NCBI GenBank assembly: GCA_050123975.1 | Contig: JASFGC010000001.1 | Span: 1 to 41,655, forward strand | Length of the DNA: 41,655 nucleotides | Origin: Syntrophobacterales bacterium | GTDB lineage: Bacteria; Desulfobacterota; Syntrophobacteria; BM002 | Direction of reading: 5' to 3' | Part shown: positions 1 through 41,655 of the stretch, piece by piece | Layout: each line of letters begins with the position of its first letter | Position numbering within the stretch: the stretch's first letter is position 1 | Made by a program: the position numbers and the translations under genes | Notes under the pieces: model-generated | The model's database searches: none | The model's input: the letters and a program-made list of their open reading frames with translations, nothing else | Told to the model about the DNA's origin: nothing

Positions 1-6
1 CCGAAA

Positions 7-675
7 ATGACCAAGACTGAGGTGCGAGTAGAAGATGTTGGTATTTCACTATTTGCAGGTCAGGCCAAACTCAAAGATTTTTATCTCGGCAACCCCAAAG
101 GATTCAACTCACCGCAGGCCATGAGCGTAAAGGCTATCTATGTGGATGTGGATGAGAAGTCAATAACCGGCAATCCGATTATCATCGAAAGAATCGAGGT
201 GGTAGCTCCGGAGATCAACTATGAGAAGGTGCGAAAAACGGATAATTTTAAGACCATCTTAAACAACGTCAAAAAAAGCGCCCGTAAGTCAACGTCTTCT
301 ACCTCGAAAGAAAAGTCGTCAAAAGATGGCGCAGGGAAGAAACTCGTAATCAGAAACTTTATCGTTAGAGATGGTGACGTCAAGATGGCCATGTCCACAC
401 AAGGTGGCCCGAGCCTCAATGCCTCAGCGTCCCTGCCGGACATCCACCTTAAGAACGTAGGAGAAAAGAGTGGTGGCGCCACAGCTGAGGAAGTCTTTAA
501 CATAATATTCGCAGAACTTTACACGAAGATCGTTTCCCCTGCCGTGACCGCTACACTCAACAAAGAGCTCAAGTCACTCGTTTCCCAAGTTCCCATAGAA
601 AACGAGGAAACCAAGAAAACAGTTGAAAAAACTGTCAATGAAGCGGTCAAAGGGCTGTTCGGTGGCAAGAAATAG
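7..675 (+). CDS. hypothetical protein, possibly AsmA/DUF748-like C-terminal region; 5' end may lie outside the window
   Basis: 222-aa ORF. The frame is open from base 1 (ccg aaa atg), so it may be truncated by the window edge. It has beta-rich repeated segments and a Ser/Lys linker. The family call rests only on remembered resemblance. Confidence 0.35.
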   Translation: MTKTEVRVEDVGISLFAGQAKLKDFYLGNPKGFNSPQAMSVKAIYVDVDEKSITGNPIIIERIEVVAPEINYEKVRKTDNFKTILNNVKKSARKSTSSTSKEKSSKDGAGKKLVIRNFIVRDGDVKMAMSTQGGPSLNASASLPDIHLKNVGEKSGGATAEEVFNIIFAELYTKIVSPAVTATLNKELKSLVSQVPIENEETKKTVEKTVNEAVKGLFGGKK

Positions 676-832
676 TAGCTGGAGAACAATAAACAGAGCA
701 GGGGATGGGTTTATTTCGGGCCTTATATCTCAGCCAACGCAGGGAGACTTCCTCCGACTAAGAGACATCTTATTTTTTTCTAGGCGCTCTAGGATGCATG
801 GGGGCTATAGTCGCCATTATGAAATATCCGGT

Positions 833-1198
833 TTAAAGCCAGGTGGCAAAGCGGAGAGCCAAACCGTCAGGGCCAGCAATGATGAAGTCTCGCAAGCCAT
901 AATACTGGTCCTCAATCGGGCTTAATATTTTTGCTCCCATCTTATTGGCAAGAGTCCAGTATGCGTCCACATCGGGCACCATGACTCGCATATTGCCGAT
1001 CGGGGTCGCTGGAGGCGGCGGAGTACCCGGCACTGCTGATAAGAATAACCGGGCGTCTTCCCACTTTAGTTCCATAAAGGTTCCCTCATCTCTCACAACC
1101 TCAAATCCGTAGCTTCGGTAAAACTCACTGGACTCTTTTATGTTACGAACGTGAAGAGCAACGACCAGTTGCTCACCCTGATTCACGTAACTCTTCAT
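833..1198 (-). CDS. VOC (glyoxalase/bleomycin-resistance/dioxygenase) family protein
   Basis: Typical VOC pattern: VALHVRNIKESSEFYRSYGFEV ... GLRDFIIAGPDGLALRF. The track start at 1234 is TTG. I prefer the ATG at 1198, which has GAGG about 10 nt upstream. Confidence 0.7.
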   Translation of the reverse strand: MKSYVNQGEQLVVALHVRNIKESSEFYRSYGFEVVRDEGTFMELKWEDARLFLSAVPGTPPPPATPIGNMRVMVPDVDAYWTLANKMGAKILSPIEDQYYGLRDFIIAGPDGLALRFATWL

Positions 1199-1475
1199 AA
1201 AGATAACCTCAGAATGATCTGTACTTCGTTGCAAACTATCTTATTCGTTTACTCGTTGACAAAAAAAATGACGTTGGGTCCGTGCGGAATTGAGGAATTC
1301 AGAAATTCAAGAAATGAAAATCTCCACAAAGTGTAAATCTATTCATATTGGAGCAACCTCCCAGTTGCGATACAATGGCATCAATAGATCCTCATATCGC
1401 AAGCAAAGCTTGCTCCTACGGGAGCTATTATAGTAAGTGCTGTTAATTTCTTCCTTGTGCCATGCGCCTTTCATC

Positions 1476-1524
1476 AATCTGCAATCTGCATTCTGCATTC
1501 TGCATTCTGCATTCTAAAATCTAA
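1476..1524. repeat. tandem heptamer array, 7 units of A(A/T)TCTGC degenerating to AATCTAA
   Basis: Direct reading: aatctgc aatctgc attctgc attctgc attctgc attctaa aatctaa. Confidence 0.9.
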
Positions 1525-1534
1525 TACTCGGTGA

Positions 1535-2137
1535 TCATTTTTTCTTGAGTTTCCTGAGTTCCAGGGCGCAGACTGACGGATCCGGTTTCTTGTTGATATC
1601 CGTCACCTGAATGAATCGTAAGTACCCTTCTTTATCGACAATAAAAAGGGCCCGCTCAGTAACGCCATCGGATCGCAGCACTCCATATGTCTTTGCCACT
1701 TCGCCGTGTGGCCAGAAATCTGACAGCACATGAAACCACACATCTCCAATCTGCTTTGTCCAGGCATGGAGCGTTGGGATGTTGTCCACCGTGATCCCGA
1801 GTAGTACTGCGTCGGTTTCGGAAAAGACATCTTTTACAATATTGTAGCCCGGCCATTGCTTAGAGCATACAGGGGTCCAGGCTGCAGGAACAAATGAGAT
1901 TACAACATTCTTCTCTCCATGGAATTGGTGCAGAGCAATCTTCTCACCGGAAACCGACGGCAGAACAAAATCTGGGGCAAATTCGCCAACTTTTACCTTC
2001 AAAACGCTGTCTATGGGTTTTCGTTTTCCCGGGTCGTAGATACTCTTTTTTAATTCTTCTGACCGCCCCGAAGTGCGACTATTTAGACATACTAGTACCG
2101 CCACCAGAACCACACTGAGCTTCAGCAATCTTCTCAC
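1535..2137 (-). CDS. secreted peroxiredoxin (AhpC/TSA-redoxin family)
   Basis: N-terminal signal peptide (MRRLLKLSVVLVAVLVCLNS). Peroxidatic Cys motif FVPAAWTPVCSKQ. GTG start with AGAGG upstream. Confidence 0.8.
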   Translation of the reverse strand: MRRLLKLSVVLVAVLVCLNSRTSGRSEELKKSIYDPGKRKPIDSVLKVKVGEFAPDFVLPSVSGEKIALHQFHGEKNVVISFVPAAWTPVCSKQWPGYNIVKDVFSETDAVLLGITVDNIPTLHAWTKQIGDVWFHVLSDFWPHGEVAKTYGVLRSDGVTERALFIVDKEGYLRFIQVTDINKKPDPSVCALELRKLKKK

Positions 2138-2274
2138 GGCTATAACCTCTTCAGATCAGATCCAGAATTTGCAGGAGCACTGTAAATTAACTTAGATTAT
2201 AGGAGAGTTCAACTTCTCTAACCCGGACATTTCATGAATCCGAAATTCGTCCCCCCTACCCCATGCTCCATGCT

Positions 2275-2727
2275 CTAATCCTCCGGCTCAAAGTGACAAA
2301 CCGCCGAAGATTCCAGGCATAAAACTTGGCACAGCTCATCAAGCACCTTTTGTTCCGGTTCACTGAAATCGCCGTCTGCTTTGGCAATCAGGATACCGCC
2401 ACGAACGAGCAGTGAGGCTTTCTCCTCATCGCCAGAAAACTTAGCAACAGCTTTCAACACCTCTTTTTTTGCTGTGCCAAAATCCTCTTTGATTGCTTTG
2501 CCCCAGTCTTGGAACAGATTGACCGCCTGGTGTACATCGAATACTTTGAGTTCGTTGACGTTTTCCAAGATGAAATCGAGTGCCAGCCGTTCCGAGAGCA
2601 CGATCTCTTCGTCTGCAAGAGCTAAAAGAGCAGTAGCCGCCATCATAGAATCAAGGAATGGTTTATTGCGATGTCGTTCCAGTTTCTCTGCCATTGATTT
2701 TCTGGCGGCACGAAAGATATTAGCCAT
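2275..2727 (-). CDS. TerB-like (tellurite-resistance TerB fold) protein
   Basis: 150 aa, helical, with acidic EE/DGD motifs (LALADEEIVLSERLAL ... IAKADGDFSEPEQKVLDEL) typical of TerB/DjlA-N domains. Confidence 0.55.
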   Translation of the reverse strand: MANIFRAARKSMAEKLERHRNKPFLDSMMAATALLALADEEIVLSERLALDFILENVNELKVFDVHQAVNLFQDWGKAIKEDFGTAKKEVLKAVAKFSGDEEKASLLVRGGILIAKADGDFSEPEQKVLDELCQVLCLESSAVCHFEPED

Positions 2728-2827
2728 AATCTTCCCCTTGTCTTTTAGCTAGTTCAGAGATCTATTGAGCCCAGCGTCTCCTAAGGAAAGGTATTATAAC
2801 CTACCAGCCCTTTCTCACAACTATTGT

Positions 2828-4708
2828 TTAAGCATCTGTGGCATCATCGAAGTCCATGTGAATCTCTATATCGCCCCCTTCCCTCGATGTTTTCAGGTTG
2901 GGATATCTTTTTTTGAAAACGCGGATCATTGCTGCATTTTCTCGCAGGACGTAGGCGGAAAAAGCTTTGTACTGGTTTTCTCTGGCGATCTTCTCAAGAA
3001 CTCCGAGAAGGTAGGAGGCTATTCCCATGCCCTGATGGTCCTCGCGTACAATGAAGGCCACCTCCGCAGTGGTTTCGTCCACCATCCCATATGAACCTGT
3101 GGCAACCACATCCAAGTTTCCCCTGTTACGCACCAGACCGATCATGGTCATGTTTTTTTTGTAGTCTAGTGTGGCCAAATGCTTCTGCAGATCTTCGTGG
3201 GTAAATATCTTCCTGTTATGAAAAAACCTGTAATAGATGGTCTGCTTGGTGAGAGAATAGAAGAAATTCCTTGAGGCCAGTTCATCCGACGCAAGAAGGG
3301 GGCGAAACTCGATGGTTCGGCCATTCTTCATGAGCATGGTGCTCTTGTAGCCGTCCAGAAAAAGCAGGTCTTCTGGTTGTGGAGGTAATTGGGTGGGGAA
3401 TATGTAGTGGCGCTCCTTTGCCGCCTCCATGAGATCTTCACGAAATTTGGGATGAGCTATCTGGGCCAATTCCACCACTCTCTGATAGATGCTTTTCCCC
3501 TGAAGTTCCGCGATACCGTATTCGGTCACCACGAAATTCACATCACCCCGCGTGGTGGCCACTCCTGCCCCTTCTGACAGGTGGGGCACTATGCGAGATG
3601 TTTTACCTTCTTGCGTTGTAGAGGGCAGCACAATGATGGAAAATCCCCCTTTGGACATGGTACTGCCGCGGAGGAAGTCCACCTGGTCTCCGAGGCCGCT
3701 GTAGAACAAGTATCCCATGGAATCGGAGCACACCTGGCCCGTAAGGTCTACCTCCAAGGCGGAACTAATTGAAACCAGGTTATCGTTTTGGGCGATAACT
3801 GTCGGATCGTTGACAAATTCCGAGGAGCGGAAATAGAACATGGGATTGTCATTCACGAAGTCATAAATTTTCTCTGATCCCATACAAAGGGAGGCCACCA
3901 CGCGCCCGGGAAGAAATGTCTTCCTTTTGTTAGTTATTGCCTTCTTTTCAAAAAGAGGCAGAAAGCCATCGCTGATCAGATGAGTATGTACCCCCAGGTC
4001 CCTCTTTTCGCCCAGATATTTCAAAATGGAGTAAGGCAATTGCCCAAAGCCGAGGTGCAGCGTGGCCCCGTTATCCACGAGCTGGGAAACGTAATGGCCG
4101 ATTCTTCGGGCCACCTCGGTTTCAGTTATCGTAGGGAGAGAAACCACCAGAGGTTCTTCATGCAACACCAGGTAGTCGATTTCATCCACATGAACAAAGC
4201 TGTCTCCTGAGGTCCTGGGCATCATGGGATTGATTTGGGCAATAACCAACTGCGCATTGTCCATTCCTGCTCGGGTGATATCCACAGAGACACCCAGGCT
4301 GCAATTGCCAAATCTGTCTGGCGGACTCACCTGTACGAGAGCCACATCAAGACCGATGCGTCTTCTGTAAAAAAGCCGCGGAACCTGAGAAAGGTAAGCC
4401 GGTATGTAATCAATCTTGCCATCGAAAGCGGCTTCCCGCATGGCGAGACTGATATGGAAAAGCTTTAATGAGAACCTGCTCAGAAAGGAATCGTCATCAA
4501 CATAATCCGCCAGCGTCTGAGAAAGCATCTGATAGACGATCATGTCTTCTAGTTCGGTGTTTTGCACCATAGCCCGGATCAGGTGCTGGGGCTCCCCGCA
4601 TCCTGTACCAAGGAAGACTCTGCTACCAGGTTTAACTTTTGAGATTGCTTGAGTAGCCTCAACTATTTTTTCAGGGCAATAGTCGCTCAACCATTTAGTG
4701 TAGTCCAT
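2828..4708 (-). CDS. acetyl-CoA hydrolase/CoA-transferase family domain fused to a C-terminal GNAT acetyltransferase domain
   Basis: The N-terminal ~430 aa carry the AbfT/Cat-type signatures ALEVDLTGQV and GDQVDF. The C-terminal ~150 aa carry the GNAT core QGMGIASYLLGVLEKIAREN. Confidence 0.8.
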   Translation of the reverse strand: MDYTKWLSDYCPEKIVEATQAISKVKPGSRVFLGTGCGEPQHLIRAMVQNTELEDMIVYQMLSQTLADYVDDDSFLSRFSLKLFHISLAMREAAFDGKIDYIPAYLSQVPRLFYRRRIGLDVALVQVSPPDRFGNCSLGVSVDITRAGMDNAQLVIAQINPMMPRTSGDSFVHVDEIDYLVLHEEPLVVSLPTITETEVARRIGHYVSQLVDNGATLHLGFGQLPYSILKYLGEKRDLGVHTHLISDGFLPLFEKKAITNKRKTFLPGRVVASLCMGSEKIYDFVNDNPMFYFRSSEFVNDPTVIAQNDNLVSISSALEVDLTGQVCSDSMGYLFYSGLGDQVDFLRGSTMSKGGFSIIVLPSTTQEGKTSRIVPHLSEGAGVATTRGDVNFVVTEYGIAELQGKSIYQRVVELAQIAHPKFREDLMEAAKERHYIFPTQLPPQPEDLLFLDGYKSTMLMKNGRTIEFRPLLASDELASRNFFYSLTKQTIYYRFFHNRKIFTHEDLQKHLATLDYKKNMTMIGLVRNRGNLDVVATGSYGMVDETTAEVAFIVREDHQGMGIASYLLGVLEKIARENQYKAFSAYVLRENAAMIRVFKKRYPNLKTSREGGDIEIHMDFDDATDA

Positions 4709-4746
4709 ACATTCTCCTCAAGTGACCATGGTGTAATTTCAACTTT

Positions 4747-4795
4747 AAATCTAAATTCTGCGATCCGCAATGTGTAATCTTAATTCTGCAATCTT
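4747..4795. repeat. degenerate heptamer array (AATCTNN / GATCCGC family)
   Basis: aatctaa attctgc gatccgc aatgtgt aatctta attctgc aatcttt, read in a 7-nt register. Confidence 0.7.
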
Positions 4796-4832
4796 TTCGC
4801 CTTAGTAAAACATTTGAAATATAACCACATTC

Positions 4833-4861
4833 TTGACAAACATGCAGTCGGCTACCATAAT
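4833..4861 (+). promoter_or_regulatory. sigma-70-type promoter candidate TTGACA-N17-CATAAT, ~340 nt upstream of pta
   Basis: Perfect -35 hexamer at 4833-4838, 17-nt spacer, CATAAT at 4856-4861. No ORF of 60 aa or more lies between it and pta. Confidence 0.45.
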
Positions 4862-5203
4862 TCGAAGTAGAATAACATTTCGTTAGGGGTTAGGATTCAT
4901 CTACCAGCTTAGATCCCAAATATTTTACAACATTGTAACAAACAGAACCGAGCTCTCCAGATAGAATATCGCCCCGGAATCTGCCGTGCGAAGGCGATGG
5001 CTACTGTTCTATCAACTACCGCGAGAAATGAGCACAGGGACAACTCAGTGAATAAACAGTTCTTGCTAGCCATAAAGGTGCTGATATTTTTTTGGTAGAA
5101 GAGCCAGATCTGAGTTAACAGATTGGCCTGCTAACAAGAGGACGAATACATCGACGCGGGTGCAGCCCTTGACGCGGCAGCTCGAACAGGAGGCAATGAC
5201 TAC

Positions 5204-7291
5204 ATGTCCAACAATCTATATATCGCATCAATGGAGCCAGCCAGCGGCAAGATAGCCCTGGTGCTCGGGGTGATGGAAACCCTCTCCAGAAGGATCAGGA
5301 ATATCGGTTTCTTTCGACCTATTATCAGGTCCGGTGACAAACCCGACAACAACATTCAACTCATTTTGAGCCGCTACAACCATGAGCTGTCTTACGAAGA
5401 CACCTATGGGTACACCCATGAAGAAGCGCGAAACATGATTGCAGGGGGGCAATACAATGAGCTCCTGAAGAACATTGTCAGCAAATATAAAGGGCTGGAA
5501 AGTCAGTGTCCTTTTGTTCTGTGTGAAGGAACGGATTTTACCGGTGTTGCTTCAGCCTTCGAGTTTGACTTCAACGCTGACGTGGCGAACAATCTTGGGG
5601 CGCCAATCCTAGCGGTGGTGAATGGGTTTGGCAAATCCCCGGCTGAAGTGGTGGATGGAGTGCGGGTGGCCCGGGAGTCTTTTAGAGAGCATGGCTGCAC
5701 TCTTGCGGCGACAGCAGTCAATCGAGTCACAGCAGCCCAAGTTGACGACATTGTCGAGCAGATAAAAGGTTTGCAAGGTGACGGTGAACCCCTCTACATA
5801 CTGCCGGAAGAACCAACCCTTGGAAAACCGACGGTCGGTGAAATCGCCAGGGCCCTGAATGCCACAGTCCTTCAGGGTGAGTCCAATGAATTGAATCGTG
5901 AAGTCCGCGATTTCAAGGTTGCGGCCATGAATTTGCCGAATTTTCTGGATTATGTGGTAGACGGTGCCCTGGTCATCACACCGGGCGATCGTTCCGACGT
6001 GATTCTGGGAAGTGTAGCCACAGCTTTTTCAGAAACGTATCCAAACATAGCGGGGATTCTTCTCACAGGCGGCTTGACTCCGGAACCCCAGGTGCAGAGG
6101 TTGCTTGAAGGTGCGAAAAGGTCACCCACTCCGATAATTTCAGTCGATACAGATACCTATACCACTGCCATGAACGTAAGTGCGGTGCCGGCCGTGATCA
6201 CCCCTGATAACGAGCGCAAGATCGCAGCCGCACTCGGCCTCTTCGAATCCATAGTAGATTTAGAGGAGTTTGGAAATCGCATTACTGGGATTCGCTCTGT
6301 CAGGGTTACACCGATCATGTTTGAGTATCAGCTCATTGAGCGGGCCAAATCTGATAATCAGCACATCGTCCTGCCGGAAGGCGACGAGGAGCGCATTCTC
6401 CGGGCCACTGAGGTACTTCTTCGCCGCAAGGTGTGCGACATTACTTTGCTGGGAGATGAGAAAAAGATTCAACAGAAGACAGCTTCTCTGGGGCTCAATC
6501 TGGAGGGGGCAAAGATTGTAAATCCAGTACAATCCGAATGGCTTGAAGATTTCGCCGGAACGTATTTTGAGATGCGCAAGCACAAAGGGATCTCCGAAAA
6601 GATGGCGGCCGATGTCATGACCGATGTCAGCTATTTTGGCACCATGATGGTATACCAGGGTAAAGCAGATGGCATGGTATCAGGTGCGGTCCACACTACT
6701 GCTCAGACGATTCGGCCAAGCTTCGAGATCATTAAAACCAAACCTGGTTGCTCTATCGTTTCCAGTGTTTTTCTTATGTGCCTGGCAGATAGGGTACTCG
6801 TGTATGGGGATTGCGCTGTGAATCCTCACCCGAATGCGGAGCAACTGGCTGATATCGCCATTAGTTCAGCGGAAACAGCAACCATGTTCGGGATCGAACC
6901 CAGAATCGCAATGCTTTCATACTCAACAGGGGAATCTGGCAAGGGGGAGGCGGTGGAGTCGGTGCGACAGGCAACTACCATTGCCAGGGAGCGTCGGCCA
7001 GATTTGAAGCTTGAAGGGCCGATCCAGTACGATGCCGCGGTGGATGCAAGCGTTGCAAAAACCAAGCTCCCCGAAAGCGAGGTTGCCGGACAGGCAACGG
7101 TATTCATTTTCCCTGACCTGAACACCGGTAACAATACCTACAAGGCGGTTCAGCGTTCCGCAAACGCGGTCGCTGTGGGACCGGTGTTGCAGGGGCTGAA
7201 CAAGCCGGTGAATGACCTAAGCCGCGGTTGCACGGTAACGGATATCGTCAACACCGTGGCCATCACCGCCATTCAGGCGCAAGAAGCCTGA
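5204..7291 (+). CDS. pta: phosphate acetyltransferase, long form (P-loop/DRTGG N-terminal region + PTA_PTB catalytic domain)
   Basis: 695 aa. The C-terminal half has classic Pta motifs (HIVLPEGDEERILRA, SGAVHTTA, IFPDLNTGNNTYK). It is followed by ackA. Confidence 0.95.
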   Translation: MSNNLYIASMEPASGKIALVLGVMETLSRRIRNIGFFRPIIRSGDKPDNNIQLILSRYNHELSYEDTYGYTHEEARNMIAGGQYNELLKNIVSKYKGLESQCPFVLCEGTDFTGVASAFEFDFNADVANNLGAPILAVVNGFGKSPAEVVDGVRVARESFREHGCTLAATAVNRVTAAQVDDIVEQIKGLQGDGEPLYILPEEPTLGKPTVGEIARALNATVLQGESNELNREVRDFKVAAMNLPNFLDYVVDGALVITPGDRSDVILGSVATAFSETYPNIAGILLTGGLTPEPQVQRLLEGAKRSPTPIISVDTDTYTTAMNVSAVPAVITPDNERKIAAALGLFESIVDLEEFGNRITGIRSVRVTPIMFEYQLIERAKSDNQHIVLPEGDEERILRATEVLLRRKVCDITLLGDEKKIQQKTASLGLNLEGAKIVNPVQSEWLEDFAGTYFEMRKHKGISEKMAADVMTDVSYFGTMMVYQGKADGMVSGAVHTTAQTIRPSFEIIKTKPGCSIVSSVFLMCLADRVLVYGDCAVNPHPNAEQLADIAISSAETATMFGIEPRIAMLSYSTGESGKGEAVESVRQATTIARERRPDLKLEGPIQYDAAVDASVAKTKLPESEVAGQATVFIFPDLNTGNNTYKAVQRSANAVAVGPVLQGLNKPVNDLSRGCTVTDIVNTVAITAIQAQEA

Positions 7292-7293
7292 GA

Positions 7294-7410
7294 GATTTCG
7301 GATTGGGATTGCGGATTAATGAAAGGCGCACGGCACAAGGCGTAAGGCTTAAGGCAATAGTAGGCTAAATCTTTTCCTTGCGCCCTGAGCCTTGAGCCGT
7401 ATGCCTCTTT
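7294..7410. repeat. composite heptamer arrays: GGATTGC family, then AAGGC(G/T)T units, a spacer, then inverted GAGCCTT units
   Basis: gatttcg gattggg attgcgg ... caaggcg taaggct taaggca ... ctgagcc ttgagcc gtatgcc. The two halves are roughly reverse-complementary. Confidence 0.8.
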
Positions 7411-7473
7411 TGATACTGGCTCCTGAATCCTTTAATTTCAGATCTTGATAGGTAACTTGAGAGAGAAAGGCAG

Positions 7474-8694
7474 ATGAAAATTCTGGTCATCAATTGTGGG
7501 AGTTCCTCCATCAAGTATCAGTTGTTTGATATGGAAAACGAGGTGGTCATGATCTCGGGCCTTGCCGAGCGGATTGGTGAGCCCGAGGGGAAGCTCACCC
7601 ACATTAAATATCCCGATACAGAAGAAGAACTGACCCTCGTCAAGGAAGAACCTATTCCAGATCATAAGGCAGGCATGAATACCATTGTAAGCCTCCTGAC
7701 CGACAAACAACATGGGGTCATAGAGGATGCTGCTGAAATCTTCGCAGTTGGTCATCGGGTAGTACACGGCGGCGAACTTTTTCACGCGCCCACCTTGATT
7801 AACGACGAGGTCATCAAGGCCATTGAAGAGACCATTCCCCTCGCCCCGCTGCACAATCCCGCCAATTTGATGGGCATTAGGGTTGCACAAACTCTGATAC
7901 CGCACGCCCCCCAAGTTGCAATCTTCGACACCGCCTTTCATCAGACCATGGCGCCTGAAGCCTTTCATTACTCATTGCCCTATGAATACTATGAGGAGTT
8001 GGGTGTCCGCCGCTATGGTTTTCACGGTACGTCCCATAGCTATGTGGCCAAAGAGGCGGCCAAACTCATGGGCAGGACCCTGGATGAATTGAACCTGATG
8101 ACCATACATCTGGGCAGCGGTGCCAGCACCTGCGCCATTGAAAAGGGCAAAAGCGTTGACACCTCCATGGGGATGACTCCTGTGGCGGGAATCATTATGG
8201 GAACACGCTCTGGCAATATCGATCCTGGAATTATGACCTATTTGGCCAAAACCAAAGGAATGAGCATAGAGGAACTGGACCACGTCCTCACTCATGAAAG
8301 TGGACTCAAAGGGATTTGTGGTCTCAATGACATGCGTGACATTCACAGAAAGGCAAAGGAAGGAGATATGCGGGCGCAGTTGGCCCTGGCTATGTTTGTC
8401 CGCCGGATAAAAAAGTACATTGGAAACTACCTGGCGATTTTGGGCCGTCTGGACGTGATCGTATTCACTGCCGGCATCGGCGAGCATGATGTTGAGATTC
8501 GTGCTCGGTGTTGTGAGAACTTGGAGCGGCTTGGCATTGTACTCGATTTGGAGAAAAACAAACAAGAACATGAGGGACCGCTGCAAATCAATAAGCCCGA
8601 GAGTGAGGTGGCCTTATTGGTGATTCCCACAAATGAGGAACTTGAGATTGCGCAGCAGACTCGGGAGCTATTGGAGGAAAAGGGATTCAAGTAG
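7474..8694 (+). CDS. ackA: acetate kinase
   Basis: MKILVINCGSSSIKYQLFDM N-terminus, plus FHGTSH and TAGIGE motifs. Confidence 0.97.
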   Translation: MKILVINCGSSSIKYQLFDMENEVVMISGLAERIGEPEGKLTHIKYPDTEEELTLVKEEPIPDHKAGMNTIVSLLTDKQHGVIEDAAEIFAVGHRVVHGGELFHAPTLINDEVIKAIEETIPLAPLHNPANLMGIRVAQTLIPHAPQVAIFDTAFHQTMAPEAFHYSLPYEYYEELGVRRYGFHGTSHSYVAKEAAKLMGRTLDELNLMTIHLGSGASTCAIEKGKSVDTSMGMTPVAGIIMGTRSGNIDPGIMTYLAKTKGMSIEELDHVLTHESGLKGICGLNDMRDIHRKAKEGDMRAQLALAMFVRRIKKYIGNYLAILGRLDVIVFTAGIGEHDVEIRARCCENLERLGIVLDLEKNKQEHEGPLQINKPESEVALLVIPTNEELEIAQQTRELLEEKGFK

Positions 8695-8710
8695 ACTGCG
8701 GATTTGAGAA

Positions 8711-8740
8711 GGCATAGAGCATAGAGCATAGGGTATAGAG
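8711..8740. repeat. tandem heptamer array (GCATAGA family, ~4 units) between ackA and the ferredoxin gene
   Basis: ggcatagagcatagagcatagggtatagag, directly followed by the RBS aaaggaga. Confidence 0.85.
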
Positions 8741-8753
8741 TAAAGGAGAACCC

Positions 8754-9206
8754 ATGAAAACCACGAAGATTCTAACCACCCCCCGAATGGAGCGGTGCAT
8801 CGGCTGTCACGCTTGCTCATTGGCCTGTGCCCGGCTGGTGAACAAGCGGTTGTCCTGGGACACGGCTGGAATCCGTATTATCTCTTCGGGTGGCCTGTCT
8901 ACCGGCTTTGAGGCAAAGCCCTGCCTGGCCTGTAATCCTGCCCCCTGCGCTTTAGCCTGCCCAACAGGTGCCTTTTTCCAGCGCAAAGGCGGAGGGGTGC
9001 TGCTCAAAAAAAAGCTCTGCATACAGTGCGGAGAATGTGCCTCGGCCTGCCCTGTTGATGCCATTTACCTTGATGCCACTTCAGAGCCCTTTGTTTGCAT
9101 CCACTGCGGTCAGTGTGTGCCATTTTGTCCCCATGAATGTCTGGAAATGACGGAGATTCCGGTTGAGCCCTTGCCTGAGGAGGCGGGAGAGGAGGTGGCG
9201 CCATGA
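8754..9206 (+). CDS. 4Fe-4S ferredoxin-domain protein (four Cys clusters), partner of AOR
   Basis: CIGCHACSLAC, CLACNPAPCALACP, CIQCGECASACP, CIHCGQCVPFCP. Its stop overlaps the AOR start (ATGA). Confidence 0.85.
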   Translation: MKTTKILTTPRMERCIGCHACSLACARLVNKRLSWDTAGIRIISSGGLSTGFEAKPCLACNPAPCALACPTGAFFQRKGGGVLLKKKLCIQCGECASACPVDAIYLDATSEPFVCIHCGQCVPFCPHECLEMTEIPVEPLPEEAGEEVAP

Positions 9207-10993
9207 TCAGGGATCATTTCAGGATACTCACCTTCGACCTCGCAACCGGCAAAGGTAAGATTGTGAACATTGACGGTCGTGATACTGAAGCCGGTGGTAG
9301 TGGACTGGCAGCATTACTGTTCAACAAATATGGTCACCTCGACAAGCCTTGGGACGATCCCGAGCAGCCTCTCATTTTCACCATCGGGCCACTTACCGGC
9401 TATTTCCCCCTCATGAGTAAGACCGTGTGCGGATTCAAGTCGCCTTACCACGACCAGTACGGAGAAAGCCATGCCGGCGGCCGTTCGGCCCTTTCCCTCC
9501 GCTTTGCTGACCTCGACGGTTTGGTCGTCACCGGCAAGGCTGAAACACTCAGTTGCCTCTCAATTGGCTCGCGTCATCTTGAGCTCATGGACGTTCACTA
9601 TATGCGGGGAATTGACCTGCAGAGATCCGGAAAAATGCTTCGTAAGATGATTGGTGGCGCAGGCCATCGCTCCATCTTGCGTATCGGACCAGCAGGAGAA
9701 AATCTTTCAGCCTATGCTTGCATAACAGTGGATACCTACCGTCACTTCGGCAGACTCGGCGGCGGTGCCGTTATGGGGAGCAAGAATCTCAAGGCCATTG
9801 CGATCCAGGGCGATGGGGTGTTCCACCTCCCAGAGGGTAAAGAATATGCAGAACTCTTTGAGGAAGTGCACAAGCAGCTTACCACCACCGACATGATGGA
9901 CAAGTACCACAATCTGGGCACCCCAGTGAATGTGGCCATTCTGAACAGGATTAAGGCTTTACCCATCAGAAACCTGCAACAAACCACTGACCCGAACATC
10001 AAAGGCATCACCGGTGAAACGTTTGCCGACGACACCCTGCTGCGCAACACCGCTTGCGCAGGATGCCCCGTAGGTTGTATCCATATCGGTTTTGTTCGAG
10101 AGAAATTTATGGAGCCCAACCAGTATCTCTACCGTCAGGTCTCTTACGACCACGAACCAATCTTCGCCACAGGTTCCATGCTGGGGATGACAAATGCTTT
10201 TCGCGTTCTTAGCATCATTGACATGGTAGAAAAGATGGGGTTGGACGTGATGTCGGCCGGGGTGGCACTTGCATGGGCAACGGAAGCACTGGACAAGGGA
10301 ATCATATCGGAGAAAGAGACGCTGGTACCACTGAAATTTGATGAGGCCGAAGGATACAAGGAGGCCATCCAACATCTAGGATTGGGCTCCAATGACTTCT
10401 ATCGCCTTCTGGCGCAGGGAACCATGAAGGCGGCTGAGCAATACGGCGGGGAAGATTTCGCCTGCGTACTTGGACAGGAGATGGGCGGTTATGCCACGGG
10501 TGAGGTCTTTTTCACTTCCCAGGCTCTGGGATTCAGACATTCTCACTTGGACAGCGGCGGCTATTCTTATGATCAGAAACACGAAGACAAGAACGTGAAA
10601 AAAGCGGTGGAATTTCTGGTGCGTGATGAACAAGGCCGGGTGTTTTTGACCTCCATGGTTGCCTGCCTTTTTGCCCGTGCGGTGTACAAGGACGAGTTGC
10701 TGGCAGATTGCCTGAACTCTCTTGGTTATACGACTCTGGCTGACAATATGGACCAGGTGGCCCAAAATATTCAGAAACTGCGTTGGCGACTCAGGCTGGG
10801 TACCGGTTTTGATCCGGCAGCGGTAAAGCTCCCCAAGAGATTTACTGAAATAACCACCTGGAAAGGGGGCATCGATAAAAAATACCTTAATAATTTGCAG
10901 AAGGAATACGCCAAACGCATCGTTGAGCTCGGGAAAGAAGAAAAGAAAGAGGAAGAGAAGAAACCAAAAAAGAAGGCTAAGAAAGGAAAGTAA
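9203..10993 (+). CDS. aor: aldehyde:ferredoxin oxidoreductase family (tungstopterin enzyme) with Lys-rich C-terminal tail
   Basis: AOR N-domain signature (GGSGLAALLF, GPLTG). Cluster ligands CAGCPVGC. Length 596 aa. The tail reads KEEKKEEEKKPKKKAKKGK. Confidence 0.9.
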   Translation: MIRDHFRILTFDLATGKGKIVNIDGRDTEAGGSGLAALLFNKYGHLDKPWDDPEQPLIFTIGPLTGYFPLMSKTVCGFKSPYHDQYGESHAGGRSALSLRFADLDGLVVTGKAETLSCLSIGSRHLELMDVHYMRGIDLQRSGKMLRKMIGGAGHRSILRIGPAGENLSAYACITVDTYRHFGRLGGGAVMGSKNLKAIAIQGDGVFHLPEGKEYAELFEEVHKQLTTTDMMDKYHNLGTPVNVAILNRIKALPIRNLQQTTDPNIKGITGETFADDTLLRNTACAGCPVGCIHIGFVREKFMEPNQYLYRQVSYDHEPIFATGSMLGMTNAFRVLSIIDMVEKMGLDVMSAGVALAWATEALDKGIISEKETLVPLKFDEAEGYKEAIQHLGLGSNDFYRLLAQGTMKAAEQYGGEDFACVLGQEMGGYATGEVFFTSQALGFRHSHLDSGGYSYDQKHEDKNVKKAVEFLVRDEQGRVFLTSMVACLFARAVYKDELLADCLNSLGYTTLADNMDQVAQNIQKLRWRLRLGTGFDPAAVKLPKRFTEITTWKGGIDKKYLNNLQKEYAKRIVELGKEEKKEEEKKPKKKAKKGK

Positions 10994-11015
10994 AGAATCC
11001 GGATTCAAAGGACCC

Positions 11016-11086
11016 GATCTCAGGGTTTCAGGTGTCGGGTGTCAGGTGTCAGGAAAGAAAAACAAAAACACTGAAATCTGAGACCT
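11016..11086. repeat. hairpin-type repeat: CAGGTGT heptamer arm, purine-rich loop, inverted arm
   Basis: ggtttcaggtgtcgggtgtcaggtgtcagg / aaagaaaaacaaaaaca / ctgaaatctgagacc, immediately 3' of aor. Confidence 0.8.
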
Positions 11087-11209
11087 CCACAAAAGCTCGC
11101 AATCTTTACTACAAATCGAATGGGCTCTGATTTGGCCTTAAGGACCAGGTTTTCGATATTGAACAAAAAGCTGAAAGCTGACCACTTACAGCTCATATGA
11201 AAGGTTTAA

Positions 11210-12148
<939 letters not shown>

Positions 12149-12150
12149 TG

Positions 12151-12197
12151 AGCTATCAGCTATCAGCTTTCAGCCGTCAGCGATCAGCGGTCAACTG
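12151..12197. repeat. tandem heptamer array (6 degenerate units, GC(T/G/C)NTCA)
   Basis: gctatca gctatca gctttca gccgtca gcgatca gcggtca, starting 3 nt after the ldh stop. Confidence 0.9.
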
Positions 12198-12236
12198 ATA
12201 TGTTTTTCCTTCAAGAAGCCGAACTCTGACAATGTA

Positions 12237-12400
12237 GATTTCGGATTGGCGATTAACGATTAGCGTGTCTTGCGAAGAAATTGGATATCTTGCACTCAAT
12301 CACGATTTTAAGAAAAAAACTAAACCGTAAATCCGAAATCCAGAATTTAGAATCAATCTTCGTTTTTAAATCCGCAATCCGCATTCCGCATTCCACAATC
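12237..12400. repeat. inverted pair of GATTNNC / GCAATCC heptamer arrays flanking ~100 bp upstream of fba
   Basis: The left arm at 12237-12265 reads gatttcg gattggc gattaac gattagc. Right arms at 12328-12358 and 12368-12400 read aaatccg caatccg cattccg cattcca caatc. Confidence 0.8.
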
Positions 12401-12413
12401 AAAAGGAGACATC

Positions 12414-13445
12414 ATGCCCGTTGCTGATTATGAAACCTACTGTAGAATGCTCGATAGAGCATTTGAAAAGAAGTTTGCCTACCCAGCCATAAACGTTACC
12501 TCCCTAACCACGGCTAACGCCGTTTTGAAAGGTCTTGCCGAGAGTCGATGCGACGGCATTATTCAGGTCTCAACCGGTGGTGGTGCATTCGCCTCAGGTT
12601 CCTCGGTTAAGGACATGGCCCTTGGGGCCATTTCAATTGCCGAACACGTGCATCGGGTTGCGGAGCGCTACGACATCTACGTTGCCCTTCATACTGACCA
12701 TTGTCAGGCAGATAAACTTGACACCTTCGTCATTCCCCTCATCGAGGAGACGGAGAAGCGTCGAGCGGCAGGGATGTTAAACCTCTTTAACAGCCACATG
12801 TTCGACGGCAGCGCCCTGCCTTTAAAGGAGAACCTGGACATTGCCGTGCCATTGCTGGAGCGCTGTCGCAAGAATGAAATCATTCTGGAAATCGAGGTTG
12901 GAGTAGTAGGGGGTGAAGAGGATGGTGTCAAAGCCGAGGGACCGGCAGACAAGCTCTATACAACACCGGAAGACATGCTCGAAGCAGCAAAACGCATGAA
13001 TGAAGTCAAGGGTGCACGCTATCTGGTGGCGGCAACCTTTGGTAATGTTCACGGAGTTTACAAGCCGGGTCATGTGAAACTCAAGCCGTCGATTTTAAAG
13101 GATGGCCAGGAGGCTCTGGAGAAGACCTACGGCAAGGAAGGACTTTTTTATCTGGTATTTCACGGGGGATCGGGTTCATCCCTGGACGAGATTCATCAGT
13201 CTCTGGACTATGGTGTGGTGAAGATGAACATAGACACGGACACTCAATATGCCTTTTCCCGCCCCATAGCAGACCACATGCTGAAGAATTACGACGGGGT
13301 GCTCAAAGTGGATGGAGACGTGGGGAACAAGAAAACCTATGATCCCCGTGTCTATTTGAAGATGGCCGAAGAAGCCATGGCAGAGCGGGTAAAAGAGGCC
13401 GTGGATAATCTGAGGGGGAAAGGTACGACTCTGGCTGGTGCCTAA
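12414..13445 (+). CDS. fba: class II fructose-1,6-bisphosphate aldolase
   Basis: FAYPAINV, IIQVSTGG, HTDHC and HGGSG motifs. RBS aaaggaga. Confidence 0.9.
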   Translation: MPVADYETYCRMLDRAFEKKFAYPAINVTSLTTANAVLKGLAESRCDGIIQVSTGGGAFASGSSVKDMALGAISIAEHVHRVAERYDIYVALHTDHCQADKLDTFVIPLIEETEKRRAAGMLNLFNSHMFDGSALPLKENLDIAVPLLERCRKNEIILEIEVGVVGGEEDGVKAEGPADKLYTTPEDMLEAAKRMNEVKGARYLVAATFGNVHGVYKPGHVKLKPSILKDGQEALEKTYGKEGLFYLVFHGGSGSSLDEIHQSLDYGVVKMNIDTDTQYAFSRPIADHMLKNYDGVLKVDGDVGNKKTYDPRVYLKMAEEAMAERVKEAVDNLRGKGTTLAGA

Positions 13446-13526
13446 TTTCAGGTGCCAGGTGTCAGGTTTCAGGTGTCAGGGAAGAAGAACAACAGAACTG
13501 AAACCTGAACACTGAACACTGAAACC
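13446..13526. repeat. hairpin-type repeat: CAGGTGT/CAGGTTT arm, purine-rich loop, inverted CTGAACA/CTGAAAC arm
   Basis: tttcaggtgccaggtgtcaggtttcaggtgtcagg / gaagaagaacaacagaa / ctgaaacctgaacactgaacactgaaacc, immediately 3' of fba. Confidence 0.85.
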
Positions 13527-13558
13527 TTAATCATTCTGATTTGTGAGGGAATACAACC

Positions 13559-15238
13559 GTGGAAGAAACAACCAGAGCTCATAAGGCGAGGCTGGCAATC
13601 AGAACATTCAAGATCGTTGCTGATGCTCTCTTTTTGAGGGGAAGTTATGCCCTGGGGGGAAAGTCCGGCCAGGCACTGGAAGATGCACTGCGAACCCTCA
13701 GCCCCGAAATCTACGGAAGCATGAATGACCCAAAGAGTATCGAACTCAAAGGGCTGGAGTACATTCTGGACAGACTCCCGAGGGGCATCGAAGAATGTCA
13801 TCGATTTGTCTTGACCGCGAAAGAAGATCTGGATGGCACCTCGTTTGAGAAAATCCAACCACCCAAGCGAAGAAGGATTTCCTATCGTGTTAGTGAGAAC
13901 GAAATGTGTTTTGTTATCACCCGGGGTTCCAGTGAGATCTACGACATCCTCACCCATATGACCTTTCTCTACCTAGAAGCGAAAAAGCTGCATGACCGCA
14001 TGAGAGATGACAGTGGCAATCCAACCATAGAATGGAGAGAGCTTGAAAAGATCGTTGGTTCGGGGGCTGACTTAAGCGGTAAGGACCTGGATCGAGCAAT
14101 CTGGAGCTTGAGCGTTCTTCTTGGTAGGCCTTACCATGAAACTAAGGAGACCTATGAATATTTTGAAAATAGCAGAACCAAAGCGAACGCCAATAACGGT
14201 CTTTTCAGTATTGTCTATAACCTTGGGAAACGTGTGGAGGATGAGCGAGAGAATAACGACATGTTCACAGTATACTTCACCCCTTCTCTCATAGATGTAA
14301 TGCTGCATCAAGTATACTGTAAGAGATGGGCTGCATCGATTAAAGATGCAATATGGAACCTTGGACTCCAGAATCGTCCTTTGCACATCATCAGCGCAAA
14401 CATGCACAGCGTATTGAATCTGTTATACGGTTACGGTGCAGTGAAAGATGAACAAAAGAAAAAAGACAGTGAAGAACTCTATACCTTTATTCAAGATATC
14501 AGTGATGAAGCAGGACTGATAAAAGAGTATGCGGCAAAGCACGGTTTCAATGAGCTGCCGGACAAAAGTGGAGCCCAGATTGATTGTCAACTCATTGATA
14601 CTGCCATGCTCGAATCCGTTGATTTTCACCCCGCAATAGCTGTGGACAAGAACCGTCTTTTTAGCGAGAAACCGGTGCTCTTAGTCATGGACTATGCTTT
14701 CGGGACCCAGGCATTCTCAGCCATGGATGAGCTTCTTCGACCTTGGGAAGAAGAAGACTCTCAGCGAATGCTCAATGTACATTCCGTCTCGGTGATGGGA
14801 AAAGCAGGCATCCTACCCGGACAGAAGGGGGACATCATGCTGGCATCCGCCCACGTGCTCGAGGGGGTGCCTCACACCTACATTGTAGAAAATGATCTGA
14901 GCAGAGAAAATTTCGACGACTCCGCGAACGTTTACGTTGGGCCCATAGTTACTGTTCTCGGCACTTCACTTCAGAACAAAGATGTTCTCGAAATGTTCCA
15001 AACCACGACCTGGAGGGCGGTTGGCTTAGAGATGGAGGGTGGCCACTACCAACGCGCGGTGGATGCTGCAATAGTTCGTGAGCACATCTCAAAAGACGTC
15101 AAGGTGAGATATGCCTACTATGCTTCGGATAACCCGCTCAAGAGCGGCCAGACCCTTGCTGCAGGCCCCCTGGGGAAAGAAGGTATTCGACCCACCTACA
15201 TGATAACCAAGGCCATTTTAAAGAAAATACTTACGTAA
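13559..15238 (+). CDS. unknown protein with a C-terminal nucleoside-phosphorylase (PNP_UDP_1 / AMP-nucleosidase-like) fold and a ~330-aa uncharacterised N-terminal region
   Basis: The C-terminal blocks are VLLVMDYAFGTQA, VSVMGKAGIL..GDIMLASAHVLEG, VGPIVTVLGT and AVGLEMEGGHY. They line up in order with the remembered E. coli Amn blocks ITLVNIGVGPSNA, MIGHCGGL..GDYVLAHAYL, TGTVVTTDD and AVAIDMESA. GTG start with GAGGGA upstream. Confidence 0.45.
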   Translation: MEETTRAHKARLAIRTFKIVADALFLRGSYALGGKSGQALEDALRTLSPEIYGSMNDPKSIELKGLEYILDRLPRGIEECHRFVLTAKEDLDGTSFEKIQPPKRRRISYRVSENEMCFVITRGSSEIYDILTHMTFLYLEAKKLHDRMRDDSGNPTIEWRELEKIVGSGADLSGKDLDRAIWSLSVLLGRPYHETKETYEYFENSRTKANANNGLFSIVYNLGKRVEDERENNDMFTVYFTPSLIDVMLHQVYCKRWAASIKDAIWNLGLQNRPLHIISANMHSVLNLLYGYGAVKDEQKKKDSEELYTFIQDISDEAGLIKEYAAKHGFNELPDKSGAQIDCQLIDTAMLESVDFHPAIAVDKNRLFSEKPVLLVMDYAFGTQAFSAMDELLRPWEEEDSQRMLNVHSVSVMGKAGILPGQKGDIMLASAHVLEGVPHTYIVENDLSRENFDDSANVYVGPIVTVLGTSLQNKDVLEMFQTTTWRAVGLEMEGGHYQRAVDAAIVREHISKDVKVRYAYYASDNPLKSGQTLAAGPLGKEGIRPTYMITKAILKKILT

Positions 15239-15298
15239 CCACTTCTCCCAACTCCCTTTAGTGAAAGGGGGGCTGGGGGGATTTCAGGAGAGAACTCC

Positions 15299-16726
15299 AT
15301 GCAACTTCCAGCCAGCAAGACCAAGATCGTCTGTACCATCGGACCTGCCTCTGAATCAGTAACGGTTCTCGAAAAAATGATCCGAGCCGGAATGAACGTG
15401 GCGCGGCTCAACTTTTCCCATGGAGACTTTGACAGTCACAAAAAGGTAATCGACAACATCAGGGCCGCAGCAGGCGCGGTGGGGAAACGCGTGGCAATTA
15501 TGGCTGACCTGCCGGGCCCCAAAATGCGTATCGGCCAATTGGCTGAAGAGCCTATTGAGTTGGTCCCCGGAGATTTTTTCTCACTTACCACCGAAGAAAT
15601 CGTTGGAGACAATAAGCGAGTCTCCATGAGTTTTCCGCGGTTACCCCAAGTAGTGAAAAAGGGGGACATTCTGTTTCTCAACGACGGTCTTATTCAGCTT
15701 GAAGTTGCAACGGTCGAGGGTAACGATGTCCAGTGCCAGGTCCTGGTGGGAGGTGAATTGCGCTCCCGCAAAGGATTAAATATACCCGACATTGATCTTG
15801 GCATGAGCGCTTTCACAGATCGTGATCACGAGTGTCTCGAGTTTGCCATGGAGCAGGGTGTGGACGCGGTAAGTCAGTCTTTTGTCGAATCCGCGGCTGA
15901 CATTGAGGCCGTTCGCAACGCTGCCAAAGCATTGGGCCACGATCCTTTTATTATCGCCAAGCTGGAGCGCACGCGGGCGCGAGAACAGTTAGACGCTATT
16001 TTTGAGGCCGCAGACGGGATCATGGTGGCCCGGGGAGACCTGGGGGTGGAAATGCCCATCGAGCGGATCGCCGTTGCCCAGAAAGAATTAATCCGGAGAG
16101 CAAATCTGCTGGGCAAGCCGGTGATCACCGCCACCCAGATGTTGGAATCCATGGTAAGGAACCGTCGGCCCACCCGAGCTGAGTCCACTGATGTCGCCAA
16201 CGCTATCCTAGATGGTACTGACTGCGTCATGCTCTCGGAAGAGTCGGCAATGGGTAAGTATCCAGTGGACGCTGTTGCCATGTTGGTCAAGATCGCTGCC
16301 GAAATTGAGCCTTATCGCCCAGGTCTTCGGGCGCGAAGTATCCTGAAGGAGTATGATCATAAACGCGACATCAGTACCAGGGATCTCCTCACCATGAGCG
16401 TCGAGACCATGGTGGAGAGTGTTGAACCTGCGTTGGTCCTGGTGCCAAGTTTGACCGGTGGAACAGCGAGAAGCATTACCCGATTTAGACTGCCGGTCTG
16501 GATCGCTGCGGTGAGCTCTGACAAGAGAATTTGCCAACAACTCACCTTCTCGTACGGCATTTACCCAGTCTTTGAGTCCGATCCACCCGAGGTCTGGAAC
16601 GATTTCGTTCGTGACTGGCTGAGGTCGCACGGGGTGGATGGTGACTTCGTCGTTTTGTCCACAGGACCATCGCCCAAGTACCCTGATGCAAATAACCGTA
16701 TTGAGATCATTGATCTGAAACATTGA
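15299..16726 (+). CDS. pyk: pyruvate kinase
   Basis: KIVCTIGPAS, MNVARLNFSHG, MVARGDLGVE and ITATQMLESM motifs. Confidence 0.95.
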   Translation: MQLPASKTKIVCTIGPASESVTVLEKMIRAGMNVARLNFSHGDFDSHKKVIDNIRAAAGAVGKRVAIMADLPGPKMRIGQLAEEPIELVPGDFFSLTTEEIVGDNKRVSMSFPRLPQVVKKGDILFLNDGLIQLEVATVEGNDVQCQVLVGGELRSRKGLNIPDIDLGMSAFTDRDHECLEFAMEQGVDAVSQSFVESAADIEAVRNAAKALGHDPFIIAKLERTRAREQLDAIFEAADGIMVARGDLGVEMPIERIAVAQKELIRRANLLGKPVITATQMLESMVRNRRPTRAESTDVANAILDGTDCVMLSEESAMGKYPVDAVAMLVKIAAEIEPYRPGLRARSILKEYDHKRDISTRDLLTMSVETMVESVEPALVLVPSLTGGTARSITRFRLPVWIAAVSSDKRICQQLTFSYGIYPVFESDPPEVWNDFVRDWLRSHGVDGDFVVLSTGPSPKYPDANNRIEIIDLKH

Positions 16727-16730
16727 TAGG

Positions 16731-16864
16731 GGATTTTGGATTGCGGATTGCAGAATCGAAGGTTTCAGGTGTCAGGTGTCAGGAAAAAGAACAATAGAAG
16801 CTGAAACCTGAAACCCAGAGATTTCTCCTTCGGAGTCCCCACCCTGCGGGCGGGGCCCCGGTTT
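16731..16864. repeat. composite intergenic element: GGATTGC units, then a CAGGTGT hairpin module, then a 47-bp GC-rich module
   Basis: The first part reads ggattttggattgcggattgcagaatcg. The hairpin module reads ggtttcaggtgtcaggtgtcagg-aaaaagaacaatagaag-ctgaaacctgaaacc. The GC-rich module reads gagatttctccttcggagtccccaccctgcgggcggggccccggttt. A near-identical copy lies at 25140-25243. Confidence 0.9.
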
Positions 16865-16933
16865 TGTGTTTAGAATTGAAGATTTGGACTTGAAAACAAT
16901 AAAGCATGAACGGGCTCTGTTACTACCTAAGCG

Positions 16934-19078
16934 ATGGATGAGGTCCAGAGAATGAGCGAAACAGCTGCACTCATTGACAAGGTTAAGAATGGTTTCCAGG
17001 CATTGGACGTTTCGGTTGAACATCAACGTGAAGCTCTGAAATGGCTCGAGATCTGGCTGACTGACGATATCTTTCGTGATTACGTCCCGCAAATAACCTA
17101 TCTGATTGAATCGGAGAAGTGGAATTTCTTACTGGACTCTTTTTATCAGGTCATTCCCTTTGGTACCGGCGGCAGGAGAGGGTTGGTCGGCATTGGTCCC
17201 AATAGGATCAATCCCTGGACCATCCAAGCCTCCGCCCAAGGCCATGCCCAGTATCTCATCAACCAGCATGGAAAAGAGGCGCAAGAAAGAGGGGTGGTCC
17301 TCAGCTATGATGTGAGGCAATACACTCAGAGAGGAGTGTATGACGACAGCCTTGCCAATCCAATCATGAATCTGGACGGTCCTCAATTGGCAGAAGCGGC
17401 AGCGGCAGTGTATGCTGCCAACGGTATAAAAGTGTATATCTTTGATGGTGCCAGGAGCACGCCGGCCCTCTCCTTCGCCATACGTCACCTGAATGCTGTC
17501 TCAGGAGACATGTTCAGCGCCAGCCATAACCTGCCTACCGATAACGGCAAGAAAGTGTACGACCAACATGGCGGCCAGTTAATACCACCAGACGATCAGA
17601 TTCTGGTTGATGAAGTGACCAAAAATGTCAAAGAAATAAAGATTATGAATTTCGGCGAAGCAAAGGAGAAGGGGTTAATTTCATATGTCGGTGAAGAAGT
17701 TGATATGGCCTTTCTGGAGGCTATCTGTAACATTTCTCTCTCCGAAGAGAGGGGCGTAGACATATCGTATGCTCCTCTCCACGGCACCGGGCTGAGTTCC
17801 ATCTATCCGGCCTTACAAAAGCTCGGATTTAACGTCACCCTCGATGCGCGAACATCCAACCTGAGTGGTAATTTCGAAAACGTCACCTTCAACATACCAA
17901 ATCCGGAAGTGATTGAATCATTTGAAACTTCTATTCCCTTTGCTCAAGAAATCAATGCTGATCTCATCATTAGTTCTGATCCCGACGCAGACAGAATTGG
18001 CGTCATGGCCAGGCATCATGATTCATATGAGTTTGTCAACGGCAATGAAATCGGCATAGTGTTAACCAATTACGTTATCTCCAAGTACAAAGCCAAGGGA
18101 ATTTTAAACCCAAACAGTGTGGTCATAAAAACAGGAGTAACCACCTCATTAATAGAAGGAATTGCGCAAGAAAATAACATTCACTGCATCGGCGATCTCT
18201 TGGTTGGTTTTAAGTATATCGGCGATGAAATGAACAAGCTCGAGAACGATGGAAGAATTCAGGATTTCATTATCGGCGCCGAAGAGAGTCACGGTATTCT
18301 GACCGGAGATTATTGTCGAGATAAAGATGCGGCAGGCGCCGCTGTCTGGATAGCTGAACTGGCTGCTGAATTGAAAAAAGATGGCAAAACATTAATCGAC
18401 TATCTCGATGAAATCTACTGCAAGTATGGCTATTGCCATAATTACTTGACTGAGATCAGGCTCTTGGGTGCCAAGGGCATGGAACAGATTGCGGACATCA
18501 TGACCCATCTCAGGGATAATCCAGTTGAATCTTTTGGCGAATTTTTTGTGCAAGAAAAAATCGATCGTTGGCAAGGCGAACCTCAGCCCCATCTATCCAT
18601 CACCGATACCGCCTCGAGAAATGTTCTGATATTCAAGATTGACAGACTACCAGATACTAAATCCATCAAAGTTACCGTTCGCCCATCAGGGACTGAACCA
18701 AAAATAAAAATGTACTTTGAAGTGTATGGTGAACCCTGTGATTTAAAGAATATTGATGCTGAAAAGCAGAAAATCGTCGAGATGAGAAACAGATTGGAAA
18801 GAGCGTTCATGCTCTATTGCTATAGAATATTAGGCGTTGATTTTCCGGAAAGAGGTTTTTTGTTGTTTTGGCAGTTACCGCTCAATGACAAGCTGAAATA
18901 TTTTGAAACAGAAGAAGAAATCATTCAGTTAAAAAACATTCAAGATCTAGAAACCAGAAAAAAAGAGCTCTATGACCTGCTTGAATTCCTCGGTGCCGAC
19001 CCGATTGCAAAAGTGAATGATGCCTTCAAGGAAAAGTATAAGAAAAGCATACATGAATATTTAGATATAGTGCGATAG
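16934..19078 (+). CDS. alpha-D-phosphohexomutase family protein (phosphoglucomutase/phosphomannomutase-like), long form
   Basis: FGTGGRRG loop, active-site Ser block FSASHNLPTDNGKKVY, metal loop SSDPDADR, and EESHG. An alternative start lies at 16952. The ~100-aa C-terminal extension is unassigned. Confidence 0.8.
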   Translation: MDEVQRMSETAALIDKVKNGFQALDVSVEHQREALKWLEIWLTDDIFRDYVPQITYLIESEKWNFLLDSFYQVIPFGTGGRRGLVGIGPNRINPWTIQASAQGHAQYLINQHGKEAQERGVVLSYDVRQYTQRGVYDDSLANPIMNLDGPQLAEAAAAVYAANGIKVYIFDGARSTPALSFAIRHLNAVSGDMFSASHNLPTDNGKKVYDQHGGQLIPPDDQILVDEVTKNVKEIKIMNFGEAKEKGLISYVGEEVDMAFLEAICNISLSEERGVDISYAPLHGTGLSSIYPALQKLGFNVTLDARTSNLSGNFENVTFNIPNPEVIESFETSIPFAQEINADLIISSDPDADRIGVMARHHDSYEFVNGNEIGIVLTNYVISKYKAKGILNPNSVVIKTGVTTSLIEGIAQENNIHCIGDLLVGFKYIGDEMNKLENDGRIQDFIIGAEESHGILTGDYCRDKDAAGAAVWIAELAAELKKDGKTLIDYLDEIYCKYGYCHNYLTEIRLLGAKGMEQIADIMTHLRDNPVESFGEFFVQEKIDRWQGEPQPHLSITDTASRNVLIFKIDRLPDTKSIKVTVRPSGTEPKIKMYFEVYGEPCDLKNIDAEKQKIVEMRNRLERAFMLYCYRILGVDFPERGFLLFWQLPLNDKLKYFETEEEIIQLKNIQDLETRKKELYDLLEFLGADPIAKVNDAFKEKYKKSIHEYLDIVR

Positions 19079-19099
19079 AGGATTGCTCCCGCGCGCCGT

Positions 19100-19142
19100 C
19101 TCCCGCCCAAGGCGGAGTCAAATAGCGGGCGGGGACCCGCCC
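19100..19142 (+). terminator. two GC-rich hairpins 3' of the mutase gene (terminator-like, no U-tract)
   Basis: ctcccgcc-caag-ggcggag (one bulge) at 19100-19117, and gggcgg-ggac-ccgccc at 19127-19142. Confidence 0.3.
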
Positions 19143-19229
19143 CTACTTCACCACTCTTAGATAACTCCCTCCTGGCAAAACACTTGACCTCTGACCCCTA
19201 TTTGGTTTACCAAGGTGCAACGGTAAATT

Positions 19230-19949
19230 GTGATGAGTGAGGTAGGTATGGACGCAGACGAAAAAACGTGTCTTCCCTTCAGCCGGGTCTGCTTTAGGGA
19301 AAGATTTTCAGGTCTGCTCATCTTCATCATGGCTATTCTTATCCTTGGACCTCTCGTTGATGAGTTTGTCCAAATACGTATCTTCATAGACATCCTTTGG
19401 ACTGCTGTTTTTGCATCCGCCATTTATGCAGTCAGCCAAAAGAAACATCATATCATTATTGCCGTACTGCTTGCTCTGCCCATGCTGGGGGGATTATGGT
19501 CCAGACATTTTGTGGGGCATCACTCTCTGCAGGTAGTGGGTTACCTGTGCGGAGCTGCCTTTATTCTTTTTGCAATTATTCAGATGCTGATCTTTATCTA
19601 TAGTCACAAGGAGGTCACCAGAGATCTTATCATCGGTGCGGCGGTAGTCTATTTGCTCATGGCCATAATGTGGACATTCGTTTTCATCGTTGTGGAGACA
19701 CTTCACCCCGGCTCATTTAACCTCCCAGAGGGTCAGAGTATAGAGACCGGCGAACATTTTATTTACTTTAGCTTTGTCACTTTAACCACCCTGGGCTACG
19801 GTGACATTACCCCCGTGACGAGACTGGCAAGAAATTTGTGTACTCTCGAGGCAGTGATCGGCCAACTCTACCTGGTAGTGCAGGTTGCCTGGCTGGTGGG
19901 TGTCCATGTTTCCCAATCAATGCTGAAGAGAGCCGGACGGGATGATTGA
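19230..19949 (+). CDS. potassium channel family protein (multi-TM N-terminus + pore loop)
   Basis: Selectivity filter TLTTLGYGDITP, flanked by hydrophobic helices. Confidence 0.8.
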   Translation: MMSEVGMDADEKTCLPFSRVCFRERFSGLLIFIMAILILGPLVDEFVQIRIFIDILWTAVFASAIYAVSQKKHHIIIAVLLALPMLGGLWSRHFVGHHSLQVVGYLCGAAFILFAIIQMLIFIYSHKEVTRDLIIGAAVVYLLMAIMWTFVFIVVETLHPGSFNLPEGQSIETGEHFIYFSFVTLTTLGYGDITPVTRLARNLCTLEAVIGQLYLVVQVAWLVGVHVSQSMLKRAGRDD

Positions 19950-19954
19950 TTGAG

Positions 19955-19978
19955 GATTTGCGATTGCGGATTGTGGAC
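19955..19978. repeat. short GATTGCG heptamer array between convergent genes
   Basis: gatttgc gattgcg gattgtg gac. Confidence 0.75.
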
Positions 19979-20893
19979 TTATTCAAGAAGCGCTGAGCGC
20001 AAGCGTTCGAGGGTAGCGTCATCTATCTCCAGCCCCTCCTTAAGATACCCCTCAAAGGAGCCGTATTTTTGGTCTATGGCCTCGAAGGCAGCTTCCAGGT
20101 ATTCCGGCCTCACTTCCATCAAGGCGCGTACTTCGCTGCGCGGAGTTCGGAAAAGAGAGGCGCAGTTGGCAAAACATGACAGTCTGTCCGCCTCACTCTC
20201 CCAGAAGGTGTTGCTCAACATGTAGTCTTCCAGTACTGTCTCCTCAGGTACACCGAGAGAACGGAGCACTATGGCCACCGAAACTCCCGTCCGGTCCCGA
20301 CCATAGGTGCAGTGAATGAGTCCGGGCAGACCTCCGGGCTCAGCCATATTCCGTAACAGCAAGGACCACTCGGAAGTGTAGTTCAAAACATAATTCCGGT
20401 AGCATTCCAGCATCAAACCTTTGAAGTCTCCCTCTTCCACATCACCTTTCAAGATCCTTTTGGCCACTGCGTAAGGGTCAATGAGTTCACAGTCAACAGA
20501 AAAATGAACCACCTCCAGCGAGGTGACTTCTGATAGCCGGGGGGGATCCTTTTCGCGTTCCCTTTCAGTGCGCAGATCGTAGACTGTCTTCACCCCGAGG
20601 GCAACGACCGCTTCAACATGTCTCTTCCTCACTCTCTTCAGGTGATCCGAGCGGTAGAGCATCCCCCTCTTGATCTGTCTGCCGTCCATGGTGCTGTAGC
20701 CACCGAGATCTCGAAGGTTGCGGGCACCAGCAAGTTCAACACGGCTGGGATGCTCTGGTGGCGCAGTAGCGCAGCCCAAGAAAAGAAGAAGGGCAGCGAC
20801 GATGATAGCGCCGAGGGATTTCGGATTGGGGATTGGGGATTGCGGATCTCGGATTGCGGATCTCGGATTGCGGAATGCGGATTTAATAATCAT
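19979..20893 (-). CDS. lipoprotein protein-tyrosine phosphatase (Y_phosphatase3-like, CX5R)
   Basis: Catalytic loop HCTYGRDRTG. Lipobox-like LLLFLGC. I place the start at the ATG at 20893 (MIIKSAF...). The track's longer ORF is read-through of the repeat array. Confidence 0.75.
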   Translation of the reverse strand: MIIKSAFRNPRSAIRDPQSPIPNPKSLGAIIVAALLLFLGCATAPPEHPSRVELAGARNLRDLGGYSTMDGRQIKRGMLYRSDHLKRVRKRHVEAVVALGVKTVYDLRTEREREKDPPRLSEVTSLEVVHFSVDCELIDPYAVAKRILKGDVEEGDFKGLMLECYRNYVLNYTSEWSLLLRNMAEPGGLPGLIHCTYGRDRTGVSVAIVLRSLGVPEETVLEDYMLSNTFWESEADRLSCFANCASLFRTPRSEVRALMEVRPEYLEAAFEAIDQKYGSFEGYLKEGLEIDDATLERLRSALLE

Positions 20894-20934
20894 TGTGGAA
20901 TTCAGATGGCGGATCACGGATCGCGGATTTAAGA
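20816..20934. repeat. 17 in-register heptamer units (GGATTGC/GGATCTC family); units 1-11 lie inside the phosphatase CDS
   Basis: ggatttc ggattgg ggattgg ggattgc ggatctc ggattgc ggatctc ggattgc ggaatgc ggattta ataatca ttgtgga attcaga tggcgga tcacgga tcgcgga tttaaga. Confidence 0.9.
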
Positions 20935-21017
20935 TGTTCAGTATATACCTCAAAAGAGTACCATTTTCGTTCAGAATCAAAGAATCTAATAGCCAGTGGC
21001 AAGTAGGTAGTACTTAG

Positions 21018-21246
21018 GTTTCAGGTGTTCCGCCGGAGGCGGATAAGGTGTCAGCAGTAAACGGTAACTCGTTATCGACAGCCATTTAACTCAAATTTCT
21101 TGATTTCTAAATTCCTCAATTGCCCTGCGGACTCCCACCCTTCGGGCGGGTTCCCAGTTTCGAAATTCGCAATTCAAAATTCGCAATTACTTCTCTATGC
21201 CCTATGCCCCATGCTCTATGCCTTCTAAAGTCCGAAATCCGCAATC
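21018..21246. repeat. mosaic of intergenic repeat modules
   Basis: A CAGGTGT fragment is interrupted by the hairpin ccgcc-ggag-gcgg. An AATTGAGGAATT module (reverse-complemented) lies at 21090-21123. A GC-rich module lies at 21123-21160. Heptamer arrays cgaaatt cgcaatt caaaatt cgcaatt and tatgccc tatgccc catgctc tatgcct follow, then ccgaaatccgcaatc. Confidence 0.85.
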
Positions 21247-21247
21247 T

Positions 21248-22567
21248 TTATTCGGTCATTTCTTTAAATTTTCGGCCTGCATAGCGCACTGCGAAGATCC
21301 AGACGATGATAATGGGAATGGTGAAACCTGAGAGCCAGCGGATGCTGGAAAAATCTGTAAACACGGTTGTAATCCCGAGGCTCACTCCCACTGCCACCGC
21401 TTTGGCAAAGCGCTGCACGAACATGTCGATGAAGGCTTTGGCTTTGTACTTCTCGTTTTTGGTGGTTGGGACGTACAGGGACTCCTTGGCCGACTGATTA
21501 ATGGAGTAGCTGAAGGCATTGTCCACCGTGTTCAGTGAACTGCCCACCCAAAGAATGGGAAGGACCGTAAAACCCATCGATCCGGCGAGCACAGCAATAG
21601 GCAGAAACAGAAGCGCAATCCCCACGCCCAGTCGGGACATGACAAAGCTGGTCAGCAACAGCTGCACCAGCATGGAGATGATATTGGTGATGGCAAAGAC
21701 CGTGGCGAACTGCTTGCCGATTTCAGGACCACTCAAGTAATGGGCGATAGTACTGGTAAATTGAAAATCCATCACCGTGGAGACTATCTCATAGAGACCC
21801 ACAATAGCCACGATGGAGAGCAGGTATCGTGAACTGAATACCAACCGCGCACCCTCTATGGCGGGATTGGACTCTCCCCGCGGTTCCGGCTCGGAGATTT
21901 CAGGCTCGGGCTCTGGGGGTGGATTTCGATTCACCAGGCGACCAGCTCCCAGGGCCACAGCGAGGATCGCGAGACCCAGACCAAAGGCGATCCAGAGCCA
22001 GCCCACCGCATTGATTCTCGCAATCAGTACCCTGACGGTTGTGGTACCGAAAACACCGCCCACGACCCCTCCCAACCCCACCAGACCGTAGAGCCGTTTG
22101 GCAGCGTCGGGGCTCACGCTGTCGTTGAGAAAGGCAAAAAAGGTTGCCACCATCAGGGTGGAGAAAAGATCCCCGAATAGATAGAAGCTCCAGACCGTAA
22201 TGCTCTGGGGCTTCTCTATTACAAAGCTGTAGGCAACGTAGCTAGCCAGGAAAAAGCCGGTGAAGATGAAGGTAAGCTGCTGCCGCCGGAAATGACGGGC
22301 CAGCCAGGTGAAAACGGCAACGGCCACAAAGGCCACCACCATGTTGAGCACCTTGGCGAGCAGTTCTGCCTGAGGACCGGACAGGTGCCAGGCAAAGAGA
22401 TCGAAGCCCGCCTTCTCGTAGAACTGGATGAAGAGGGACTTTTTGATGGGCTTGAGGATCCAGAAACTGGTGATGACCAAGAAGAAATAGCTGAACATCA
22501 GGAGGGCGAGGGGCAGCTCGGACTTCCTGATGTCGAAGATGGCCTTGAGGGGACTCTCCCGTTTCAT
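21248..22567 (-). CDS. polytopic transporter resembling the TLC (ATP/ADP translocase, Npt)-like / MFS family
   Basis: About 11-12 hydrophobic segments. The N-terminal block ELPLALLMFSYFFLVITSFWILKPIKKSLF resembles the Npt/TLC N-terminal signature as I remember it. The substrate cannot be read from the sequence. Confidence 0.5.
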   Translation of the reverse strand: MKRESPLKAIFDIRKSELPLALLMFSYFFLVITSFWILKPIKKSLFIQFYEKAGFDLFAWHLSGPQAELLAKVLNMVVAFVAVAVFTWLARHFRRQQLTFIFTGFFLASYVAYSFVIEKPQSITVWSFYLFGDLFSTLMVATFFAFLNDSVSPDAAKRLYGLVGLGGVVGGVFGTTTVRVLIARINAVGWLWIAFGLGLAILAVALGAGRLVNRNPPPEPEPEISEPEPRGESNPAIEGARLVFSSRYLLSIVAIVGLYEIVSTVMDFQFTSTIAHYLSGPEIGKQFATVFAITNIISMLVQLLLTSFVMSRLGVGIALLFLPIAVLAGSMGFTVLPILWVGSSLNTVDNAFSYSINQSAKESLYVPTTKNEKYKAKAFIDMFVQRFAKAVAVGVSLGITTVFTDFSSIRWLSGFTIPIIIVWIFAVRYAGRKFKEMTE

Positions 22568-22583
22568 TTTCTGAGCCCCTCGC

Positions 22584-23639
22584 CTAGAAAACCTGAATAT
22601 TGCCGGCGTCCACTTCGGCGATTACATGCTGGATACGGTCCCAAAGAGCATCGATCTCCGCTTTTGAAAGACCGTATTGCAGTATTCCATCTTTGTACTT
22701 CGCACCCACTTTGGGGTCCAGGTTCTTCCCCACCGGTTTCGGTTGCAGAACTCCATTCTGATCTAATTCAAACTGGACTATCACGGCCAGGAAATTCAGG
22801 TCCTGCCGTTGTATCTTTCGCAACCGCTCGATGGAATTTTTGCGCAGCGCCGGCACATGAATGTCTTCCCACTGCTGAATGAAAAAATTGTATGGCCAGA
22901 AACCAAAGGAAATGCCGTTGTCAATGGAGAATACCTGACGCCGCTTGTCGTCCTTTGAAACCAGGAATTGCCCCACCCGGTTATCGCGGTGTTGGATTAG
23001 GTAGGTGAGAAGGTTAAAGTTGGACATAAAGTAGGCGTAGGTAGGATCCTTAAGAAAGCGCGACTCATCGTACAATGTGTCGGGAACTGTGACGTCCTTC
23101 ATCCATATGGAAGCAAGACCCAAAACGCAATCCGTTCCCTCCAGGGTCGCAGCAGCATACCCACCCCTCTTCATAAACCTATCACGGGATATGCAGACCG
23201 GTAGAGCAGTGGGCACCACGTAATCTTCGGGGTCCAGAAAAAACTTCTGCACATTATAAGCAGCAATCTCTTTACGCGGCGAGGTGTTGAAGCTGTCAAC
23301 CCAGCCCGGAACATTCTTTTTGAACTTCCACTTTATGTCCTTGCCGCTCACTGTGTCATGGTTGATGAGGACCAAGGCGCCGGTGGTACCACGTGCCGTC
23401 CTCTCCACCTCCTTGGCCTGTAATTTCCCTTCCACCCCTCTCTGGTATATCTTGGTCTCCAGCTCCTGGGGGGTGAACTGCCAGTTGGGAAATTCACCTT
23501 TGACACTGGGAGAGAGGGCTTTCTTGAATTGCAGTTGGCGGTCCTCGACCGTGCCCCTGCTAGCGCAACCTGCGAAAGACAAAATGAAGCCGAACAAAAG
23601 AATGAATAAAAGTCCGAACCGAAGTGCGCTCTTTTTCAT
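22584..23639 (-). CDS. lipoprotein with kinase-like catalytic motifs (PI3/PI4-kinase or protein-kinase-like)
   Basis: Signal peptide plus lipobox (LSFAGC). It has an HRD-type catalytic loop (YLIQHRDNRVGQFLV) and a DFG-equivalent (FSIDNGISFG) about 20 aa downstream. That arrangement recalls type II PI4K (..DR..N..L / IDNGLAF). The ORF itself is solid. The fold call is tentative. Confidence 0.4.
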   Translation of the reverse strand: MKKSALRFGLLFILLFGFILSFAGCASRGTVEDRQLQFKKALSPSVKGEFPNWQFTPQELETKIYQRGVEGKLQAKEVERTARGTTGALVLINHDTVSGKDIKWKFKKNVPGWVDSFNTSPRKEIAAYNVQKFFLDPEDYVVPTALPVCISRDRFMKRGGYAAATLEGTDCVLGLASIWMKDVTVPDTLYDESRFLKDPTYAYFMSNFNLLTYLIQHRDNRVGQFLVSKDDKRRQVFSIDNGISFGFWPYNFFIQQWEDIHVPALRKNSIERLRKIQRQDLNFLAVIVQFELDQNGVLQPKPVGKNLDPKVGAKYKDGILQYGLSKAEIDALWDRIQHVIAEVDAGNIQVF

Positions 23640-23801
23640 CTCCTTCTCCTTTGGATAAGGTGGTCAAGACAATGCGGTTACTATAAGTACTGTTCATGAT
23701 TGTGTAAAGCTCTTAATTCATTAGTATGATTACCTAGACTTTTCACCAGATGGATTAACTGCTATTCTAACCCCTATTTCTCATTCGGAATTATGTAGAA
23801 A

Positions 23802-23962
23802 GATGTGAGATGTGGGATGTGGGGAGGCATAGGGCATGGGGTATGGAGCATAGAGCATAGAGTAGATGGTGGATGTGGGATGTGAGATGTGAGATTGTGG
23901 ATTTTGCCTTGTGTCCTGAGCCTTGAGCCTTACGCCTCCTGACACCTGAAACCTGAAACCTA
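23802..23962. repeat. 23 consecutive in-register heptamer units that switch between five motif families
   Basis: GATGTGR x3, TAGRGCA-like x6, GATGTGR-like x6, CCTTGAG-like x5, AMACCTG x3, with no register break (parsed by hand from 23802). Confidence 0.9.
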
Positions 23963-24010
23963 ACAGAAGATGTGGAACTAAAGGTGAACATCGTGTTGCA
24001 GAAGCATAAA

Positions 24011-25102
24011 ATGATCATCGTTAGGATTGTTGGCATCGTAACGCTATTGATAGTTACCTTGTCTTCTGTAAAAGCCCTTTCAAAGGACGATAACAGTGCT
24101 CCAGACAAACTGCTGGTGGCAGTTGTAGATGCGCCGCCCTTCTACATGAAGACGCCGGATGGGCGCTGGGAGGGCCTCAGCATCGAACTCTGGCAAGCGG
24201 TCGCTCAAGAGCTGGGTGTGGAATTCGAGCTACGAGAATACAGCTTCGAACAGTTGCGGAATGCTGTTACAAAAGACAAAGTTGACGTGATACCTGCAGT
24301 GGCTGTCACAGAGGAGCGCGAAATCATTATGGACTTAAGCCATCCCTTCCTCAGGTCGGGATCGGCCATAGCGGTAACGGCAGAAGCCACTGGGCACAGC
24401 TGGCTCCGCTTCGCAGGACATCTTTTTTCATTGAACATCCTGCCGGTGATTGGTCTCCTGCTCCTGCTGGCGCTGGTAGCCGGCACAATCGTGTGGTTAT
24501 TCGAGGCTCGCCGGAACCCCAAAATGTTCGGCGGCGGAACAGTGAGAGGAGTTGGACAGGGCATCTGGTGGGCTATAGTAACTCTGACCACCGTGGGTTA
24601 CGGAGACAAGGCGCCAAAAACGCTCGGCGGGCGAATGGTTGCGCTTATCTGGATGTTCGCCTCGATTATCCTGATCGCCAGCTTTACTGCCGCCATTACA
24701 ACCTCGTTCACCGTTGGTGAATTGAGAGGCAAGGTCCGTGGCCTGAGCGATCTACCCGATGTGCGAGTAGGCTCTTTGCCCCAAACGGCAAGCTCTAACT
24801 TTCTTGCTAAACGCGGGATCGCGGTTCGACCCTTTGAGAATTCGCGTGATGGTCTGCAGGCGATCGTTGATAAAAAAATCGACGCATTCGTTTTTAATGA
24901 ATCCATATTGAAACACCTCGCGAGAACCGAGTTTCCCGGCCGAGTGCATGTTCTACCCAGCACCTTCGATCATTACTACGTGAGCATGGCCTTGCCATCT
25001 GGCAGTCCGCTCCGGGAACTGCTCAACAGGGCCTTGCTCAAGATCATAACCCAGGACGACTGGCACAGGTTGGTGCAGAGCTATTTAGGTCGCGATCGTT
25101 GA
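24011..25102 (+). CDS. GluR0-like ligand-gated K+ channel (periplasmic binding-protein lobes S1/S2 interrupted by an M1-P-M2 pore)
   Basis: Signal sequence, then an SBP_bac_3-like lobe, M1, the pore TLTTVGYGDKAP, M2 and a second SBP lobe. The ATG at 24011 is preferred over the track's GTG at 23972. Confidence 0.8.
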   Translation: MIIVRIVGIVTLLIVTLSSVKALSKDDNSAPDKLLVAVVDAPPFYMKTPDGRWEGLSIELWQAVAQELGVEFELREYSFEQLRNAVTKDKVDVIPAVAVTEEREIIMDLSHPFLRSGSAIAVTAEATGHSWLRFAGHLFSLNILPVIGLLLLLALVAGTIVWLFEARRNPKMFGGGTVRGVGQGIWWAIVTLTTVGYGDKAPKTLGGRMVALIWMFASIILIASFTAAITTSFTVGELRGKVRGLSDLPDVRVGSLPQTASSNFLAKRGIAVRPFENSRDGLQAIVDKKIDAFVFNESILKHLARTEFPGRVHVLPSTFDHYYVSMALPSGSPLRELLNRALLKIITQDDWHRLVQSYLGRDR

Positions 25103-25139
25103 GTTCGCTTGAGATGAATAAGGTTGTAGGAGGAATGGA

Positions 25140-25243
25140 GGTTTCAGGTGTCAGGTGTCAGGTGTCAGGAAAAAGACACAGAAAAGCTGAAACCCTGAGA
25201 TTTCTCCTTCGGAGTCCCCACCCTCCGGGCGGGGCCCCGGTTT
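25140..25243. repeat. second copy of the composite CAGGTGT-hairpin + 47-bp GC-rich module
   Basis: The hairpin part reads ggtttcaggtgtcaggtgtcaggtgtcagg-aaaaagacacagaaaag-ctgaaaccct. The GC-rich part reads gagatttctccttcggagtccccaccctccgggcggggccccggttt. The 47-bp part has one mismatch against 16818-16864. Confidence 0.9.
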
Positions 25244-25294
25244 AGTGATTCGGATGTGGGATTTTTGAATGCGGATATGGGGTGGTGCGCCAGC

Positions 25295-25323
25295 TTGACT
25301 TAAGGGCTAAAGAGCTTTATTTT
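25295..25323 (+). promoter_or_regulatory. sigma-70-type promoter candidate TTGACT-N17-TATTTT
   Basis: Read directly. It lies ~65 nt upstream of the 85-aa ORF. Confidence 0.35.
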
Positions 25324-25389
25324 AGTTGATCGTGTTACACTACGAGTTGTTATCACGCCGCTGGAAAAAATGCTCAATGGGAGGTTCGC

Positions 25390-25647
25390 ATGGCTAAAGA
25401 GAAGGTAAAAAAAATGACTGGCGTTTTCGCATCTGTCTTTTCCCACGCTGGTCACATTTCCAAAGAGGACGCGAAGGAAATAAGTGGATTAGATGATTCA
25501 AGTTTTGAAGAAGTCTATGCAAAAGCATCGAATGTGGCGGAAAAGCTCATGAAGGCCGAAGGAGACAAAGCTGATAAGTTCTTGGAGCATTTTGCCGAAG
25601 AAATCGATGAATGGATGAAAGAATTTAGTGCTAAGTTCGGTTTTTAA
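25390..25647 (+). CDS. small acidic helical hypothetical protein (85 aa)
   Basis: ORF with GGGAGG RBS-like sequence upstream (aatgggaggttcgc ATG). No family recognised. Confidence 0.5.
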   Translation: MAKEKVKKMTGVFASVFSHAGHISKEDAKEISGLDDSSFEEVYAKASNVAEKLMKAEGDKADKFLEHFAEEIDEWMKEFSAKFGF

Positions 25648-25764
25648 GGCTAGGACATGAGGTGTGGTTTCCGCCACATCCCTGGAACGCTTGGAGTGAC
25701 CAGACGGAGGGAAAGGAAGACGAGACATCCTGAGTATGGTCTTGACCGACGAGGGCCGAGCCGT

Positions 25765-26775
25765 TCAGGTTCCCGAGCCTTTCTGCAGTTGTTTAGCACG
25801 CTCCTTATAGCCAATGATTCTGTCTTTGGATTCAGGCTCTATCTCAATTACTCGGTCAAAGTCCCCTATCGCTCCAGCGTAATCTCCCAAATCCTGCTTC
25901 AGTATTCCACGCCTCAGATAACCATCAATGTACTCTGAATTCAACGCGATTGCCCTGTCAAAATCTTCCAATGCCTCGGAGTGATTGCCCAGATTCTCTT
26001 TTGCTATTCCGCGATTACAATACGCCTCAACAAATTGTGAATTCAACTCGATCGCCCTACTGTAGTCCTTTATTGCTCCCATGTAGTTTGACTGTTCAGC
26101 CTTTATGTTGCCGCGGTTATTGTAAGCGTTGGCATATTCCGGATTTATCTCAATTGCTTTGTTGTAGTCTGCTTTTGCTTGCTTTAAATTCTTAACTGTC
26201 TCTTGGGCCAAACCACGACTATTCAAAACATTGGCGAGAAGAAAAATAGATGGATATTCCAGAAAATCCTTTTCATCTAAATCGTAATCGAATCCGAGCG
26301 GGTCTGTGTTGTCGATAGTATAGAGAGTGTCATCAACTCTCAATCTATTTACCATATGACTGTCACTCACCAGGATTGTAAGATTCAGACTTTCCCTCAA
26401 GCCTAATACGGTAAAGAGAGCCGTCAAACCAACACACGAACCCACCTTGCGATTCACGTCAGGATCCAGTTGCGCGTCAATTACATCGGTCAGGAGAAAA
26501 TTACCATCGCACCTTCTCGGTTTTGTGTTCCAGAGGTATTCAAACAGCGACTGAGCCAGGGAGGCTATCATATATTCCCTCAAGGCGGACAGACTTACGG
26601 GACTCTTTGATGTCAGCTTTTCAATAAAGCCATGATAAATCTGATCCAGTTTTTGGGTGTATTCTCCAATCTCTTCCTCTGTTTTCAGCCCGGAGATTAT
26701 CAATAGACCTCTTTCCAGAGAGATATCCCTGCCTTCCTTAACGTCTTGAATGAGTTTCTCTTCCAAGCTTGCCAT
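25765..26775 (-). CDS. TPR-repeat protein with N-terminal transglutaminase-like (SirB1/YchA-like) region
   Basis: The C-terminal half holds 4-5 canonical TPRs (A..Y..AIE.NP....AY.NRG). The N-terminal half has GSCVGLTALF ... H ... D spacing. The track start at 26787 is TTG. An ATG lies at 26775. Confidence 0.7.
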   Translation of the reverse strand: MASLEEKLIQDVKEGRDISLERGLLIISGLKTEEEIGEYTQKLDQIYHGFIEKLTSKSPVSLSALREYMIASLAQSLFEYLWNTKPRRCDGNFLLTDVIDAQLDPDVNRKVGSCVGLTALFTVLGLRESLNLTILVSDSHMVNRLRVDDTLYTIDNTDPLGFDYDLDEKDFLEYPSIFLLANVLNSRGLAQETVKNLKQAKADYNKAIEINPEYANAYNNRGNIKAEQSNYMGAIKDYSRAIELNSQFVEAYCNRGIAKENLGNHSEALEDFDRAIALNSEYIDGYLRRGILKQDLGDYAGAIGDFDRVIEIEPESKDRIIGYKERAKQLQKGSGT

Positions 26776-26892
26776 ACTTTTTAGCAATTATTTAAAATAG
26801 TTCGTTAGTCCGTGGAGTAAAATTAGCGGCTCAACGGTAGCACAACTTACCTGCTGAGGTCAAAAAGTCCCACTAAACAATTCTCGCTATCC

Positions 26893-26948
26893 CCTGACAC
26901 CTGAAACCTGACACCTGACACCTTTCGTTATGCCCCATGCTCTATGCC
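26893..26948. repeat. heptamer arrays ACACCTG/AAACCTG then TATGCCC/CATGCTC
   Basis: cctgacacctgaaacctgacacctgacacc ... ttatgccccatgctctatgcc. Confidence 0.85.
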
Positions 26949-27107
26949 TCCGCGAGGCGGTGGTCAATGGTCCAAAAAAGAATCCTGAGTTCTGATAAGT
27001 AGAAAATCGGTAATGAAGGTTCTTAATCTAATTTTTCATTTATATTCAATAATTTAAGCTGCATACATCTCCTCCGAGGACAGAGTTTCATTTCTTTTCT
27101 TTGATAC

Positions 27108-27124
27108 CGGAATCAGCAGTTCCG
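27108..27124. promoter_or_regulatory. palindromic UAS candidate CGGAAT-CAGCA-GTTCCG
   Basis: Same 17-bp palindrome family as the five copies around 36.8-38.3 kb. Its end is 55 bp upstream of the TGG of the sigma-54 promoter. Confidence 0.6.
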
Positions 27125-27178
27125 ATTTTTTGCACTTCATTTTACAATAAATATAATAATTTCAATATTTTAAATACA

Positions 27179-27194
27179 TGGCATCTCTGTTGCT
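27179..27194 (+). promoter_or_regulatory. sigma-54 (-24/-12) promoter TGGCATctctgTTGCT
   Basis: GG and GC are at canonical spacing. An IHF-like TTCAATATTTTA (27161-27172) ends 6 bp upstream. The USP ATG is ~65 nt downstream. Confidence 0.7.
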
Positions 27195-27259
27195 AAAAGA
27201 CTCAGGTGTCTGTGATCATTTGTTGTCCAGATTGCATGCGGTTTGACAGGAGAAAAGGT

Positions 27260-28195
27260 ATGGCTGAATTGAGCAAAATGATAGTCGTAGCCGTGGATGG
27301 TTCCGAAAATGCTCTCAAATCCTTAGATTATTTAGGTCTGCTTTACGGAGCCAAGCCGAGCCTGGAGATCGTTCTCCTTTACGTATTACCTACTTTGCCC
27401 CCGATCCTCGTTGCTGATGATGACCGCCAAAGCAAGTTAAGACTGCTGGCTGTCGAAAAGAAAAGCATCCAGATGGCTGAGCGTATTCTTTCTGAGGCAA
27501 AGAACCTCCTCCGCAAGAAAGGTTTTAAGGATGAACACATTCGGTCATTGCATCGGAAAAAGCAGATGGGCATAGCCCGGGATATATGCAACTTGGCAGA
27601 TGAAAAGAGGGCAGACAGTGTGCTCATCAGTGCGAAAGGTAGAAGCAAACTGGAGGCTTTTTTCTCCGGAGGGGTGGCAAACAGAATGCTAGAGTATTGC
27701 CGTGTCTGTCCAGTGTGGCTAGTGGAGGGTACGGTCAAATCAAAAAAGGTGCTCATCGCCATGGATGGCTCAGCAAACGCTCTCAGAGCAGCAGACCATG
27801 CTGCTTTTATGCTTTCTGGAACCGACTGTCAAGTGGCTCTGTTTCACTCTAAACGACATTTGAGACGTTTTGTACCTCAGGAGATAATTGAGGCAGCGCC
27901 AGAACTGGTAGAACTCTGGAAAAATAAGGCGGGAGAGCAGATCGCGCCGTACATGAAAAAGGCGAATGAAATGCTTCTGGAAGCAGGCATCCCTGAGGCT
28001 CAAATAAAGACCAAGGTGGTTGACGGAAGCAGGGATGCTGCCAGCGATATCCTCAAGGAAGCTAAGAGCAACGACTATGGAACTGTGGTTTTAGGACGAC
28101 GAGGTCACTCAGGTGTAAAGGAATTTTTCATGGGCAGTGTCACCAGTAAGGTTCTCCAAGACTTTGCTGGTAGGGCTGTTTGGCTTGTGCAATAG
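27260..28195 (+). CDS. tandem universal stress protein (two UspA domains)
   Basis: Two copies of the pattern VAVDGSENA ... (G.RG.S....F.GSV...V) ... V.LV. The ATG at 27260 with an AGGAGAAAAGG RBS is preferred over the track start at 27206. Confidence 0.85.
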   Translation: MAELSKMIVVAVDGSENALKSLDYLGLLYGAKPSLEIVLLYVLPTLPPILVADDDRQSKLRLLAVEKKSIQMAERILSEAKNLLRKKGFKDEHIRSLHRKKQMGIARDICNLADEKRADSVLISAKGRSKLEAFFSGGVANRMLEYCRVCPVWLVEGTVKSKKVLIAMDGSANALRAADHAAFMLSGTDCQVALFHSKRHLRRFVPQEIIEAAPELVELWKNKAGEQIAPYMKKANEMLLEAGIPEAQIKTKVVDGSRDAASDILKEAKSNDYGTVVLGRRGHSGVKEFFMGSVTSKVLQDFAGRAVWLVQ

Positions 28196-28268
28196 TAAAT
28201 AGATCGCAATTTGTTTCCATGCTGGAATGGGGCAAATTGGAAAAGGATCAAAGAAAGGGAGGTTCAGA

Positions 28269-28868
28269 ATGAAAAGGTCGGTTGTTTATGTTGTCGGTTT
28301 GGTTTTCTTGGCGTTGTGCTCAATGGCTGGCGCAAAATCTCCTGGTACTGTTGGACCATTCGGTTTCGCCATAGGGAAAACCTCATATGAAGAGGTTTTA
28401 AATGTTGCCCAGCAGCGCAATTGGCGATATCAGGAATACGAGAAAAGACACTTTAAGCCGATAAGTAAGAAAGATCCTGCTCGTGGTAAGAACACTTTTG
28501 TAAGAGCAACACCCAAGGGTATTGAGGGGGTCAGAAGCATCCTGATATTTTTTAATGGCGAATCAACCCTTGATGCAGTGATCGTCATTTTGGATCCCAA
28601 GTTGTTTGAAGACGTTTACCAGCAGCTGGATGCTAAATACAAACTTGTCCAAAAAAGCTTGAAGGGTGAATATCTCTCTACCGATTATCCCTATGCGTTA
28701 TGGCAAAAAGATAATGTCTACATTGAATTACAGAAAGCTAGCCCTTATCGGACAAGATTAGTGTATGTTGAAAAAGCAGTGTACGTGAACTACCGAGATT
28801 TTCTAAACAAGCATTATCCACGGTTTCGGCACACTCAAGAGAAAAGAGGCTGGATGGACGAACTGTGA
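28269..28868 (+). CDS. secreted hypothetical protein
   Basis: ATG at 28269 preceded by AAGGGAGG. Signal peptide MKRSVVYVVGLVFLALCSMAGA. No family recognised. Confidence 0.55.
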   Translation: MKRSVVYVVGLVFLALCSMAGAKSPGTVGPFGFAIGKTSYEEVLNVAQQRNWRYQEYEKRHFKPISKKDPARGKNTFVRATPKGIEGVRSILIFFNGESTLDAVIVILDPKLFEDVYQQLDAKYKLVQKSLKGEYLSTDYPYALWQKDNVYIELQKASPYRTRLVYVEKAVYVNYRDFLNKHYPRFRHTQEKRGWMDEL

Positions 28869-28900
28869 CTAGCGTTACTCATCTTGGAAGTGTGAGCCTA

Positions 28901-30346
28901 TCAAGGGCGAGACTTAACCGTTATTAAGACCTCAACATCCGGCCATTTTTTGTCTGCTGGTTGTACCTTGGGAGGCGCCACTATTTTCTTGGAGAGATTA
29001 ACATCTTTCTTGATGCTCTCCAGATAAACTGGCTCGGTCATTAAAGTGGTTCTTTGCTCCAAGTCACTTGCCGGGGCCAATATCTTTACTTGTTTCGGTT
29101 CCACAGTTACCGATACCAATTCCAAACCTTCGGGCAGAGTGCCCACCAGTTGTGGCTGTACCTCTACCACAGTCTCCACTATTTCCTCCAACGACACTGC
29201 TACGCTGGAAGGGGTTGCACCCACCAGTTTTACGCTTCTTGGGAGCAACACATTCTTTTCTGACATGACAAGAACCTGTCTCCCTGCCAAAGCCTCGGAC
29301 AAGTCAATCCTGGTACTTAAATTCAGAGGAGTTATATCATCGAGATTTGACTTCGGCCCTGTCAAATGCAGTTTGATTTCAGTCGGCTGGTCACCCGCAA
29401 GTGCAAGGTGCTTGGGGATACCAATGTATTCGATAGGAACGGTGAAAGCTTTTTCCCTTATCTCCATCTGTCCCAGAATAACACTTGACCAGACGACAAG
29501 AGCGACAATGAGACTGAAACCGATTTGAGCAATCAACTCTCGAGTCTTCATTGTTTTGGGCACTTCGATGCCGTGAAAAGCAATAGTTTCCCAGTGAGAG
29601 ATCAATTGTGTGGATAGGTCGCTCCTGTCATGGACTCTCTGGGGTTTTCCGTCGCGAAAGAGAGTAATGACCCCCCTTTCTTCCGAGACTACCACCACCA
29701 AAGCGTCCGATACTTCAGAAAGTCCAATTGCTGCGTGATGCCTGGTGCCGAAATCATTGGACAGCTTGCCCGTTTTCGATAAAGGAAGACGCACGCCGAA
29801 TTGAGTGAGTCTGCCGCCATCAATGATCAGGGCACCATCATGGCCAGGTGAATTGGGATCGAAGATACTCATGATAAGTGGATACGTGGGGGTAGCATTG
29901 AGACCCACACCGCCGGAGAGCCATCTCTCGATCGGTTCTTTACCAGGCACTACGAATATTGCCCCCCTTTTTTTCTCAGCTAAAGAGAAGGCAGTATCAA
30001 CTATGACCATGACCAAGTCTGTATGATCTCTGCCTCGCCCCCGCCCTCTAAAAGACGCTGCACTTTCGAATACCTTTCTGATTTCGGGCTGAAAAAGGAC
30101 AATCAATCCGATCAGCGCAACTTGGCTCAGATTTGAAAAAAGCCAGAGAATTCCTTTGAGGTCTAAAATGTTGGCGGCAACGAAGATAGCAATGGCCAGG
30201 AATATTCCCACCACGATTTTCCAAGCACCCAACCTGTGCAGCGTGCGATACAAGAGAAACAATGCGGCTGCCAACAGGAGAATGTCTAAAAACACCCTCC
30301 AGTCGAGCATGAGCTTGATCATTTTGAAAGTATTCAACTTCGCCAC
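28901..30346 (-). CDS. cdaA: diadenylate cyclase CdaA fused to a CdaR-like YbbR-repeat extracytoplasmic region
   Basis: It has three N-terminal TM helices and a DAC domain (LFQPEIRK, GHDGALIIDG, FGTRHHAAIGLSE, VVVVSEERGVITL). A fourth TM follows, then ~190 aa with YbbR-like beta repeats (IEYIGIP..L, V.V.LEE, V.V.PK.V.I). Confidence 0.85.
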   Translation of the reverse strand: MAKLNTFKMIKLMLDWRVFLDILLLAAALFLLYRTLHRLGAWKIVVGIFLAIAIFVAANILDLKGILWLFSNLSQVALIGLIVLFQPEIRKVFESAASFRGRGRGRDHTDLVMVIVDTAFSLAEKKRGAIFVVPGKEPIERWLSGGVGLNATPTYPLIMSIFDPNSPGHDGALIIDGGRLTQFGVRLPLSKTGKLSNDFGTRHHAAIGLSEVSDALVVVVSEERGVITLFRDGKPQRVHDRSDLSTQLISHWETIAFHGIEVPKTMKTRELIAQIGFSLIVALVVWSSVILGQMEIREKAFTVPIEYIGIPKHLALAGDQPTEIKLHLTGPKSNLDDITPLNLSTRIDLSEALAGRQVLVMSEKNVLLPRSVKLVGATPSSVAVSLEEIVETVVEVQPQLVGTLPEGLELVSVTVEPKQVKILAPASDLEQRTTLMTEPVYLESIKKDVNLSKKIVAPPKVQPADKKWPDVEVLITVKSRP

Positions 30347-30355
30347 CTCTATTGG

Positions 30356-31654
30356 TTACTTTACCAGCAAGGGCATAAAGATTACAGCAAAACCCAAGAA
30401 CGAGGCGAATCCGACACAGTCAGTCACGGTGGTGAGAAAAATTGATGAGGACTGTGCCGGGTCGCGGTTGAGGGCTTTCAATATGAGAGGGATGGTTGCT
30501 CCTGAAAGACCGGCCGCCACCATATTGACGATCATGGACAAAAAAATCACCAATGCAAGACCATAGTTTTTGCTCCAAACCCAGACAGCTCCAGCGGTAC
30601 CCACCGCAACTGCTATGCCATTAAACAGGCCTGCGAGAACTTCTTTCACGATAACCCGCTTGGCAGCGCCAGAAATGATTTCGTGAAGAGCCAAGCCGCG
30701 CATAACCACGGCCAGGGCTTGGGCTCCCGTGTTTCCTCCCTGACCGGAGACAATTGGGAGAAGCACAGCCAGGGCGGTTACCTTTTGGATGGTACCCTCA
30801 AACGCACCCACCACCGCTGCTGCCAGGAAAGCGGTCAATAAGTTTACGTATAGCCAGGGTAAGCGACGTTTTACCACAGTCGAAACCGGTGAAAGAGCGC
30901 GCTCGTCACCTCCAGCACCAACCATTTTCTGGAGATCCTCAAATGCTTCCAATTGACCGGCGCGCAGTGCTTCATCGTGTTTGATCACGCCCACAAGCCG
31001 ACCATCACTATCAACAACCGGTAGGGCAAGAAAGCGGTGCCTGCGTATAAGGGTGATAACCTCTTCCCGGGTCATGGTCTCGGGTACGCTGAGAATTTCC
31101 CGGTGAATCAGGGACTCTATTTTATCCTGTGGGGGTGCGAGCATGAGTTCGCGCATATTGAGGACGCCAGCCAATTTCCCATCGCTGTCAGTCACATACA
31201 AATAAAACAAGCTCTGACGTGGGGCTTTGCGTAAGTAAGCAGCCGCAGCTTTGACGGTCAGGTCCATTGGTATGGCAGCTACTCGCGGTTCCATCATTCC
31301 GCCTGCAGTATCCGGCGAATAATGCATGAGGTCACGGAGTTGCCTCGCTACACGATCTGAAAGCTTTGACAGAGCGTCTTCCCTACTGCTCTGTTCAAGA
31401 TGCTGAAGTATCATGGACGCTGTTCTCGGCGGCATGTTCTCCAGCAATTCCCTGACACGAGATGGATCTAGATTTTCTAGGATAGCGGCAGCAATATGAG
31501 GTCGGAGACGCTCCAGCAAAAGTCCGATGGCTCTGAATGGTAGCTTTTTTACGATCCCGACAGCTTCACTGATATCCAGCTGTTCTAAAGCATGTGCTGC
31601 ATCTTTGGGGTGGCTTTCCACAAATTGTCGAACAAGCAATTGAGCCGTTTCCAT
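30356..31654 (-). CDS. mgtE: magnesium transporter MgtE
   Basis: MgtE N-domain, CBS pair, and a C-terminal TM domain with SGQGGNTGAQ and DPA..SSIFLTTVTD motifs. It ends 9 bp before the cdaA start. Confidence 0.92.
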   Translation of the reverse strand: METAQLLVRQFVESHPKDAAHALEQLDISEAVGIVKKLPFRAIGLLLERLRPHIAAAILENLDPSRVRELLENMPPRTASMILQHLEQSSREDALSKLSDRVARQLRDLMHYSPDTAGGMMEPRVAAIPMDLTVKAAAAYLRKAPRQSLFYLYVTDSDGKLAGVLNMRELMLAPPQDKIESLIHREILSVPETMTREEVITLIRRHRFLALPVVDSDGRLVGVIKHDEALRAGQLEAFEDLQKMVGAGGDERALSPVSTVVKRRLPWLYVNLLTAFLAAAVVGAFEGTIQKVTALAVLLPIVSGQGGNTGAQALAVVMRGLALHEIISGAAKRVIVKEVLAGLFNGIAVAVGTAGAVWVWSKNYGLALVIFLSMIVNMVAAGLSGATIPLILKALNRDPAQSSSIFLTTVTDCVGFASFLGFAVIFMPLLVK

Positions 31655-31764
31655 TCAAGCTGTCCTTTCACCGAAAAAATGTTTCTGCCAATATGCCATC
31701 ACCGAAGCATTCTTTTCAGCGTGGGTCGTCGCAGGGTATGCCGTGCGCATTGATCTTTGCTTTT

Positions 31765-32814
31765 TCAATCTTCTGTCTTTTTAGGCGCAGATCGTTTGTG
31801 CTTACGCTTGCGCGCCAACTTTTGTAGGTCCACTACTTTGTCAGTCTCGTCCACGATTTCGGCACCCAGCACAGTCTCCAACAGATCTTCCAAAGTGATG
31901 AGGCCCGCCACCCCACCATACTCATCCTCTACGATGGACATATGGCTGCGTTTTTTTAAGAAGCGGTTCAACAATGCCAGACAATTTGTCTCTTCCCGTA
32001 CGAAAGAAATAGGCTTGACAATGGAAGACAGGAGCATATCGGGCTCGCTCATTATTCCGGCACAGCCGAGGTCATGGATCATGACATAGCCCAGTACGTT
32101 GTCTTTGTCCTCGCCATGGACAGGGATGCGAGTAAAACCCTTACCACTTGCAGCTTGAAGTGCTTCCCCGATTGTCATTTCAGCATTCAGGCTAAACATC
32201 ACTTTTCGAGGGGTCATGACCTCACGAACCTCTGTATTTTCCAGCTTTATGATATTGTGGACCATGAGGCTTTCCCACTCAGTGATTTCACCTTCTTTGG
32301 CTCCCAAACGAATGGACCCCAAGATGTCTTCCTCAGTGATTCGGGCAGGCGGACGGCCACGGGTGAGAAAAGCAGAGAACTTCTCGGTGATCCAAATTAA
32401 GGGGTAGAGAGGATACTTCATTGCAGTCAGAGGCCAGACAATCACAGGCCAGAGATTACGCCAATAAACAGCACCCATGGTTTTGGGAATGATCTCGGCA
32501 AAGAAGAGGATAGCGAGAGTGAATATAATAGAAAAAATAGGAACCAAGCCCACTCCTAATGTTTTGTGGGCATACATCCCCGCGATGGTAGCTCCCGCAG
32601 TGTTGGCGATGGTGTTCAGAATGAGTATCGCCGCAATGGGCTCGGAGATCTGTTTTTTCAACTGAATCATCTTTAAAGCCATCTGTCTTGTCTTCGATTT
32701 GGATTTTGCAGCTTCCAATGTCCCCAGGCGGGTGGAATACAACGTGGCTTCATACAGTGAGCATTGTGCTGAAATAAAGATGGTTAGAAACACAACAAAA
32801 AACAGGATAGACAT
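31765..32814 (-). CDS. CNNM/CorC-type transporter (DUF21 membrane domain + CBS pair, no CorC_HlyC C-domain)
   Basis: DUF21 helices (ILILNTIANTAGA, FAEIIPK), then a CBS pair (V.EVMTPR ... IVEDEYGGVAGLITLEDLLE). Confidence 0.85.
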   Translation of the reverse strand: MSILFFVVFLTIFISAQCSLYEATLYSTRLGTLEAAKSKSKTRQMALKMIQLKKQISEPIAAILILNTIANTAGATIAGMYAHKTLGVGLVPIFSIIFTLAILFFAEIIPKTMGAVYWRNLWPVIVWPLTAMKYPLYPLIWITEKFSAFLTRGRPPARITEEDILGSIRLGAKEGEITEWESLMVHNIIKLENTEVREVMTPRKVMFSLNAEMTIGEALQAASGKGFTRIPVHGEDKDNVLGYVMIHDLGCAGIMSEPDMLLSSIVKPISFVREETNCLALLNRFLKKRSHMSIVEDEYGGVAGLITLEDLLETVLGAEIVDETDKVVDLQKLARKRKHKRSAPKKTED

Positions 32815-32842
32815 TGATGTCTCCTTTTCTACTTCTGCTTCT

Positions 32843-33823
32843 TTATTTGAACTGTTTGATTACAAAACGGCCCAAGCTGGCTGGGTCATCTTTTTCAAGG
32901 TGCTTCGCTAAATTGGCCAAAGGAATTTCAGCACGGGCCCTGGCCCGATGCCCGCCTGCTGTACCCAAGCGGCCAAAGGCCCTGGCTGCCCTGGTGCCGG
33001 CGTTTTTGCGGAAACCATGATTGCGGATAATCACCACCAGCGTTTTCTTGTACACACCAGAGACTATAACCCAATCGATCTCATGTAATCTCAGGAAGAA
33101 GTCCGCGACAAGTACGAGATTATCCGGCGACTGGACCTGACCGAGGTGACTGAAGATTTTCCCCTCGATAATCTTTTTGTTTGCGAGGGCCAGTTGGAAA
33201 TATTCTAGGTCCTCTGCCCCCATGTCGGCTGCTTCGATCTTTCGCAGCAGATTCATATCAGCGTGAGAGAAAAGATATCGAAAGGCCTTTATGTCCTCTT
33301 CTGCCACACCTGACTCAAAATTACCGGTGTCCACCCGGATGGCAAAAAGAAGGGCAGTAGCCAGGCTTTTGGAGGGGCGTATCCTGGCTGCCCGCAGATA
33401 CTCTGTCATCATAGTGGCTGTAGCCCCGTAATCTGGCCGTATGTCCAGAAACGGAGCCCCGAGTGAAGTTGTTCGGGGATGGTGGTCAATAACCACGTCA
33501 TAGTCAAAATCGGCGTAAGCTTCGTTGTGGTCGGGCTGGCCGTCCACCAAGACAGTCTTTGAAAAGCTGGAACCGTCCACCCGGTGCAAGCGCTCGAGGG
33601 GGATCTTGAGAAGCCTGATCATTGTCACGTTGTCGTATCGATTGATTTCGTTGAAATGAGCGATGGTCACTGACTGAACTTTGCGCCAGAGGAGACGCTT
33701 GAGGGCCAAGGCCGATGCCAGGGCGTCAGGGTCGGCCCAAATGGTTATGAGAACATTGTCCTTAGAGTTAAACTGGCTGAGAAGCTCTCGCAGACGACCC
33801 TGCCTTGATCTTGTTGGAGACAT
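32843..33823 (-). CDS. DHH/DHHA1 family phosphoesterase (NrnA-like)
   Basis: Motifs ADPDALASA, VLVDGQP, VVIDHHP, DTGNF, and the DHHA1 motif GTAGGH. Confidence 0.8.
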   Translation of the reverse strand: MSPTRSRQGRLRELLSQFNSKDNVLITIWADPDALASALALKRLLWRKVQSVTIAHFNEINRYDNVTMIRLLKIPLERLHRVDGSSFSKTVLVDGQPDHNEAYADFDYDVVIDHHPRTTSLGAPFLDIRPDYGATATMMTEYLRAARIRPSKSLATALLFAIRVDTGNFESGVAEEDIKAFRYLFSHADMNLLRKIEAADMGAEDLEYFQLALANKKIIEGKIFSHLGQVQSPDNLVLVADFFLRLHEIDWVIVSGVYKKTLVVIIRNHGFRKNAGTRAARAFGRLGTAGGHRARARAEIPLANLAKHLEKDDPASLGRFVIKQFK

Positions 33824-33849
33824 TGTTGTACCTCAAGGGTCAGAGAGTA

Positions 33850-34083
33850 TCAGGAGTCTCTCAAATGATCAAATTCCTGGGGCGAGTGAGGGGATGATCC
33901 CAGAGCACCTTCCCGTAGATCAGCCACCCCGATAATGTGGCCGTGGAAGTGCTTCAGGCTCTGTTCTTCCAGAAACTGGATGAGAGACTTACAGTCTGAG
34001 CCCCCTCCCACCAAGGCAACATTAATGCATGAGGACTGCGTCTCAGCCTGAACCGTCGAATGTGTTTTCTCGACAATTTGCAT
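33850..34083 (-). CDS. small ORF (77 aa), possibly a remnant of a Rossmann-like N-terminus of a larger gene
   Basis: ATG with AGAGGA 7 nt upstream. VALVGGGSDCKSL resembles a GxGxxG N-terminus. There is no downstream continuation. Confidence 0.25.
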   Translation of the reverse strand: MQIVEKTHSTVQAETQSSCINVALVGGGSDCKSLIQFLEEQSLKHFHGHIIGVADLREGALGSSPHSPQEFDHLRDS

Positions 34084-34137
34084 GATGATCCTCTATCTTT
34101 AAAGGAATCTCGCCCGTATTGGTCTTTTCTATCTGAT

Positions 34138-34168
34138 AGAAAAGCGGGCTTTGGTGCCCGCTTTTCCC
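34138..34168 (-). terminator. rho-independent terminator after hsp20 (potentially bidirectional)
   Basis: agcgggc-tttggt-gcccgct (34143-34162), flanked by an A-run on one side and a T-run on the other. Confidence 0.7.
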
Positions 34169-34191
34169 TTTGTCGAAGTGGACTAGTAACC

Positions 34192-34647
34192 TTAGGCGGC
34201 CTTGACCTCGATCTTCTTGACGGCCTCAGGGGCAGTCTTGGGCATACTGATGCTGAGTACCCCGTCCTTGTAGTTGGCCTTGATTTTGTCTGTTTTCACT
34301 TCCACAGGCAATTGCACTGTCCTCGAAAAGGAGCCGGAGCCGCGCTCAACCAGGTGGAAGTTTTCTTTTTTCTCCTCGCGCTCGTGTTTGCGCTCGCCCT
34401 TGATGGTCAGCACCTTTCCGCTCAAGGAGATGTCAATCTCTTTTGGATCCATTCCCGGCAGTTCAGCCCTGACCACTAGCTCCTTGTCAGTCTCGGACAC
34501 ATCCACCGAAGGCATCCACCTTCCGGTCTCTGAGACACCGCGAAACGGCCACGCTTCCGAGAACATGTCGAAAAGCCGATCCATCTCGCGACGCATCTGG
34601 GTGAGGCCCCAGTCCTCTCCTTTTCTCCAACGGATCAAATCTGTCAT
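34192..34647 (-). CDS. Hsp20/alpha-crystallin small heat-shock protein
   Basis: The alpha-crystallin domain includes PSVDVSETDKELVVRAELPG, GVLSISMPK and a C-terminal I-x-V. Confidence 0.92.
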   Translation of the reverse strand: MTDLIRWRKGEDWGLTQMRREMDRLFDMFSEAWPFRGVSETGRWMPSVDVSETDKELVVRAELPGMDPKEIDISLSGKVLTIKGERKHEREEKKENFHLVERGSGSFSRTVQLPVEVKTDKIKANYKDGVLSISMPKTAPEAVKKIEVKAA

Positions 34648-34740
34648 TTTCTCTTACCTCCTTCTCGAACATAGAGTTCGTTCATCTGCGAATGTGACAT
34701 TTCAAACGCTATGCGCTATGTTCTCCCTGCTTTGCGAGCC

Positions 34741-36393
<1,653 letters not shown>

Positions 36394-36684
36394 TTATTTT
36401 TGAATCACTGCCAGAATGTCATCCTCACGCATGAGTAAATGTTCGTCACCATCGATTTTGACTTCAGTGCCGGCATACTTGCCAAACAGTACTTTGTCAC
36501 CTTTCTTGACATCCGGGGGGATAACATCGCCATTGTTCAAGATTTTACCCTTGCCAACGGCAATGACTTTGCCCTGGATGGACTTTTCCCTGGCAGTGTC
36601 AGGGATGATGATTCCCCCCGTGCTTTTGTCCTCTTCCTCTAATCGTTTGATCAGGACTCGATCGTGCAAAGGTCTAACCTTCAT
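36394..36684 (-). CDS. groES: co-chaperonin GroES
   Basis: [14 protein letters not shown] ... The ATG at 36684 has AGGAGG 8 nt upstream. The track start at 36693 is GTG. Confidence 0.95.
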
Positions 36685-36737
36685 GGTTTGCACCTCCTGT
36701 ACAATAATGCTTCATATCAACATCACATTCGTCATTG

Positions 36738-36753
36738 AGCATTCCCCATGCCA
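36738..36753 (-). promoter_or_regulatory. sigma-54 (-24/-12) promoter TGGCATggggaATGCT upstream of groES
   Basis: Read on the minus strand. GG and GC are at canonical spacing. An IHF-like TTCAGTTAATTA (36760-36771) ends 6 bp upstream. The groES ATG is ~55 nt downstream. Confidence 0.65.
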
Positions 36754-36806
36754 AAGTGATAATTAACTGAAATTACAGGGTAAAATGAGAAAAATACGAT
36801 TGACAC

Positions 36807-36823
36807 CGGAACTCTGAGTTCCT
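36807..36823. promoter_or_regulatory. palindromic UAS candidate CGGAAC-TCTGA-GTTCCT (proximal to the groES promoter)
   Basis: 54 bp from the -24 TGG, the same geometry as at the other two promoters. Confidence 0.6.
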
Positions 36824-36910
36824 ATAATTGGGTGGGAAGATAGGTGGCTCAGTTTAGTCAGAACCGAGGATTGTTTCTAATGTATTGAAATCGGTTGAAA
36901 AACCAGATAG

Positions 36911-36927
36911 TGGAATTCTAAGTTCCT
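36911..36927. promoter_or_regulatory. palindromic UAS candidate TGGAAT-TCTAA-GTTCCT
   Basis: Same palindrome family, in the groES / activator divergent spacer. Confidence 0.5.
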
Positions 36928-36940
36928 CTATTCCTTTTTT

Positions 36941-36957
36941 CGGAACTAGAGGTTCCG
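36941..36957. promoter_or_regulatory. palindromic UAS candidate CGGAAC-TAGAG-GTTCCG
   Basis: Perfect 6+5+6 palindrome, 13 bp from the previous copy. Confidence 0.55.
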
Positions 36958-37075
36958 CATTACAAGAGATAGCGAAGAACCGCTGGGAGGAAGAAAGGGA
37001 AAAGAAGATTGATTTAAAATCATTTTTAGATTATTCACGCTCTAATCTATTGAATTTTGGGTGAGGGAGAAGCTG

Positions 37076-38116
37076 ATGAGCTCCGAGCTTGACTCTTTAA
37101 AAGACCAATTTTGGCAACCGAGTTCCTTGGCAGTAATTCAAACCAAAAACTCCACCATGCAAACGGTCTTCGCCAAAATCCGCTCTGTGGCGCCGACCAA
37201 GAGTACCGTTTTACTAACAGGTGAGACCGGAACAGGCAAAGGTGTGCTTGCGAATCTCATTCATCAACACAGCAATCGCAGGGATGCCAAGTTTGTCAGC
37301 GTTCACTGCGGCGCGATCCCAGACACACTCTTGGAAAGCGAACTGTTCGGGCATGAGAAGGGGGCCTTCACAGGTGCCGACAGAAGAAAGCTGGGAAAAT
37401 TCGAAATCTCCAAAGGGGGAACGATTTTTCTGGATGAGATCGGTACCATTACACCGGCTGCACAGATAAAGCTCTTGCAGGTACTGCAGGATGGGACTTT
37501 TCAGCGAGTAGGTGGTGAAGCGACCTTCAATGCCGATGTGCGAGTAATAGCGGCCAGTAATATGGATCTCGAAGAAATGTGTGACAATGGCCACTTTAGA
37601 AAGGACCTCTATTTCCGCTTGAACGTCTTTCCCGTGGAAATTCCACCCCTAAGGGAGAGAAAAGAAGACATCCCTCATATTGTGGAAGTTATTATAGGCA
37701 GGCTCAATAAATTTCACCTCAAAGAAATTCGCGACATCCACCCGGATGTAATGGAAGGATTTCTCAATTACTCCTGGCCGGGAAACATACGAGAACTGGA
37801 AAATCTCATGGAACGAGCGTACATTCTTGAAAGCTCATCTACATTGACGCCGGAAAGTTTTCCCTTGGAACTGCTTACCTTAGAGGCTCCATCGGCGCAG
37901 ATGGGGTTGGATTCTTCATTTACCTTGGCTGAGGTCAGACGAAGAGCCTTGGAGGAAGTTGAGAAGCGCTACCTGAAGGAGCTCCTTGCAGGCCAAAAAG
38001 GGAAAATACGAGAGTCGGCAGAGGTCGCCGGCATTACCACCCGCCAATTGCACAAGTTGCTCACAAAATACGGGATTAAGAAGGAGGACTTCAAGTCCCG
38101 TACCAGCCATCAATAG
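37076..38116 (+). CDS. sigma-54-dependent transcriptional activator (bEBP) lacking an N-terminal sensory/receiver domain (PspF-like architecture)
   Basis: Walker A LLTGETGTGKG lies ~50 aa from the start. The hallmark GAFTGA loop is present (EKGAFTGADRRK), as is Walker B TIFLDEIG. The C-terminal Fis-type HTH is SAEVAGITTRQLHKLLTKYGI. ATG at 37076 (the track's GTG is at 37061). Confidence 0.9.
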   Translation: MSSELDSLKDQFWQPSSLAVIQTKNSTMQTVFAKIRSVAPTKSTVLLTGETGTGKGVLANLIHQHSNRRDAKFVSVHCGAIPDTLLESELFGHEKGAFTGADRRKLGKFEISKGGTIFLDEIGTITPAAQIKLLQVLQDGTFQRVGGEATFNADVRVIAASNMDLEEMCDNGHFRKDLYFRLNVFPVEIPPLRERKEDIPHIVEVIIGRLNKFHLKEIRDIHPDVMEGFLNYSWPGNIRELENLMERAYILESSSTLTPESFPLELLTLEAPSAQMGLDSSFTLAEVRRRALEEVEKRYLKELLAGQKGKIRESAEVAGITTRQLHKLLTKYGIKKEDFKSRTSHQ

Positions 38117-38123
38117 AGCAAAA

Positions 38124-38140
38124 CGGAACCATGAGTTCCG
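38124..38140. promoter_or_regulatory. palindromic UAS candidate CGGAAC-CATGA-GTTCCG
   Basis: Perfect palindrome arms, 8 nt after the activator stop codon. Confidence 0.55.
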
Positions 38141-38256
38141 ACATTCAGAGAATCGGTCCTTCAAGTTCTTCCTCTAAAGTTATCCATAGAAATCAAGATT
38201 TTAAAAGCTCCATTTGAACTGTGCCCGCACTTTACCACTTTCTCTCCCCCCCATAG

Positions 38257-38273
38257 CGGAACCTACAGTTCCG
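38257..38273. promoter_or_regulatory. palindromic UAS candidate CGGAAC-CTACA-GTTCCG
   Basis: Perfect arms. Its end is 55 bp upstream of the TGG of the next sigma-54 promoter. Confidence 0.6.
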
Positions 38274-38327
38274 ATTGCTCTTCCCCCGCATCACATTAAA
38301 TATAGTTAATTCAATATGTTATTGAGA

Positions 38328-38343
38328 TGGTACAACTCTTGCG
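38328..38343 (+). promoter_or_regulatory. sigma-54 (-24/-12) promoter TGGTACaactcTTGCG
   Basis: GG and GC are at canonical spacing. An IHF-like TTCAATATGTTA (38310-38321) ends 6 bp upstream. Confidence 0.65.
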
Positions 38344-38494
38344 CTGTACCTATTGCTAATTGATGCTGTCATATGATCCAAGGGTGAGACAGGCGGAACT
38401 GGCCGGAGTTTTCTAGCCGTTGTTGCTCACGGCATAACCAAAGATAAATGTATGACTTGCTTCCGGACAGAGTCTGCGGAAGGAGCCGCAGGTC

Positions 38495-38761
38495 ATGATA
38501 AGCGGGGAAAAAGCCCCTGTGGAGGATTCTATCACCATTAGAGGACTGCTTGTTCCCATCGATTGGGATGAGAAAGGCAACATCACCGAGATTGCTGTTT
38601 CCACTTATTTCGAAGAGGAGTATCTCATCGAAAAGAATGTCAGGGGAGAAGAGATGTTGCCCTTCCTTCGCCAAAAGGTGAAGGTCATCGGATTCGTGAA
38701 AATGGATGAGGGTGGGAAGAAGGTTGTCAGGGTGGAAGAGTATCAAGTAATTGAAGACTGA
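38495..38761 (+). CDS. small acidic hypothetical protein (88 aa), first gene of the sigma-54-driven unit
   Basis: ATG with AAGGAG 9 nt upstream. The predicted protein is beta-rich (ITIRGLLVPIDWDEKGNITEIAV ... KVKVIGFVK ... VVRVEEYQVIED). No family recognised. Confidence 0.6.
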   Translation: MISGEKAPVEDSITIRGLLVPIDWDEKGNITEIAVSTYFEEEYLIEKNVRGEEMLPFLRQKVKVIGFVKMDEGGKKVVRVEEYQVIED

Positions 38762-38810
38762 CTCAGTTGGGGAAGTATCAGCTGCTGGCTCTGAGTTGCG
38801 GAGGTGCGAG

Positions 38811-38945
38811 ATGTTTTCACGGTTTTGTGGGGAAATTCTAACGGTGCTTCTATTGGCGACTATATTGATTTTAAGGATCGTATTCTTCTTATGTAATGAG
38901 ATCGAAGCGGTCGAAATAGATTTGAGTGATATCGAGCAATGGTAA
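38811..38945 (+). CDS. possible 44-aa single-TM peptide
   Basis: ATG preceded by GGAGG. Hydrophobic core ILTVLLLATILILRIVFFL. It is short and unsupported by homology. Confidence 0.25.
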   Translation: MFSRFCGEILTVLLLATILILRIVFFLCNEIEAVEIDLSDIEQW

Positions 38946-38994
38946 TCAGAGCATTTACCTGCACAGTTTGTGCTCTTAGGCAAGGAGTCGGAAG

Positions 38995-39471
38995 GTGAAA
39001 TTGCAGAAGCTGCTCGTACCGGTTGACTTCTCGTTGGGTTCTGAAATGGCTTTCAAATATGCCAAGTTTCTGGCGAAAAAATTCTCCGCCAGCATCCATT
39101 TGATCCATGTTGTGGATAAGAGATACGTCGAAAAGATTGCTGAACTCAATGGTGAACCAGAAGACGAAGTGAGTGAGAAACTGTGCTCCCTGGCCAATGA
39201 AAAACTTGAAAGTTTCCTAACTTACAATGATTCAAATGGACTAATAGCCGGGAAGAAGATAAGTGTGGGGACTCCTTTTCAGGCCATAGCACTGCGTGCA
39301 CAGGTAATTGACGCGGACATGATAGTCATGGGTGGACAGGGGAGAGCTGGAGACGGAGAGATCGACGAGATTTTTTTCGGAAGTGCCGCAGAAAGGGTTG
39401 TGAGGTTACTCCCCTGTGCGGTTTTGTGTGTACCCCAGGAAGTGGATGGTCTCGGGGGTGGAGAGAAGTAA
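38995..39471 (+). CDS. universal stress protein (single UspA domain)
   Basis: KLLVPVDFS ... IVMGGQGR ... FGSAAERVVRLLPCAVLCV. GTG start with AAGGAG 7 nt upstream. Confidence 0.85.
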   Translation: MKLQKLLVPVDFSLGSEMAFKYAKFLAKKFSASIHLIHVVDKRYVEKIAELNGEPEDEVSEKLCSLANEKLESFLTYNDSNGLIAGKKISVGTPFQAIALRAQVIDADMIVMGGQGRAGDGEIDEIFFGSAAERVVRLLPCAVLCVPQEVDGLGGGEK

Positions 39472-39586
39472 AGAATCCAGTAGTATAGAGTGCTGAAAGT
39501 GCACCATCCTCAATCTTTCCTCTGCCCGATGGCCAAGGCGATTTGATCTTGCCCATTAGAGCAGGTTTCCGCTACCATATTTAGTC

Positions 39587-40945
39587 ATGGAAGATCTCAG
39601 ACGCATATTCTCGAGAGTTGAAGACAAGAAGTCGGATTATGCCAGGTACAACTTTTCCACCCAGCAAGACATTGTTCTGAAAACCTTCTTCGACTTGGCC
39701 CAAGAGTTTGAAAGCTTGGAGGACCTTTACCGAGTCTGTGTAGCGGTCCCTAAAGCCCACTTCGGATTGGATACAAACCTTTACCTTAATCACAAGAGCA
39801 GACAAGTACTGGTGCTGATTTGTAGCAGCAACGAAGGATACCTTGGCTCTCCTGACAAACTACCACCTGCGCTCATTCAAGCCTCAAACGAAGCATTCAT
39901 TGAAAATGAATCTCTTTTTACCCCCATTTTCGGTAAAATGGTCATCGCGGAGGTTAAAAATACAGAGGAAAAACAAGAACTCCTGGGCGTGTTGGAGATT
40001 CGGCCGGGAAGTGATCTTACAGAGAGTGAGCAATTTTTTTTCCAGAAATACGCCAACCGGATTGGCTACGCTCTCTATAACAGGATCTTGAGTCAGAGAA
40101 ACATCGAGCATCTCAAGTTTATCGACTCAATGGTTGCTGACATTGAGCACAACGTGATTGTGCCAAACATGGCCTTCCGCCTCTTTCTCAGGCGACTTCA
40201 AGGTAAGATTCGCAAAAACCATGAGATTGAGCGTATGCTTCGTAAGAAATGCAAAGAGATTACTGAAGGTGGCACCCTCGACCACGATTGGCAGGAGCGG
40301 GTCATGGCAGAACTTCAGGACGTTAATCGCGGTCTTGAAGAGGAGCTAGGTAACATAGAAAGGCATAATCGCAACATGAGCCTTTTTATTGAAAGTCTAT
40401 TTCGCCGGAGGCACTTTCAAGAAGGCCAATTTATTCCACGAAAGCGTCGCTGTAGATTGAAAAAGCAAATCATTGAACCCCAGTTGGAACGATTCAGAGA
40501 GCGATTTTCCTCAAAAGGCATAGCCATAGATGTTCAACTCGGAGGAGTGCCGGATGAGTCTGCGGTGGCAGTGGTTGATGTGGGACTCATTTCCCAGGTC
40601 TATGCCAACCTTTTTTCCAATGCTCTTAAATACACGCGGGTGATGCATGATGCAGACGGTGCAGAGAAGAAATTTGTTGCCTACGGGCAAGAGATAGTGG
40701 GGGATTACTTCGGTACCGGCAAAGACGGGGTAAAGTTTAACGTATTCAACACCGGGCCGCACATCCCACCAGAAGAGCGTGAGCGTATTTTTGAGGATGG
40801 ATACCGGAGCAATCAGGCGGGTGGTGAGCCAGGCACCGGTCACGGGTTGAGCTTCGTCAAGAGAGCGGTTGAAATCCACGAAGGTGTCGTTGGCTACGAA
40901 CCTACTCCCCTTGGGAACAATTTCTATTTCATCCTGCCAAAATAG
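39587..40945 (+). CDS. cytoplasmic sensor histidine kinase (GAF-like N-terminus, long DHp, HATPase_c)
   Basis: N box NLFSNALKY, G1-like NTGPHIPPEE and G2 GTGHGLSFV. The candidate phospho-His lies in MVADIEHNVIVPN. No TM segments are present and no adjacent response regulator. Confidence 0.75.
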   Translation: MEDLRRIFSRVEDKKSDYARYNFSTQQDIVLKTFFDLAQEFESLEDLYRVCVAVPKAHFGLDTNLYLNHKSRQVLVLICSSNEGYLGSPDKLPPALIQASNEAFIENESLFTPIFGKMVIAEVKNTEEKQELLGVLEIRPGSDLTESEQFFFQKYANRIGYALYNRILSQRNIEHLKFIDSMVADIEHNVIVPNMAFRLFLRRLQGKIRKNHEIERMLRKKCKEITEGGTLDHDWQERVMAELQDVNRGLEEELGNIERHNRNMSLFIESLFRRRHFQEGQFIPRKRRCRLKKQIIEPQLERFRERFSSKGIAIDVQLGGVPDESAVAVVDVGLISQVYANLFSNALKYTRVMHDADGAEKKFVAYGQEIVGDYFGTGKDGVKFNVFNTGPHIPPEERERIFEDGYRSNQAGGEPGTGHGLSFVKRAVEIHEGVVGYEPTPLGNNFYFILPK

Positions 40946-41655
40946 GAAAATCTTTCTCCCCTGTAACATCTAGCGAAGGGATTTTCGAAGGACCACGGAA
41001 TACCAGAAATCTGCGCATGAGCAACTCCAGTGGTCCTTTACCGAAACGTCTCATCCAGTAATATGCAAAAAGGACTGCACCAGTGTAAAACACCATAGTT
41101 CCCCACAGAGGAAAGAATACGAGCTCCATCTCAAGCGTCTCAACTGCTTTCAGGAACAAGGTACCGACAATGATGTGGGCGACATAGAGACTCAGAGTCA
41201 CTTGCCCTGCAGCTATGTGAGGCATAATCCATCGGGAGTTGCCGTACTTGTCTGCCAGTATCGTACTCAAGCTGATAACCCCTAGAGCCGTTCCCATAGC
41301 CGAAATCATAAAAAGGGGAATGGAATCCCATGATACTATTTGAAAAAGTGGGAGAAGGTTTTCAAGGCCGTGGCCATGTTGGGCAGATGATGAGAGGTAC
41401 ATGCCTACCCTAGAGAGCGACTCGGCAATAGTAACAGCGCCAACCCCTGCCAATAGAAGCTTTTTCCTGAAAGAACGGTCAGACAGATCTCGCCGACCGA
41501 TCCACATGCCTACCATAACGAAAGCCATCCAGGGCACCACTGGGAAACAGCCATTGAAAAAGAAGTGACCAATTATTCCCAGTAAACTCCCAATGCCTGT
41601 ATCAGCAACTGTATTGAAGTCCCAGTTCTTGACAAAATCAAAACTAGTCATAACA
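40929..41655 (-). CDS. DUF418/YeiB-like membrane protein, N-terminus outside the window
   Basis: Polytopic, with the C-terminal GPLELLMRRF signature typical of DUF418. The ORF is open at the window end. It overlaps the kinase 3' end by 17 bp (convergent). Confidence 0.6.
   Translation of the reverse strand, partial: VMTSFDFVKNWDFNTVADTGIGSLLGIIGHFFFNGCFPVVPWMAFVMVGMWIGRRDLSDRSFRKKLLLAGVGAVTIAESLSRVGMYLSSSAQHGHGLENLLPLFQIVSWDSIPLFMISAMGTALGVISLSTILADKYGNSRWIMPHIAAGQVTLSLYVAHIIVGTLFLKAVETLEMELVFFPLWGTMVFYTGAVLFAYYWMRRFGKGPLELLMRRFLVFRGPSKIPSLDVTGEKDFPILAG

What the first reader, a model, noticed from the sequence alone, without database searches (positions are those of the whole stretch)
1476..26948. 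Pervasive degenerate heptanucleotide tandem repeats in intergenic spacers, analogous to cyanobacterial STRR
Seen: roughly fifteen intergenic spacers between 1.4 and 27 kb contain tandem 7-mers. They are drawn from a small vocabulary: GGATTGC/GCAATCC, CAGGTGT/ACACCTG, CAGGTTT/AAACCTG, GCATAGA/TCTATGC, AAGGCTT/GAGCCTT, GATGTGR, GCNNTCA and AWTCTGC. They start within a few nt of stop codons (for example 12151 after ldh and 13446 after fba). One array sits between ackA and the next RBS (8711-8740). The right-hand 14 kb of the window is almost free of them, with only cgctatg x2 at 34707-34720. Established: short tandemly repeated repetitive (STRR) heptamers are known from heterocystous cyanobacteria. 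As far as I recall, heptamer arrays have also been noted in large filamentous sulfur bacteria. I am not aware of them as a described feature of the lineage suggested by this gene content. Inference: this is a genome-wide repeat system with possible roles in transcript punctuation or stability, nucleoid-protein binding or recombination.
Basis: partly seen in the sequence, partly recalled or inferred. Interest (0 to 1): 0.65.

Follow-up and report, generated by a model that had tools for sequence, protein, structure and literature searches.

The report
Heptamer repeat arrays between genes
The spaces between genes in this uncultured sulfate-reducer-like bacterium hold short runs of 7-base repeats that grow and shrink in 7-base steps. 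This is a real feature, but it is the same kind already described in cyanobacteria and Xanthomonas, and its function is still unknown.

Summary
I found 26 period-7 arrays where about 1.8 are expected by chance, and almost all lie in intergenic DNA. They are not an artefact. Nine independent assemblies that are 99.8-99.99% identical carry them, and every clean indel between those assemblies is 7 or 14 nt inside an array.

The arrays are not confined to the window. They resume about 6 kb past its right end. They also occur, with the same units, in relatives whose pyruvate kinase is 79-92% identical, but not in relatives at 75% or below.

Their distribution is patchy. About 20 kb spanning the window's right part has none.

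Orientation is polar. G/T-rich units follow stop codons and C/A-rich units precede start codons. This is the rule already published for heptamer repeats in Xanthomonas and Nostoc.

The verdict is a new member of a known kind, in a Desulfobacterota (probably Syntrophobacteria) lineage.

The hairpin or "punctuation" idea is only weakly supported here, because complementarity within spacers is no better than chance and no covariation was found.

One side result deserves follow-up. Small PF05635 "23S rRNA intervening-sequence protein" genes sit between inverted heptamer arrays, both in this population (present or absent between strains) and on plasmids of cyanobacteria, Chloroflexota and Treponema.

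The parts
1475..1515 (-). AATCTGC/ATTCTGC x5.4 (reads GCAGAAT/GCAGATT on the - strand), 19 nt 3' of the AhpC stop
2252..2275 (-). CCATGCT x2-3 (AGCATGG on the - strand), abuts the TerB stop
4744..4794 (-). Degenerate AATCTnn run in the divergent AcCoA-hydrolase/pta spacer. Seen by eye, not called by TRF.
7294..7317 (+). GGATTnC x3.6, 3 nt after the pta stop
7337..7355 (+). AAGGCkT x2.7, 5' arm of an inner hairpin
7376..7398 (-). CCTTGAG x3.3, the complementary 3' arm. RNAfold pairs it with 7337-7355.
8712..8742 (+). GCATAGA x4.1 between the ackA stop and the next ribosome-binding site. One unit is missing in L082, L084 and L086.
11024..11081 (+). CAGGTGT x4.3, then an A-rich 17-nt loop and a CTGAAAT arm (the 'CAGGTGT hairpin module', copy 1)
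11167..11181 (+). AAAGCTG x2.1, 34 nt upstream of ldh. It is inverted relative to 12148-12193. The same pair flanks ldh in relative L094.
12148..12193 (+). TCAGCnn x5.4-6, starting at the ldh stop
12237..12265 (+). GATTnnC x3-4
12369..12400 (-). AATCCGC x4.6, 19 nt upstream of fba. One unit is missing in L082 and L083.
13448..13480 (+). CAGGTGT x4.7, 3 nt after the fba stop (hairpin module copy 2, 5' arm)
13497..13523 (-). CTGAAmC x3.9 (module copy 2, 3' arm)
16731..16751 (+). GGATTkC x3, 4 nt after the pyk stop
16760..16783 (+). CAGGTGT x3.4 (module copy 3). Three alleles exist: +0, +7 and +14 nt.
16798..16815 (-). CTGAAAC x2.1-2.6 (module copy 3, 3' arm)
19948..19977 (+). GATTGCG x4.3 filling the convergent ion-channel/phosphatase spacer. 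In 8 other contigs a PF05635 gene cassette sits here.
20816..20884 (+). GGATTGC/GGGGATT x9.7, the longest array
20910..20928 (+). CGGATCA x2.7
21159..21188 (-). TTCGAAA/ATTCGCA x4.3 (GAATTGC on the - strand)
21195..21222 (-). CTATGCC x4 (GCATAGR on the - strand)
21232..21246 (-). CCGAAATCCGCAATC (GATTGCGGATTTCGG on the - strand), abutting the stop of the TLC-like transporter gene
23801..23823 (+). GATGTGR x3.1
23826..23862 (+). GCATrGr x5.1
23862..23902 (+). GATGTGR x5
23906..23931 (-). GCCTTGw x3.7
23938..23961 (-). CCTGAAA x3.4, 10 nt upstream of the GluR-like gene
25139..25197 (+). CAGGTGT x4.4 plus A-rich loop plus CTGAAAC (module copy 4)
26893..26923 (-). CCTGACA x4.4
26930..26948 (-). 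ATGCCCC/CTATGCC x2.7
34707..34720 (.). CGCTATG x2, the only array in the right-hand 14 kb. It is minimal and could be chance.

Best explanation
These are heptameric simple-sequence repeats of the kind already described in Nostoc, Xanthomonas, Beggiatoaceae and (as STRR) Calothrix. Here they occur in an uncultured Desulfobacterota clade, probably Syntrophobacteria.

Shown:
- The arrays are made and resized by strand slippage in 7-nt steps.
- They survive almost only in non-coding DNA.
- They survive in one orientation relative to genes. G/T-rich units lie on the coding strand just after stop codons, and C/A-rich units lie on the coding strand ahead of start codons. Any spacer therefore reads 5'-G-rich...C-rich-3' on either strand.

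Inferred:
- The arrays are transcribed UTR sequence.
- Slippage produces them continuously, and selection on the mRNA removes the wrong orientation. One candidate pressure is against G-rich, Shine-Dalgarno-like or structured leaders. Another is against C-rich, unstructured, Rho-prone RNA right after a stop codon.
- The fixed 'chirality' of inverted pairs then follows without any dedicated function.
- Where complementary arms happen to face each other they can fold into long imperfect hairpins. Small PF05635 genes ride in the loops of such hairpins, as in 23S rRNA intervening sequences.

I put about 0.9 on the identity as a heptameric SSR system, about 0.85 on slippage, and about 0.45 on the 'mutation plus orientation filter, no dedicated role' reading as a whole.
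For: Excess and location: period 7 is 14-fold over shuffles, and 79 of 82 arrays are intergenic.

Slippage: among 9 contigs that are 99.8-99.99% identical to the window, the only indels outside divergent contig ends are -7 at 8712, -7 at 12378 and +7/+14 at 16765.

Polarity: pooled over 79 arrays, relative position in the spacer against (G-C)/length gives Spearman rho = -0.50, p = 2.5e-6. First half versus second half is 28:12 against 10:23, Fisher p = 0.001. In 63 independent metagenome loci the complementary arm lies downstream in 21 and upstream in 0.

Turnover: orthologous spacers in relative L094 keep arrays but often of another family. A whole spacer differs between L090 and L091, whose flanks are 99.4-100% identical.

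No sign of selected pairing: unit complementarity within spacers equals the permutation expectation (3 observed, 2.9 expected of 21). There were 0 compensatory pairs in 5 module copies. Self-complementarity z-scores in the window's own spacers are mostly about 1-1.5 or below.
Against: - A restricted unit vocabulary recurs across very different genomes. GATT-core units make up 34% of the clade's arrays and 43% of the arrays around PF05635 genes on plasmids of other phyla. CAGGTGT occurs in contigs of 40-72% G+C. A pure by-product model does not predict this.
- Array families persist at orthologous sites across species, for example around ldh and after fba.
- Arrays are clustered in domains rich in central-metabolism and nuo genes.
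- Arrays are 8.5-fold enriched next to PF05635 genes. That hints at a protein partner or a mobile module.
- Polarity in the window alone is not significant (8:3 against 5:8, p = 0.12).
- The selective pressures I name (translation initiation, Rho) are untested.
Confidence: 0.45

Rival explanations
1. Dedicated RNA structure elements ('transcript punctuation'). The G/U-rich array after a stop codon pairs with the C/A-rich array before the next start codon and loops out the spacer. The long imperfect stem is then cut by RNase III, or blocks exonucleases, or terminates transcription. Known parallels are rRNA intervening sequences, T7 intercistronic sites and REP elements.
For: - RNAfold pairs arrays with arrays in pta->ackA (z = -2.0), fba->DUF6909 (z = -2.2), pyk->pgm and the 560-nt TLC->phosphatase spacer (z = -1.8).
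- Many metagenome (CAGGTGT)n loci form near-perfect stems of 20-30 bp around 14-137 nt of cargo.
- L094 carries a perfect GGAGTrr/TACTCCA hairpin where the window has a CAGGTGT hairpin.
- Between the window and L094, both arms of the fba hairpin lose one unit.
- PF05635 cassettes have the stem-ORF-stem build of 23S intervening sequences, which are RNase III substrates (PMC4990558).
- No canonical intrinsic terminators were found above chance in 7-27 kb.
Against: - Within the clade, unit complementarity inside a spacer is no better than after shuffling arrays among spacers.
- Cross-spacer complementarity is often better than same-spacer complementarity.
- No compensatory changes were found.
- Arm lengths are uncorrelated (rho = -0.2).
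- The polymorphism at 16765 changes one arm only.
- Several spacers hold only G-rich arrays, or non-complementary families, for example 23801-23961.
Confidence: 0.22
2. Multivalent binding sites for a single-strand or repeat-binding protein with a footprint of about 7 nt. Candidates are the pentameric PF05635 four-helix-bundle protein (the family of the DGR accessory protein Avd), or cold-shock, S1 or CsrA-type proteins. Binding would act on DNA or RNA.
For: - Arrays typically have about 4-5 units (PMC4692102).
- Spacers next to PF05635 genes hold 7.0 arrays per kb against 0.82 per kb in other intergenic DNA of the same 12 plasmid loci (p = 2e-8).
- Both PF05635 genes of this population are flanked by arrays.
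- GATT-core units are shared across phyla.
- PMC4679880 proposes S1, Csp or CsrA for TAACTGA repeats.
Against: - At least 38 different unit families occur in the clade, which is too many for one specific binder.
- Most arrays are nowhere near a PF05635 gene: only 1 such gene in 431 kb of array-bearing metagenome loci.
- There is no binding data.
- The pentamer-to-five-units idea is numerology at this stage.
Confidence: 0.15
3. Mobile, MITE-like or intervening-sequence-like modules. The [G-arm - loop - C-arm] unit would be a non-autonomous mobile element that spreads between spacers and genomes, and the PF05635 cassettes would be the full-length form.
For: - The 58-nt CAGGTGT module, including its A-rich loop, occurs 4-5 times in the window at 72-83% identity, and again in L094.
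- A PF05635 cassette is present in 8 contigs and absent from the window at an otherwise 99.9% identical site. A second cassette is present in L090 and replaced by a gene-less heptamer hairpin in L091.
- The same units occur in unrelated genomes.
Against: - No target-site duplications, no conserved termini beyond the arrays, and no transposase were seen.
- The empty site in the window keeps only one arm.
- The L090/L091 difference may be an imported divergent allele.
- Slippage alone can regenerate similar arrays.
Confidence: 0.12
4. G-quadruplex-forming regulatory repeats, as proposed for GGGAATC and GGGGAyT.
For: One stretch (20828-20841, GGGGATT x2) belongs to the Nostoc family.
Against: Only one G3+ x4 motif per strand exists in 41.6 kb. 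Most units have at most GG.
Confidence: 0.02
5. Assembly or amplification artefact, or classic phase-variation contingency loci.
For: The source samples look like small, fragmented assemblies: the largest contig seen is 68 kb and is numbered 0000001.
Against: - The same arrays occur in at least 9 independent samples with only 7n differences, in relatives from other projects including NCBI MAGs, and in bulk metagenomes.
- The arrays sit between housekeeping genes, not in reading frames or between promoter hexamers of surface-protein genes.
Confidence: 0.02

Closest known systems
Heptameric intergenic SSRs of Xanthomonas (GGGAATC) and Nostoc PCC 7120 (GGGGAyT), Rehm et al. 2015 (PMC4692102)
   Same: [quoted passage not shown] The window's GGATTGG/GGGGATT variants are the Nostoc unit.
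   Different: Here there are many unit families (at least 38 in the clade), and most have no G-tracts, so the G-quadruplex idea does not transfer. The host phylum is different.
Cyanobacterial STRR (short tandemly repeated repetitive sequences; Calothrix PCC 7601, Mazel et al. 1990). The unit sequences are recalled from memory.
   Same: Several heptamer families per genome; intergenic; in operons of highly expressed genes; copy-number variable. An Oscillatoria PCC 10802 locus fetched here has 12 arrays in 21 kb, including GCATGGG, GATTGTA and TTAGGTG units like those of the window.
   Different: The STRR1-3 units (CCCCAGT, TTGGTCA, CAACAGT) are absent. The host is not a cyanobacterium. Sharing of units with cyanobacterial loci is only modestly above chance (13 of 38 against 8.5 +/- 2.6 at up to 1 mismatch).
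TAACTGA direct repeats of marine Beggiatoaceae, some Cyanobacteria and Bacteroidetes (MacGregor 2015, PMC4679880)
   Same: Intergenic heptamer arrays of 2-6 copies; scattered phylogenetic distribution suggesting exchange; placed close to gene ends.
   Different: That system has a single unit lying directly upstream of start codons in forward orientation. TAACTGA tandems are absent here. Here the arrays follow stop codons as often as they precede start codons.
Long simple sequence repeats of prokaryotes (Mrazek et al. 2007, as summarised in PMC4679880 and PMC4692102)
   Same: Heptanucleotide units are the commonest class of 5-11 nt repeats in repeat-rich genomes. Slippage linked to the polymerase footprint was proposed as the cause.
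   Different: That is a statistical category, not a mechanism. This lineage was not in that survey.
Heptanucleotide elements of Geobacter metallireducens (Aklujkar et al. 2009, PMC2700814)
   Same: Four to five tandem heptamers (GGACCGG; MTYCTGA) at 49 and 15 sites in a former deltaproteobacterium, drawn as palindromic pairs.
   Different: Those have fixed copy number and conserved flanks, and were annotated as regulator sites or RNA elements. The units are different.
23S rRNA intervening sequences with an S23p (PF05635) ORF (Coxiella, Leptospira; PMC4990558)
   Same: Stem-ORF-stem build. In Coxiella, tandem heptamers (GACAGAT) with copy-number variation lie next to the ORF. The stem is an RNase III substrate. 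The PF05635 cassettes here have the same build.
   Different: The cassettes here sit between protein-coding genes, not in rRNA, and their stems are heptamer arrays. Most arrays in the window carry no ORF.
REP/BIME elements and MITEs
   Same: Intergenic, imperfectly palindromic, often just after stop codons, dispersed.
   Different: No conserved REP core, no RAYT or transposase, and no target-site duplication were seen. The internal 7-nt periodicity is not a REP feature.

Membership tests
Heptameric intergenic simple-sequence repeats (Xanthomonas/Nostoc type; LSSR) | Head-to-tail units of 7 nt, at least 2 copies, in excess over chance | tested here: met
   26 arrays against 1.8 expected; TRF rows
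Heptameric intergenic simple-sequence repeats (Xanthomonas/Nostoc type; LSSR) | Strong bias to non-coding DNA | tested here: met
   79 of 82 arrays lie in the 16% of bases that are intergenic
Heptameric intergenic simple-sequence repeats (Xanthomonas/Nostoc type; LSSR) | Dispersed over the genome | tested here: inconclusive
   Only about 59 kb of this genome could be read. Arrays lie in two domains and are nearly absent over about 20 kb and to the left of the window. They are present in four relatives.
Heptameric intergenic simple-sequence repeats (Xanthomonas/Nostoc type; LSSR) | Copy number and sequence vary between close relatives at the same spacer | tested here: met
   +/-7 and +14 nt alleles at three arrays among near-identical contigs; orthologous spacers compared with L094
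Heptameric intergenic simple-sequence repeats (Xanthomonas/Nostoc type; LSSR) | [quoted passage not shown] | tested here: met
   rho = -0.50, p = 2.5e-6 pooled; co-directional spacers 26:8 against 7:19; the window alone is not significant; 21:0 in metagenome loci
Heptameric intergenic simple-sequence repeats (Xanthomonas/Nostoc type; LSSR) | G-quadruplex potential (specific to the GGGAATC / GGGGAyT families) | tested here: not met
   One G4 motif per strand in the window
STRR sensu stricto (Calothrix STRR1-3) | Units CCCCAGT, TTGGTCA, CAACAGT (sequences recalled from memory); heterocystous cyanobacterial host | tested here: not met
   No tandem of these units in the window or relatives. Homologues at 83-88% identity are named Syntrophobacteria, Syntrophobacterales or Deltaproteobacteria.
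TAACTGA repeat system (Beggiatoaceae) | Unit TAACTGA, forward orientation directly upstream of start codons | tested here: not met
   No TAACTGA tandem. The related CTACTGA occurs in relatives L094, L095 and L098.
REP/BIME or MITE | Conserved core or terminal inverted repeats with target-site duplication; cognate RAYT or transposase | tested here: inconclusive
   A 58-nt hairpin module recurs 4-5 times, but no duplications or transposase were seen in the DNA read. The whole genome is not available.
Intervening-sequence-like cassette (stem - PF05635 ORF - stem) | PF05635 ORF enclosed by inverted repeats able to form a long stem | tested here: met
   This applies to the two cassettes in sister contigs, not to the window itself. 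Pfam scores are 57.4 and 44.3 bits against a 33.8-bit cut-off. Inverted arrays flank both. At least 9 of 12 plasmid homologues show the same.
Intervening-sequence-like cassette (stem - PF05635 ORF - stem) | Excision of the stem by RNase III | not testable with these tools
   Needs RNA end mapping or in-vitro cleavage
Any curated RNA family | Match to an Rfam covariance model at gathering score | tested here: not met
   0 matches in the window; no tRNA or tmRNA

The most novel reading that the evidence does not exclude
Heptamer-array hairpins may be one cross-phylum class of intervening-sequence-like modules tied to the PF05635 four-helix-bundle protein, which belongs to the family of the DGR accessory protein Avd. 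Under this reading the protein gene rides in the loop between a 5' G/T-rich arm and a 3' C/A-rich arm. It comes and goes between strains, and gene-less hairpins and solo arrays are its relics or its binding sites. That would link the long-unexplained bacterial heptamer repeats (STRR, TAACTGA, GGGAATC) with the equally unexplained 'S23p / intervening sequence protein' family, and with the origin of rRNA intervening sequences.
Probability: 0.2. Interest if true: 0.75.

Novelty: new member of a known kind. Interest (0 to 1): 0.45.

Why it matters
Heptamer repeats are the commonest class of longer simple repeats in repeat-rich bacterial genomes, and no function has been established for them in any organism.

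This locus adds a lineage far from cyanobacteria and Xanthomonas that obeys the same orientation rule. That argues the rule is general and mechanistic rather than lineage-specific. It also comes with a natural population series: at least 9 near-identical contigs with 7-nt alleles, a cassette gain or loss, and a whole-spacer swap. Mutation rate and selection on arrays can be measured in that series.

On the practical side, the arrays probably explain why these assemblies are fragmented, and they create spurious ORF calls.

The link to PF05635 genes, if it holds genome-wide, gives the first concrete protein candidate to test against these repeats.

Tried and rejected
- **Source genome.** The GTDB-representative scan with pyruvate kinase did not find the source genome or close relatives (best 68%).
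- **Sample identifiers.** The JGI sample numbers were not found in the literature library.
- **Exact look-up.** The look-up of the glyoxalase ORF failed, probably because the called start differs.
- **Known RNAs.** No Rfam, tRNA or tmRNA hits.
- **Terminators and promoters.** Both scans were at chance level.
- **RNA structure.** There were 0 compensatory pairs and a consensus energy of only -8.7 kcal/mol for the CAGGTGT module. Self-complementarity of the window's spacers is mostly z about 1-1.5 or lower. A permutation test for complementary units inside spacers was negative (3 against 2.9). Arm lengths are uncorrelated.
- **Shared vocabulary with cyanobacteria.** This is only z of about 1.7 at up to 1 mismatch. 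Against metagenome loci, 10 exact families are shared against 3.6 +/- 1.8 expected, one of them by construction.
- **Named units.** STRR1-3, TAACTGA and GGGAATC tandems are absent, and the G-quadruplex idea is rejected.
- **PF05635 elsewhere.** No PF05635 genes in the 80 GTDB loci or the four relatives, and only 1 in 431 kb of array-bearing metagenome loci. Arrays therefore do not generally imply a nearby PF05635 gene.

Full report

Yes. Tandem Repeats Finder returns about 30 period-7 rows between 1478 and 26923 and none to the right of 27 kb. A self-shift scan finds 26 period-7 arrays (563 nt) against 1.8 (26 nt) in first-order Markov shuffles. Neighbouring periods 8-13 give 0-1 arrays.

I built a gene map from ORFs plus Pfam. 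Reading left to right it holds:
- a peroxiredoxin gene, terB, and an acetyl-CoA hydrolase-GNAT gene;
- pta, ackA, a ferredoxin gene and an aldehyde:ferredoxin oxidoreductase gene;
- ldh, fba, a DUF6909 gene, pyk and pgm;
- an ion-channel gene, a Tyr-phosphatase gene, a TLC/MFS transporter gene, a GluR0-like channel gene and a TPR gene;
- then usp, cdaA, mgtE, CNNM and DHH genes, hsp20, groESL, a sigma-54 activator gene and a kinase gene.

Fourteen spacers between 1.4 and 27 kb hold arrays. Seven arrays start 0-5 nt after a stop codon. Median size is about 4 units.

**2. Not an artefact, and variable in the population**

The window's pyruvate kinase is encoded, residue for residue, on at least 13 contigs from different JGI samples. 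Nine of them align to the window at 99.8-99.99% identity. Apart from divergent contig ends in L085 and L088, the only indels are all inside arrays:
- minus 7 nt at 8712 (GCATAGA; three contigs);
- minus 7 nt at 12378 (TCCGCAT; two contigs);
- plus 7 nt (three contigs) or plus 14 nt (five contigs) at 16765 (TCAGGTG).

About fourteen SNP sites separate the same contigs over about 21 kb. Per base, arrays therefore change several times faster than the rest, and always by whole units. This is the signature of slippage.

**3. Extent**

- Ten kb beyond the window's right end (L090) there are three spacers of about 500 nt without arrays. Nine arrays then follow in and around a nuo-like operon, with the same units.
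- Seven kb beyond the left end (L232) there are only three small arrays, all inside a doubtful 101-codon ORF.
- Inside the window, 4.2 kb of intergenic DNA on the left holds 25 arrays. The 1.46 kb on the right holds one minimal array.

The system is therefore patchy rather than uniformly 'pervasive'. The array-rich domains hold central-metabolism and respiratory genes. I cannot say why.

**4. Lineage and relatives**

The species-representative scan found nothing closer than 68% identity. The protein search found homologues at 83-88% that their sources name Syntrophobacteria, Syntrophobacterales or Deltaproteobacteria MAGs. A Syntrophobacteraceae MAG shares pyk, ferredoxin and AOR at 65-74%. 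I therefore call the host an uncultured Desulfobacterota, probably Syntrophobacteria. This placement is weak.

Contigs encoding pyruvate kinases 92, 85, 83 and 79% identical (L094, L095, L096, L098) carry 9, 15, 5 and 12 arrays. Their units are the same: GATT-core, GCATrGr, GATGTGG, CAGGTGT, TCAGCnn and CTACTGA. A 75% relative (L099) and the 65-68% MAGs (L001, L002) carry none or one. The trait is thus shared by a clade and is not universal in the class.

At orthologous spacers the window and L094 share some arrays. Examples are the inverted GCTGAnn/TCAGCnn pair around ldh and the CAGGTGT hairpin after fba. Elsewhere they differ entirely: L094 has a perfect GGAGTrr/TACTCCA hairpin where the window has a CAGGTGT one.

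**5. Anatomy: polarity**

Over 79 intergenic arrays from the window, L090 and the four relatives, G-rich arrays lie in the first part of a spacer and C-rich arrays in the second. Spearman rho is -0.50 (p = 2.5e-6). First half against second half is 28:12 versus 10:23 (Fisher p = 0.001). The window alone gives 8:3 versus 5:8, which is not significant.

This order reads the same on both strands. It is equivalent to saying that the coding strand is G/T-rich after stops and C/A-rich before starts.

An independent test used 63 metagenome loci that hold (CAGGTGT)3 and have at least 150 nt on each side. The complementary CCTGnnnCCTG arm is downstream in 21 and upstream in 0 (p about 1e-6).

Rehm et al. 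reported the same orientation preference for GGGAATC in two Xanthomonas species and for GGGGAyT in Nostoc PCC 7120. They also reported a mode of four units, 70-75 'convergent' inverted pairs per genome, transcription of most repeats, length variation between sister species, and no detectable regulatory role (PMC4692102).

**6. Anatomy: hairpins**

Some spacers clearly contain inverted arrays that RNAfold pairs:
- pta->ackA, with GGATTnC...GAATCC outside and AAGGCnT...GCCTTGA inside;
- fba->DUF6909;
- pyk->pgm;
- the 560-nt TLC->phosphatase spacer.

A 58-nt module occurs 4-5 times in the window. It consists of (CAGGTkT)n, a purine-rich loop of about 17 nt, and (CTGAAAC)n.

In metagenome contigs the same arms often form perfect stems of 20-30 bp around 14-137 nt of cargo.

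The tests for selected pairing in this clade were weak or negative:
- The window's own spacers are mostly no more than about 1-1.5 sd more self-complementary than shuffles, and often match other spacers better.
- Only 3 of 21 multi-array spacers have unit-complementary arrays, which equals the permutation mean of 2.9.
- Five module copies show no compensatory change.
- Arm lengths do not correlate.
- The 16765 polymorphism alters one arm only.

Polarity is therefore the general rule, and pairing is an occasional consequence.

**7. Breadth**

The 80 stretches that were loaded range from 40 to 72% G+C and carry 6.5 period-7 arrays per 10 kb overall. An Oscillatoria locus fetched by chance has 12 arrays in 21 kb.

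Sharing of unit families between this clade and other genomes is above chance but modest:
- 13 of 38 against 8.5 +/- 2.6, and 17 of 38 against 12.2 +/- 2.9, at up to 1 mismatch;
- 10 exact matches against 3.6 +/- 1.8 for metagenome loci.

GATT-core units dominate both here (25 of 74 arrays) and around PF05635 genes on plasmids (20 of 47).

**8. A side finding that bears on mechanism**

Eight of the sister contigs carry a 120-codon PF05635 ('23S rRNA intervening sequence protein', four-helix bundle) gene between the ion-channel and phosphatase genes. It is flanked by (GATTGnA)n upstream and (TnCAATC)n downstream. The window lacks it and has only a GATTGCG array at 19948-19977.

A second PF05635 gene, 30% identical to the first, sits in the nuo-like operon of L090 between GAAATTC-type and GAATTTC/GGATTTC-type arrays. 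In L091 the whole spacer is instead a gene-less (GGAATTn)n-loop-(nAATTCC)n hairpin, while the flanks are 99.4-100% identical.

A tblastn search of plasmids with the first protein finds 27 records: 23 cyanobacterial, 2 Ca. Chlorohelix, 1 Bernardetia and 1 Treponema. I inspected 12 loci:
- At least 9 have arrays on both sides of the gene.
- Usually the G-rich array is 5' and the complementary C-rich array is 3'.
- The best inverted match between the two flanks scores 11-41 across the 12 loci, and is 14-41 in nine of them.
- Spacers next to the gene hold 7.0 arrays per kb, against 0.82 per kb in other intergenic DNA of the same loci (p = 2e-8). The caveat is that the PLSDB gene table is incomplete.

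The build (stem, ORF, stem) is that of 23S rRNA intervening sequences. In Coxiella these even have copy-variable GACAGAT heptamers next to the ORF and are cut by RNase III (PMC4990558).

The ORF sits inside the G...C bracket, which is the opposite of ordinary genes. It therefore looks like cargo in a spacer hairpin.

Conversely, most arrays have no such gene nearby. I found no paper that links the two.

**9. What it most likely is and does**

Identity is secure: a heptameric SSR system of the known bacterial kind. The slippage origin is well supported. For function I commit, at about 0.45, to the simplest reading that fits both the positive and the negative tests:
- Arrays are produced continuously by 7-nt slippage.
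- They are transcribed as UTR sequence.
- They are filtered by selection on orientation, which alone explains the strict G-then-C order in every spacer topology.
- Hairpins and PF05635 cargo are secondary.

The rivals are dedicated RNA punctuation (0.22), protein-binding arrays (0.15) and mobile intervening-sequence-like modules (0.12). They remain open mainly because of the shared vocabulary, the domain distribution and the PF05635 link. G-quadruplexes, phase variation and artefact are rejected.

**10. Novelty and score**

This is a new member of a known kind. It is a useful natural system with 7-nt alleles, a cassette gain or loss and a spacer swap, and it gives a testable lead in PF05635. 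The core phenomenon, its orientation rule and its unknown function are already in the literature. Interest: 0.45.

Noticed in passing
window 19948-19977; L081:14660-15145; L090:18983-19561; L091:15565-15754: PF05635 (23S rRNA intervening-sequence protein, four-helix bundle) gene cassettes bracketed by inverted heptamer arrays are present or absent between near-identical contigs of one population. One site is empty in the window. At the other, the cassette is replaced in L091 by a gene-less heptamer hairpin.
   Followed up: partly
plasmid loci L100-L111 (Gloeocapsa, Ca. Chlorohelix, Planktothrix, Nostoc, Dolichospermum, Anabaena, Treponema, others): Homologous four-helix-bundle genes sit between genes of defence-type operons (DUF1156 gene / HEPN gene, helicase / methylase, cas genes). 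They are flanked by a G-rich heptamer array 5' and the complementary array 3'. Array density is 8.5-fold above other intergenic DNA in the same loci.
   Followed up: partly
window 27000-41655 and L090:11343-17390; L232:13900-21881: Arrays come in domains. About 20 kb (usp, cdaA, mgtE, groESL, sigma-54 activator, kinase and small genes) has essentially none despite several 200-580-nt spacers. About 7 kb left of the window has only three small arrays.
   Followed up: partly
window 16804-16885 and 25183-25264; reverse-oriented relative at about 21090-21135: An 82-nt dispersed element (87% identical copies) follows the CAGGTGT hairpin module. It contains a GC-rich hairpin (CCCCACCCTGCGGGCGGGG) plus a T-rich tail and may be the real terminator of pyk and of the GluR-like gene. 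The consensus terminator scan did not pick it up.
   Followed up: no
window 1452-1474 (- strand) and 7319-7341: A shared motif ATGAAAGGCGCAyGGCACAAGG directly follows the GATTGC-type array after the AhpC stop and after the pta stop.
   Followed up: no
L085:3-500 (window 11187-11692) and L088:12100-12359 (window 23574-23794): Dense SNP clusters occur at contig ends in otherwise 99.9% identical contigs. They could be strain mixtures, recombination tracts or chimeric assembly ends.
   Followed up: no
window 20718-21017 (+), 19979-20980 (- ORF extension); L081:15967-16182; L232:14898-15203: ORF finders and the public gene calls read through heptamer arrays. This produces spurious 70-100-codon 'genes' and an over-long phosphatase ORF (333 aa against the 236 aa called elsewhere).
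   Followed up: partly
metagenome loci L112-L191: The exact 21-mer (CAGGTGT)3 occurs in at least 120 stretches from soil, peat, sediment, mat and water metagenomes. The 80 stretches that were loaded range from 40 to 72% G+C. The arrays often form the 5' arm of a near-perfect hairpin around 14-137 nt of unrelated cargo, sometimes with other heptamer hairpins nested inside (L147, L181).
   Followed up: partly
window 13559-15238 and L094, L096: A DUF6909 gene is conserved directly upstream of pyk in this clade. In L096 it is reduced to a 45-codon remnant next to pyk.
   Followed up: no

Follow-up and report, generated by a model that had tools for sequence, protein, structure and literature searches.

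A gene trio from a Syntrophobacterales genome suggests a route to ATP-driven phosphorylation in the periplasm

Can a kinase work on the outer side of the bacterial cytoplasmic membrane, in a periplasm that is thought to have no ATP? The question is raised by three minus-strand genes for a kinase-like lipoprotein, a nucleotide-carrier homologue and an exported phosphatase (Table 1), which lie together in a 41,655-nt stretch of DNA (the window) from the MAG of a free-living Syntrophobacterales bacterium from sediment. The gene trio suggests a route to ATP-driven phosphorylation in the periplasm, in this host and in bacteria of at least six other lineages, and we found no published description of a kinase-carrier-phosphatase module.

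A first-pass annotation, made from the letters of the window, had described three minus-strand reading frames, a 16-bp gap between the kinase and permease genes and a repeat-filled spacer ahead of the phosphatase gene. This layout holds: the ORF listing returns the three frames at the positions it had given, the gap measures exactly 16 bp and contains a GAGGGG ribosome-binding site, and period-7 tandem repeats fill the spacer, in which a search for a terminator-like hairpin found none. Three nucleotides ahead of its ATG, the kinase-like gene carries a strong Shine-Dalgarno sequence, AGGAG. We regard the sigma-70-like promoter candidate upstream of this gene as weak, since shuffling alone would lead one to expect at least as many sites of this kind here.

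Table 1. Features of the three-gene locus, in window coordinates.
Feature	Position	Strand	Evidence
Sigma-70-like promoter candidate, TTTACA-17-TATAGT	23680..23708	-	Upstream of kinase-like gene; 10/12 consensus positions; weak
Kinase-like lipoprotein, 351 aa, unnamed family	22584..23639	-	ORF, ribosome-binding site, predicted fold
Lipoprotein signal peptide of kinase-like protein, lipobox LSFAG/C25	23565..23639	-	Sequence and relatives
Gly-rich loop GTTGA, residues 84-88, between N-lobe strands 1 and 2	23376..23390	-	G84 in 81/110 relatives
Strand IKWKFKK with K105, candidate ATP-binding lysine	23316..23336	-	K105 in 108/110; model strand E100-108
Catalytic loop HRDNRVGQ, residues 217-224 (H217, D219, Q224)	22968..22991	-	Aligns with Vps34 DRHxDN
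IDNGISFG, residues 239-246, DFG equivalent (D240, N241, G242)	22902..22925	-	Aligns with Vps34 IDFG
NTT/TLC nucleotide-carrier homologue, 439 aa, ~12 transmembrane segments	21248..22567	-	Pfam TLC, PDB matches, hydropathy
Spacer, 354 bp	20894..21247		Period-7 (heptamer) tandem repeats throughout: TTCGAAA, CTATGCC, others
PtpB-type cysteine phosphatase lipoprotein, 304 aa from ATG 20893	19979..20893	-	PF13350, PDB matches
Phosphatase lipobox LLFLG/C41, residues 36-41	20771..20788	-	Sequence; conserved in orthologues with fully called N-terminus
CX5R P-loop HCTYGRDRTG, residues 194-203	20285..20314	-	Aligns with 8dhi HCTAGKDRTG and PtpB HCFAGKDRTG

Searches of Pfam, NCBIfam and PDB sequences with the kinase-like lipoprotein gave no match; it has 479 close homologues, and its family comprises 604 clusters at 50% identity. 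The lipobox LSFAGC that had been proposed for it is indeed there at residues 20-25 and is present in 22 of 22 close relatives (alignment A1), and the N-terminus is hydrophobic in 99 of the 115 full-length representatives of the family. Conservation was counted over 110 diverse relatives, which share 25-54% identity with the window protein and almost all of which have export signals. Among these, C149 and C171 covary: 81 sequences have the pair, 19 have neither and 10 have just one (Fisher p 1e-12), a pattern that fits a disulfide. The protein is predicted to be exported and lipid-tethered at the periplasmic side. The residue following its lipidated Cys is Ala, which in E. coli sorts a lipoprotein to the outer membrane, a rule that may not be that of this phylum. 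By that rule the kinase-like lipoprotein would end up in the outer membrane, away from the carrier, and this would count against the three proteins working as one module.

The AlphaFold model of the lipoprotein (pLDDT 92.9, pTM 0.88; 110-sequence alignment), searched with Foldseek against the PDB, has a kinase and not a non-kinase fold. The search gave 56 matches at E<1e-3, of which the top 11 are type II PI 4-kinases (best 4hne_B, E 1.6e-8, probability 1.00, TM 0.48/0.50), with PI3K-gamma, Vps34 and eukaryotic-type protein kinases ranking next. Vps34 is also the best match of the family profile to PDB sequences (E 0.002), with catalytic loop and DFG in register; sub-threshold PF00454 matches occur in 42 of the 110 relatives (best 1.6e-5) and weak Fam20C matches in three. 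The annotation had singled out HRDNRVGQ and IDNGISFG as catalytic loop and DFG equivalent about 20 aa apart, and both are found, the second starting 22 residues after the first. We take these motifs to be above chance because the residues are 90-99% conserved in the 110 relatives (K105 in 108, E124 in 103, D219 in 109, N or Q at 224 in 109, D240 in 108) and the predicted fold is that of a kinase; N241 of IDNGISFG is kept in 102. Position 224 is Asn in 100 relatives and Gln in nine, the window's own clade having Gln, and such a replacement of the near-universal metal-binding Asn would count against an active kinase. The model further contains an additional C-terminal alpha/beta domain (residues 265-351), which is very confidently modelled. 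We place the protein in the PI3K/PI4K branch of the protein-kinase-like fold.

For the permease, a likeness to TLC-type exchangers had been noted at the N-terminus. The likeness stands, with 69.4 bits against Pfam TLC (cut-off 21; MFS_1 is matched too), but not its placement, as the strongest stretch is C-terminal (residues 338-434). Homology to the NTT/TLC carriers (Rickettsia Tlc1, Chlamydia Npt1, plastid AtNTT1; TC 2.A.12) spans most of the protein, and both have about 12 transmembrane helices, the permease being the shorter (439 aa vs about 500-600 aa). In the PDB its family profile matches nothing but the two NTT ATP/ADP carriers of solved structure, 9j3n (E 3e-28) and 9j3j (E 9.5e-23), and four charged residues are kept as K, D, D, K, namely K72, D133, D267 and K389, which align with K155, E245, E385 and K527 of AtNTT1. 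AtNTT1 with a mutated K155, E245 or K527 is impaired in binding or exchanging ATP/ADP (PMC3306366), and the four positions have all been reported as crucial for ATP transport (PMC10654386). By profile and by these residues the permease falls with nucleotide carriers and not with non-nucleotide MFS proteins, and it is, judged from its sequence, a true NTT/TLC homologue. Against TIGR00769, the NCBI model of the canonical NTP/NDP exchanger, it scores 64 bits where the cut-off is 387, a shortfall that would count against reading it as an ATP/ADP exchanger.

To our knowledge, the characterised NTTs all take up their substrates, and export of ATP by this carrier is plausible only because ATP/ADP antiport is reversible. 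The NTTs described in PMC5381601 serve substrate uptake, some relatives transporting NAD or other nucleotides, and what NTTs do in free-living bacteria is acknowledged there as an open question. Unlike Tlc1, Npt1 and AtNTT1, the permease comes from bacteria with a free-living habit, and its gene is linked to those of exported enzymes; as the present host is free-living and has its own glycolytic genes within the window, the carrier does not serve energy parasitism.

The third gene had been described as encoding a lipoprotein phosphatase with a CX5R loop, and lipobox, HCTYGRDRTG and a match to PF13350 (Y_phosphatase3, 225 bits) are all found. Its PDB matches are 8dhi (E 2e-34) and M. tuberculosis PtpB, 1ywf (E 1.5e-19). 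The start of the gene is ambiguous, with an open frame that reaches a TTG at 20980; when it is read from the ATG, the n-region of the signal peptide is coded by the heptamer repeat array. Phosphatase partners with a complete N-terminus have signal peptides or lipoboxes.

Gene-neighbourhood conservation, which the first-pass annotation had left to be checked, extends across phyla, with more than one gene order, a swap of the phosphatase and kinase-phosphatase fusions. Of the outcomes that the annotation had named as refuting its idea, on the fold, the permease's grouping and synteny, none was observed. Among 34 genome loci, 20 have an NTT gene no more than a few kb away from the kinase gene; they belong to Desulfobacterota, Myxococcota, Alphaproteobacteria (Kiloniellales/Rhodospirillales), Gammaproteobacteria (Methyloprofundus, Steroidobacteraceae) and Gemmatimonadota. 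Since NTT genes are rare, we infer that these co-localisations cannot be chance. The other 14 loci, several of them at contig ends, have no NTT gene nearby, and in a distant branch of the family the kinase is paired with a phosphatase alone. Both kinase-NTT and NTT-kinase orders are seen. When the look-up starts from the carrier, a kinase gene adjoins it in three of four cases, and the fourth genome has the kinase elsewhere. The full trio is found again with different flanking genes, and the recurrence of pair or trio across phyla spans kinase identities of 32-87%. In other lineages the PtpB-type phosphatase is swapped for an unrelated exported phosphatase of PPP fold, absent from this window, whose closest solved relative is a Shewanella protein-tyrosine phosphatase (1v73, 2z72; E 5e-34). 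In Gemmatimonadota, Steroidobacteraceae and others it adjoins the kinase domain or forms one protein with it, the fusion occurring in two independent representatives. A single NTT-kinase fusion ORF, on one contig, has a linker that resembles a former signal peptide and may be a read-through artefact.

The analysis shows the homologies, the fold and the export signals, that residues for catalysis and nucleotide binding are conserved, and that the three functions are genetically linked across phyla; that the lipoprotein is catalytically active, what the carrier moves and in which direction, and what the target is are inferred. We suggest that the three genes could form a single envelope module. 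The lipoprotein would be an active phosphotransferase, held at the periplasmic side by its N-terminal lipid, and the carrier would run opposite to its parasite and plastid relatives, letting cytoplasmic ATP or another NTP out and external ADP in. The exported ATP would then be the phosphate donor for the kinase in a compartment otherwise without one, and the exported PtpB-type phosphatase would strip the phosphate again, so that the two enzymes together would control how far an envelope component is phosphorylated. Candidates for this component are protein side chains and the head groups of membrane lipids or glycans. That the carrier exports ATP for ADP and feeds an envelope kinase whose mark the phosphatase reverses is a proposal that we see as evenly poised between right and wrong. 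Because periplasmic ATP could leak through porins, such a scheme would seem expensive for the cell if the kinase were not located right at the carrier. To call the locus a self-contained phospho-signalling system, as had been proposed, exceeds the data, since no substrate or output is identifiable.

If the locus instead served nucleotide scavenging, the carrier would import extracellular nucleotides, the lipoprotein would bind or convert them outside, and the phosphatases would trim phosphorylated compounds for uptake. Nucleotide uptake is indeed what the characterised NTTs in PMC5381601 perform, the sediment habitat of the host offers nucleotides from necromass, and PhoX and sulfatase genes lie near some members of the kinase family. 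We nevertheless think scavenging unlikely: catalytic Asp, metal-binding Asn and DFG Asp are kept at 98-99%, although binding alone would not call for them, the phosphatase partners are of protein-tyrosine-phosphatase types (PtpB-like, Shewanella PTPase-like), with no UshA-type 5'-nucleotidase among their matches, and the kinase-phosphatase fusions suggest opposed activities on one substrate. It is also doubtful, if a little less so, that the kinase fold is put to other chemistry or another donor, be it as an AMPylase, as a scaffolding pseudokinase through which the carrier is regulated, or with a donor that the carrier does not supply, the genes still being linked. AMPylases and glutamylases also have the protein-kinase-like fold, position 224 is Q and not N in the window clade, and certain kinase loci are without an NTT gene; some NTT relatives, moreover, carry NAD rather than ATP (PMC5381601). 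Against this, the canonical set of kinase residues is complete and in canonical order, the closest structural matches are genuine lipid kinases that depend on ATP, and the recurring partner is a phosphomonoesterase, which matches a phosphate mark.

A dedicated phosphatase reversing its reaction would be of no benefit to a resistance kinase, yet in many lineages one adjoins the kinase gene or is fused to it, and we find it quite improbable that the kinase detoxifies an incoming antibiotic or toxin by phosphorylation, like aminoglycoside and macrolide phosphotransferases but outside the membrane. What speaks for this is a class-A beta-lactamase-like domain fused to the kinase domain in one protein (P0145), Beta-lactamase2 genes adjoining the pair at two loci (L009, L010) and nearby at another (L004), and a weak APH match in one relative, but the beta-lactamase association is limited to few loci. 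The genes could finally be chance neighbours with independent functions, given that flanking genes vary and that the 354-bp spacer sets the phosphatase apart; with pair or trio recurring across phyla with altered flanks and gene order, and with fusions in existence, this reading is already contradicted by the comparative data, and we give it hardly any credence.

The proposed envelope module can be compared with known systems. Type II PI 4-kinases (PI4KII-alpha, -beta; PF00454 superfamily), the best structural match of the window lipoprotein, share with it the bilobal kinase fold, the Lys, the Glu, the catalytic Asp-x4-Asn and the IDNG-type DFG. PI4KII is membrane-tethered via palmitoyl, and a covalent lipid tether would be common to both, by predicted N-terminal acylation in the window protein. 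Identity is about 15% with no Pfam threshold reached, and unlike PI4KII the window lipoprotein is bacterial, has a Sec/lipoprotein signal, is predicted to lie outside the cytoplasm and has an extra C-terminal domain; the likeness is one of fold and does not imply phosphatidylinositol as its substrate. PtpB is exported and acts on phosphotyrosine, phosphoserine/threonine and phosphoinositides. The window phosphatase, a clear member of PF13350 with the loop HCxxG(K/R)DRTG, is lipoprotein-anchored whereas PtpB is a secreted virulence factor, and unlike PtpB it is encoded beside a kinase-like gene and a nucleotide carrier.

In eukaryotes, the ER ATP/ADP exchanger SLC35B1/AXER supplies lumenal kinases, SLC35 and NTT being different carrier families. 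Fam20C-type kinases are lumenal enzymes of the eukaryotic secretory pathway (PMC7948968). Together with SLC35B1/AXER they follow the logic proposed here, a kinase topologically outside the cytosol with ATP from a dedicated antiporter; no component is orthologous and the window kinase is PI3K/PI4K-like; the analogy is functional only. PknB-PstP-type Ser/Thr or Tyr pairs have a kinase and an opposing phosphatase side by side, as in the module, and a non-homologous phosphatase can substitute for the partner. Both catalytic domains of PknB-PstP-type systems are cytoplasmic and cytoplasmic ATP is used, unlike in the module, whose kinase and phosphatase are both predicted to be exported and which includes a nucleotide carrier. 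The Shewanella enzyme, a cold-active protein-tyrosine phosphatase of PPP/metallophosphoesterase fold, is relevant solely as a relative of the non-homologous replacement of the PtpB-type gene. NTT relatives that adjoin the same kinase family have cytoplasmic HEAT and cyclic-nucleotide-binding domains.

Three consecutive minus-strand genes, which the first-pass annotation had called as encoding a kinase-like lipoprotein, a permease and a lipoprotein phosphatase, are borne out by the sequence as real open reading frames (see the table of features). For the phosphatase gene the frame is open upstream to a TTG at 20980, with an ATG at 20893 as the alternative start. If translation starts at this ATG, the n-region of the signal peptide is coded by a heptamer array, and since the array lies within the 5′ end of the gene, a change in repeat number could alter its start region. 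An Rfam scan of the window returned no RNA families, and promoter and terminator scans gave signals no more frequent than chance. Two ion-channel genes flank the module, one for a two-helix potassium-channel-like protein and one for a GluR0-type ligand-gated channel consisting of a solute-binding domain and a pore. These were considered as parts of the module and dropped, as neither is kept beside it in relatives. The nearest database relative of the kinase-like protein (99% identical) comes from a Syntrophobacterales metagenome-assembled genome, and the window also encodes a pyruvate kinase, a phosphoglucomutase-family enzyme, ion channels and a c-di-AMP synthase; thus the host is an ordinary free-living anaerobe.

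Table. Features of the module, its relatives and their surroundings. Nucleotide positions are those of the window unless a compared genome locus (L plus number) is named; residue numbers are those of the 351-aa kinase-like lipoprotein unless another protein is named.
Feature	Position	Strand	Remarks
Kinase-like lipoprotein ORF, 351 aa	23639-22584	-	Strong AGGAG ribosome-binding site; lipoprotein signal LSFAG-C25
Gly-rich loop GTTGA	residues 84-88		G84 in 81/110 relatives
Strand-3 Lys	K105		108/110 relatives
Helix-C Glu	E124		103/110 relatives
Catalytic Asp	D219		109/110 relatives
Position 224	residue 224		N in 100, Q in 9 of 110 relatives
DFG-type Asp	D240		108/110 relatives
Asn after DFG-type Asp	N241		102/110 relatives
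Polytopic permease ORF, 439 aa	22567-21248	-	16 bases downstream of kinase ORF; GAGGGG site before start
Spacer between permease and phosphatase ORFs, 354 bp			Dense heptamer tandem repeats
Phosphatase ORF, 304 aa	20893-19979	-	Lipobox LLFLG-C41; CX5R P-loop HCTYGRDRTG, phosphatase residues 194-203
Heptamer array GGATTGC, ~10 copies	20816-20884		Inside 5′ end of phosphatase ORF; encodes n-region (…FRNPRSAIRDPQSPIPNPKS…)
Potassium-channel-like protein	19230-19949	+	Flank of module
GluR0-type channel	23972-25102	+	Flank of module
Fused diadenylate cyclase ORF, 481 aa	28901-30346	-
Heptamer arrays (first part)	1478-1515, 7294-7398, 8712-8740, 11024-11053, 12151-12400, 13448-13523, 16760-16815
Heptamer arrays (second part)	19948-19977, 20816-20928, 21159-21222, 23802-23961, 25139-25169, 26893-26923
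Long NTT-HEAT-cyclic-nucleotide-binding carrier	L041 1009-4119; L046 3043-6234		Beside kinase gene
984-aa protein, HEAT repeats and cNMP-binding domain	L004 9579-12533		After short NTT-like ORF
Class-A beta-lactamase-like (PF13354) proteins	L009 9529-10398 and 10496-11734; L004 551-2963
439-aa ORF directly downstream of the three genes	L007 9386-10705; L017 from 11621
Other envelope-related neighbours	L006 7904-9256; L005 4396-5073; L026 8498-10837; L052 3066-4982; L053 1639-3621

Searches with the sequence of the window lipoprotein alone gave nothing useful from Pfam, NCBIfam or the PDB (phmmer), and its named homologues are without exception called either 'hypothetical protein' or after a fused domain. 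A word-indexed search found 479 homologues, and an exhaustive search found 604 clusters at 50% identity, 226 of these below E 1e-30. A first AlphaFold model, built on an alignment of 22 close relatives, was of low confidence precisely at the two catalytic loops and was replaced; its Foldseek matches were weak (E ~6e-3, TM 0.25-0.29), yet all were protein kinases. The second model, built on 110 diverse relatives (pLDDT 92.9, pTM 0.88), predicts a bilobal kinase fold, in agreement with the kinase-type motifs read by the first-pass annotation in HRDNRVGQ (residues 217-224) and IDNGISFG (residues 239-246). Its best eleven Foldseek matches in the PDB are type II phosphatidylinositol 4-kinases (PI4KII; E 1.6e-8 to 2e-5, probability 1.00), led by 4hne_B (E 1.6e-8, probability 1.00, TM 0.48/0.50), and PI3K-gamma, Vps34 and many eukaryotic-type protein kinases rank below these. 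Matches with E<1e-3 number 56, and the 50 matches listed include no structure of the Fam20, CotH, HipA or APH type.

The catalytic set of a kinase is found in canonical order, namely a Gly-rich loop, the strand-3 Lys, the helix-C Glu, Asp-x4-Asn and the DFG-type Asp, with a conservation of 94-99% when counted over 110 relatives that are 25-54% identical to the window protein. In the window's Syntrophobacteria clade Gln replaces the metal-binding Asn (Q224, codon at 22968-22970), while the remaining catalytic residues are all intact. Vps34 is the best PDB sequence for the 110-sequence profile (E 0.002), and the two align in register, HRDxxxGN with DRHlDN and (V/I)DNG with IDFG. The window protein gives no match to PF00454 at the gathering threshold of 27.1 bits; three fusion proteins that were checked score 16-20 bits, below this cut-off, and 42 of the 110 relatives have sub-threshold matches at E<0.1, with a best E-value of 1.6e-5. 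Further weak matches that recur are to ABC1 and Fam20C (the latter in 3/110 relatives), in addition to a weak APH match in 1/110 and a single weak EcKL match, and all four of these are kinase-fold families too. We conclude that the lipoprotein represents a new, unnamed family within the PI3K/PI4K kinase superfamily, set apart from PF00454 itself because the window protein falls short of its threshold. A literature search found no published description of this family.

By pattern test the kinase-like protein has the features of a lipoprotein, with a positively charged n-region and a hydrophobic core (MKKSALRF...LSFAG-C25), as does the phosphatase (...LLFLG-C41). The residue after the lipidated Cys of the kinase-like protein is Ala. 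A lipobox is found in 22/22 close relatives of the kinase-like protein, and among 115 full-length family representatives 99 have a hydrophobic N-terminus and 59 a lipobox-like motif, some others having ordinary signal-peptide ends such as AAAQD. C149 and C171 covary, with both present in 81 sequences, both absent in 19 and one alone in 10 (Fisher p 1e-12), a pattern that a disulfide in an exported protein would leave. The lineages in which the family was found are all diderm. It is close to certain, in our view, that the lipoprotein is an exported enzyme of kinase fold, and a family of ~600 clusters (50% identity) is now defined as exported members of the PI3K/PI4K superfamily.

The permease had been likened to the TLC/Npt type of ATP:ADP exchanger from its N-terminus, and it passes the gathering threshold of Pfam TLC (PF03219) with 69.4 bits vs 21. 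On NCBIfam TIGR00769 (NTP/NDP exchange transporter) it scores 64.1 bits, far below the cut-off of 387.2. The subfamily profile has two matches only in the PDB, and both are carriers of this nucleotide-carrier family (NTT/TLC), 9j3n (E 3e-28) and the Arabidopsis plastid carrier NTT1 (AtNTT1; 9j3j, E 9.5e-23), so that the permease groups with nucleotide carriers. Close homologues bear the database names 'AAA family ATP:ADP antiporter' and 'Npt1/Npt2 family nucleotide transporter'. Judged by its sequence, the permease belongs genuinely to the NTT carriers, as a distant homologue and not as a canonical ATP/ADP translocase. A crude hydropathy scan gives 10 clear and 2 weaker transmembrane segments (~12 in total), and the subfamily is unusually conserved, with 72-75% identity between Desulfobacterota and Alphaproteobacteria. 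K72, D133, D267 and K389 of the window permease align with K155, E245, E385 and K527 of AtNTT1, where the K155 equivalence depends on the 9j3n alignment. Charge is retained at all four positions, both Glu being conservatively replaced by Asp, and within the subfamily K72, D133 and K389 each show a conservation of 90% or more. We take the AtNTT1 numbering to be right; set against the protein's sequence, it is shifted by one residue throughout. For ATP transport all four charged AtNTT1 residues are reported to be crucial (PMC10654386). Direct tests of mutants show that the binding of ADP and ATP requires K155 and K527, and that the exchange step requires E245 (PMC3306366).

The third gene encodes a phosphatase of PtpB type that is predicted to be exported as well. 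It scores 225.3 bits on PF13350 (Y_phosphatase3; cut-off 22.2), among solved structures 8dhi (E 2e-34) and M. tuberculosis PtpB (1ywf, E 1.5e-19) are nearest to it, with the P-loop aligned, and the lipobox is also found in those orthologues that have a fully called N-terminus. In other lineages the partner is an exported metallophosphoesterase unrelated to the PtpB type, with the signature GDxHG/GDxxDRG/GNHE and a Shewanella cold-active protein-tyrosine phosphatase as best solved relative (E 5e-34). A weak SCO1664-like match in the C-terminus of the L042 phosphatase was discarded as unsupported (profile comparison probability 1.4%).

A locus scan of one genome per species, queried with the closer alignment, gave 34 loci from Syntrophobacteria and other Desulfobacterota, Myxococcota, Kiloniellales/Rhodospirillales, Methyloprofundus, Steroidobacteraceae, Gemmatimonadota and Binatus. 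An NTT homologue adjoins the kinase gene, or lies within a few kb of it, in 20 of these, so that the lipoprotein-permease pair of the first-pass annotation is a conserved neighbourhood across several phyla; several of the 14 loci without a nearby NTT gene are at contig ends. The usual order is kinase followed by carrier. In L009/L010 it is carrier followed by kinase, with overlapping stop and start codons and a kinase identity of just 32%. When the search was started from the carrier, the kinase gene was adjacent in three out of four look-ups (L009, L011 and L053), and the fourth (L052) is a Myxococcota genome with the kinase gene on two other contigs. The full set of three with a PtpB-type gene is found between unrelated flanks in L007/L008, L013, L015-L018, L022, L025 and L053, and more loosely in L004. 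In L040, L042, L045, L046 and L050 the gene immediately downstream of the kinase is one for a metallophosphoesterase, and L028 has the order kinase, carrier, metallophosphoesterase. Furthermore, in two independent family representatives, P0201 and P0235, kinase domain and metallophosphoesterase form one protein with a single signal peptide, the phosphatase being fused on the C-terminal side. Such replacement by a non-homologous phosphatase, together with the fusions, is the classic mark of a kinase and a phosphatase that share a substrate.

The distant branch of L040 and L050 has kinase and phosphatase with no carrier nearby, and L048 has neither carrier nor phosphatase near the kinase gene. 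Upstream of its kinase gene, L050 has a 484-aa gene that was considered as a divergent carrier and is not one. A 914-aa NTT-metallophosphoesterase fusion in L028 was likewise rejected because its second half starts with its own lipoprotein signal (…LLGG-C); most likely, two adjacent genes have been read through. The NTT-kinase fusion P0232 is found on a single contig only, has a linker resembling a former or retained signal peptide, and may be an artefact, so that we give it little weight; were it genuine, the kinase domain would come to lie outside by way of a thirteenth helix. Long carriers of NTT-HEAT-cyclic-nucleotide-binding architecture stand beside the kinase gene in L041 and L046, and the link to an exported kinase may account for what these fusions regulate. 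What this architecture does was not settled by Major et al. (PMC5381601).

In the vicinity of the kinase-carrier pair there are repeatedly class-A beta-lactamase-like (PF13354) proteins, of which some also have a peptidoglycan-binding domain. P0145 has a beta-lactamase-like domain joined to the N-terminal side of its kinase domain and preceded by a signal peptide. These finds may point to a link with the cell wall or with antibiotics. Some Deltaproteobacteria have an ORF of 439 aa immediately downstream of the three genes; in L007 it encodes a DUF2252 protein, which matches APH weakly and could be another protein of kinase fold. Loci that lack the carrier or phosphatase have, among the neighbours of the kinase or carrier gene, other envelope hydrolases or membrane proteins (LssY_C, HlyIII, sulfatase, DUF3604 and PhoX).

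We are highly confident that the three genes are functionally linked, and their adjacency by chance we consider very improbable. As to what they do, we favor a mechanism in which the carrier would bring NTP to the outer face of the cytoplasmic membrane and take NDP back in exchange, the lipid-anchored kinase would phosphorylate an envelope substrate with the nucleotide so supplied, and the exported phosphatase would reverse the kinase's phosphate mark. This is the most likely mechanism, to which we give an even chance. ATP/ADP(+Pi) antiport should be reversible, and given high internal ATP it would naturally run outward in a free-living cell. Such antiport is the mechanism described for AtNTT1 (PMC3306366). 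The nearest functional analogy to a carrier-fed exported kinase is the eukaryotic secretory pathway. There, lumenal kinases depend on an ATP/ADP exchanger of the ER. A lipid head group as substrate would fit the kinase fold and the PtpB-type partner, and a protein fits the protein-tyrosine phosphatase annotation of both phosphatase types. A wider reading, which we put somewhat below an even chance, is that diderms of several phyla phosphorylate with ATP outside the cytoplasmic membrane: an NTT carrier working backwards (ATP out, ADP in) would fuel a lipid-anchored PI4K-like kinase, whose mark an exported phosphatase would erase. In its boldest form the substrate would be a membrane lipid head group and the system a bacterial counterpart of the phosphoinositide kinase/phosphatase cycle, to which the PI4KII-like kinase and the PtpB-like phosphatase could be likened.

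Alternatively, the lipoprotein could have a kinase fold and serve another chemistry, use another donor or be a regulatory pseudokinase, which is unlikely, and slightly less likely still is that the system scavenges nucleotides with the kinase-fold lipoprotein as a binding protein. A kinase that inactivates a small molecule in the periplasm has in its favor the beta-lactamase-like fusion P0145 and the beta-lactamase-like neighbours in L009 and L004; we consider it improbable, about half as likely as the scavenging of nucleotides.

It is the textbook view that the periplasm is without ATP and that envelope processes draw their energy from the cytoplasm or from the proton-motive force. Each part of the module is a member of a known superfamily. 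If an exported, catalytically intact enzyme of kinase fold is truly paired with an exported phosphatase and a homologue of the ATP/ADP carriers that plastids and intracellular parasites use, the conserved module would be a dedicated delivery of nucleotide energy outside the membrane, and the rule that there is no ATP-driven chemistry in the periplasm would be overturned. It would also supply a function for the NTTs of free-living bacteria, including the NTT-HEAT-cNMP fusions; the role of NTT genes in free-living bacteria has been open since their wide distribution was described (PMC5381601). Should the substrate be an envelope protein or lipid, envelope regulation would gain a new level in Desulfobacterota, Myxococcota, Proteobacteria and Gemmatimonadota. 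Our literature searches found no report linking NTT carriers with exported kinases or phosphatases, and nothing relevant on a periplasmic or extracytoplasmic kinase tied to a nucleotide transporter. ATP export to an extracytoplasmic kinase, if confirmed, would thus be a system without a described bacterial counterpart.

Two further observations concern the window itself. Many of its intergenic spacers contain short heptanucleotide tandem arrays, often several different ones side by side, with varying units (GATTGCG, GCATAGA, CCTTGAG, AGGTGTC, CCTGAAA, AGCTATC and others), which resemble the heptamer STRR repeats of cyanobacteria and are found here in a Syntrophobacterales genome. Furthermore, the diadenylate cyclase and the YbbR-domain protein that regulates it are as a rule two proteins, and here a single ORF encodes a CdaA N-terminal membrane domain, a diadenylate cyclase and YbbR repeats.

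Follow-up and report, generated by a model that had tools for sequence, protein, structure and literature searches.

A mosaic of five heptamer arrays upstream of a GluR0-like channel gene, probably assembled by slippage and exchange of copied modules

Introduction

How does a stretch of intergenic DNA change its repeat family four times without losing a 7-nt register? The question is posed by positions 23802–23962 of a 41,655-nt stretch of DNA (the ‘window’) that opens contig JASFGC010000001.1 of a sediment bacterium of the Syntrophobacterales (assembly GCA_050123975.1). An initial sequence-only reading took the preserved phase as a sign of a process that adds or copies DNA in 7-nt steps, and it placed the tract in promoter space between two divergent genes. 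The genome (G000) comprises 3.64 Mb in 441 contigs, has a GC content of 50% and is 86.6% complete. Genomes of relatives carry similar numbers, and contig positions are given in the form C27:10431.

Among the long-unit simple sequence repeats (SSRs) of bacteria, heptamers are the commonest, and a proposed cause is polymerase slippage (Mrazek 2007, as summarized in PMC4679880 and PMC4692102). The tract is a long-unit SSR in the sense of Mrazek 2007, with head-to-tail units in the 5–11 nt range and length differences of whole units.

Organization of the tract

The 161 bases of 23802–23962 divide end to end into 23 heptamers, exactly as first parsed. Identity within the tract is 0.714 at lag 7 and 0.54 at lag 14, against 0.19–0.34 at the remaining lags, and TRF applied to the window reports five abutting period-7 arrays from 23802 to 23961. 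Module A (23802–23822, plus strand, as are all the modules) has the units GATGTGA, GATGTGG and GATGTGG, and its left end coincides with the native word AGATATGG of the relative G008. Module B (23823–23864) contains six units of the GCATRGR type according to both the parse and TRF; read in register with the rest of the tract, they are GGAGGCA, TAGGGCA, TGGGGTA, TGGAGCA, TAGAGCA and TAGAGTA. The GATGTGR family returns in module A′ (23865–23906), where GATGGTG, GATGTGG, GATGTGA and GATGTGA are followed by the transition units GATTGTG and GATTTTG. Module C (23907–23941) consists of CCTTGTG, TCCTGAG, CCTTGAG and CCTTACG plus a hybrid unit, CCTCCTG, and aligns to TTTTCCTTGCGCCCTGAGCCTTGCTCCTTATGCC of G008. 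The tract ends with module D (23942–23962; ACACCTG, AAACCTG, AAACCTA), which belongs to the commonest family of the genome (169 + 90 perfect runs). Where modules A and B meet, they create a canonical G-quadruplex-type motif, GGGATGTGGGGAGGCATAGGGCATGGGG (23814–23841, plus strand; regular-expression match), in the sense orientation of the downstream channel gene.

The tract has neither an inverted partner arm at its own locus nor a gene of its own. The same families had been said to form separate arrays elsewhere in the window, and TRF bears this out, with GCATAGA at 8712, CCTTGAG at 7376 and CCTGACA at 26893. The five heptamer arrays of this non-coding mosaic belong to an intergenic repertoire that extends through the genus.

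Flanking genes and spacer

The flanking genes are indeed divergent. The right-hand gene (23972–25102, plus strand) encodes a GluR0-like ligand-gated K+ channel with matches to the SBP_bac_3, Lig_chan and Ion_trans_2 domains, and its closest public relatives are found in MAGs of Syntrophobacteria and Deltaproteobacteria. Judged from these relatives, translation is likely to start at GTG 23984 or ATG 24011. The left-hand gene (22584–23639, minus strand) encodes a lipoprotein with the lipobox LSFAGC, read from the sequence; a Pfam search returned no family match for it, and hence nothing to back its earlier description as kinase-like.

A 105-aa open reading frame on the minus strand (23791–24108) had been dismissed as a mere translation of the repeat. 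It has no family match and is passed over by a codon-usage gene finder, and it is a by-product of the repeat, which is stop-free. Elsewhere in the window, a GGATTGC-type array at 20816–20934 enters the 5′ end of the longest ORF (19979–20980, minus strand), the true start of which is probably downstream of the array.

Between the lipoprotein gene and the tract lies a non-repeat, ancestral spacer (about 23640–23801) that is 74% identical to the G008 spacer between the lipoprotein gene and a transporter gene and that probably holds the divergent promoters. It contains a promoter-like site on the minus strand (23708–23680), and the promoter/terminator scan gave no usable plus-strand match upstream of the channel gene. 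The idea that the tract itself occupies promoter space is doubtful, as the spacer retained from the ancestor is the non-repeat segment 23640–23795, outside the tract. Retention of this segment makes it more likely that the tract lies within the transcribed 5′ leader of the channel mRNA.

Copies of two composites

BLAST resolves the tract into two overlapping composites, both of which are dispersed in the genome. Composite 2 (23864–23963, plus strand) has copies with 81–93% identity over 78–105 nt at 10 loci of its own genome, and in these copies the order of the families and the hybrid junction units are identical. The order is GATGTGR_n, then GATTGTG GATTTTG (GATTKTG), then the CCTTGNG units CCTTGTG CCCTGAG CCTTGCG CCTTACG, then CCTCCTG and finally ACACCTG/AAACCTG_n. 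The composite is also present in G008, G014, G015 and metagenome contigs. Composite 1 (23802–23865, plus strand) is a GATGTGR array followed, through GAAGGCA or GGAGGCA, by a GCATRGR array. It occurs at 13 or more loci, with BLAST copies at C27:10431, C185:132, C313:181, C38:4683, C34 and C19:6829, among others.

The junction units are conserved at no fewer than 10 other loci and recur in three other genomes. They comprise GATGTGR GAAGGCA TRGRGCA; GATTGTG GATTTTG CCTTGTG CCCTGAG; and CCTTACG CCTCCTG ACACCTG. The locus that comes nearest to the full order, C68:3716–3869, is 70% identical and reads A-B-(extra module)-A′-C, and BLAST found no donor locus in the genome with the full A-B-A′-C-D order and without extra modules. 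Since copies of both halves are found elsewhere, the tract consists of two dispersed composites joined via their shared GATGTGR array.

These copies bear on the simplest local history, in which a single ancestral heptamer array diversified by point mutation in register and expanded locally, without import. Consecutive units are alike even at the four family junctions, where 14 of 28 positions are identical at lag 7 against 6–9 of 28 at other lags, and the families fall into one-mismatch neighbourhoods, as this history predicts. However, the presence of the same junction units at other loci largely refutes it, and both the lack of A-B-A′ at the G008 site and the lack of in-register similarity between unrelated neighbouring families across the genome (below) speak against it. 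We regard a purely local origin as quite improbable.

Two classical routes of dispersal were also considered. In a test for MITEs, the 11 composite copies had no fixed termini or duplications, and their ends are arrays of variable length. Mobilization of the RAYT/REP type was rejected: Y1_Tnp genes are present, yet repeats do not surround them, and none of six PF01797 matches adjoins a hairpin or an array.

Phase across family junctions

The proposal that the tract holds its register through changes of family is in part automatically true, because directly abutting arrays of unrelated families have no defined mutual phase. Its testable parts hold, namely the recurrence of GATGTGR, the junction offsets and the distances between anchors. 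GATGTGR recurs (from A to A′) after exactly 63 nt, or 9 × 7. In G000, GATTTTG lies 28 or 35 nt from the GATGTGR array in each of the eight copies measured, and its distance to ACACCTG is 42 nt in four, 49 nt in three, 56 nt in one and 50 nt in one of nine copies. When both anchors were fixed and any gap of 20–50 nt was permitted between them, all 13 copies in G000, G008, G014 and G015 gave distances of 49, 56, 63 or 70 nt, and three copies in metagenome contigs from two assemblies gave 49, 49 and 56 nt.

Individual junctions also have preferred offsets. The A→B junction takes the majority offset in 15 of 19 cases, the other four having a common +2 variant; for C→D the modal offset accounts for 6 of 9 cases, for B→ATTKCGA 15 of 24, and for GATTKCG→GATGTGR 10 of 18, with +1 in six. 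The A→B and C→D junctions of the tract carry the majority offset of the copies elsewhere, and frame-shifted variants (+1, +2) exist and recur. Random phase at such junctions across the genome would have counted against the sequence-only reading. Unrelated families that are paired at least three times provide 89 junctions, of which 66 lie at the modal offset, compared with an expectation of about 30 and a maximum of 38 in 500 simulations.

Arrays of the same family share phase in 21 of 21 cases at separations of 1–14 nt, where agreement is trivial, and in 3 of 11 cases at 15–70 nt and 3 of 7 at 71–150 nt, where counts are too sparse to be informative. For unrelated families 1 nt or more apart, the observed register makes neighbours no more alike than other rotations do (7 vs 8.9 expected, 15 vs 12.1 and 36 vs 27.9), and a general in-register morphing of one unrelated family into another was discarded.

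Conservation of the junction units at other loci indicates that phase is inherited together with the copied junction. What conserves the phase, then, is the copying of junctions together with array changes in whole units, rather than morphing in place. The suggestion of a process working in 7-nt steps stands as far as the DNA does change by whole heptamers; a special process that makes the family changes in place finds no support. Whole-unit changes are ascribed in textbooks to ordinary replication slippage.

History of the locus

In the closest relative, G008, the flanks of the locus are 88–90% identical to those of G000. Comparison of the spacer with relatives, which the sequence-only reading had called for, shows that G008 lacks modules A-B-A′ and has a transporter gene in their place. 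The order in G008 is the lipoprotein gene, a homologous 130-nt spacer, a 728-aa transporter–SBP fusion, a hairpin mosaic (AAGGCNC_n, loop, CCTTGNG_n and further modules) and the channel gene. The fusion combines a sodium:dicarboxylate-type transporter with SBP_bac_3 (G008:C103:8033–10421, corresponding to window 23795–23903); it is missing from the G000 site, and its sole match in G000 is a 49%-identical paralogue at C66. In G007 and G012, remnants of the transporter C-terminus precede the channel gene and indicate that the transporter gene is ancestral, and the 2.2-kb gene at the A-B-A′ site of G008 therefore makes the mosaic young.

Homology between the two genomes stops at AGATGTGG in G000 and at AGATATGG in G008, around the start codon of the transporter. 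It picks up again at TTTGCCTTG, where TTTGCCTTGTG... in G000 matches TTTTCCTTGCG... in G008. From these breakpoints, module A is new in part and modules B and A′ throughout, and C together with part of D represents the old right arm. As judged from this alignment, module C is the ancestral right arm of the hairpin mosaic upstream of the channel gene. About 2.25 kb has been replaced at the locus relative to G008.

Other loci show the same kinds of change. In the orthologous spacers at 13446–13558 and 19950, genomes differ by whole units. A 207-nt mosaic at 16727–16933 (GGATTGC ×2, a TCAGGTG hairpin and a GC hairpin element) corresponds to an 11-nt ‘taagggattgc’-type site in G008, G001 and G014 and forms a clean filled/empty pair with it. 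At three loci on contig C3, compared among G000, G015, G004, G014 and G008, the outer arrays are constant, with CAGGTGT on one side and AATCCGC or ACACCTG on the opposite side, and the inner modules are swapped.

A tract of this kind could in principle be an artefact of short-read MAG assembly, in which repeats have been chimerically joined or collapsed. The genome is fragmented, and many contigs of relatives end at heptamer repeats. On the other hand, the longest perfect runs within the tract are at most 31 nt, both flanks are syntenic with a single G008 contig, and the same composites with the same unit structure are found in four MAGs that were assembled independently, as well as in two metagenome assemblies. 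Given this synteny and the independent assemblies, an assembly artefact is the most improbable of the explanations considered here.

The reading that we prefer, with a probability of roughly 0.6, combines slippage with exchange of modules inside shared arrays. Each array would gain and lose whole units by slipped-strand mispairing, and modules would move between loci, most likely by recombination, gene conversion or template switching within arrays that two loci share. Because exchange inside shared arrays is possible only in register, the 7-nt rhythm would be kept, and the junctions between families would be inherited ready-made when composites are copied from one locus to another. At this locus, the left-hand partner would have been a native GATRTGG-like word, and the event would have linked it to the CCTTGNG arm that already lay to its right, displacing about 2.25 kb with the transporter gene. 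The homology used may have amounted to an 8-nt word at the left end and about 30 nt of array at the right. Such a history would need neither an enzyme working in 7-nt steps nor a selected function. Several observations weigh against it: the search for a donor with the full order and no extra modules was negative, one hairpin is inverted as a whole between G000 and G008, retained elements are more conserved than spacers, and the plus strand of the tract has a fold (the last three described below).

Heptamer arrays in the genome and the genus

The whole G000 genome contains 1,391 perfect period-7 runs of at least 15 nt, which fall into 182 families. The families with the most runs are ACACCTG (169), AATCCGC (95), AAACCTG (90), AAATCCG (76) and AGAGCAT (54). 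A tolerant scan finds 1,191 period-7 tracts that together span 37.3 kb, or 1.0% of the genome, and are 94% intergenic; a block-shuffled genome has none. The same scan finds 212 tracts of period 8, 65 of period 9 and almost none of the remaining periods. The octamer families AATGGAGT (37 runs), AATACTCC and ACTCCAGT build similar arrays and hairpins genome-wide and in the G008 spacer orthologous to window 10994–11215.

In samples with N-runs removed, five other members of the genus have about 190–430 tracts per Mb. Another genus of the same family has about 15 per Mb, and 40 kb from another family contain none. Three tandem copies of ACACCTG occur in 10 of 17 other genomes of the genus and in none of 23 genomes of other genera. 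The same triplet was found in 23 IMG/VR contigs (L083–L105) with 41–70% GC (mostly 53–70%), several of which carry further heptamer tracts; the distribution of this unit thus reaches beyond this 50%-GC genus. The genome also contains 87 copies of a 32-nt hairpin element, GGGAACCCGCCCGAAGGGTGGGAGTCCGAAGG, 34 of them within 60 nt of a heptamer tract; its sites include window 21123–21155, G000 C3:9560 and C5:8278, and a G–T pair in its stem favours one strand as RNA.

Loss of mismatch repair as the cause of the expansion was ruled out. MutL (PF01119) is present in 16 of 17 genomes of the genus and missing only from G000 and G003, both incomplete assemblies; the likeliest reason for its absence from G000 is the 13% of the genome that is unassembled.

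Hairpin architecture and PF05635 cassettes

Arrays are typically paired as inverted arms, and the composite (AGGTGTC)_n, ~17 nt, (AAACCTG)_n alone occurs 40 times. Between genes in tandem, the CAGGTGT arm lies near the upstream stop codon and the ACACCTG arm nearer the next start. An element of this kind directly follows the channel gene (25139–25196, plus strand): it consists of (TCAGGTG)n, an A-rich loop and CTGAAAC, and is the inverted counterpart of module D. At the orthologous G008 site, the whole element is reverse-complemented.

All six PF05635 genes of G000 (23S_rRNA_IVP, four-helix-bundle proteins; C322:442–756, C3:35308–35622, C4:27481–27798, C19:12000–12293, C249:1672–1968 and C249:5217–5513) lie between inverted arrays of 7- or 8-mers. 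Nine PF05635 genes in six further genomes of the class (G012, G018, G026, G029, G030 and G031) share this architecture, each with its own unit of 7–9 nt, and orthologous heptamer arrays in G001 and G014 differ in whether they contain a cassette. The cassette arms draw on the common array families, with ACACCTG as the right arm at C4:27481 and GGATTGC at C249. As the same families build the arms of cassettes and of gene-less hairpins, the arrays are best seen as arms or remnants of arms. PF05635 genes are found in 30 of 41 relatives, heptamer-poor genomes included; the gene is not a specific marker of heptamer richness, and it cannot by itself explain the expansion in the genus.

PF05635 proteins are homologous to Avd, an accessory protein of diversity-generating retroelements (DGRs; PMC10053308). 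This homology, the dominance of period 7 and the restriction of the expansion to the genus would suit a dedicated templated or enzymatic addition of heptamers, for example by a reverse transcriptase with an Avd-like activity or by a specialized polymerase, that built the tract in place. Such an activity would be expected to leave fresh products at the junctions, which are instead conserved copies. The occurrence of period-8 and period-9 arrays in the same architecture, with 8-mer and 9-mer arms in the same cassettes, argues against an enzyme specific for 7 nt, as do the PF05635 genes of heptamer-poor relatives and the general excess of heptamers in bacteria (PMC4692102). We consider a dedicated enzyme very improbable.

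The arrays might alternatively be the arms of an undescribed class of hairpin mobile elements. In full copies, inverted arms of tandem repeats would enclose the Avd-like four-helix-bundle gene; hairpins that lack a gene, and solo multi-module arms of the kind seen in this tract, would be non-autonomous derivatives of them. Copying would depend on a factor, encoded by the cassette or the host, that recognizes DNA or RNA with a 7-nt period. The inversion of a whole hairpin between G000 and G008 fits a discrete mobile unit better than it fits recombination between arrays. If such a factor exists, it would explain both the conserved grammar of the junctions and the conservation of retained copies above that of neutral spacers. 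We rate this explanation as unlikely.

Possible function in the channel leader

The position of the tract raises the possibility that it is a functional cis element, that is, a selected 5′-leader or upstream structure through which the GluR0-like gene is controlled; it might act as a long imperfect RNA hairpin, as a G-quadruplex or as a periodic array bound by protein. For the plus-strand RNA, the predicted fold is a long imperfect hairpin of −56 kcal/mol (z = −2.4) in which modules B and C pair with each other; 3 of 200 shuffled sequences do equally well, and the minus strand folds poorly by comparison (z = −1.1). The tract ends 9–49 nt upstream of the start codon, the G-quadruplex motif lies at 23814–23841, the ACACCTG end faces a gene start in 7 of 11 copies of composite 2, and GATTGCG arrays show a sense bias of 32 vs 12. 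Elements retained at orthologous sites are 95–97% identical, compared with 88–95% for coding flanks and 74–86% for non-repeat spacers, which hints at constraint and hence at function. These comparisons include L032 3455–3575 and window 13446–13530 against G008 and G015.

Several observations are difficult to reconcile with a selected role. Modules A-B-A′ are absent from the locus in the nearest relative, inner modules turn over among species, and the genes that neighbour the arrays have no common function. The composites are also found 3′ of genes and in either orientation. ACACCTG arrays are sense in 46 cases and antisense in 43, which rules out a strand or orientation rule for this family. 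A search with the Rfam 15 covariance models gave no match at E ≤ 1. We therefore regard a function in the control of the channel gene as unlikely.

Discussion

Several bacterial repeat systems resemble the arrays described here. The STRR sequences of Calothrix and Nostoc are heptanucleotide tandem repeats (Mazel et al. 1990, cited in PMC4692102). Like them, the arrays are tandem heptamers of several families at hundreds of intergenic loci, lineage-specific and of unknown function; unlike them, they belong to a member of the Syntrophobacteria (Desulfobacterota) rather than a heterocystous cyanobacterium, and their 182 families stand in conserved orders with conserved junctions. The STRR1–3 units are CCCCAGT, TTGGTCA and CAACAGT, and G000 contains no tandem copies of these sequences.

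The GGGAATC heptamers of Xanthomonas and GGGGAYT heptamers of Nostoc (Rehm et al. 2015, PMC4692102) are likewise intergenic and near the 3′ end of the upstream ORF. They often form convergent inverted pairs capable of stem–loop formation, and they vary in length between sister species at a constant position, as do the arrays here. Those genomes have essentially one unit family each, whereas many are chained in register in G000, where the GGGAATC unit is absent. The TAACTGA repeats of marine Beggiatoaceae, Cyanobacteria and Bacteroidetes (MacGregor 2015, PMC4679880) also form short arrays of heptamers immediately before start codons; those of Microcystis occur among other heptamers, and the corresponding spacers of related genomes are shorter and repeat-free. 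That system has a single dominant unit in 2–6 copies, conserved multi-family composites are not described for it, and G000 contains no TAACTGA direct repeats.

BIME and REP/REPIN sequences (PMC3116915) share with the arrays a dispersed, intergenic and hairpin-forming mosaic of modules in preferred order and variable number. The modules here are tandem heptamer arrays rather than palindromic units of 20–40 nt, and Y1 transposase genes are not flanked by repeats. The intervening sequences (IVS) with an S23p/PF05635 ORF in Coxiella and Leptospira (PMC4990558), together with Avd (PMC10053308), recall the cassettes, in which a four-helix-bundle gene also lies between stem-capable inverted repeats. 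The cassettes differ in being free-standing in intergenic spacers and in having arms of tandem 7- or 8-mers, and the tract shares only arm families with them, being without gene or partner arm.

Eukaryotic minisatellite variant repeats likewise have variant units in register, gain and lose whole units, and share interspersion patterns by descent. The present system differs in its 7-nt units, in its bacterial host and in the many dispersed copies of one interspersion pattern. What sets the present arrays apart from the known systems is the host lineage, the large number of families, and their conserved order and junction phase.

The arrays have practical consequences, since they fragment assemblies, create false ORFs such as the 105-aa frame and mark hotspots of change in gene order. 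From the standpoint of phase variation, changes by 7-nt units would alter the length of a leader and not a reading frame. The excess of heptamers in bacteria has been recognized since the STRR work of 1990 and the SSR surveys of 2007 and, to our knowledge, still lacks an explanation. The problem becomes tractable in this genus, which has many families, a grammar that can be read and junctions traceable as copies, and whose sister genomes display insertion, inversion, module swapping and one gene loss at array sites. Together with the link to Avd-like cassettes, these traceable junctions and changes make it a testable question whether such repeats are selfish hairpin elements or regulators.

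Follow-up and report, generated by a model that had tools for sequence, protein, structure and literature searches.

The psp regulon of Escherichia coli is controlled by PspF together with the sites UAS I and II, IHF and sigma-54, and it has one promoter (pspA) beside the pspF gene and a second one (pspG) at a distance. In Bradyrhizobium japonicum the chaperonin operon groESL3 is dependent on NifA and sigma-54. In Myxococcus xanthus the sigma-54 promoters controlled by the NtrC-type regulator NmpR are preceded by several copies of the dyad that it binds, GCGCA-N5-TGCGC; its regulon was found by a genome-wide motif search and extends to loci away from the regulator, among them a universal stress protein (USP) gene and genes of CBS-domain proteins (PMC11841059). 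The orp operons of Desulfovibrio vulgaris are co-regulated by the sigma-54 polymerase, IHF and OrpR (PMC8359166; summarised in PMC7962754), and their IHF sites match the E. coli consensus (PMC8359166, PMC7962754). Several IHF paralogues have been tied to sigma-54 promoters in Geobacter (PMC7962754) and in Desulfovibrio (PMC8359166). USP and chaperone genes also stand behind predicted sigma-54 promoters in other phyla according to a 2025 survey (PMC12316311). The D. vulgaris sigma-54 regulome paper holds no entry for USP, GGAAC or IHF, and the motif described below was not found in the searchable literature when written as GGAAC-N5-GTTCC or variants.

We have analysed a window of 41,655 nucleotides (the whole stretch of DNA under study, positions 1 to 41,655 of one contig of a Syntrophobacterales bacterium, an uncultured sediment organism) with the focus on a tandem USP gene and the exported-protein gene p213 behind it. 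Our main proposal, to which we assign a probability of roughly 0.8, is that the USP-p213 operon is under the control of a complete sigma-54 control region (26979-27194), that it belongs to the same regulon as the groES-groEL-hsp20 and the p88-USP-kinase operons, and that its control region is a diverged copy of the cassette located between the activator gene and p88.

The tandem USP that the earlier note had placed downstream of the promoter module could be recognized clearly: the gene at 27260-28195 (plus strand) encodes a protein of 311 aa with two Usp stretches (Pfam PF00582, E 6.5e-35). Reading of the translation revealed the ATP-binding motif G-x2-G-x9-G-S in the C-terminal domain (GRRGHSGVKEFFMGS), and in the N-terminal domain the first G of this motif is replaced (SAKGRSKLEAFFSGG), therefore probably only one of the two USP domains is able to bind ATP. 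After a gap of 31 nt the gene is followed by p213 (28227-28868, plus strand), which is probably co-transcribed with it and encodes an exported protein without known family, having a signal-like hydrophobic segment at its N-terminus and no match in Pfam or NCBIfam. p213 stands downstream of the USP gene in the genomes G008 (91% identity), G018 (78%) and G007 and on three metagenome contigs, and wherever it was found it lay directly 3' of a USP gene. The neighbour of the USP gene at 25765-26787 is on the opposite strand, and there is no co-directional gene upstream. On the other side the operon stands tail to tail with a cdaA-mgtE cluster; a near-consensus sigma-54 motif, TGGCATAGCAGTTGCG (30605-30620, minus strand), lies inside the mgtE frame, upstream of cdaA and on the same strand as it, with no palindrome alongside.

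The control region consists of enhancer sites, an A/T-rich box and a promoter, the enhancer sites being given without strand. The proximal enhancer site (site 1, 27108-27124), CGGAATCAGCAGTTCCG, is an exact match to the palindrome of the inferred activator, CGGAAY-N5-GTTCCG. It is separated by 36 bp from TTCAATATTTTA (27161-27172), and 6 bp past this A/T box TGGCATCTCTGTTGCT occupies 27179-27194, with the ATG of the USP gene at 27260; these positions, which had been claimed from a first reading of the sequence, were confirmed to the base, and the claimed agreement in spacing with the module at 38257-38343 was confirmed as well, since the gaps there are also 36 bp and 6 bp. The A/T tract and the IHF-like box cover 27148-27172 (plus strand), where TTTCAATATTTTA at 27160-27172 resembles WATCAR-N4-TTR with T for A at position 2. 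For sigma-54 (-24/-12) promoters GG and GC doublets 10 nt apart within TGGCAC-N5-TTGCW were required; the USP promoter, TGGCATctctgTTGCT (27179-27194, plus strand), has one mismatch to this sequence and is the closest to consensus among the three module promoters of the window. The start of site 1 precedes the TGG of the USP promoter by 70 bp, to be compared with -70 at the p88 promoter and -69 at the groES promoter. On the basis of promoter geometry, with initiation expected some 12 nt past the GC, transcription would start near 27205, which gives a predicted 5' untranslated leader of about 55 nt (27205-27259, plus strand) with GGAG 8-11 nt upstream of the ATG. A consensus fold of the leader sequences of three species gave no covariation support for a structured or thermosensing leader.

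Farther upstream the site AGAATCCTGAGTTCT (26979-26993) has 2 mismatches to GGAAY-N5-RTTCC and starts 130 bp upstream of site 1. It had been noticed before as an additional degenerate site, and it is indeed present; it should not be considered stray, however, because it is a conserved distal site (site 3) which has 1 mismatch only, that is a better match than here, in the USP regions of G008 and G018. Between the two lies a possible middle site (site 2), GGTAATGAAGGTTCT (27010-27024), which starts 31 bp past the start of site 3 and 99 bp ahead of site 1. It is degenerate (3 mismatches, with only the right half GTTCT recognisable), nevertheless 13 of its 15 columns are invariant across the three species and it is homologous to GGTCCTTCAAGTTCT of the p88 control regions; this stretch might be site 2, as a poor but conserved match at the expected position. 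Of the three enhancer sites of the USP gene in this genome one is a good match. We regarded as enhancers dyad sites situated about 80-200 bp upstream of a promoter and repeated at the other promoters of the regulon, and at the USP gene such sites are centred near -89 (site 1), -188 and -219. This arrangement recurs at groES, at p88 and in the 93 modules described below. As to the divergent TPR gene as a target of the distal sites, no minus-strand sigma-54 site was found, and this neighbour is not conserved.

Orthologous USP-p213 operons with the same module were identified in G008, a metagenome-assembled genome (MAG) labelled Syntrophobacteria, and in G018, a closed MAG chromosome of another genus. 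Relative to the ATG, both of them have the promoter at -80 to -82, the proximal site 1 at -150 to -152 and the distal site 3 at -280 to -282. The invariant positions of the three-way alignment are both half-sites, TCAA and TTA of the A/T box, and the GG and GC doublets; it is the N5 centres and the spacer 27125-27147 that vary. In G008 and G018 the variation in site 1 is confined to the central N5 and the R position, and in the promoter only the N5 spacer varies. The spacer 27125-27147 is the least conserved stretch (11 of 23 columns invariant, 48%), and 50 of 65 columns are invariant in the leader region 27195-27259. Conservation among the three species starts about 20 nt upstream of site 3. 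The flanking TPR and cdaA genes are not conserved beside the operon in the three species and p213 is kept, thus the control region, the USP gene and p213 form a self-contained conserved unit.

The excess of the motifs over chance was determined at several levels. Allowing at most 1 mismatch, CGGAAY-N5-GTTCCG gave 10 strand-hits at 5 sites in the window (0.28 +/- 0.57 in shuffles), and the complete 3.64-Mb assembly (441 contigs) contains just 4 copies of the exact palindrome, all of them inside this window. The relaxed 15-mer GGAAY-N5-RTTCC showed no excess genome-wide (23 against 19 in the reversed sequence). Copies within 250 bp upstream of a -24/-12 promoter are found only three times, at USP (-70), at the p88 operon (-70; promoter at 38328) and at groES (-69; promoter at 36753 on the minus strand), so that the combination of palindrome and promoter exists three times in the 3.64-Mb genome. 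The compound pattern GGAAY-N5-RTTCC-N50-60-TGGYAY-N5-WTGC had 3 matches in the window and 0 in 100 shuffles, and the pattern of A/T box plus promoter likewise had 3 matches in the window and 0 in shuffles. A chance origin of the USP module is excluded by these counts. Both the comparison with shuffled sequence and the genome scan had been suggested in the earlier note as checks, and the scan returned three promoters with an exact site, all in the window. No further member of the regulon, with a correctly spaced site that is exact or has 1 mismatch, was seen in this assembly, which is 86.6% complete and might lack further members.

The inferred activator is a sigma-54 enhancer-binding protein of 351 aa encoded at 37061-38116 (plus strand), in which Pfam recognizes Sigma54_activat at residues 28-192 followed by the AAA lid and finds no Response_reg (receiver) domain. 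The orthologue in G008 (476 aa; L007:1114-2544, plus strand) contains Response_reg and shows a sub-threshold match to a Fis-type HTH (HTH_8, 17.7 bits against a cut-off of 22, E 0.003). The orthologue in G014 (91% identity, 358 aa; L006:1167-2243, minus strand) also has no receiver, consequently the receiver-less form is not unique to this genome. rpoN is present too, as a 491-aa open frame with Sigma54_DBD (PF04552, E 1.1e-64) on contig C52. A perfect sigma-70-type promoter, TTGACA-17 nt-TATAAT (36800-36828, plus strand), faces the activator gene, and its 17-nt spacer consists almost wholly of the groES-proximal palindrome GGAACTCTGAGTTCC (36808-36822); an activator bound at 36808-36822 could switch on groES and at the same time repress its own gene.

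Co-occurrence of an orthologue and a site is the standard comparative-genomics argument for assigning a cognate site. When the compound pattern was searched in 41 related genomes, 27 matches were obtained in 13 genomes and 0 in the reversed controls, and all 13 module-bearing genomes have an orthologue of the activator (E below 1e-160; 72-91% identity). Modules were thus present in 13 of the 16 genomes with an activator orthologue. The other 25, which have no close orthologue, yielded none; four of them possess relatives of 56-59% identity and the remainder only paralogues of 44-49% identity. Moreover, in eight genomes (G000, which is this genome, G007, G008, G009, G014, G016, G017 and G018) modules flank the activator gene. 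By co-occurrence and adjacency the palindrome behaves as the enhancer of this activator, and on the same two grounds we would assign the module to the gene at 37061-38116. The membership of the tandem USP gene in the groESL regulon, as claimed earlier, is supported by the exact site, the -70/-70/-69 spacing, the conservation and the co-occurrence with the activator; it can be stated that the USP gene very probably belongs to the stress regulon of the nearby activator. The claim that the regulon extends beyond the neighbourhood of the activator also holds: in G008 the USP gene is 15 kb from the activator gene on the same contig, and in G018 the USP-p213 operon carries its module 297 kb away from it.

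The layout of the modules was studied on an architecture set of 93 modules, which drew on the 27 modules from relatives and on 83 modules from reference genomes, the latter collected by a stricter pattern including the A/T box. The 83 modules lie in 77 reference-genome stretches, nearly all of whose records are labelled as sulfate-reducer-type lineages of Thermodesulfobacteriota, and by our own estimate about 0.03 would be expected by chance. Repeating the pattern search at family level brought in no additional genomes, since the family comprises only 22. In general site 1 lies 68-70 bp before the TGG, site 2 about 98-105 bp (~103) upstream of site 1 and, in most of the 93 modules, site 3 about 129-137 bp (~133) upstream of site 1; the distal pair is spaced by 30-31 bp and site 3 often begins with AGAAC. 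In the 27 modules from relatives gaps of 50-60 nt were allowed and only 53-55 were seen. The enhancer appears therefore to be composed of three stereotyped sites and not of one site plus a stray.

The search that yielded the 27 modules made no demand on the A/T region, still a consensus taAttTCAAta..TTa emerged from them at a constant position, its TCAA occupying -17 to -14 relative to the TGG and the box standing 6-7 bp from the -24 element. The IHF consensus WATCAR-N4-TTR is quoted in PMC7962754. For an IHF site we looked for this sequence with an A/T tract about 8-10 bp upstream, and at the USP promoter TTTCAATATTTTA agrees with it at 8 of 9 defined positions and is preceded by the A/T tract ATAAATAT. 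The segment that had been called IHF-like in the earlier note fits the consensus, its position is fixed in modules found without reference to it, and it can be regarded as a candidate IHF-type site. Among the other 195 sigma-54-like sites of the genome the box stands at 6 bp in none and at 7 bp in one unrelated site, hence the tight spacing is a signature of the regulon of this activator. Seven genes of the HU/IHF family were found in the genome; IHF-alpha is the best match for two of them (105-110 bits, cut-off 111) and IHF-beta for three (89-109 bits, cut-off 115), in both cases just below the NCBI equivalog cut-off. A consensus sigma-54 promoter, TGGCACAGAAGTTGCT, with an IHF-like box 7 bp upstream is located on contig C212 of this genome (around 2857, minus strand), in front of a small gene of lipoprotein-like type. 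A different palindrome, GTCAGCAC-N8-GTGCTGAC, is situated about 215-240 bp upstream of this promoter, which probably belongs to the regulon of another activator.

The genes that recur downstream of the 83 modules are those of the p88 family (19), hsp20 (about 12), a small exported protein (9), groESL (8) and kamA (7), and the opposite-strand control returned one match in total. The core of the regulon elsewhere is made up of p88, hsp20, groESL and kamA. The tandem USP gene follows a module only twice in this set, namely at the G008 and G018 loci; a single-domain USP gene is also found after p88 in this clade (38995-39471 in the window). The tandem USP is therefore an accessory member of a regulon of the proteostasis and osmotic-stress type. 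p88 itself (88 aa; 38495-38761, plus strand), which has no Pfam or NCBIfam match, is the commonest first gene behind the module in Thermodesulfobacteriota MAGs (19/83, L100-L176) and is often present in two or three tandem copies. Genes of kamA-like lysine 2,3-aminomutases stand behind modules at L107, L121, L128, L143, L153 and L172 and at the G006/G016 loci L087 and L078, which hints that the regulon might also cover the synthesis of compatible solutes of the beta-lysine type; no pair of module and kamA was seen in this genome. In three MAGs (L115, L140, L164) a module is followed, at a distance of a few hundred bases and after a short acidic or basic ORF, by a gene of the DksA/TraR zinc-finger type.

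It was recognized that the USP control region has a relative within the window, the control cassette of the p88-USP-kinase operon (38124-38343, plus strand; site 3 at 38124-38140, site 1 at 38257-38273, promoter at 38328-38343). Local alignment of 26960-27172 with the activator-p88 intergenic region 38105-38321 extends over about 210 nt with a score of 47, compared with 18.7 +/- 2.4 and a maximum of 33 on shuffles; the groES region aligned to the USP control region scored 24 only, despite the shared motifs. The likeness begins at TCAAT overlapping the stop codon of the activator gene and covers non-motif stretches (GARAATCGGT...GTTCTT) in all orthologous pairs. The two regions are thus homologous, and this suggests that the one before the USP gene represents a duplicated promoter cassette.

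In the USP tree the protein of the window belongs to a clade of ten orthologues (support 95/99). No module was present within 1.5 kb of the gene in 7 of the 10 orthologues in the reference genomes (3 have one), nor in the available upstream sequence of 24 metagenome relatives (up to 600 nt; only 7 nt on one contig), the closest 13 of which (65% identity or more) all lack it. Outside the three module-bearing species the orthologues lie mostly about 125 nt after a corA-type gene (L178:1050-1510, L183:1050-1510, L037, L038, L042, some of them with p213), and neither a palindrome nor a sigma-54 site was found upstream of them. Among these orthologues p213 is kept in G007 and on the metagenome contigs L178, L183 and L188. 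USP genes and magnesium transporters show a recurring link (corA; cdaA-mgtE). Since most orthologues are without the module, the membership of the USP gene in the regulon is recent, and in terms of this distribution the USP is an accessory, lineage-specific member and not part of the conserved core; in principle the membership could also be decaying. The simplest reading is that the cassette was copied in front of USP-p213 in one small lineage (G000, G008, G018), a direction that we infer; the USP tree leaves the grouping of the three module-bearing species unsettled.

A more far-reaching idea can be formulated, which we put forward tentatively and consider rather doubtful. Measured from the -24 element, the enhancer sites stand at -70, about -173 and about -203. 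Three fixed palindromes and an IHF site locked 6-7 bp from the promoter might constitute a rigid, portable cassette of about 230 bp which templates exactly one activator hexamer through a double DNA loop, and Thermodesulfobacteriota might expand their stress regulon by copying the whole cassette before new genes. The USP-p213 operon would then be a case caught in the act, with a copy of the activator-p88 region replacing an older corA-linked arrangement.

According to the mechanism that we propose for the USP promoter, dimers of the activator (gene 37061-38116) would bind the exact palindrome 27108-27124, centred near -89, and more weakly the degenerate distal sites 26979-26993 and 27010-27024. 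An IHF-type protein bound to the A-tract and the TTTCAATATTTTA box (about -57 to -33) would bend the DNA and thereby bring the activator ring onto the sigma-54 holoenzyme at TGGCAT-N5-TTGCT, where ATP hydrolysis would open the promoter and transcription would proceed from near 27205. With the centre of the bend near -50 and site 1 near -89, the activator may be placed roughly symmetrically to the -12 region across the bend. Since this activator has no receiver domain, expression of the USP gene probably depends on the amount of the activator and not on its phosphorylation.

Several other explanations have to be weighed against this reading. The promoter could be functional and yet be served by another enhancer-binding protein (a paralogue, or a protein whose gene is missing from the assembly), the likeness of the modules reflecting a shared type of site. 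The activator query has 23 matches in this genome, with more than 20 other sigma-54 activator paralogues, and the assembly is incomplete as stated above. Nevertheless modules flank this very gene in eight genomes, they occur only where a 72-91% orthologue exists and are absent where 44-49% paralogues are the sole relatives, and the exact palindrome is found nowhere else in the genome, which makes another activator quite improbable. The palindrome could also be read as the hairpin of an intrinsic terminator (6-bp stem, 5-nt loop, ATTTTTT), as a terminator scan lists 27108-27124 followed by ATTTTTTGCA, or the module as a chance juxtaposition of motifs. The terminator pattern is confined to this genome: the T-run is broken in G008 (GATTTGTCCC) and in G018 (GATTTATTCC), elsewhere the palindrome has GATTGC or the like behind it in place of a T-run, terminator-like matches are at background (3 against 2.3 +/- 1.6), and with the upstream neighbour (25765-26787) on the other strand no co-directional transcript is there to be terminated. 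The terminator reading was rejected on these grounds, chance juxtaposition is excluded by the shuffles, the genome-wide count and the reversed controls, and we consider this pair of explanations extremely improbable.

It is also conceivable that the module is a dead remnant of a duplicated activator-p88 cassette and that the USP gene is transcribed from some other promoter, for example from the sigma-70-like TTTGCA-17-TATAAT (27129-27157), which matches at 10 of 12 positions and lies between site 1 and the sigma-54 promoter. The resemblance of the cassette to the p88-region copy, the degenerate state of sites 2 and 3 in this genome and the lack of the module in most USP orthologues would agree with this. 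The sigma-70-like match, however, is not kept in G008 or G018 and such matches occur at background frequency (6 against 3.7 +/- 1.9), therefore this promoter candidate was rejected. Furthermore the USP promoter is the nearest to consensus of the three in the window, and all functional positions have been preserved in the three species, which represent two genera, whereas in the neutral spacer only 48% of the columns are still invariant; a dead copy of the cassette is unlikely for this reason, and we rate such a remnant as improbable. Control of the USP-p213 operon through a working sigma-54 region of the activator's regulon is the reading that we retain.

By this analysis an activator seen at one locus beside groESL becomes the probable regulator of a regulon with a defined and searchable cis code, consisting of the palindrome, the fixed spacing, the IHF box and the -24/-12 promoter. 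The code recovers more than 90 promoters in uncultured sulfate-reducer lineages with essentially no background, and thus offers a way to annotate stress genes, including p88 and p213, in organisms that cannot be cultured. The USP gene illustrates how such a regulon may gain a member, by a cassette of about 200 bp placed before an operon that in most relatives follows corA. The kind of regulation, a standard promoter with sigma-54, activator and IHF, will be no surprise to the specialist: the cis code and the origin by cassette copying are well supported as the useful part of the study, and the mechanism is conventional.

Compared with the described systems, groESL3 of B. japonicum provides the precedent for a chaperonin under sigma-54 and an enhancer-binding protein, as proposed for the sister promoters of the USP module; it differs in that groESL and not a USP gene is the target, that the NifA site is TGT-N10-ACA and that the physiology is that of nitrogen fixation. 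The OrpR system shares with ours a host of the same phylum-level group and the combination of sigma-54, IHF and a cognate activator, but the activator, the binding site and the target genes are different, and the accessible part of that work mentions no box at 6-7 bp from the -24 element (PMC8359166).

Closer parallels are offered by the two remaining regulons. Like the psp regulon of E. coli, the regulon proposed here is a stress regulon under one receiver-less enhancer-binding protein, with dyad enhancers upstream and an IHF site separating them from the -24/-12 promoter; one of its targets adjoins the activator gene and another is far off. Unlike PspF, the present activator is descended from a response regulator, orthologues such as that of G008 (but not that of G014) having kept the receiver; its site is CGGAAY-N5-GTTCCG, its targets are USP, groESL-hsp20 and p88 instead of psp genes, and no PspA-like negative regulator was seen here. 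The NmpR system resembles ours in the 5-N5-5 dyad, in the multiple sites, in the use of a genome scan and in the presence of a USP gene among the targets. The half-sites differ, NmpR sites are 14-15 bp apart in contrast to one proximal and two distal sites (~103 and 133 bp upstream) here, and no fixed IHF box, such as the one present in our modules, is described for NmpR (PMC11841059). NmpR responds to oxygen depletion and is backed by binding and reporter data, whereas the module presented here was identified by sequence comparison. On balance PspF may be considered the nearest analogue for the logic of the regulon, and NmpR the nearest one for its content and for the method by which it was found.

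Follow-up and report, generated by a model that had tools for sequence, protein, structure and literature searches.

c-di-AMP is known as the master signal that governs the balance of K+ and osmolytes. In the Firmicutes B. subtilis, L. monocytogenes and S. aureus, cyclase and regulators share a cdaA-cdaR-glmM operon, in which a membrane CdaA is paired with a YbbR partner whose domains face outward. B. subtilis also has the Mg2+ importer MgtE and the CNNM-type exporter MpfA, both with CBS modules; their genes are dispersed, mgtE is controlled by an M-box riboswitch, and during osmoadaptation the levels of c-di-AMP and Mg2+ drop and recover together. MgtE is reported to bind c-di-AMP: the B. subtilis protein is listed among the targets, with a '?' for the functional effect, and a c-di-AMP pull-down in Synechocystis recovered MgtE (PMC8844918, PMC10636490, PMC8654305). 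A Borrelia cdaA mutant gained a missense suppressor mutation in mgtE (PMC8316131). The idea that c-di-AMP acts on the CBS module of MgtE is therefore already in the literature, for other organisms. Among DHH/DHHA1 enzymes, DhhP (Borrelia), Pde2/NrnA (S. aureus), Rv2837c/CnpB, TmPDE and the GdpP catalytic domain have a common two-domain fold with DHH metal-binding motifs. Two archaeal systems are also relevant: PyaPDE, a c-di-AMP phosphodiesterase of TrkA_N-DHH-DHHA1 architecture, and the dacZ-mscS2 operon of H. volcanii.

The window analysed here comprises 41,655 nucleotides from a Syntrophobacterales genome; the host is a sulfate-reducer-type bacterium. In the ORF calls, four consecutive genes on the minus strand encode a DHH/DHHA1 phosphoesterase, a short CNNM, MgtE and a CdaA::YbbR fusion, with intergenic gaps of 28, 110 and 9 bp in this order (Table 1). 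The last gap becomes 18 bp with the TTG start of cdaA, which is implied by the 478-aa database protein P0001. A preliminary description had reported four same-strand genes with short gaps; its coordinates and its 28- and 9-bp gaps match ours, its four gene identities are right, and the domain calls hold. The arrangement is not an assembly artefact, because the NCBI accessions of the cluster proteins run consecutively in at least four MAGs, all from a single Syntrophobacterales species. Whereas the B. subtilis transporter genes are dispersed, here they are encoded with the c-di-AMP enzymes. We lean towards reading the cluster as one transcription unit that would bring together a writer and an eraser of c-di-AMP with Mg2+ targets, and in which c-di-AMP would set Mg2+ flux.

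Table 1. Features of the cluster and of its upstream region, with positions in the window.
Feature	Position	Strand	Description
Intrinsic terminator, upstream hsp20 gene	34138..34167	-	12-bp stem, 6-nt loop, U-run; bounds the unit upstream
Hypothetical ORF between terminator and DHH gene	33850..34083	-	77 aa; stop codon overlaps promoter candidate
Sigma-70-like promoter candidate	33844..33872	-	read by eye; function inferred
Stand-alone DHH/DHHA1 phosphoesterase, candidate c-di-AMP and/or pApA phosphodiesterase	32843..33823	-	326 aa
Short CNNM/CorB-type transporter, candidate Mg2+ exporter	31765..32814	-	349 aa; DUF21 membrane domain + CBS pair
CNNM-mgtE spacer	31655..31764	-	110 nt; without terminator-like structure (fold z = 0.04); no Rfam match
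MgtE Mg2+ channel	30356..31654	-	432 aa; MgtE_N + CBS pair + MgtE membrane pore domain
CdaA::YbbR fusion	28901..30346	-	481 aa; likely true start TTG 30337

A MAG protein with the annotation diadenylate cyclase matches the CdaA::YbbR protein at 100% identity. Pfam identifies CdaA_N (PF19293, 33.7 bits), DAC (PF02457, 112.8 bits) and two YbbR domains (58.7 bits), and the protein is a divergent fusion that scores below the cut-off of the NCBIfam equivalog TIGR00159 (151.3 bits vs 188.8). Hydropathy reveals hydrophobic helices at residues 18-36 and 44-62 and a further membrane helix at 272-290; the predicted topology places the DAC domain in the cytoplasm and both YbbR domains outside it. The catalytic motif HDGA is present. 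The RHR motif reads RHH, likewise in 111 of the 120 closest homologs. Outside Firmicutes, many cdaA genes have A, S, T, F or Y at the third position of this motif; judging from these sequences, RHH looks like natural variation. In contrast to the Firmicutes operon, CdaR is fused to CdaA, with two detectable YbbR domains against four in B. subtilis CdaR, and the cluster contains neither a separate cdaR gene nor glmM. The partners of the cyclase are instead a phosphodiesterase and two Mg2+ transporters.

These transporters belong to the same two families, with the same CBS modules, as the B. subtilis pair. MgtE exceeds the equivalog cut-off of TIGR00400 (272.6 bits vs 232.75) and aligns over its full length with T. 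thermophilus MgtE (E 1e-58), placing 'tDcvG' opposite 'sDvtG'; we take the Asp of this motif to be the pore Mg2+ site. The CNNM product matches PF01595 (93.1 bits) and two CBS domains (50 bits) in Pfam, ends in a basic C-terminal tail, and has as its best solved relative a CBS-domain 'hemolysin' (entries 7m1t/7m1u, E 2e-35). It differs from MpfA in that Pfam finds no CorC_HlyC domain, and it falls far below all NCBIfam equivalog cut-offs (GldE, 133 vs 376; PaeA, 94 vs 500; CorC, 88 vs 379), so that none of these models assigns it a substrate. The family proposed in the preliminary description thus stands. Its assignment to Mg2+ needs some qualification: the family also handles substrates other than Mg2+, and the PaeA model, which describes a polyamine exporter, gives a weak match as well. 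No c-di-AMP binding to a CNNM is reported in the literature.

In the product of the first gene of the cluster, Pfam detects a DHH domain (PF01368, 36 bits) but no DHHA1 domain, and this protein is only 15-20% identical to the solved DHH/DHHA1 enzymes. Its AlphaFold (AF2) model (pLDDT 80.9) nevertheless shows their full two-domain fold. Motifs I-IV (DxD, D, DHH, D) are present, with D31, D33, D94, D113-H114-H115 and D165 invariant in 34 homologs, as is H99. The DHHA1 motif GGGH has the non-canonical form AGG[H/R], with H in 20 of these 34 homologs and R in 14. The top Foldseek match of the model is the GdpP catalytic domain (E 7e-18, ~335 aligned columns), and the other top matches are TmPDE, Pde2, DhhP, Rv2837c and NrnA. 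The presence of NrnA structures in this set, together with a JGI annotation that gives the broad COG label 'nanoRNase/pAp phosphatase (c-di-AMP/oligoRNAs hydrolase)', would suit a housekeeping NrnA-like nanoRNase or pAp phosphatase with no specific role in c-di-AMP turnover, and the substrate is not assignable from sequence and fold. We regard a housekeeping function as quite unlikely, because the best fold matches are c-di-AMP/pApA enzymes and because of the context and architecture of the homologs. These adjoin cdaA in loci of Desulfobacterota, Planctomycetota and Verrucomicrobiota (L010, L019, L021, L027), and in two others (L082, L089) 5-7 kb separate the DHH gene from cdaA. Moreover, of the 150 best representatives, 62 reach a length of 440 aa or more, TrkA_N is matched in 4 of the 10 scanned, and TrkA_N-DHH-DHHA1 fusions are common among homologs 34-45% identical to the window protein. 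This is the architecture of the characterised archaeal enzyme PyaPDE, a likeness of architecture that the window protein, devoid of TrkA_N, does not itself share. Catalytic residues, fold matches and TrkA_N-fused relatives make the protein a credible c-di-AMP/pApA phosphodiesterase, as had been suggested.

The boundaries of the cluster are consistent with a single transcription unit. Upstream, the hsp20 terminator was read from the sequence, the consensus scan not having listed it; it folds with -21.8 kcal/mol (z = -6.3), and 0 of 200 shuffles gave equally good folds. The promoter candidate consists of a -35 element TTGATC (33872-33867), a 17-nt spacer and an extended -10 element TG-n-TACTCT (hexamer at 33849-33844), and it precedes the start codon of the DHH gene by ~20-50 nt. 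The -10 hexamer is weak, matching at 3 of 6 positions, and the candidate scores below the threshold of the consensus scan. In the alignment it is conserved in the related loci L088 and L087 (TTGACC ... TGATACTCT) and partly in L089 and L082, although the upstream genes differ in all four. Within the cluster, neither the consensus scan nor the fold of the CNNM-mgtE spacer revealed a terminator. Unlike the B. subtilis mgtE, the cluster is associated with no riboswitch in Rfam, with no match at gathering threshold in the window and nothing relevant at E <= 1 in 28700-34300. The short gap after mgtE leaves no space for an intergenic promoter before cdaA. Upstream of both mgtE and cdaA, conservation ends within ~20 nt of the start codons, which indicates that neither gene brings its own conserved promoter. 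The proposal of a single unit is thus plausible, and we infer co-transcription from these boundaries, the lack of an internal terminator in these searches and the tight gaps.

Comparison with related loci suggests a composite history. The nearest relatives differ along the cluster: L088 for DHH-CNNM, L084 for mgtE and L116 for cdaA. The 28-bp DHH-CNNM spacing is identical in L088, and DNA homology with this locus spans CNNM to 31665 and resumes at 31668, at mgtE. The CNNM-mgtE spacer is thus the junction of a ~3.3-kb difference from L088, where DUF2238, a hypothetical gene and nhaA are skipped. The CNNM gene behaves as an indel cassette, DHH being directly followed by mgtE in L107 and L125. 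From these alignments, the cluster looks like a mosaic compacted via deletion or recombination, and hence the adjacency in the Syntrophobacterales species could be partly a historical accident. Taken to its end, deletions and recombination would have chanced to join four unrelated genes. The clean junction with L088, the CNNM cassette and the mosaic identity along the cluster would fit such an origin, and so would a complete genome with a 79%-identical CdaA that has no partner genes near cdaA. We hold this explanation to be very improbable, and it is already disfavoured by the linkage in other genomes: it occurs in several phyla, in both orders, with two cdaA paralogs and in 16 of 38 MgtE-anchored loci, and in the cdaA-anchored set no control gene adjoins cdaA.

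The four-gene order is found only in MAGs of the one Syntrophobacterales species, but linkage of cdaA, mgtE, CNNM and DHH recurs in several phyla. In 80 cdaA-anchored loci, a same-strand mgtE adjoins cdaA in 4 and a DHH homolog does so in 4 others; of the control genes, GroEL occurs in 1 locus and Hsp20 in 1, and neither ever adjoins cdaA. The adjoining mgtE genes lie at 3-22 bp, in both orders, in Desulfobacterota (L005), Phycisphaeraceae of the Phycisphaerae (L017) and Spirochaetales (L020, L030), and in L030 CNNM, cdaA and mgtE are all on one strand. Among 38 MgtE-anchored metagenome loci, 16 have at least one partner (cdaA 9, CNNM 7, DHH 4), in at least four permutations. GroEL also recurs near mgtE in this set (L095, L096, L121), and part of the recurrences may be inherited synteny. 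MgtE orthologs of 54-77% identity adjoin cdaA in other lineages, in L091 an orthologous mgtE adjoins a different cdaA paralog, and L088 holds all cluster genes but cdaA within ~7 kb, with cdaA expected just past the end of the locus. The linkage of the cluster gene families is far above that of the control genes. Because it is kept despite reshuffled order, in several phyla and with two cdaA paralogs, comparative genomics supports the view that c-di-AMP enzymes and MgtE/CNNM are genuinely linked in function. The looser or reshuffled clusters lend genomic support to the reported, poorly understood link between c-di-AMP and magnesium balance. To call the circuit 'hard-wired', as had been done, overstates this: the exact operon is confined to one species, and CdaA orthologs of 79-85% identity have other neighbours, e.g., glycogen genes, PHO4-PhoU-CBS, or TrkA-Usp with a Na+/H+ exchanger, and this includes relatives at 84-85% identity.

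Such neighbours raise the question of whether the genes are members of an ion and osmotic stress island, sharing a stress response in which c-di-AMP acts on K+ and osmolyte transporters without binding Mg2+ transporters directly. The surroundings of cdaA and DHH in relatives hold MscS, NhaA, Na_Ca_ex, a Na+/H+ exchanger with TrkA_N-TrkA_C-Usp, and PHO4-PhoU-CBS, and the window itself has two K+-channel-type genes and USP genes. Where MscS adjoins the DHH gene, the arrangement echoes the dacZ-mscS2 operon. We consider a stress island unlikely as the explanation, since reports of c-di-AMP binding by MgtE come from two distant phyla and since mgtE is a co-oriented direct neighbour of cdaA in unrelated lineages, an association tighter than island membership.

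In the regulatory unit that we favour, transcription would start at the conserved sigma-70-like promoter above DHH, with the strong terminator insulating it from hsp20. CdaA, fused to its usual partner module CdaR/YbbR, would make c-di-AMP at the membrane, and the stand-alone phosphodiesterase would remove it and/or its product pApA. MgtE would serve as Mg2+ channel and the short CNNM/CorB-type protein most likely as Mg2+ exporter. By analogy with the organisms in which MgtE binding has been reported, c-di-AMP would bind MgtE, and possibly CNNM as well, at the cytoplasmic CBS modules and thereby set Mg2+ flux; a single transcript would keep writer, eraser and targets in proportion. The species-specific gene order, the mosaic make-up, the weak -10 hexamer, the RHH and AGG[H/R] motifs and the uncertain CNNM substrate speak against this reading. 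We infer that regulation runs in this direction. The reverse, in which MgtE and CNNM set local Mg2+, Co2+ or Mn2+ for the cyclase and the DHH enzyme and metal controls c-di-AMP, strikes us as extremely improbable. DAC and DHH enzymes do depend on divalent metals, use of Mn2+ or Co2+ by CdaA is mentioned (PMC12974146), and Co2+ and other divalent ions can pass MgtE-family proteins; yet Mg2+ is abundant in the cytoplasm and calls for no local supply, and such control would account neither for the CBS modules of both transporters nor for the reports that MgtE binds c-di-AMP.

A broader interpretation, which we advance only tentatively and think doubtful, is that c-di-AMP is a direct allosteric ligand of both CNNM/CorB-type exporters and MgtE, and that cdaA-mgtE is a cross-phylum module with Mg2+ control as an ancestral function. 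If true, the dual ligand role would allow reciprocal control of Mg2+ efflux and influx, and the cdaA-mgtE pair, with or without CNNM and DHH, would make Mg2+ control ancestral to c-di-AMP rather than specific to Firmicutes.

The 77-aa ORF upstream of the DHH gene has no Pfam match, is annotated as hypothetical in a singleton protein cluster, and lacks homology with the TrkA_N module that the long DHH homologs carry. A 26-aa stretch matches positions 4716-4793 of L088, with differences mostly at third codon positions, and the ORF is probably a decayed coding remnant, outside the system.

The four genes of the cluster, for a DHH phosphoesterase, a CNNM protein, MgtE, and a CdaA::YbbR cyclase, were recovered by ORF calling on the minus strand at exactly the positions that the preliminary description had assigned to them (see the table). 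They are separated by 28 bp (DHH-CNNM), 110 bp (CNNM-mgtE), and 9 bp (mgtE-cdaA), and their domain identities were taken from Pfam and NCBIfam. A protein of a Syntrophobacterales MAG matches the CdaA fusion at 100% identity, and in at least four MAGs of that species the NCBI accession numbers of the four proteins and of the flanking hypotheticals run consecutively; the four-gene arrangement is therefore reproducible. We consider the identities of the components secure, and the cluster real, reproducible, and operon-like.

Features of the cluster and of its upstream region
Feature	Position	Strand	Evidence or remarks
hsp20 terminator (hairpin, then U-run)	34167-34138	-	-21.8 kcal/mol, z = -6.3; upstream of the cluster
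77-aa hypothetical ORF	33850-34083	-	no family match; singleton cluster; overlaps the promoter candidate
Sigma-70-like element (TTGATC, 17-nt spacer, TG-n-TACTCT)	33872-33844	-	about 20-50 nt before the DHH start codon
DHH phosphoesterase ORF, 326 aa	32843-33823	-	ORF call; Pfam DHH domain
CNNM ORF, 349 aa	31765-32814	-	Pfam CNNM membrane domain; two CBS domains
mgtE ORF, 432 aa	30356-31654	-	MgtE_N; two CBS domains; MgtE pore domain
cdaA::ybbR ORF, 481 aa	28901-30346	-	CdaA_N; DAC; two YbbR domains

The MgtE protein exceeds the cut-off of the NCBIfam mgtE equivalog model (272.6 bits for a cut-off of 232.75) and aligns over its full length with the MgtE of T. thermophilus (E 1e-58), pore aspartate included. 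The claim of a CNNM/CorC-type transporter holds for the membrane domain and the two CBS domains, but the usual C-terminal CorC_HlyC domain is missing. The nearest entries to this protein are 7m1t/7m1u (E 2e-35), deposited as "Hemolysin, contains CBS domains". Since every NCBIfam equivalog model stayed far from its cut-off, with the polyamine exporter PaeA also among the weak matches, Mg2+ export is likely but not assigned, and the protein is a candidate exporter. Frameshifted copies of mgtE occur in the loci L084 (13752-15049), L114, L116, and L125 of relatives, and in L126 the 3' end of the gene alone is kept, joined to sequence of the CNNM-mgtE spacer; such copies may stem from misassembly or be true pseudogenes.

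The DHH/DHHA1 assignment was borne out for the DHH domain by Pfam and for the whole protein by its fold, but DHHA1 went undetected by Pfam. The AlphaFold model (pLDDT 80.9) matches over its full length the catalytic domain of GdpP (E 7e-18), TmPDE, Pde2, DhhP, Rv2837c, and NrnA. All metal-binding residues are invariant across 34 homologs, and the DHHA1 motif reads AGG[H/R]. A search of 1.84 billion representatives returned 406 relatives at E <= 1e-30. Among the best 150, 62 have at least 440 residues and are extended at the N terminus by a module of about 135 residues; TrkA_N matched 4 of the 10 relatives scanned (two strong matches, two marginal). TrkA_N-DHH-DHHA1 is how PyaPDE, a characterised archaeal c-di-AMP phosphodiesterase, is built (Jin et al. 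2023, as cited in PMC12699388). The subfamily is a likely c-di-AMP phosphodiesterase for lineages where none is assigned. Directly 5' of the DHH gene, L087 and L088 (5013-8895), two loci of close relatives, encode a second MgtE, a distant paralog with 33% identity, and an MscS-type mechanosensitive channel of 787 aa, the latter a parallel to dacZ-mscS2 in Haloferax.

In the cyclase, N-terminal membrane helices precede a DAC domain that carries the DGA motif, and a further membrane helix (residues 272-290) comes before the two YbbR domains. A fusion of CdaA with its regulator CdaR, in which the YbbR domains point outward (PMC10636490), is expected to have this topology, and the natural fusion offers a system for studying how YbbR modules control a cyclase. 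RHH stands in place of the "RHR" motif here, as it does in 111 of the 120 close homologs. The last residue of the motif is highly variable among cdaA genes outside Firmicutes, so we treat RHH in the predicted cyclase as a clade trait. Some relatives have a second paralog of cdaA, about 394 aa long, that has the canonical RHR and lacks YbbR (L082, 6016-7203; L089, 14619-15803; L091, 1577-2740), which in L082 and L089 adjoins a gene for an 894-aa protein of the acetyl-CoA-synthetase/acetyltransferase type.

A scan for coding-strand terminators found none between the genes of the cluster. Riboswitch control was rejected: no Rfam family reached the gathering threshold anywhere in the window, and the matches at E <= 1 in the cluster included nothing relevant, neither c-di-AMP nor M-box riboswitches. 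DNA conservation 5' of mgtE and cdaA stops within about 20 nt of the start codons, and mgtE and cdaA lie just 9-18 bp apart. The simplest reading of the sequence is therefore that the four genes, DHH-CNNM-mgtE-cdaA, share one transcript. The sigma-70-like element before the DHH gene is retained in relatives where quite different genes lie upstream. We rejected the idea of a terminator or structured RNA both within the 110-nt spacer between CNNM and mgtE and 3' of cdaA, where the folding does not surpass that of shuffled sequences (z = 0.04 and -0.35, respectively). A sigma-54 promoter was rejected for the cluster as well: the window contains 208 matches to the consensus, for 190 +/- 15 expected by chance, and none is well placed.

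The 77-aa ORF, whose stop codon overlaps the promoter candidate, contains a Rossmann-like stretch (VALVGGGSDC), and 26 of its residues match an unannotated stretch 5' of the first mgtE of L088, with mostly synonymous-type differences. An RNA leader shared with that locus was discarded because the approximately 90 nt in common differ mainly at third-codon positions, so that the stretch looks like a coding remnant. The ORF is probably a decayed gene. It does not appear to be the TrkA_N part of an ancestral TrkA_N-DHH fusion, since a profile of 62 N-terminal modules scored negative.

The exact four-gene order, for which conservation in related genomes had been proposed as a check, is not conserved: it is absent from CP070692 (a complete genome), L085, L086, and the P0018 contig. 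In the complete genome, whose CdaA is 79% identical, cdaA is flanked by glycogen genes on one side and by PHO4 and nitrogen-regulation genes on the other, and in relatives with 84-85% CdaA identity it lies beside PHO4-PhoU-CBS or beside TrkA-Usp and a Na+/H+ exchanger. The L088 proteins are 86% (DHH), 91% (CNNM), and 82% (MgtE) identical to those of the window; the order there is mgtE paralog, MscS, DHH, CNNM, DUF2238, hypothetical, nhaA, mgtE, DUF2062, phosphorylase, glycosyltransferase, and its terminal gene order is found upstream of cdaA in another relative. At the DNA level the window matches L088, except that it lacks about 3.3 kb that L088 has between CNNM and mgtE. Other close relatives have mgtE-CNNM-cdaA (L116), DHH-CNNM-mgtE (L117), DHH-mgtE (L107 and L125), mgtE and cdaA 1.1 kb apart (L086 and L118), or cdaA followed after 0.7 kb by CNNM and after a further 2.6 kb by mgtE (L084). 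In L091, the mgtE ortholog is adjoined by the approximately 394-aa cdaA paralog, not by the fusion. The cluster is a mosaic, with the nearest counterparts in L088 for DHH-CNNM, L084 for mgtE, and L116 for cdaA.

The linkage of cdaA with mgtE, CNNM, or DHH genes nevertheless persists, and it recurs outside this lineage. In a set of 80 cdaA-anchored loci from species-representative genomes, four (L005, Desulfobacterota; L017, Phycisphaeraceae; L020 and L030, Spirochaetales) have mgtE immediately next to cdaA and co-oriented with it; the gaps measure 3-22 bp, and both orders occur. A DHH homolog adjoins cdaA in four more (L010, L019, L021, L027). GroEL and Hsp20, taken as controls, were each found in 1 of the 80, and neither adjoins cdaA. 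The 38 metagenome loci anchored on MgtE, many of them on short contigs, include cdaA in 9, CNNM in 7, DHH in 4, and at least one partner in 16. Because GroEL also recurs near mgtE in this second set, some of the linkage may be inherited synteny; the varied orders, orientations, and paralogs argue for a repeated and selected association. The spirochaetal MAG locus L030 carries on one strand CNNM, a RimK-like ATP-grasp enzyme fused to TrkA_C (RCK_C) (7185-8399), cdaA, and mgtE; the fused protein is possibly a c-di-AMP-regulated enzyme.

The preliminary description had proposed that c-di-AMP acts on Mg2+ transport through the CBS domains of MgtE and/or CNNM. For MgtE this central idea is not new, since binding has been reported in two organisms. 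In B. subtilis, according to papers citing the primary study (Gundlach 2019), MgtE is on the list of c-di-AMP-binding targets, its functional effect marked "?" (PMC10636490; PMC8844918); in Synechocystis, a c-di-AMP pull-down recovered MgtE, which was described as a conserved target (PMC8654305). In addition, a cdaA deletion strain of Borrelia turicatae acquired a missense mutation in mgtE (PMC8316131), and c-di-AMP and Mg2+ fall and then recover together during osmoadaptation of B. subtilis (PMC8844918). Regulation of the CNNM-type MpfA by c-di-AMP "remains to be determined" (PMC8844918); CNNM is a candidate target. The literature search, with the two most relevant primary sources outside its reach, found no papers on a cdaA-mgtE neighbourhood or on this operon.

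The best reading of the cluster is that of a writer and an eraser of c-di-AMP that would be co-expressed with MgtE and the CNNM transporter, c-di-AMP acting on the CBS module of MgtE and possibly also on that of CNNM. Functional coupling of c-di-AMP and Mg2+ is supported by the recurrent linkage and by the binding data from other organisms; we infer in which direction regulation runs, what the DHH enzyme acts on, and any role of CNNM as a receptor. Across Gram-negative anaerobes, planctomycetes, and spirochaetes the linkage is reshuffled but persistent, which provides independent evidence for an old and widespread c-di-AMP-Mg2+ connection and gives this emerging idea comparative support. The compact MgtE and minimal CNNM are suitable proteins for binding and transport assays.

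Several neighbouring genes also touch on c-di-AMP or ions. Downstream of cdaA::ybbR, L082, L083, L085, L089, and the P0018 contig encode PHO4, a PhoU_div protein, and a stand-alone 134-aa CBS protein (PHO4 alone was seen in L081), which hints at a link to phosphate transport; the small CBS-only protein recalls the c-di-AMP receptors CbpB/DarB. A TrkA_N-TrkA_C-Usp fusion followed by a transporter of the Na+/H+ exchanger family lies near cdaA in L086 (2776-5490) and L082/L083 (13554-16267); TrkA_C (RCK_C) and USP domains have both been reported as c-di-AMP-binding folds. In the window, a tandem-USP gene (27206-28195) converges on cdaA and is directly preceded by a near-consensus sigma-54 promoter with one mismatch (TGGCATCTCTGTTGCT; 27179-27194, +), and a sigma-54 activator gene lies at 37061-38116. 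Two K+-channel-type genes are found less than 10 kb from the cluster (19230-19949 and 23972-25102, both +), one with Ion_trans_2 and the other ligand-gated-channel-like (solute-binding domain and Lig_chan). The window also contains a 351-aa ORF lacking a Pfam match (22584-23639, -), a 559-aa DUF6909 protein amid glycolytic genes (13559-15238, +), and, about 10 kb from cdaA, an unusually long (714-aa) protein of the phosphoglucomutase/phosphomannomutase family (16934-19078, +), the family of GlmM, which regulates CdaA in Firmicutes.

Follow-up and report, generated by a model that had tools for sequence, protein, structure and literature searches.

Gene content of the locus

We analysed a stretch of 41,655 nucleotides (hereafter the window) from an uncultured sediment bacterium known from a MAG. 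The window carries groES, groEL and hsp20 on the minus strand and, divergent from groES, a gene for a sigma-54 activator that is followed by the genes of a conserved protein of 88 aa (sp88) and of a universal stress protein (usp), and it contains a further gene of the tandem-Usp type (Table 1). Inspection by eye revealed neither a sigma-54 motif nor an obvious terminator in the 93-nt spacer between groEL and hsp20, and the scan lists no terminator-like site in it; the clear terminator that a preliminary description of this DNA had placed behind hsp20 (34168..34138) was recovered as a hairpin with a stem of ~12 pairs and a folding z of -3.5, and hsp20 appears to be co-transcribed with groES-groEL. 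Pfam searches returned nothing significant for a 77-aa ORF (33850-34083) and for a 213-aa ORF (28227-28868), and no match for sp88, for which an OB fold is predicted by an AlphaFold model (pLDDT 88.5) with weak matches to the OB folds of SSB, PriB, RPA and tRNA-synthetases. In nearly all loci examined, sp88 is the gene that directly follows the activator gene and has a regulon promoter of its own, and the synteny of usp is conserved in L001-L008 and L227-L231. An intact histidine kinase gene (39587-40945) is found nearby, and the rpoN and ihf genes are not within the window.

Table 1. Genes and predicted regulatory features of the groESL locus and of the other regulon promoters in the window (.., span; dot in the strand column, no strand given)
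Feature	Position	Strand	Remarks
Third regulon promoter	27109..27194	+	UAS GGAATCAGCAGTTCC and TGGCATctctgTTGCT; before tandem-Usp gene
Tandem-Usp gene	27206 or 27261 to 28195	+	downstream of third regulon promoter
Intrinsic terminator after hsp20	34138..34168	-	stem AAAAGCGGGC/GCCCGCTTTT, then T-rich tail
hsp20 (151 aa), last operon gene	34192..34647	-	Pfam HSP20 E = 4.9e-25
groEL (539 aa)	34741..36360	-	non-canonical C-terminal tail
groES (96 aa)	36394..36684	-	Pfam Cpn10 E = 1e-37; identical protein publicly annotated GroES
Predicted sigma-54 promoter of groES, TGGCATggggaATGCT	36738..36753	-	-24/-12 elements TGGCAT-gggga-ATGCT
IHF-like site AATTTCAGTTAATTA	36760..36774	-	ends 6 nt upstream of TGG
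Sigma-70 consensus promoter TTGACA-17-TATAAT, toward activator gene	36800..36828	+	12/12 matches; UAS1 in spacer
UAS1, predicted proximal enhancer site GGAACTCTGAGTTCC	36808..36822	.	69 nt upstream of TGG
UAS2, predicted enhancer site GGAATTCTAAGTTCC	36912..36926	.	104 nt upstream of UAS1
UAS3, predicted enhancer site GGAACTAGAGGTTCC	36942..36956	.	134 nt upstream of UAS1
Sigma-54 activator (346 aa): AAA+ with GAFTGA, lid, C-terminal HTH	37076..38116	+	Pfam Sigma54_activat (PF00158) E = 2.9e-67
Second regulon promoter, TGGTACaactcTTGCG (38328-38343)	38125..38343	+	distal site 38125-38139, proximal site 38258-38272
sp88 (88-aa conserved protein)	38495..38761	+	OB fold predicted; commonest regulon cargo
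Universal stress protein gene (usp), downstream of sp88	38995..39471	+	Pfam Usp E = 1.3e-22

The groES promoter

Control by sigma-32 or by HrcA/CIRCE is classically illustrated by chaperonin genes. The sigma-54 motif which the preliminary description had reported ~55 nt upstream of the groES ATG was confirmed: TGGCATGGGGAATGCT (36753..36738, minus strand) ends 54 nt from the ATG at 36684, and its GG-to-GC spacing is that of the canonical sigma-54 promoter TGGCAC-N5-TTGCW, with a -12 region (ATGCT) that is weaker than the family consensus TTGCW. An AGGAGG precedes this ATG, and a GTG at 36693 falls within that ribosome-binding site. Taken singly, the motifs are only mildly enriched in the window (two matches to the -24/-12 motif against 0.25 expected, and six to the palindrome GGAAC-N5-GTTCC against 1.4 expected), whereas the composite of palindrome and -24/-12 motif has three matches compared with none in 100 dinucleotide shuffles. 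Two other promoters, with palindrome/TGG coordinates 27109/27179 (+) and 38258/38328 (+), combine a palindrome, an A/T-rich site and a -24/-12 motif as at groES; all three have a palindrome-to-TGG distance of 69-70 nt, in agreement with the earlier statement that the IHF-like site and the palindrome of groES are placed as at these two promoters. The second regulon promoter has in addition a degenerate middle site at ~38155.

The versions of the groES promoter found in relatives (TGGCACaactaATGCT in L007, TGGCACgactaATGCT in L008, TGGCATgaggaATGC in L001-L006) keep the -24 TGGCA and the -12 TGC while the spacer varies, and in lineages whose GroES proteins are only 56-85% identical, TGGCA...TGC is kept 69-73 nt before the ATG. 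The -24/-12 elements, the IHF site and the distance to the groES ATG are conserved across lineages that differ in spacer and UTR. This comparative evidence argues strongly for a conserved, enhancer-type sigma-54 promoter in front of groES-groEL-hsp20, and the groES promoter would then depend on RpoN and on an activator.

No CIRCE element (TTAGCACTC-N9-GAGTGCTAA) was found at three or fewer mismatches across the whole window, which extends the absence noted previously for the vicinity of groES. The best CIRCE-like candidate, TTATCACTT-N9-GAATGCTCA with four mismatches, overlies the sigma-54 promoter; it was rejected because it forms a poor inverted repeat and lacks conservation in L007 and L008, and the other sigma-54 groES loci have at least six mismatches to CIRCE. 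Upstream of groES, the best match to a sigma-32 promoter (CTTGAAA-N12-16-CCCCAT) reached 9/13, a value equalled by 85% of shuffles, and the best sigma-70-like match on the groES strand was likewise no better than shuffles in a consensus scan. An Rfam scan of 33800-39200 for RNA thermometers and leaders gave chance-level matches only.

Distribution of the putative regulon in metagenomes

A metagenome scan with the composite pattern retrieved at least 129 sites; as the pattern was derived from this window, the searched positions are conserved by construction and only un-searched features count as evidence. Such features are the G after TGGCAC and the T before TTGC, which recur across the metagenome sites as in the sigma-54 consensus, and the IHF consensus AATATCAAtaaGTTA, which occurs at the same position in 114 unique related sites. 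A perfect WATCAANNNNTTR is present in 39 of 118 sites, 35 of which have it beginning exactly 19 nt before TGG, compared with none in the controls. An IHF-type bending site between enhancer and sigma-54 promoter is common and not obligatory; the IHF-like site of the window, with two mismatches to nine specified positions, is weaker than the family consensus. The distance from UAS1 to TGG is 67-71 nt across the 129 sites, and in 107 related sites extra palindromes form clusters 102-104 and 132-134 nt upstream of UAS1 (132 upstream matches versus three in the downstream control). At groES, UAS1, UAS2 and UAS3 lie 69, 173 and 203 nt upstream of TGG, so that the three-site spacing (104 and 134 nt) matches that of the whole population. 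UAS2 and UAS3 (the palindromes at 36912 and 36942) had been absent from the preliminary description.

Of 120 contigs picked up solely through the DNA pattern, 57 have an orthologous activator gene (most 52-92% identical) next to the site. The pattern was absent from ~1.0 Mb of sequence around 80 other sigma-54 activator genes that served as negative control; these loci came from a scan of a genome collection with the activator protein and, among the matches listed, comprise distant paralogues only (best 67% identity). Downstream of the 129 sites, sp88 was the cargo at 47-53, groES-groEL at 13 and hsp20 at 11, two of the hsp20 sites continuing into groES-groEL, and dnaK, usp and others also recur. 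The motifs, their spacing and conservation and their linkage to the activator gene are established at the level of sequence and comparison, and they outline a putative regulon of stress genes (sp88, groESL, hsp20, dnaK, usp) in uncultured Syntrophobacteria-like bacteria, in which the conserved 88-aa predicted OB-fold protein would be the main target of the regulator. No sigma-54 heat-shock activator described from Desulfobacterota was found in the literature searched, and a search of the literature on Myxococcus HsfA/HsfB gave no relevant match.

The divergent activator gene and loss of its receiver domain

The Walker A, Walker B and GAFTGA motifs of the window activator are intact, and Pfam shows neither a receiver domain nor a GAF domain in the protein. 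The preliminary description had mentioned neither the activator identity of the divergent gene nor the receiver loss. The closest non-truncated orthologues have 471 aa with Response_reg, and no receiver remnant was found in the window. According to a gap-tolerant global alignment, a 375-nt in-frame deletion removed the receiver and retained the native ribosome-binding site and ATG, with its junction (MRS|E) at a GGTCC microhomology; a MAFFT alignment that put the window ATG on an internal Leu codon was discarded, because the global alignment explains the difference by this one deletion. Truncated activators form a 90%-identity cluster of 69 members, mostly of 346-347 aa, and the joint monophyly of receiver-less activators was recovered in 11 of 200 replicates (NJ bootstrap). 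Among receiver-less activator genes dN/dS is 0.08-0.17 at dS 0.1-0.5, a pattern of substitution which demonstrates that the truncated gene is kept under purifying selection.

Among solved structures, NtrC1 (4l4u, 1ny5) is closest to the full-length orthologue (E = 1.8e-77, residues 4-459), which aligns to it without gaps through the linker between receiver and AAA+ domain, and it is inside this linker that the window activator begins; the similarity of PspF to the full-length orthologue is far lower (E ~1e-54 vs 1e-77). By these alignments the window activator descends from the NtrC1/DctD-type family and is no longer a response regulator. The receiver of Aquifex NtrC1 keeps the ATPase dimeric and inactive, and NtrC1 and DctD truncated to remove the receiver are constitutively active, whereas enteric NtrC requires a phosphorylated receiver for oligomerisation and activation. 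Since the window activator has no receiver and resembles truncated NtrC1, gating by phosphorylation has probably been lost, and we lean slightly towards a constitutively active protein. The earlier view of the operon as strictly activator-gated is therefore upheld in one respect, as sigma-54 always requires an ATPase activator, and weakened in another, as signal gating has probably been lost with the receiver domain or moved elsewhere.

The sigma-70 promoter of the activator gene is identical in L007 and L114, and its version in the more remote divergent groES loci is TTGxxA-17-GATAAT. This promoter, which overlaps the proximal palindrome, is another feature that the preliminary description did not contain. 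Because the proximal binding site sits in its spacer, the activator may repress its own transcription through UAS1.

A probable accessory chaperonin

The window GroEL lacks a Gly-Met tail and shares 85% identity with a CIRCE-linked GroEL whose C-terminus reads ...GGGMEGMY, whereas sigma-54-linked GroELs end ...PEYPDEY or ...PPEDMY. L007, which is the closest of the complete relatives sharing this arrangement, combines a sigma-54 groES with a CIRCE groES-groEL ~7 kb away; L219 has a perfect CIRCE and a GroEL ending GGGMEGMY, and in related lineages a perfect CIRCE precedes a groESL whose GroEL bears the Gly-Met tail. Across the clade, groESL loci with CIRCE are widespread and their synteny is conserved, and GCA_053614495.1, which represents a different receiver-less activator lineage, also has a CIRCE-type groESL. 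The preliminary description had proposed to look for a second, canonical groESL with CIRCE; none was located in the window's own MAG when the CIRCE-linked GroES of L007 was used as query and candidates were compared by accession blocks and samples, nor is there one in the 41.6-kb window, whereas L007 and the related lineages do carry one. Because relatives carry a CIRCE groESL and the window GroEL is without the Gly-Met tail, the groESL of the window is most likely an accessory chaperonin of the stress regulon, and a second, canonical groESL under CIRCE/HrcA would be expected elsewhere in this genome. The earlier wording that sigma-54 acts here rather than CIRCE/HrcA stands insofar as an enhancer-type sigma-54 promoter is conserved and no alternative is recognisable; it does not stand as a replacement of the canonical system, which relatives possess as well.

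The opposite reading, in which this groESL is the organism's only, housekeeping chaperonin and sigma-54 alone governs an essential gene, would be the strongest form of the earlier claim. The searches of the window and of the MAG, which yielded no second copy, would fit it, but the neighbouring CIRCE operon of L007, the syntenic CIRCE loci of the clade (that of the receiver-less-activator MAG included) and the missing Gly-Met tail all argue against it, and in relatives the same promoter bears other cargo, or groEL without groES, which would be intolerable for a sole chaperonin. We regard it as very improbable.

Proposed mechanism and alternative explanations

We consider it likely that a sigma-54, activator-dependent promoter drives the accessory groESL-hsp20 operon as part of a conserved regulon. 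A single transcription unit groES-groEL-hsp20 (36684 to 34192, minus strand) would start at the promoter 36753..36738 and end at 34168..34138. RNA polymerase-sigma-54 would form a closed complex, unable to open alone, which the AAA+ activator (37076-38116) would open from dimers bound to the three GGAAC-N5-GTTCC sites 69, 173 and 203 nt upstream of TGG; DNA bending of the IHF type immediately before the -24 element would carry the activator to the polymerase. The same activator is predicted to drive at least two further operons of the window, sp88-usp and the tandem-usp gene, and, in uncultured Syntrophobacteria-like bacteria, sp88, groESL, hsp20, dnaK, usp and others. Without its receiver, which in NtrC1 holds the ATPase inactive, it is predicted to be active without phosphorylation, and its level may be set by the consensus sigma-70 promoter with the proximal binding site in the spacer, leading to autorepression.

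It could be argued that the -24/-12 match is not a working promoter, that groESL-hsp20 owes its transcription to a housekeeping or sigma-32-type promoter that went unrecognised, and that the palindromes only regulate the divergent activator gene, given that consensus scans may miss weak sigma-70 and sigma-32 promoters, that the region is A/T-rich and that the proximal palindrome overlaps the sigma-70 promoter of the activator gene. We judge this highly unlikely, because the sigma-70-like and sigma-32-like matches on the groES strand do not beat shuffles, the -24/-12 elements, IHF site and ATG distance have been conserved though spacer and UTR differ, and the same module also stands before unrelated cargo genes without an activator gene in divergent orientation. 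Only slightly less improbable is a receiver-less activator that is an inactive or dominant-negative remnant, with the regulon silent, decaying or served by another activator; the need of enteric NtrC for a phosphorylated receiver to oligomerise would speak for it, as would the nearby histidine kinase gene, which is intact and could serve another partner. The low dN/dS between the truncated genes speaks against this reading, as does the preservation of Walker A, Walker B and GAFTGA, of the original ribosome-binding site and start codon and, within the window, of all three target promoters and nine predicted binding sites, and the nearest structural relative, NtrC1, is of the negative-control type, in which the receiver inhibits.

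The truncated activator might instead be gated in trans by a protein bound to its AAA+ domain, much as PspA acts on PspF; candidates would be the co-regulated sp88 or free chaperones (GroEL, DnaK, Hsp20), with a feedback that senses unfolded protein. Such an arrangement is compatible with the main explanation and alters the gating step only. The architecture of the activator now equals that of PspF (AAA+ plus HTH only), the placement of sp88, which follows the activator gene directly and has a regulon promoter to itself, is that of a feedback regulator, and the cargo genes are chaperones; but sp88, a predicted OB fold with weak structural matches, is unlike PspA, and it is equally present where the activator keeps its receiver, and we consider trans gating unlikely. 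As to the wider picture around the activator-dependent operon, we suggest only tentatively that in a broad clade of uncultured Syntrophobacteria-like bacteria from sediments a two-component sigma-54 activator runs a general proteotoxic and stress regulon beside the classical HrcA/CIRCE system, and that its receiver has been deleted at the same microhomology, possibly twice, to give a constitutive, autoregulated response, possibly with sp88 or chaperones as a gate in trans. The regulon would in that case comprise Hsp20, DnaK, an accessory GroESL whose C-terminal tail is modified, the new OB-fold protein and universal stress proteins.

Comparison with known systems

In Bradyrhizobium japonicum, which has several groESL copies, others than groESL3 are under conventional heat-shock control. 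The groESL3 copy itself is among the RpoN-dependent genes (PMC4842269), and a 2025 in-silico survey predicted sigma-54 promoters at the GroEL, GroES, IbpA, DnaK, DnaJ and GrpE genes, the accessible part of that survey reporting a chaperone enrichment of such promoters for Planctomycetota and Bacteroidota only (PMC12316311). The preliminary description was thus correct in calling the arrangement not the textbook one for groESL, with these precedents (PMC4842269 and, in its accessible part, PMC12316311). Sigma-54 control of one groESL copy is already known from Bradyrhizobium; nothing is overturned, and the functional steps proposed here are predictions. The likeness to groESL3 is that of one groESL of a multi-copy family with a -24/-12 promoter needing an enhancer-binding activator. 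However, the activator of groESL3 is NifA (GAF-AAA+-HTH, with the enhancer TGT-N10-ACA) and groESL3 is co-regulated with nitrogen fixation, whereas the window has an NtrC1-like activator and GGAAC-N5-GTTCC sites, stress genes appear to be co-regulated (sp88, usp, hsp20, dnaK), hsp20 is in the operon and the phylum is another one; no nif or fix genes were found among the 27 window ORFs scanned against Pfam. With regard to the survey, its accessible part names no cognate activator or enhancer (PMC12316311), whereas activator, predicted binding sites and regulon have been identified for the window.

The groESL genes of delta-proteobacteria under HrcA/CIRCE and sigma-32 form the same type of groES-groEL operon, but the operon of the window has no CIRCE and no sigma-32-like promoter. 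The locus would represent a third route of chaperonin control in this group beside sigma-32 and HrcA/CIRCE. Its predicted components are a dedicated enhancer-binding activator, an enhancer of three sites, an IHF site and a promoter of the sigma-54 type; an extra chaperonin may be controlled by this route along with genes for small heat-shock, Hsp70 and universal stress proteins, and the arrangement recurs in many sediment metagenomes. The locus also assigns a predicted binding motif, together with a predicted regulon, to a regulator that was otherwise an anonymous member of the 'NtrC family'.

The sigma-54 promoters through which E. coli PspF controls its stress regulon have an IHF site, and PspF represses its own sigma-70 promoter through a shared enhancer. 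The window activator shares with PspF the AAA+ plus HTH architecture without a sensory domain; unlike in PspF, this architecture is secondarily derived from a response regulator, and the two proteins are not orthologues. No PspA-like gene was found among the scanned window ORFs. The protein resembles the truncated construct NtrC1C of Aquifex aeolicus (4l4u, 1ny5, 1ny6) in that it starts in the linker, but its truncation, in contrast to that of the construct, is natural and under purifying selection. With the receiver cleanly removed and the truncated gene under selection, the locus may be regarded as a natural experiment on how receiver loss rewires a sigma-54 circuit.

Promoter architecture and comparative evidence

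The preliminary description placed groES, groEL and hsp20 under an enhancer-dependent sigma-54 promoter; its sequence observations were confirmed, and the comparison with related loci supports this reading well. The groES ATG (36684), preceded by AGGAGG, lies 54 nt from the 3' end of the canonically spaced -24/-12 motif, and a composite pattern of palindrome, 53-56 nt and -24/-12 element matched the window at exactly three places, the groES promoter and the two other sites at which the same layout had been described, with no match in 100 dinucleotide shuffles. The co-directional groEL and hsp20 and the terminator behind hsp20 were found as described, and two additional palindromes, overlooked earlier, lie upstream of groES.

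Features of the chaperonin region and of the other regulon promoters in the window
Feature	Position	Strand	Remarks
Third regulon promoter	palindrome 27109; TGGCATctctgTTGCT 27179		same build as groES promoter
CdaA-type diadenylate cyclase fused to YbbR domains	28901-30346	-	
MgtE	30356-31654	-	
CNNM/CBS transporter	31765-32814	-	
DHH-family protein	32843-33823	-	
Strong hairpin, T-rich tail	34168..34138	-	end of groES-groEL-hsp20 unit
hsp20	34192-34647	-	after groEL, same strand as groES
groEL	34741-36360	-	same strand as groES
Sigma-54 promoter TGGCATGGGGAATGCT	36753..36738	-	GG/GC spacing as in consensus TGGCAC-N5-TTGCW
Sigma-70 consensus TTGACA-17-TATAAT	36800-36828	+	perfect; points at activator gene
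Proximal palindrome GGAAC-N5-GTTCC	36808-36822		perfect; 69 nt upstream of TGG at groES
Two extra palindromes	36912 and 36942		upstream of groES
Sigma-54 activator	37076 (ATG) to 38116	+	divergent from groES; Pfam Sigma54_activat, E = 2.9e-67
Second regulon promoter	palindrome 38258; TGGTACaactcTTGCG 38328		same build as groES promoter
sp88	38495-38761	+	88 aa; directly after activator gene in most loci
Histidine kinase	39587-40945	+	intact, 452 aa; downstream of activator-sp88-usp; Pfam recognises only HATPase_c

Other promoter signals were weighed against this reading. CIRCE, reported as missing near groES, was absent from the whole window at up to three mismatches; the best CIRCE-like string (TTATCACTT-N9-GAATGCTCA, 36735-36761, four mismatches) is the sigma-54 promoter itself, and was dropped as a coincidence because the inverted repeat is poor and the related loci L007 and L008 do not conserve it. 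On the groES strand of the 392-nt intergenic region, the best sigma-32-like and sigma-70-like matches were no better than those in shuffled sequence.

The sigma-54 promoter, by comparison, recurs among relatives: TGGCACaactaATGCT precedes groES in L007 (chromosome CP070692.1; activator 88% identical), L008 has TGGCACgactaATGCT, variants of the window species at strain level show a single base change confined to the promoter spacer, and in lineages whose GroES is only 56-85% identical the elements are kept 69-73 nt before the ATG. A metagenome collection was scanned with GGAA-N5-AGTTCCG-N51-56-TGGYAY-N5-WTGC, yielding at least 129 sites on at least 120 contigs; because this pattern was derived from the window, only features that had not been searched for count as evidence. 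Among the sites listed, an IHF consensus (AATATCAAtaaGTTA) lies directly upstream of the -24 element, the perfect form WATCAANNNNTTR occurring in 39 of the 118 unique sites (35 of them with its start exactly 19 nt before TGG) and in none of the length-matched downstream controls. TGGCAC is followed by G and TTGC preceded by T at the sites listed, both as in the sigma-54 consensus, and upstream of the proximal palindrome come further ones at distances of 102-104 and 132-134 nt (132 hits against 3 in the control), exactly the spacing seen at groES in the window (104 and 134 nt). An activator homologue, in most cases 52-92% identical over its full length, directly adjoins the site in 57 of the 120 contigs listed, and a small set of genes recurs downstream. 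In the negative control, which covered about 1.0 Mb of DNA surrounding 80 activator genes unrelated to this one, even a relaxed pattern had no match. We conclude that the groES promoter is a genuine enhancer-dependent promoter within a multi-operon regulon, a function that we infer from conserved sequence; functional statements on the groESL-hsp20 regulon are predictions for an uncultured organism.

In Bradyrhizobium japonicum, one groESL copy, groESL3, is known to be under sigma-54 control (PMC4842269), and for Planctomycetota and Bacteroidota an in-silico survey of 2025 predicts that chaperone genes carry sigma-54 promoters (PMC12316311); the published picture for delta-proteobacteria is HrcA/CIRCE plus sigma-32 (PMC545781). 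Such control thus has precedent, but our literature search found no description of the activator, the GGAAC-N5-GTTCC enhancer or the regulon.

A probable accessory chaperonin

Control by sigma-54 rather than CIRCE/HrcA is well supported for the operon in the window, but most likely does not mean that the canonical system has been replaced. In L007, which has the sigma-54 groES arrangement, another groES-groEL lies about 7 kb away behind the CIRCE TCAGCACTC-N9-GAGTGCTAA, and a search with this second GroES returned many CIRCE-type loci of conserved synteny in this clade. In one of them (L219), with a perfect CIRCE, GroEL ends in ...GGGMEGMY; the window GroEL shares 85% identity with it, yet has a different C-terminal tail, and other sigma-54-linked GroELs end in ...PPEDMY or ...PTEDMY. 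The cargo of the divergent promoter varies, including groEL without groES; a chaperonin that was the only one, and essential, would not be expected to show such variation. The groESL-hsp20 operon is therefore most likely, as judged from related genomes, an accessory chaperonin beside a canonical CIRCE-controlled one. The canonical copy suggested as a check was found in relatives; in the window's own MAG it was not located, and the accessory status rests on those relatives.

In L007:1-5280 and 13138-13237 (CP070692.1), stretches of N come after the sigma-54 groES and inside the second groEL, so that the groEL adjoining the sigma-54 groES is not readable; on the far side of the first stretch are phage-like genes (primase-polymerase, terminase large subunit).

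The activator and its missing receiver

The activator retains the AAA+ lid and GAFTGA. At least 15 metagenome contigs encode an identical protein and share the gene order of the window, and NCBI annotates the protein in MAGs named Syntrophobacterales bacterium. Orthologues outside this lineage have 469-471 aa and an N-terminal Response_reg domain, of which no trace was found at the protein level in the window. In an alignment to L007, L008 and a third related locus (L114), the activator gene keeps its native ribosome-binding site and ATG and differs by a single in-frame deletion of 375 nt, which fuses codons M-R-S to E-L/F-D within the linker; GGTCC microhomology marks either end of the lost segment. 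An artefact is contradicted by a 90%-identity cluster of 69 truncated members (mostly 346-347 aa) from many samples and by dN/dS values of 0.08-0.17 between truncated genes. Neighbour-joining placed the truncated proteins in two groups, both nested among full-length activators (each 200/200 bootstraps; joint monophyly 11/200), which is suggestive only, but the same deletion may have occurred twice.

The closest solved structure to the full-length orthologue is Aquifex NtrC1, with a gap-free alignment through the receiver-to-ATPase linker. In NtrC1 and DctD the receiver represses ATPase assembly, and the protein becomes constitutively active once this domain is removed. The window activator is predicted, by analogy, to need no phosphorylation for its activity. 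The proposed strict gating by an activator applies only in so far as sigma-54 depends on an activator ATPase; gating by a signal has probably been lost in this lineage. The histidine kinase is a candidate former partner of the activator; its gene occupies the same place in lineages with and without the receiver.

The proximal palindrome of the groES promoter lies within the spacer of the activator's sigma-70 promoter, which L007 and L114 share (TTGxxA-17-GATAAT takes its place in divergent loci that are more distant); this position and conservation suggest that the activator gene is autorepressed, as at other genes for sigma-54 activators.

Regulon cargo

Among the 129 sites listed, sp88 is the commonest cargo (47-53 sites), followed by groES-groEL (13) and hsp20 (11, two of which run on into groES-groEL); dnaK, usp, a sigma-70-family sigma factor, lysine 2,3-aminomutase and others also occur. 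The divergent promoter precedes groESL-hsp20 in the window, L114 and the sister strain L227, and groEL without groES in L008 (activator 91% identical). A TGGCACaactaATGC-type version drives a CBS-domain protein in L228-L231 (e.g., L229:4612-5520), and in L009:5129-5720 an sp88 paralogue and a ribosome-hibernation/cold-shock fusion gene. The promoter module thus appears to be conserved while its cargo is exchanged among relatives. In L008:1930-2110 (-), groES is deleted save for its last ~20 nt, which brings the sigma-54 promoter directly before groEL.

The sp88 protein has no Pfam family and is annotated only as 'hypothetical'; its AlphaFold model (pLDDT 88.5) is a barrel of five strands plus a single helix, the best, weak structural matches (E ~1e-3) being OB folds (SSB, PriB, RPA, tRNA-synthetase N-domains).

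In the groEL-hsp20 spacer (34666-34680, minus strand), CGAACTCTATGTTCG is a near-copy of the activator palindrome with the outer G and C swapped, about 6 nt ahead of the ribosome-binding site of hsp20 and 18 nt before the hsp20 ATG; no sigma-54 motif lies beside it, and it may serve as a further binding site, fold as an RNA hairpin or have arisen by chance. In L227:3589-7740 (activator 97% identical), usp is followed by a DnaJ-like gene with a MerR_2 partner (cbpA/cbpM-like), then by lon and another hsp20, forming a stress-gene island before whose genes the regulon promoter pattern was not found. The four genes that follow one another between two regulon promoters of the window (28901-33823, minus strand) have links to cyclic-di-AMP and magnesium.
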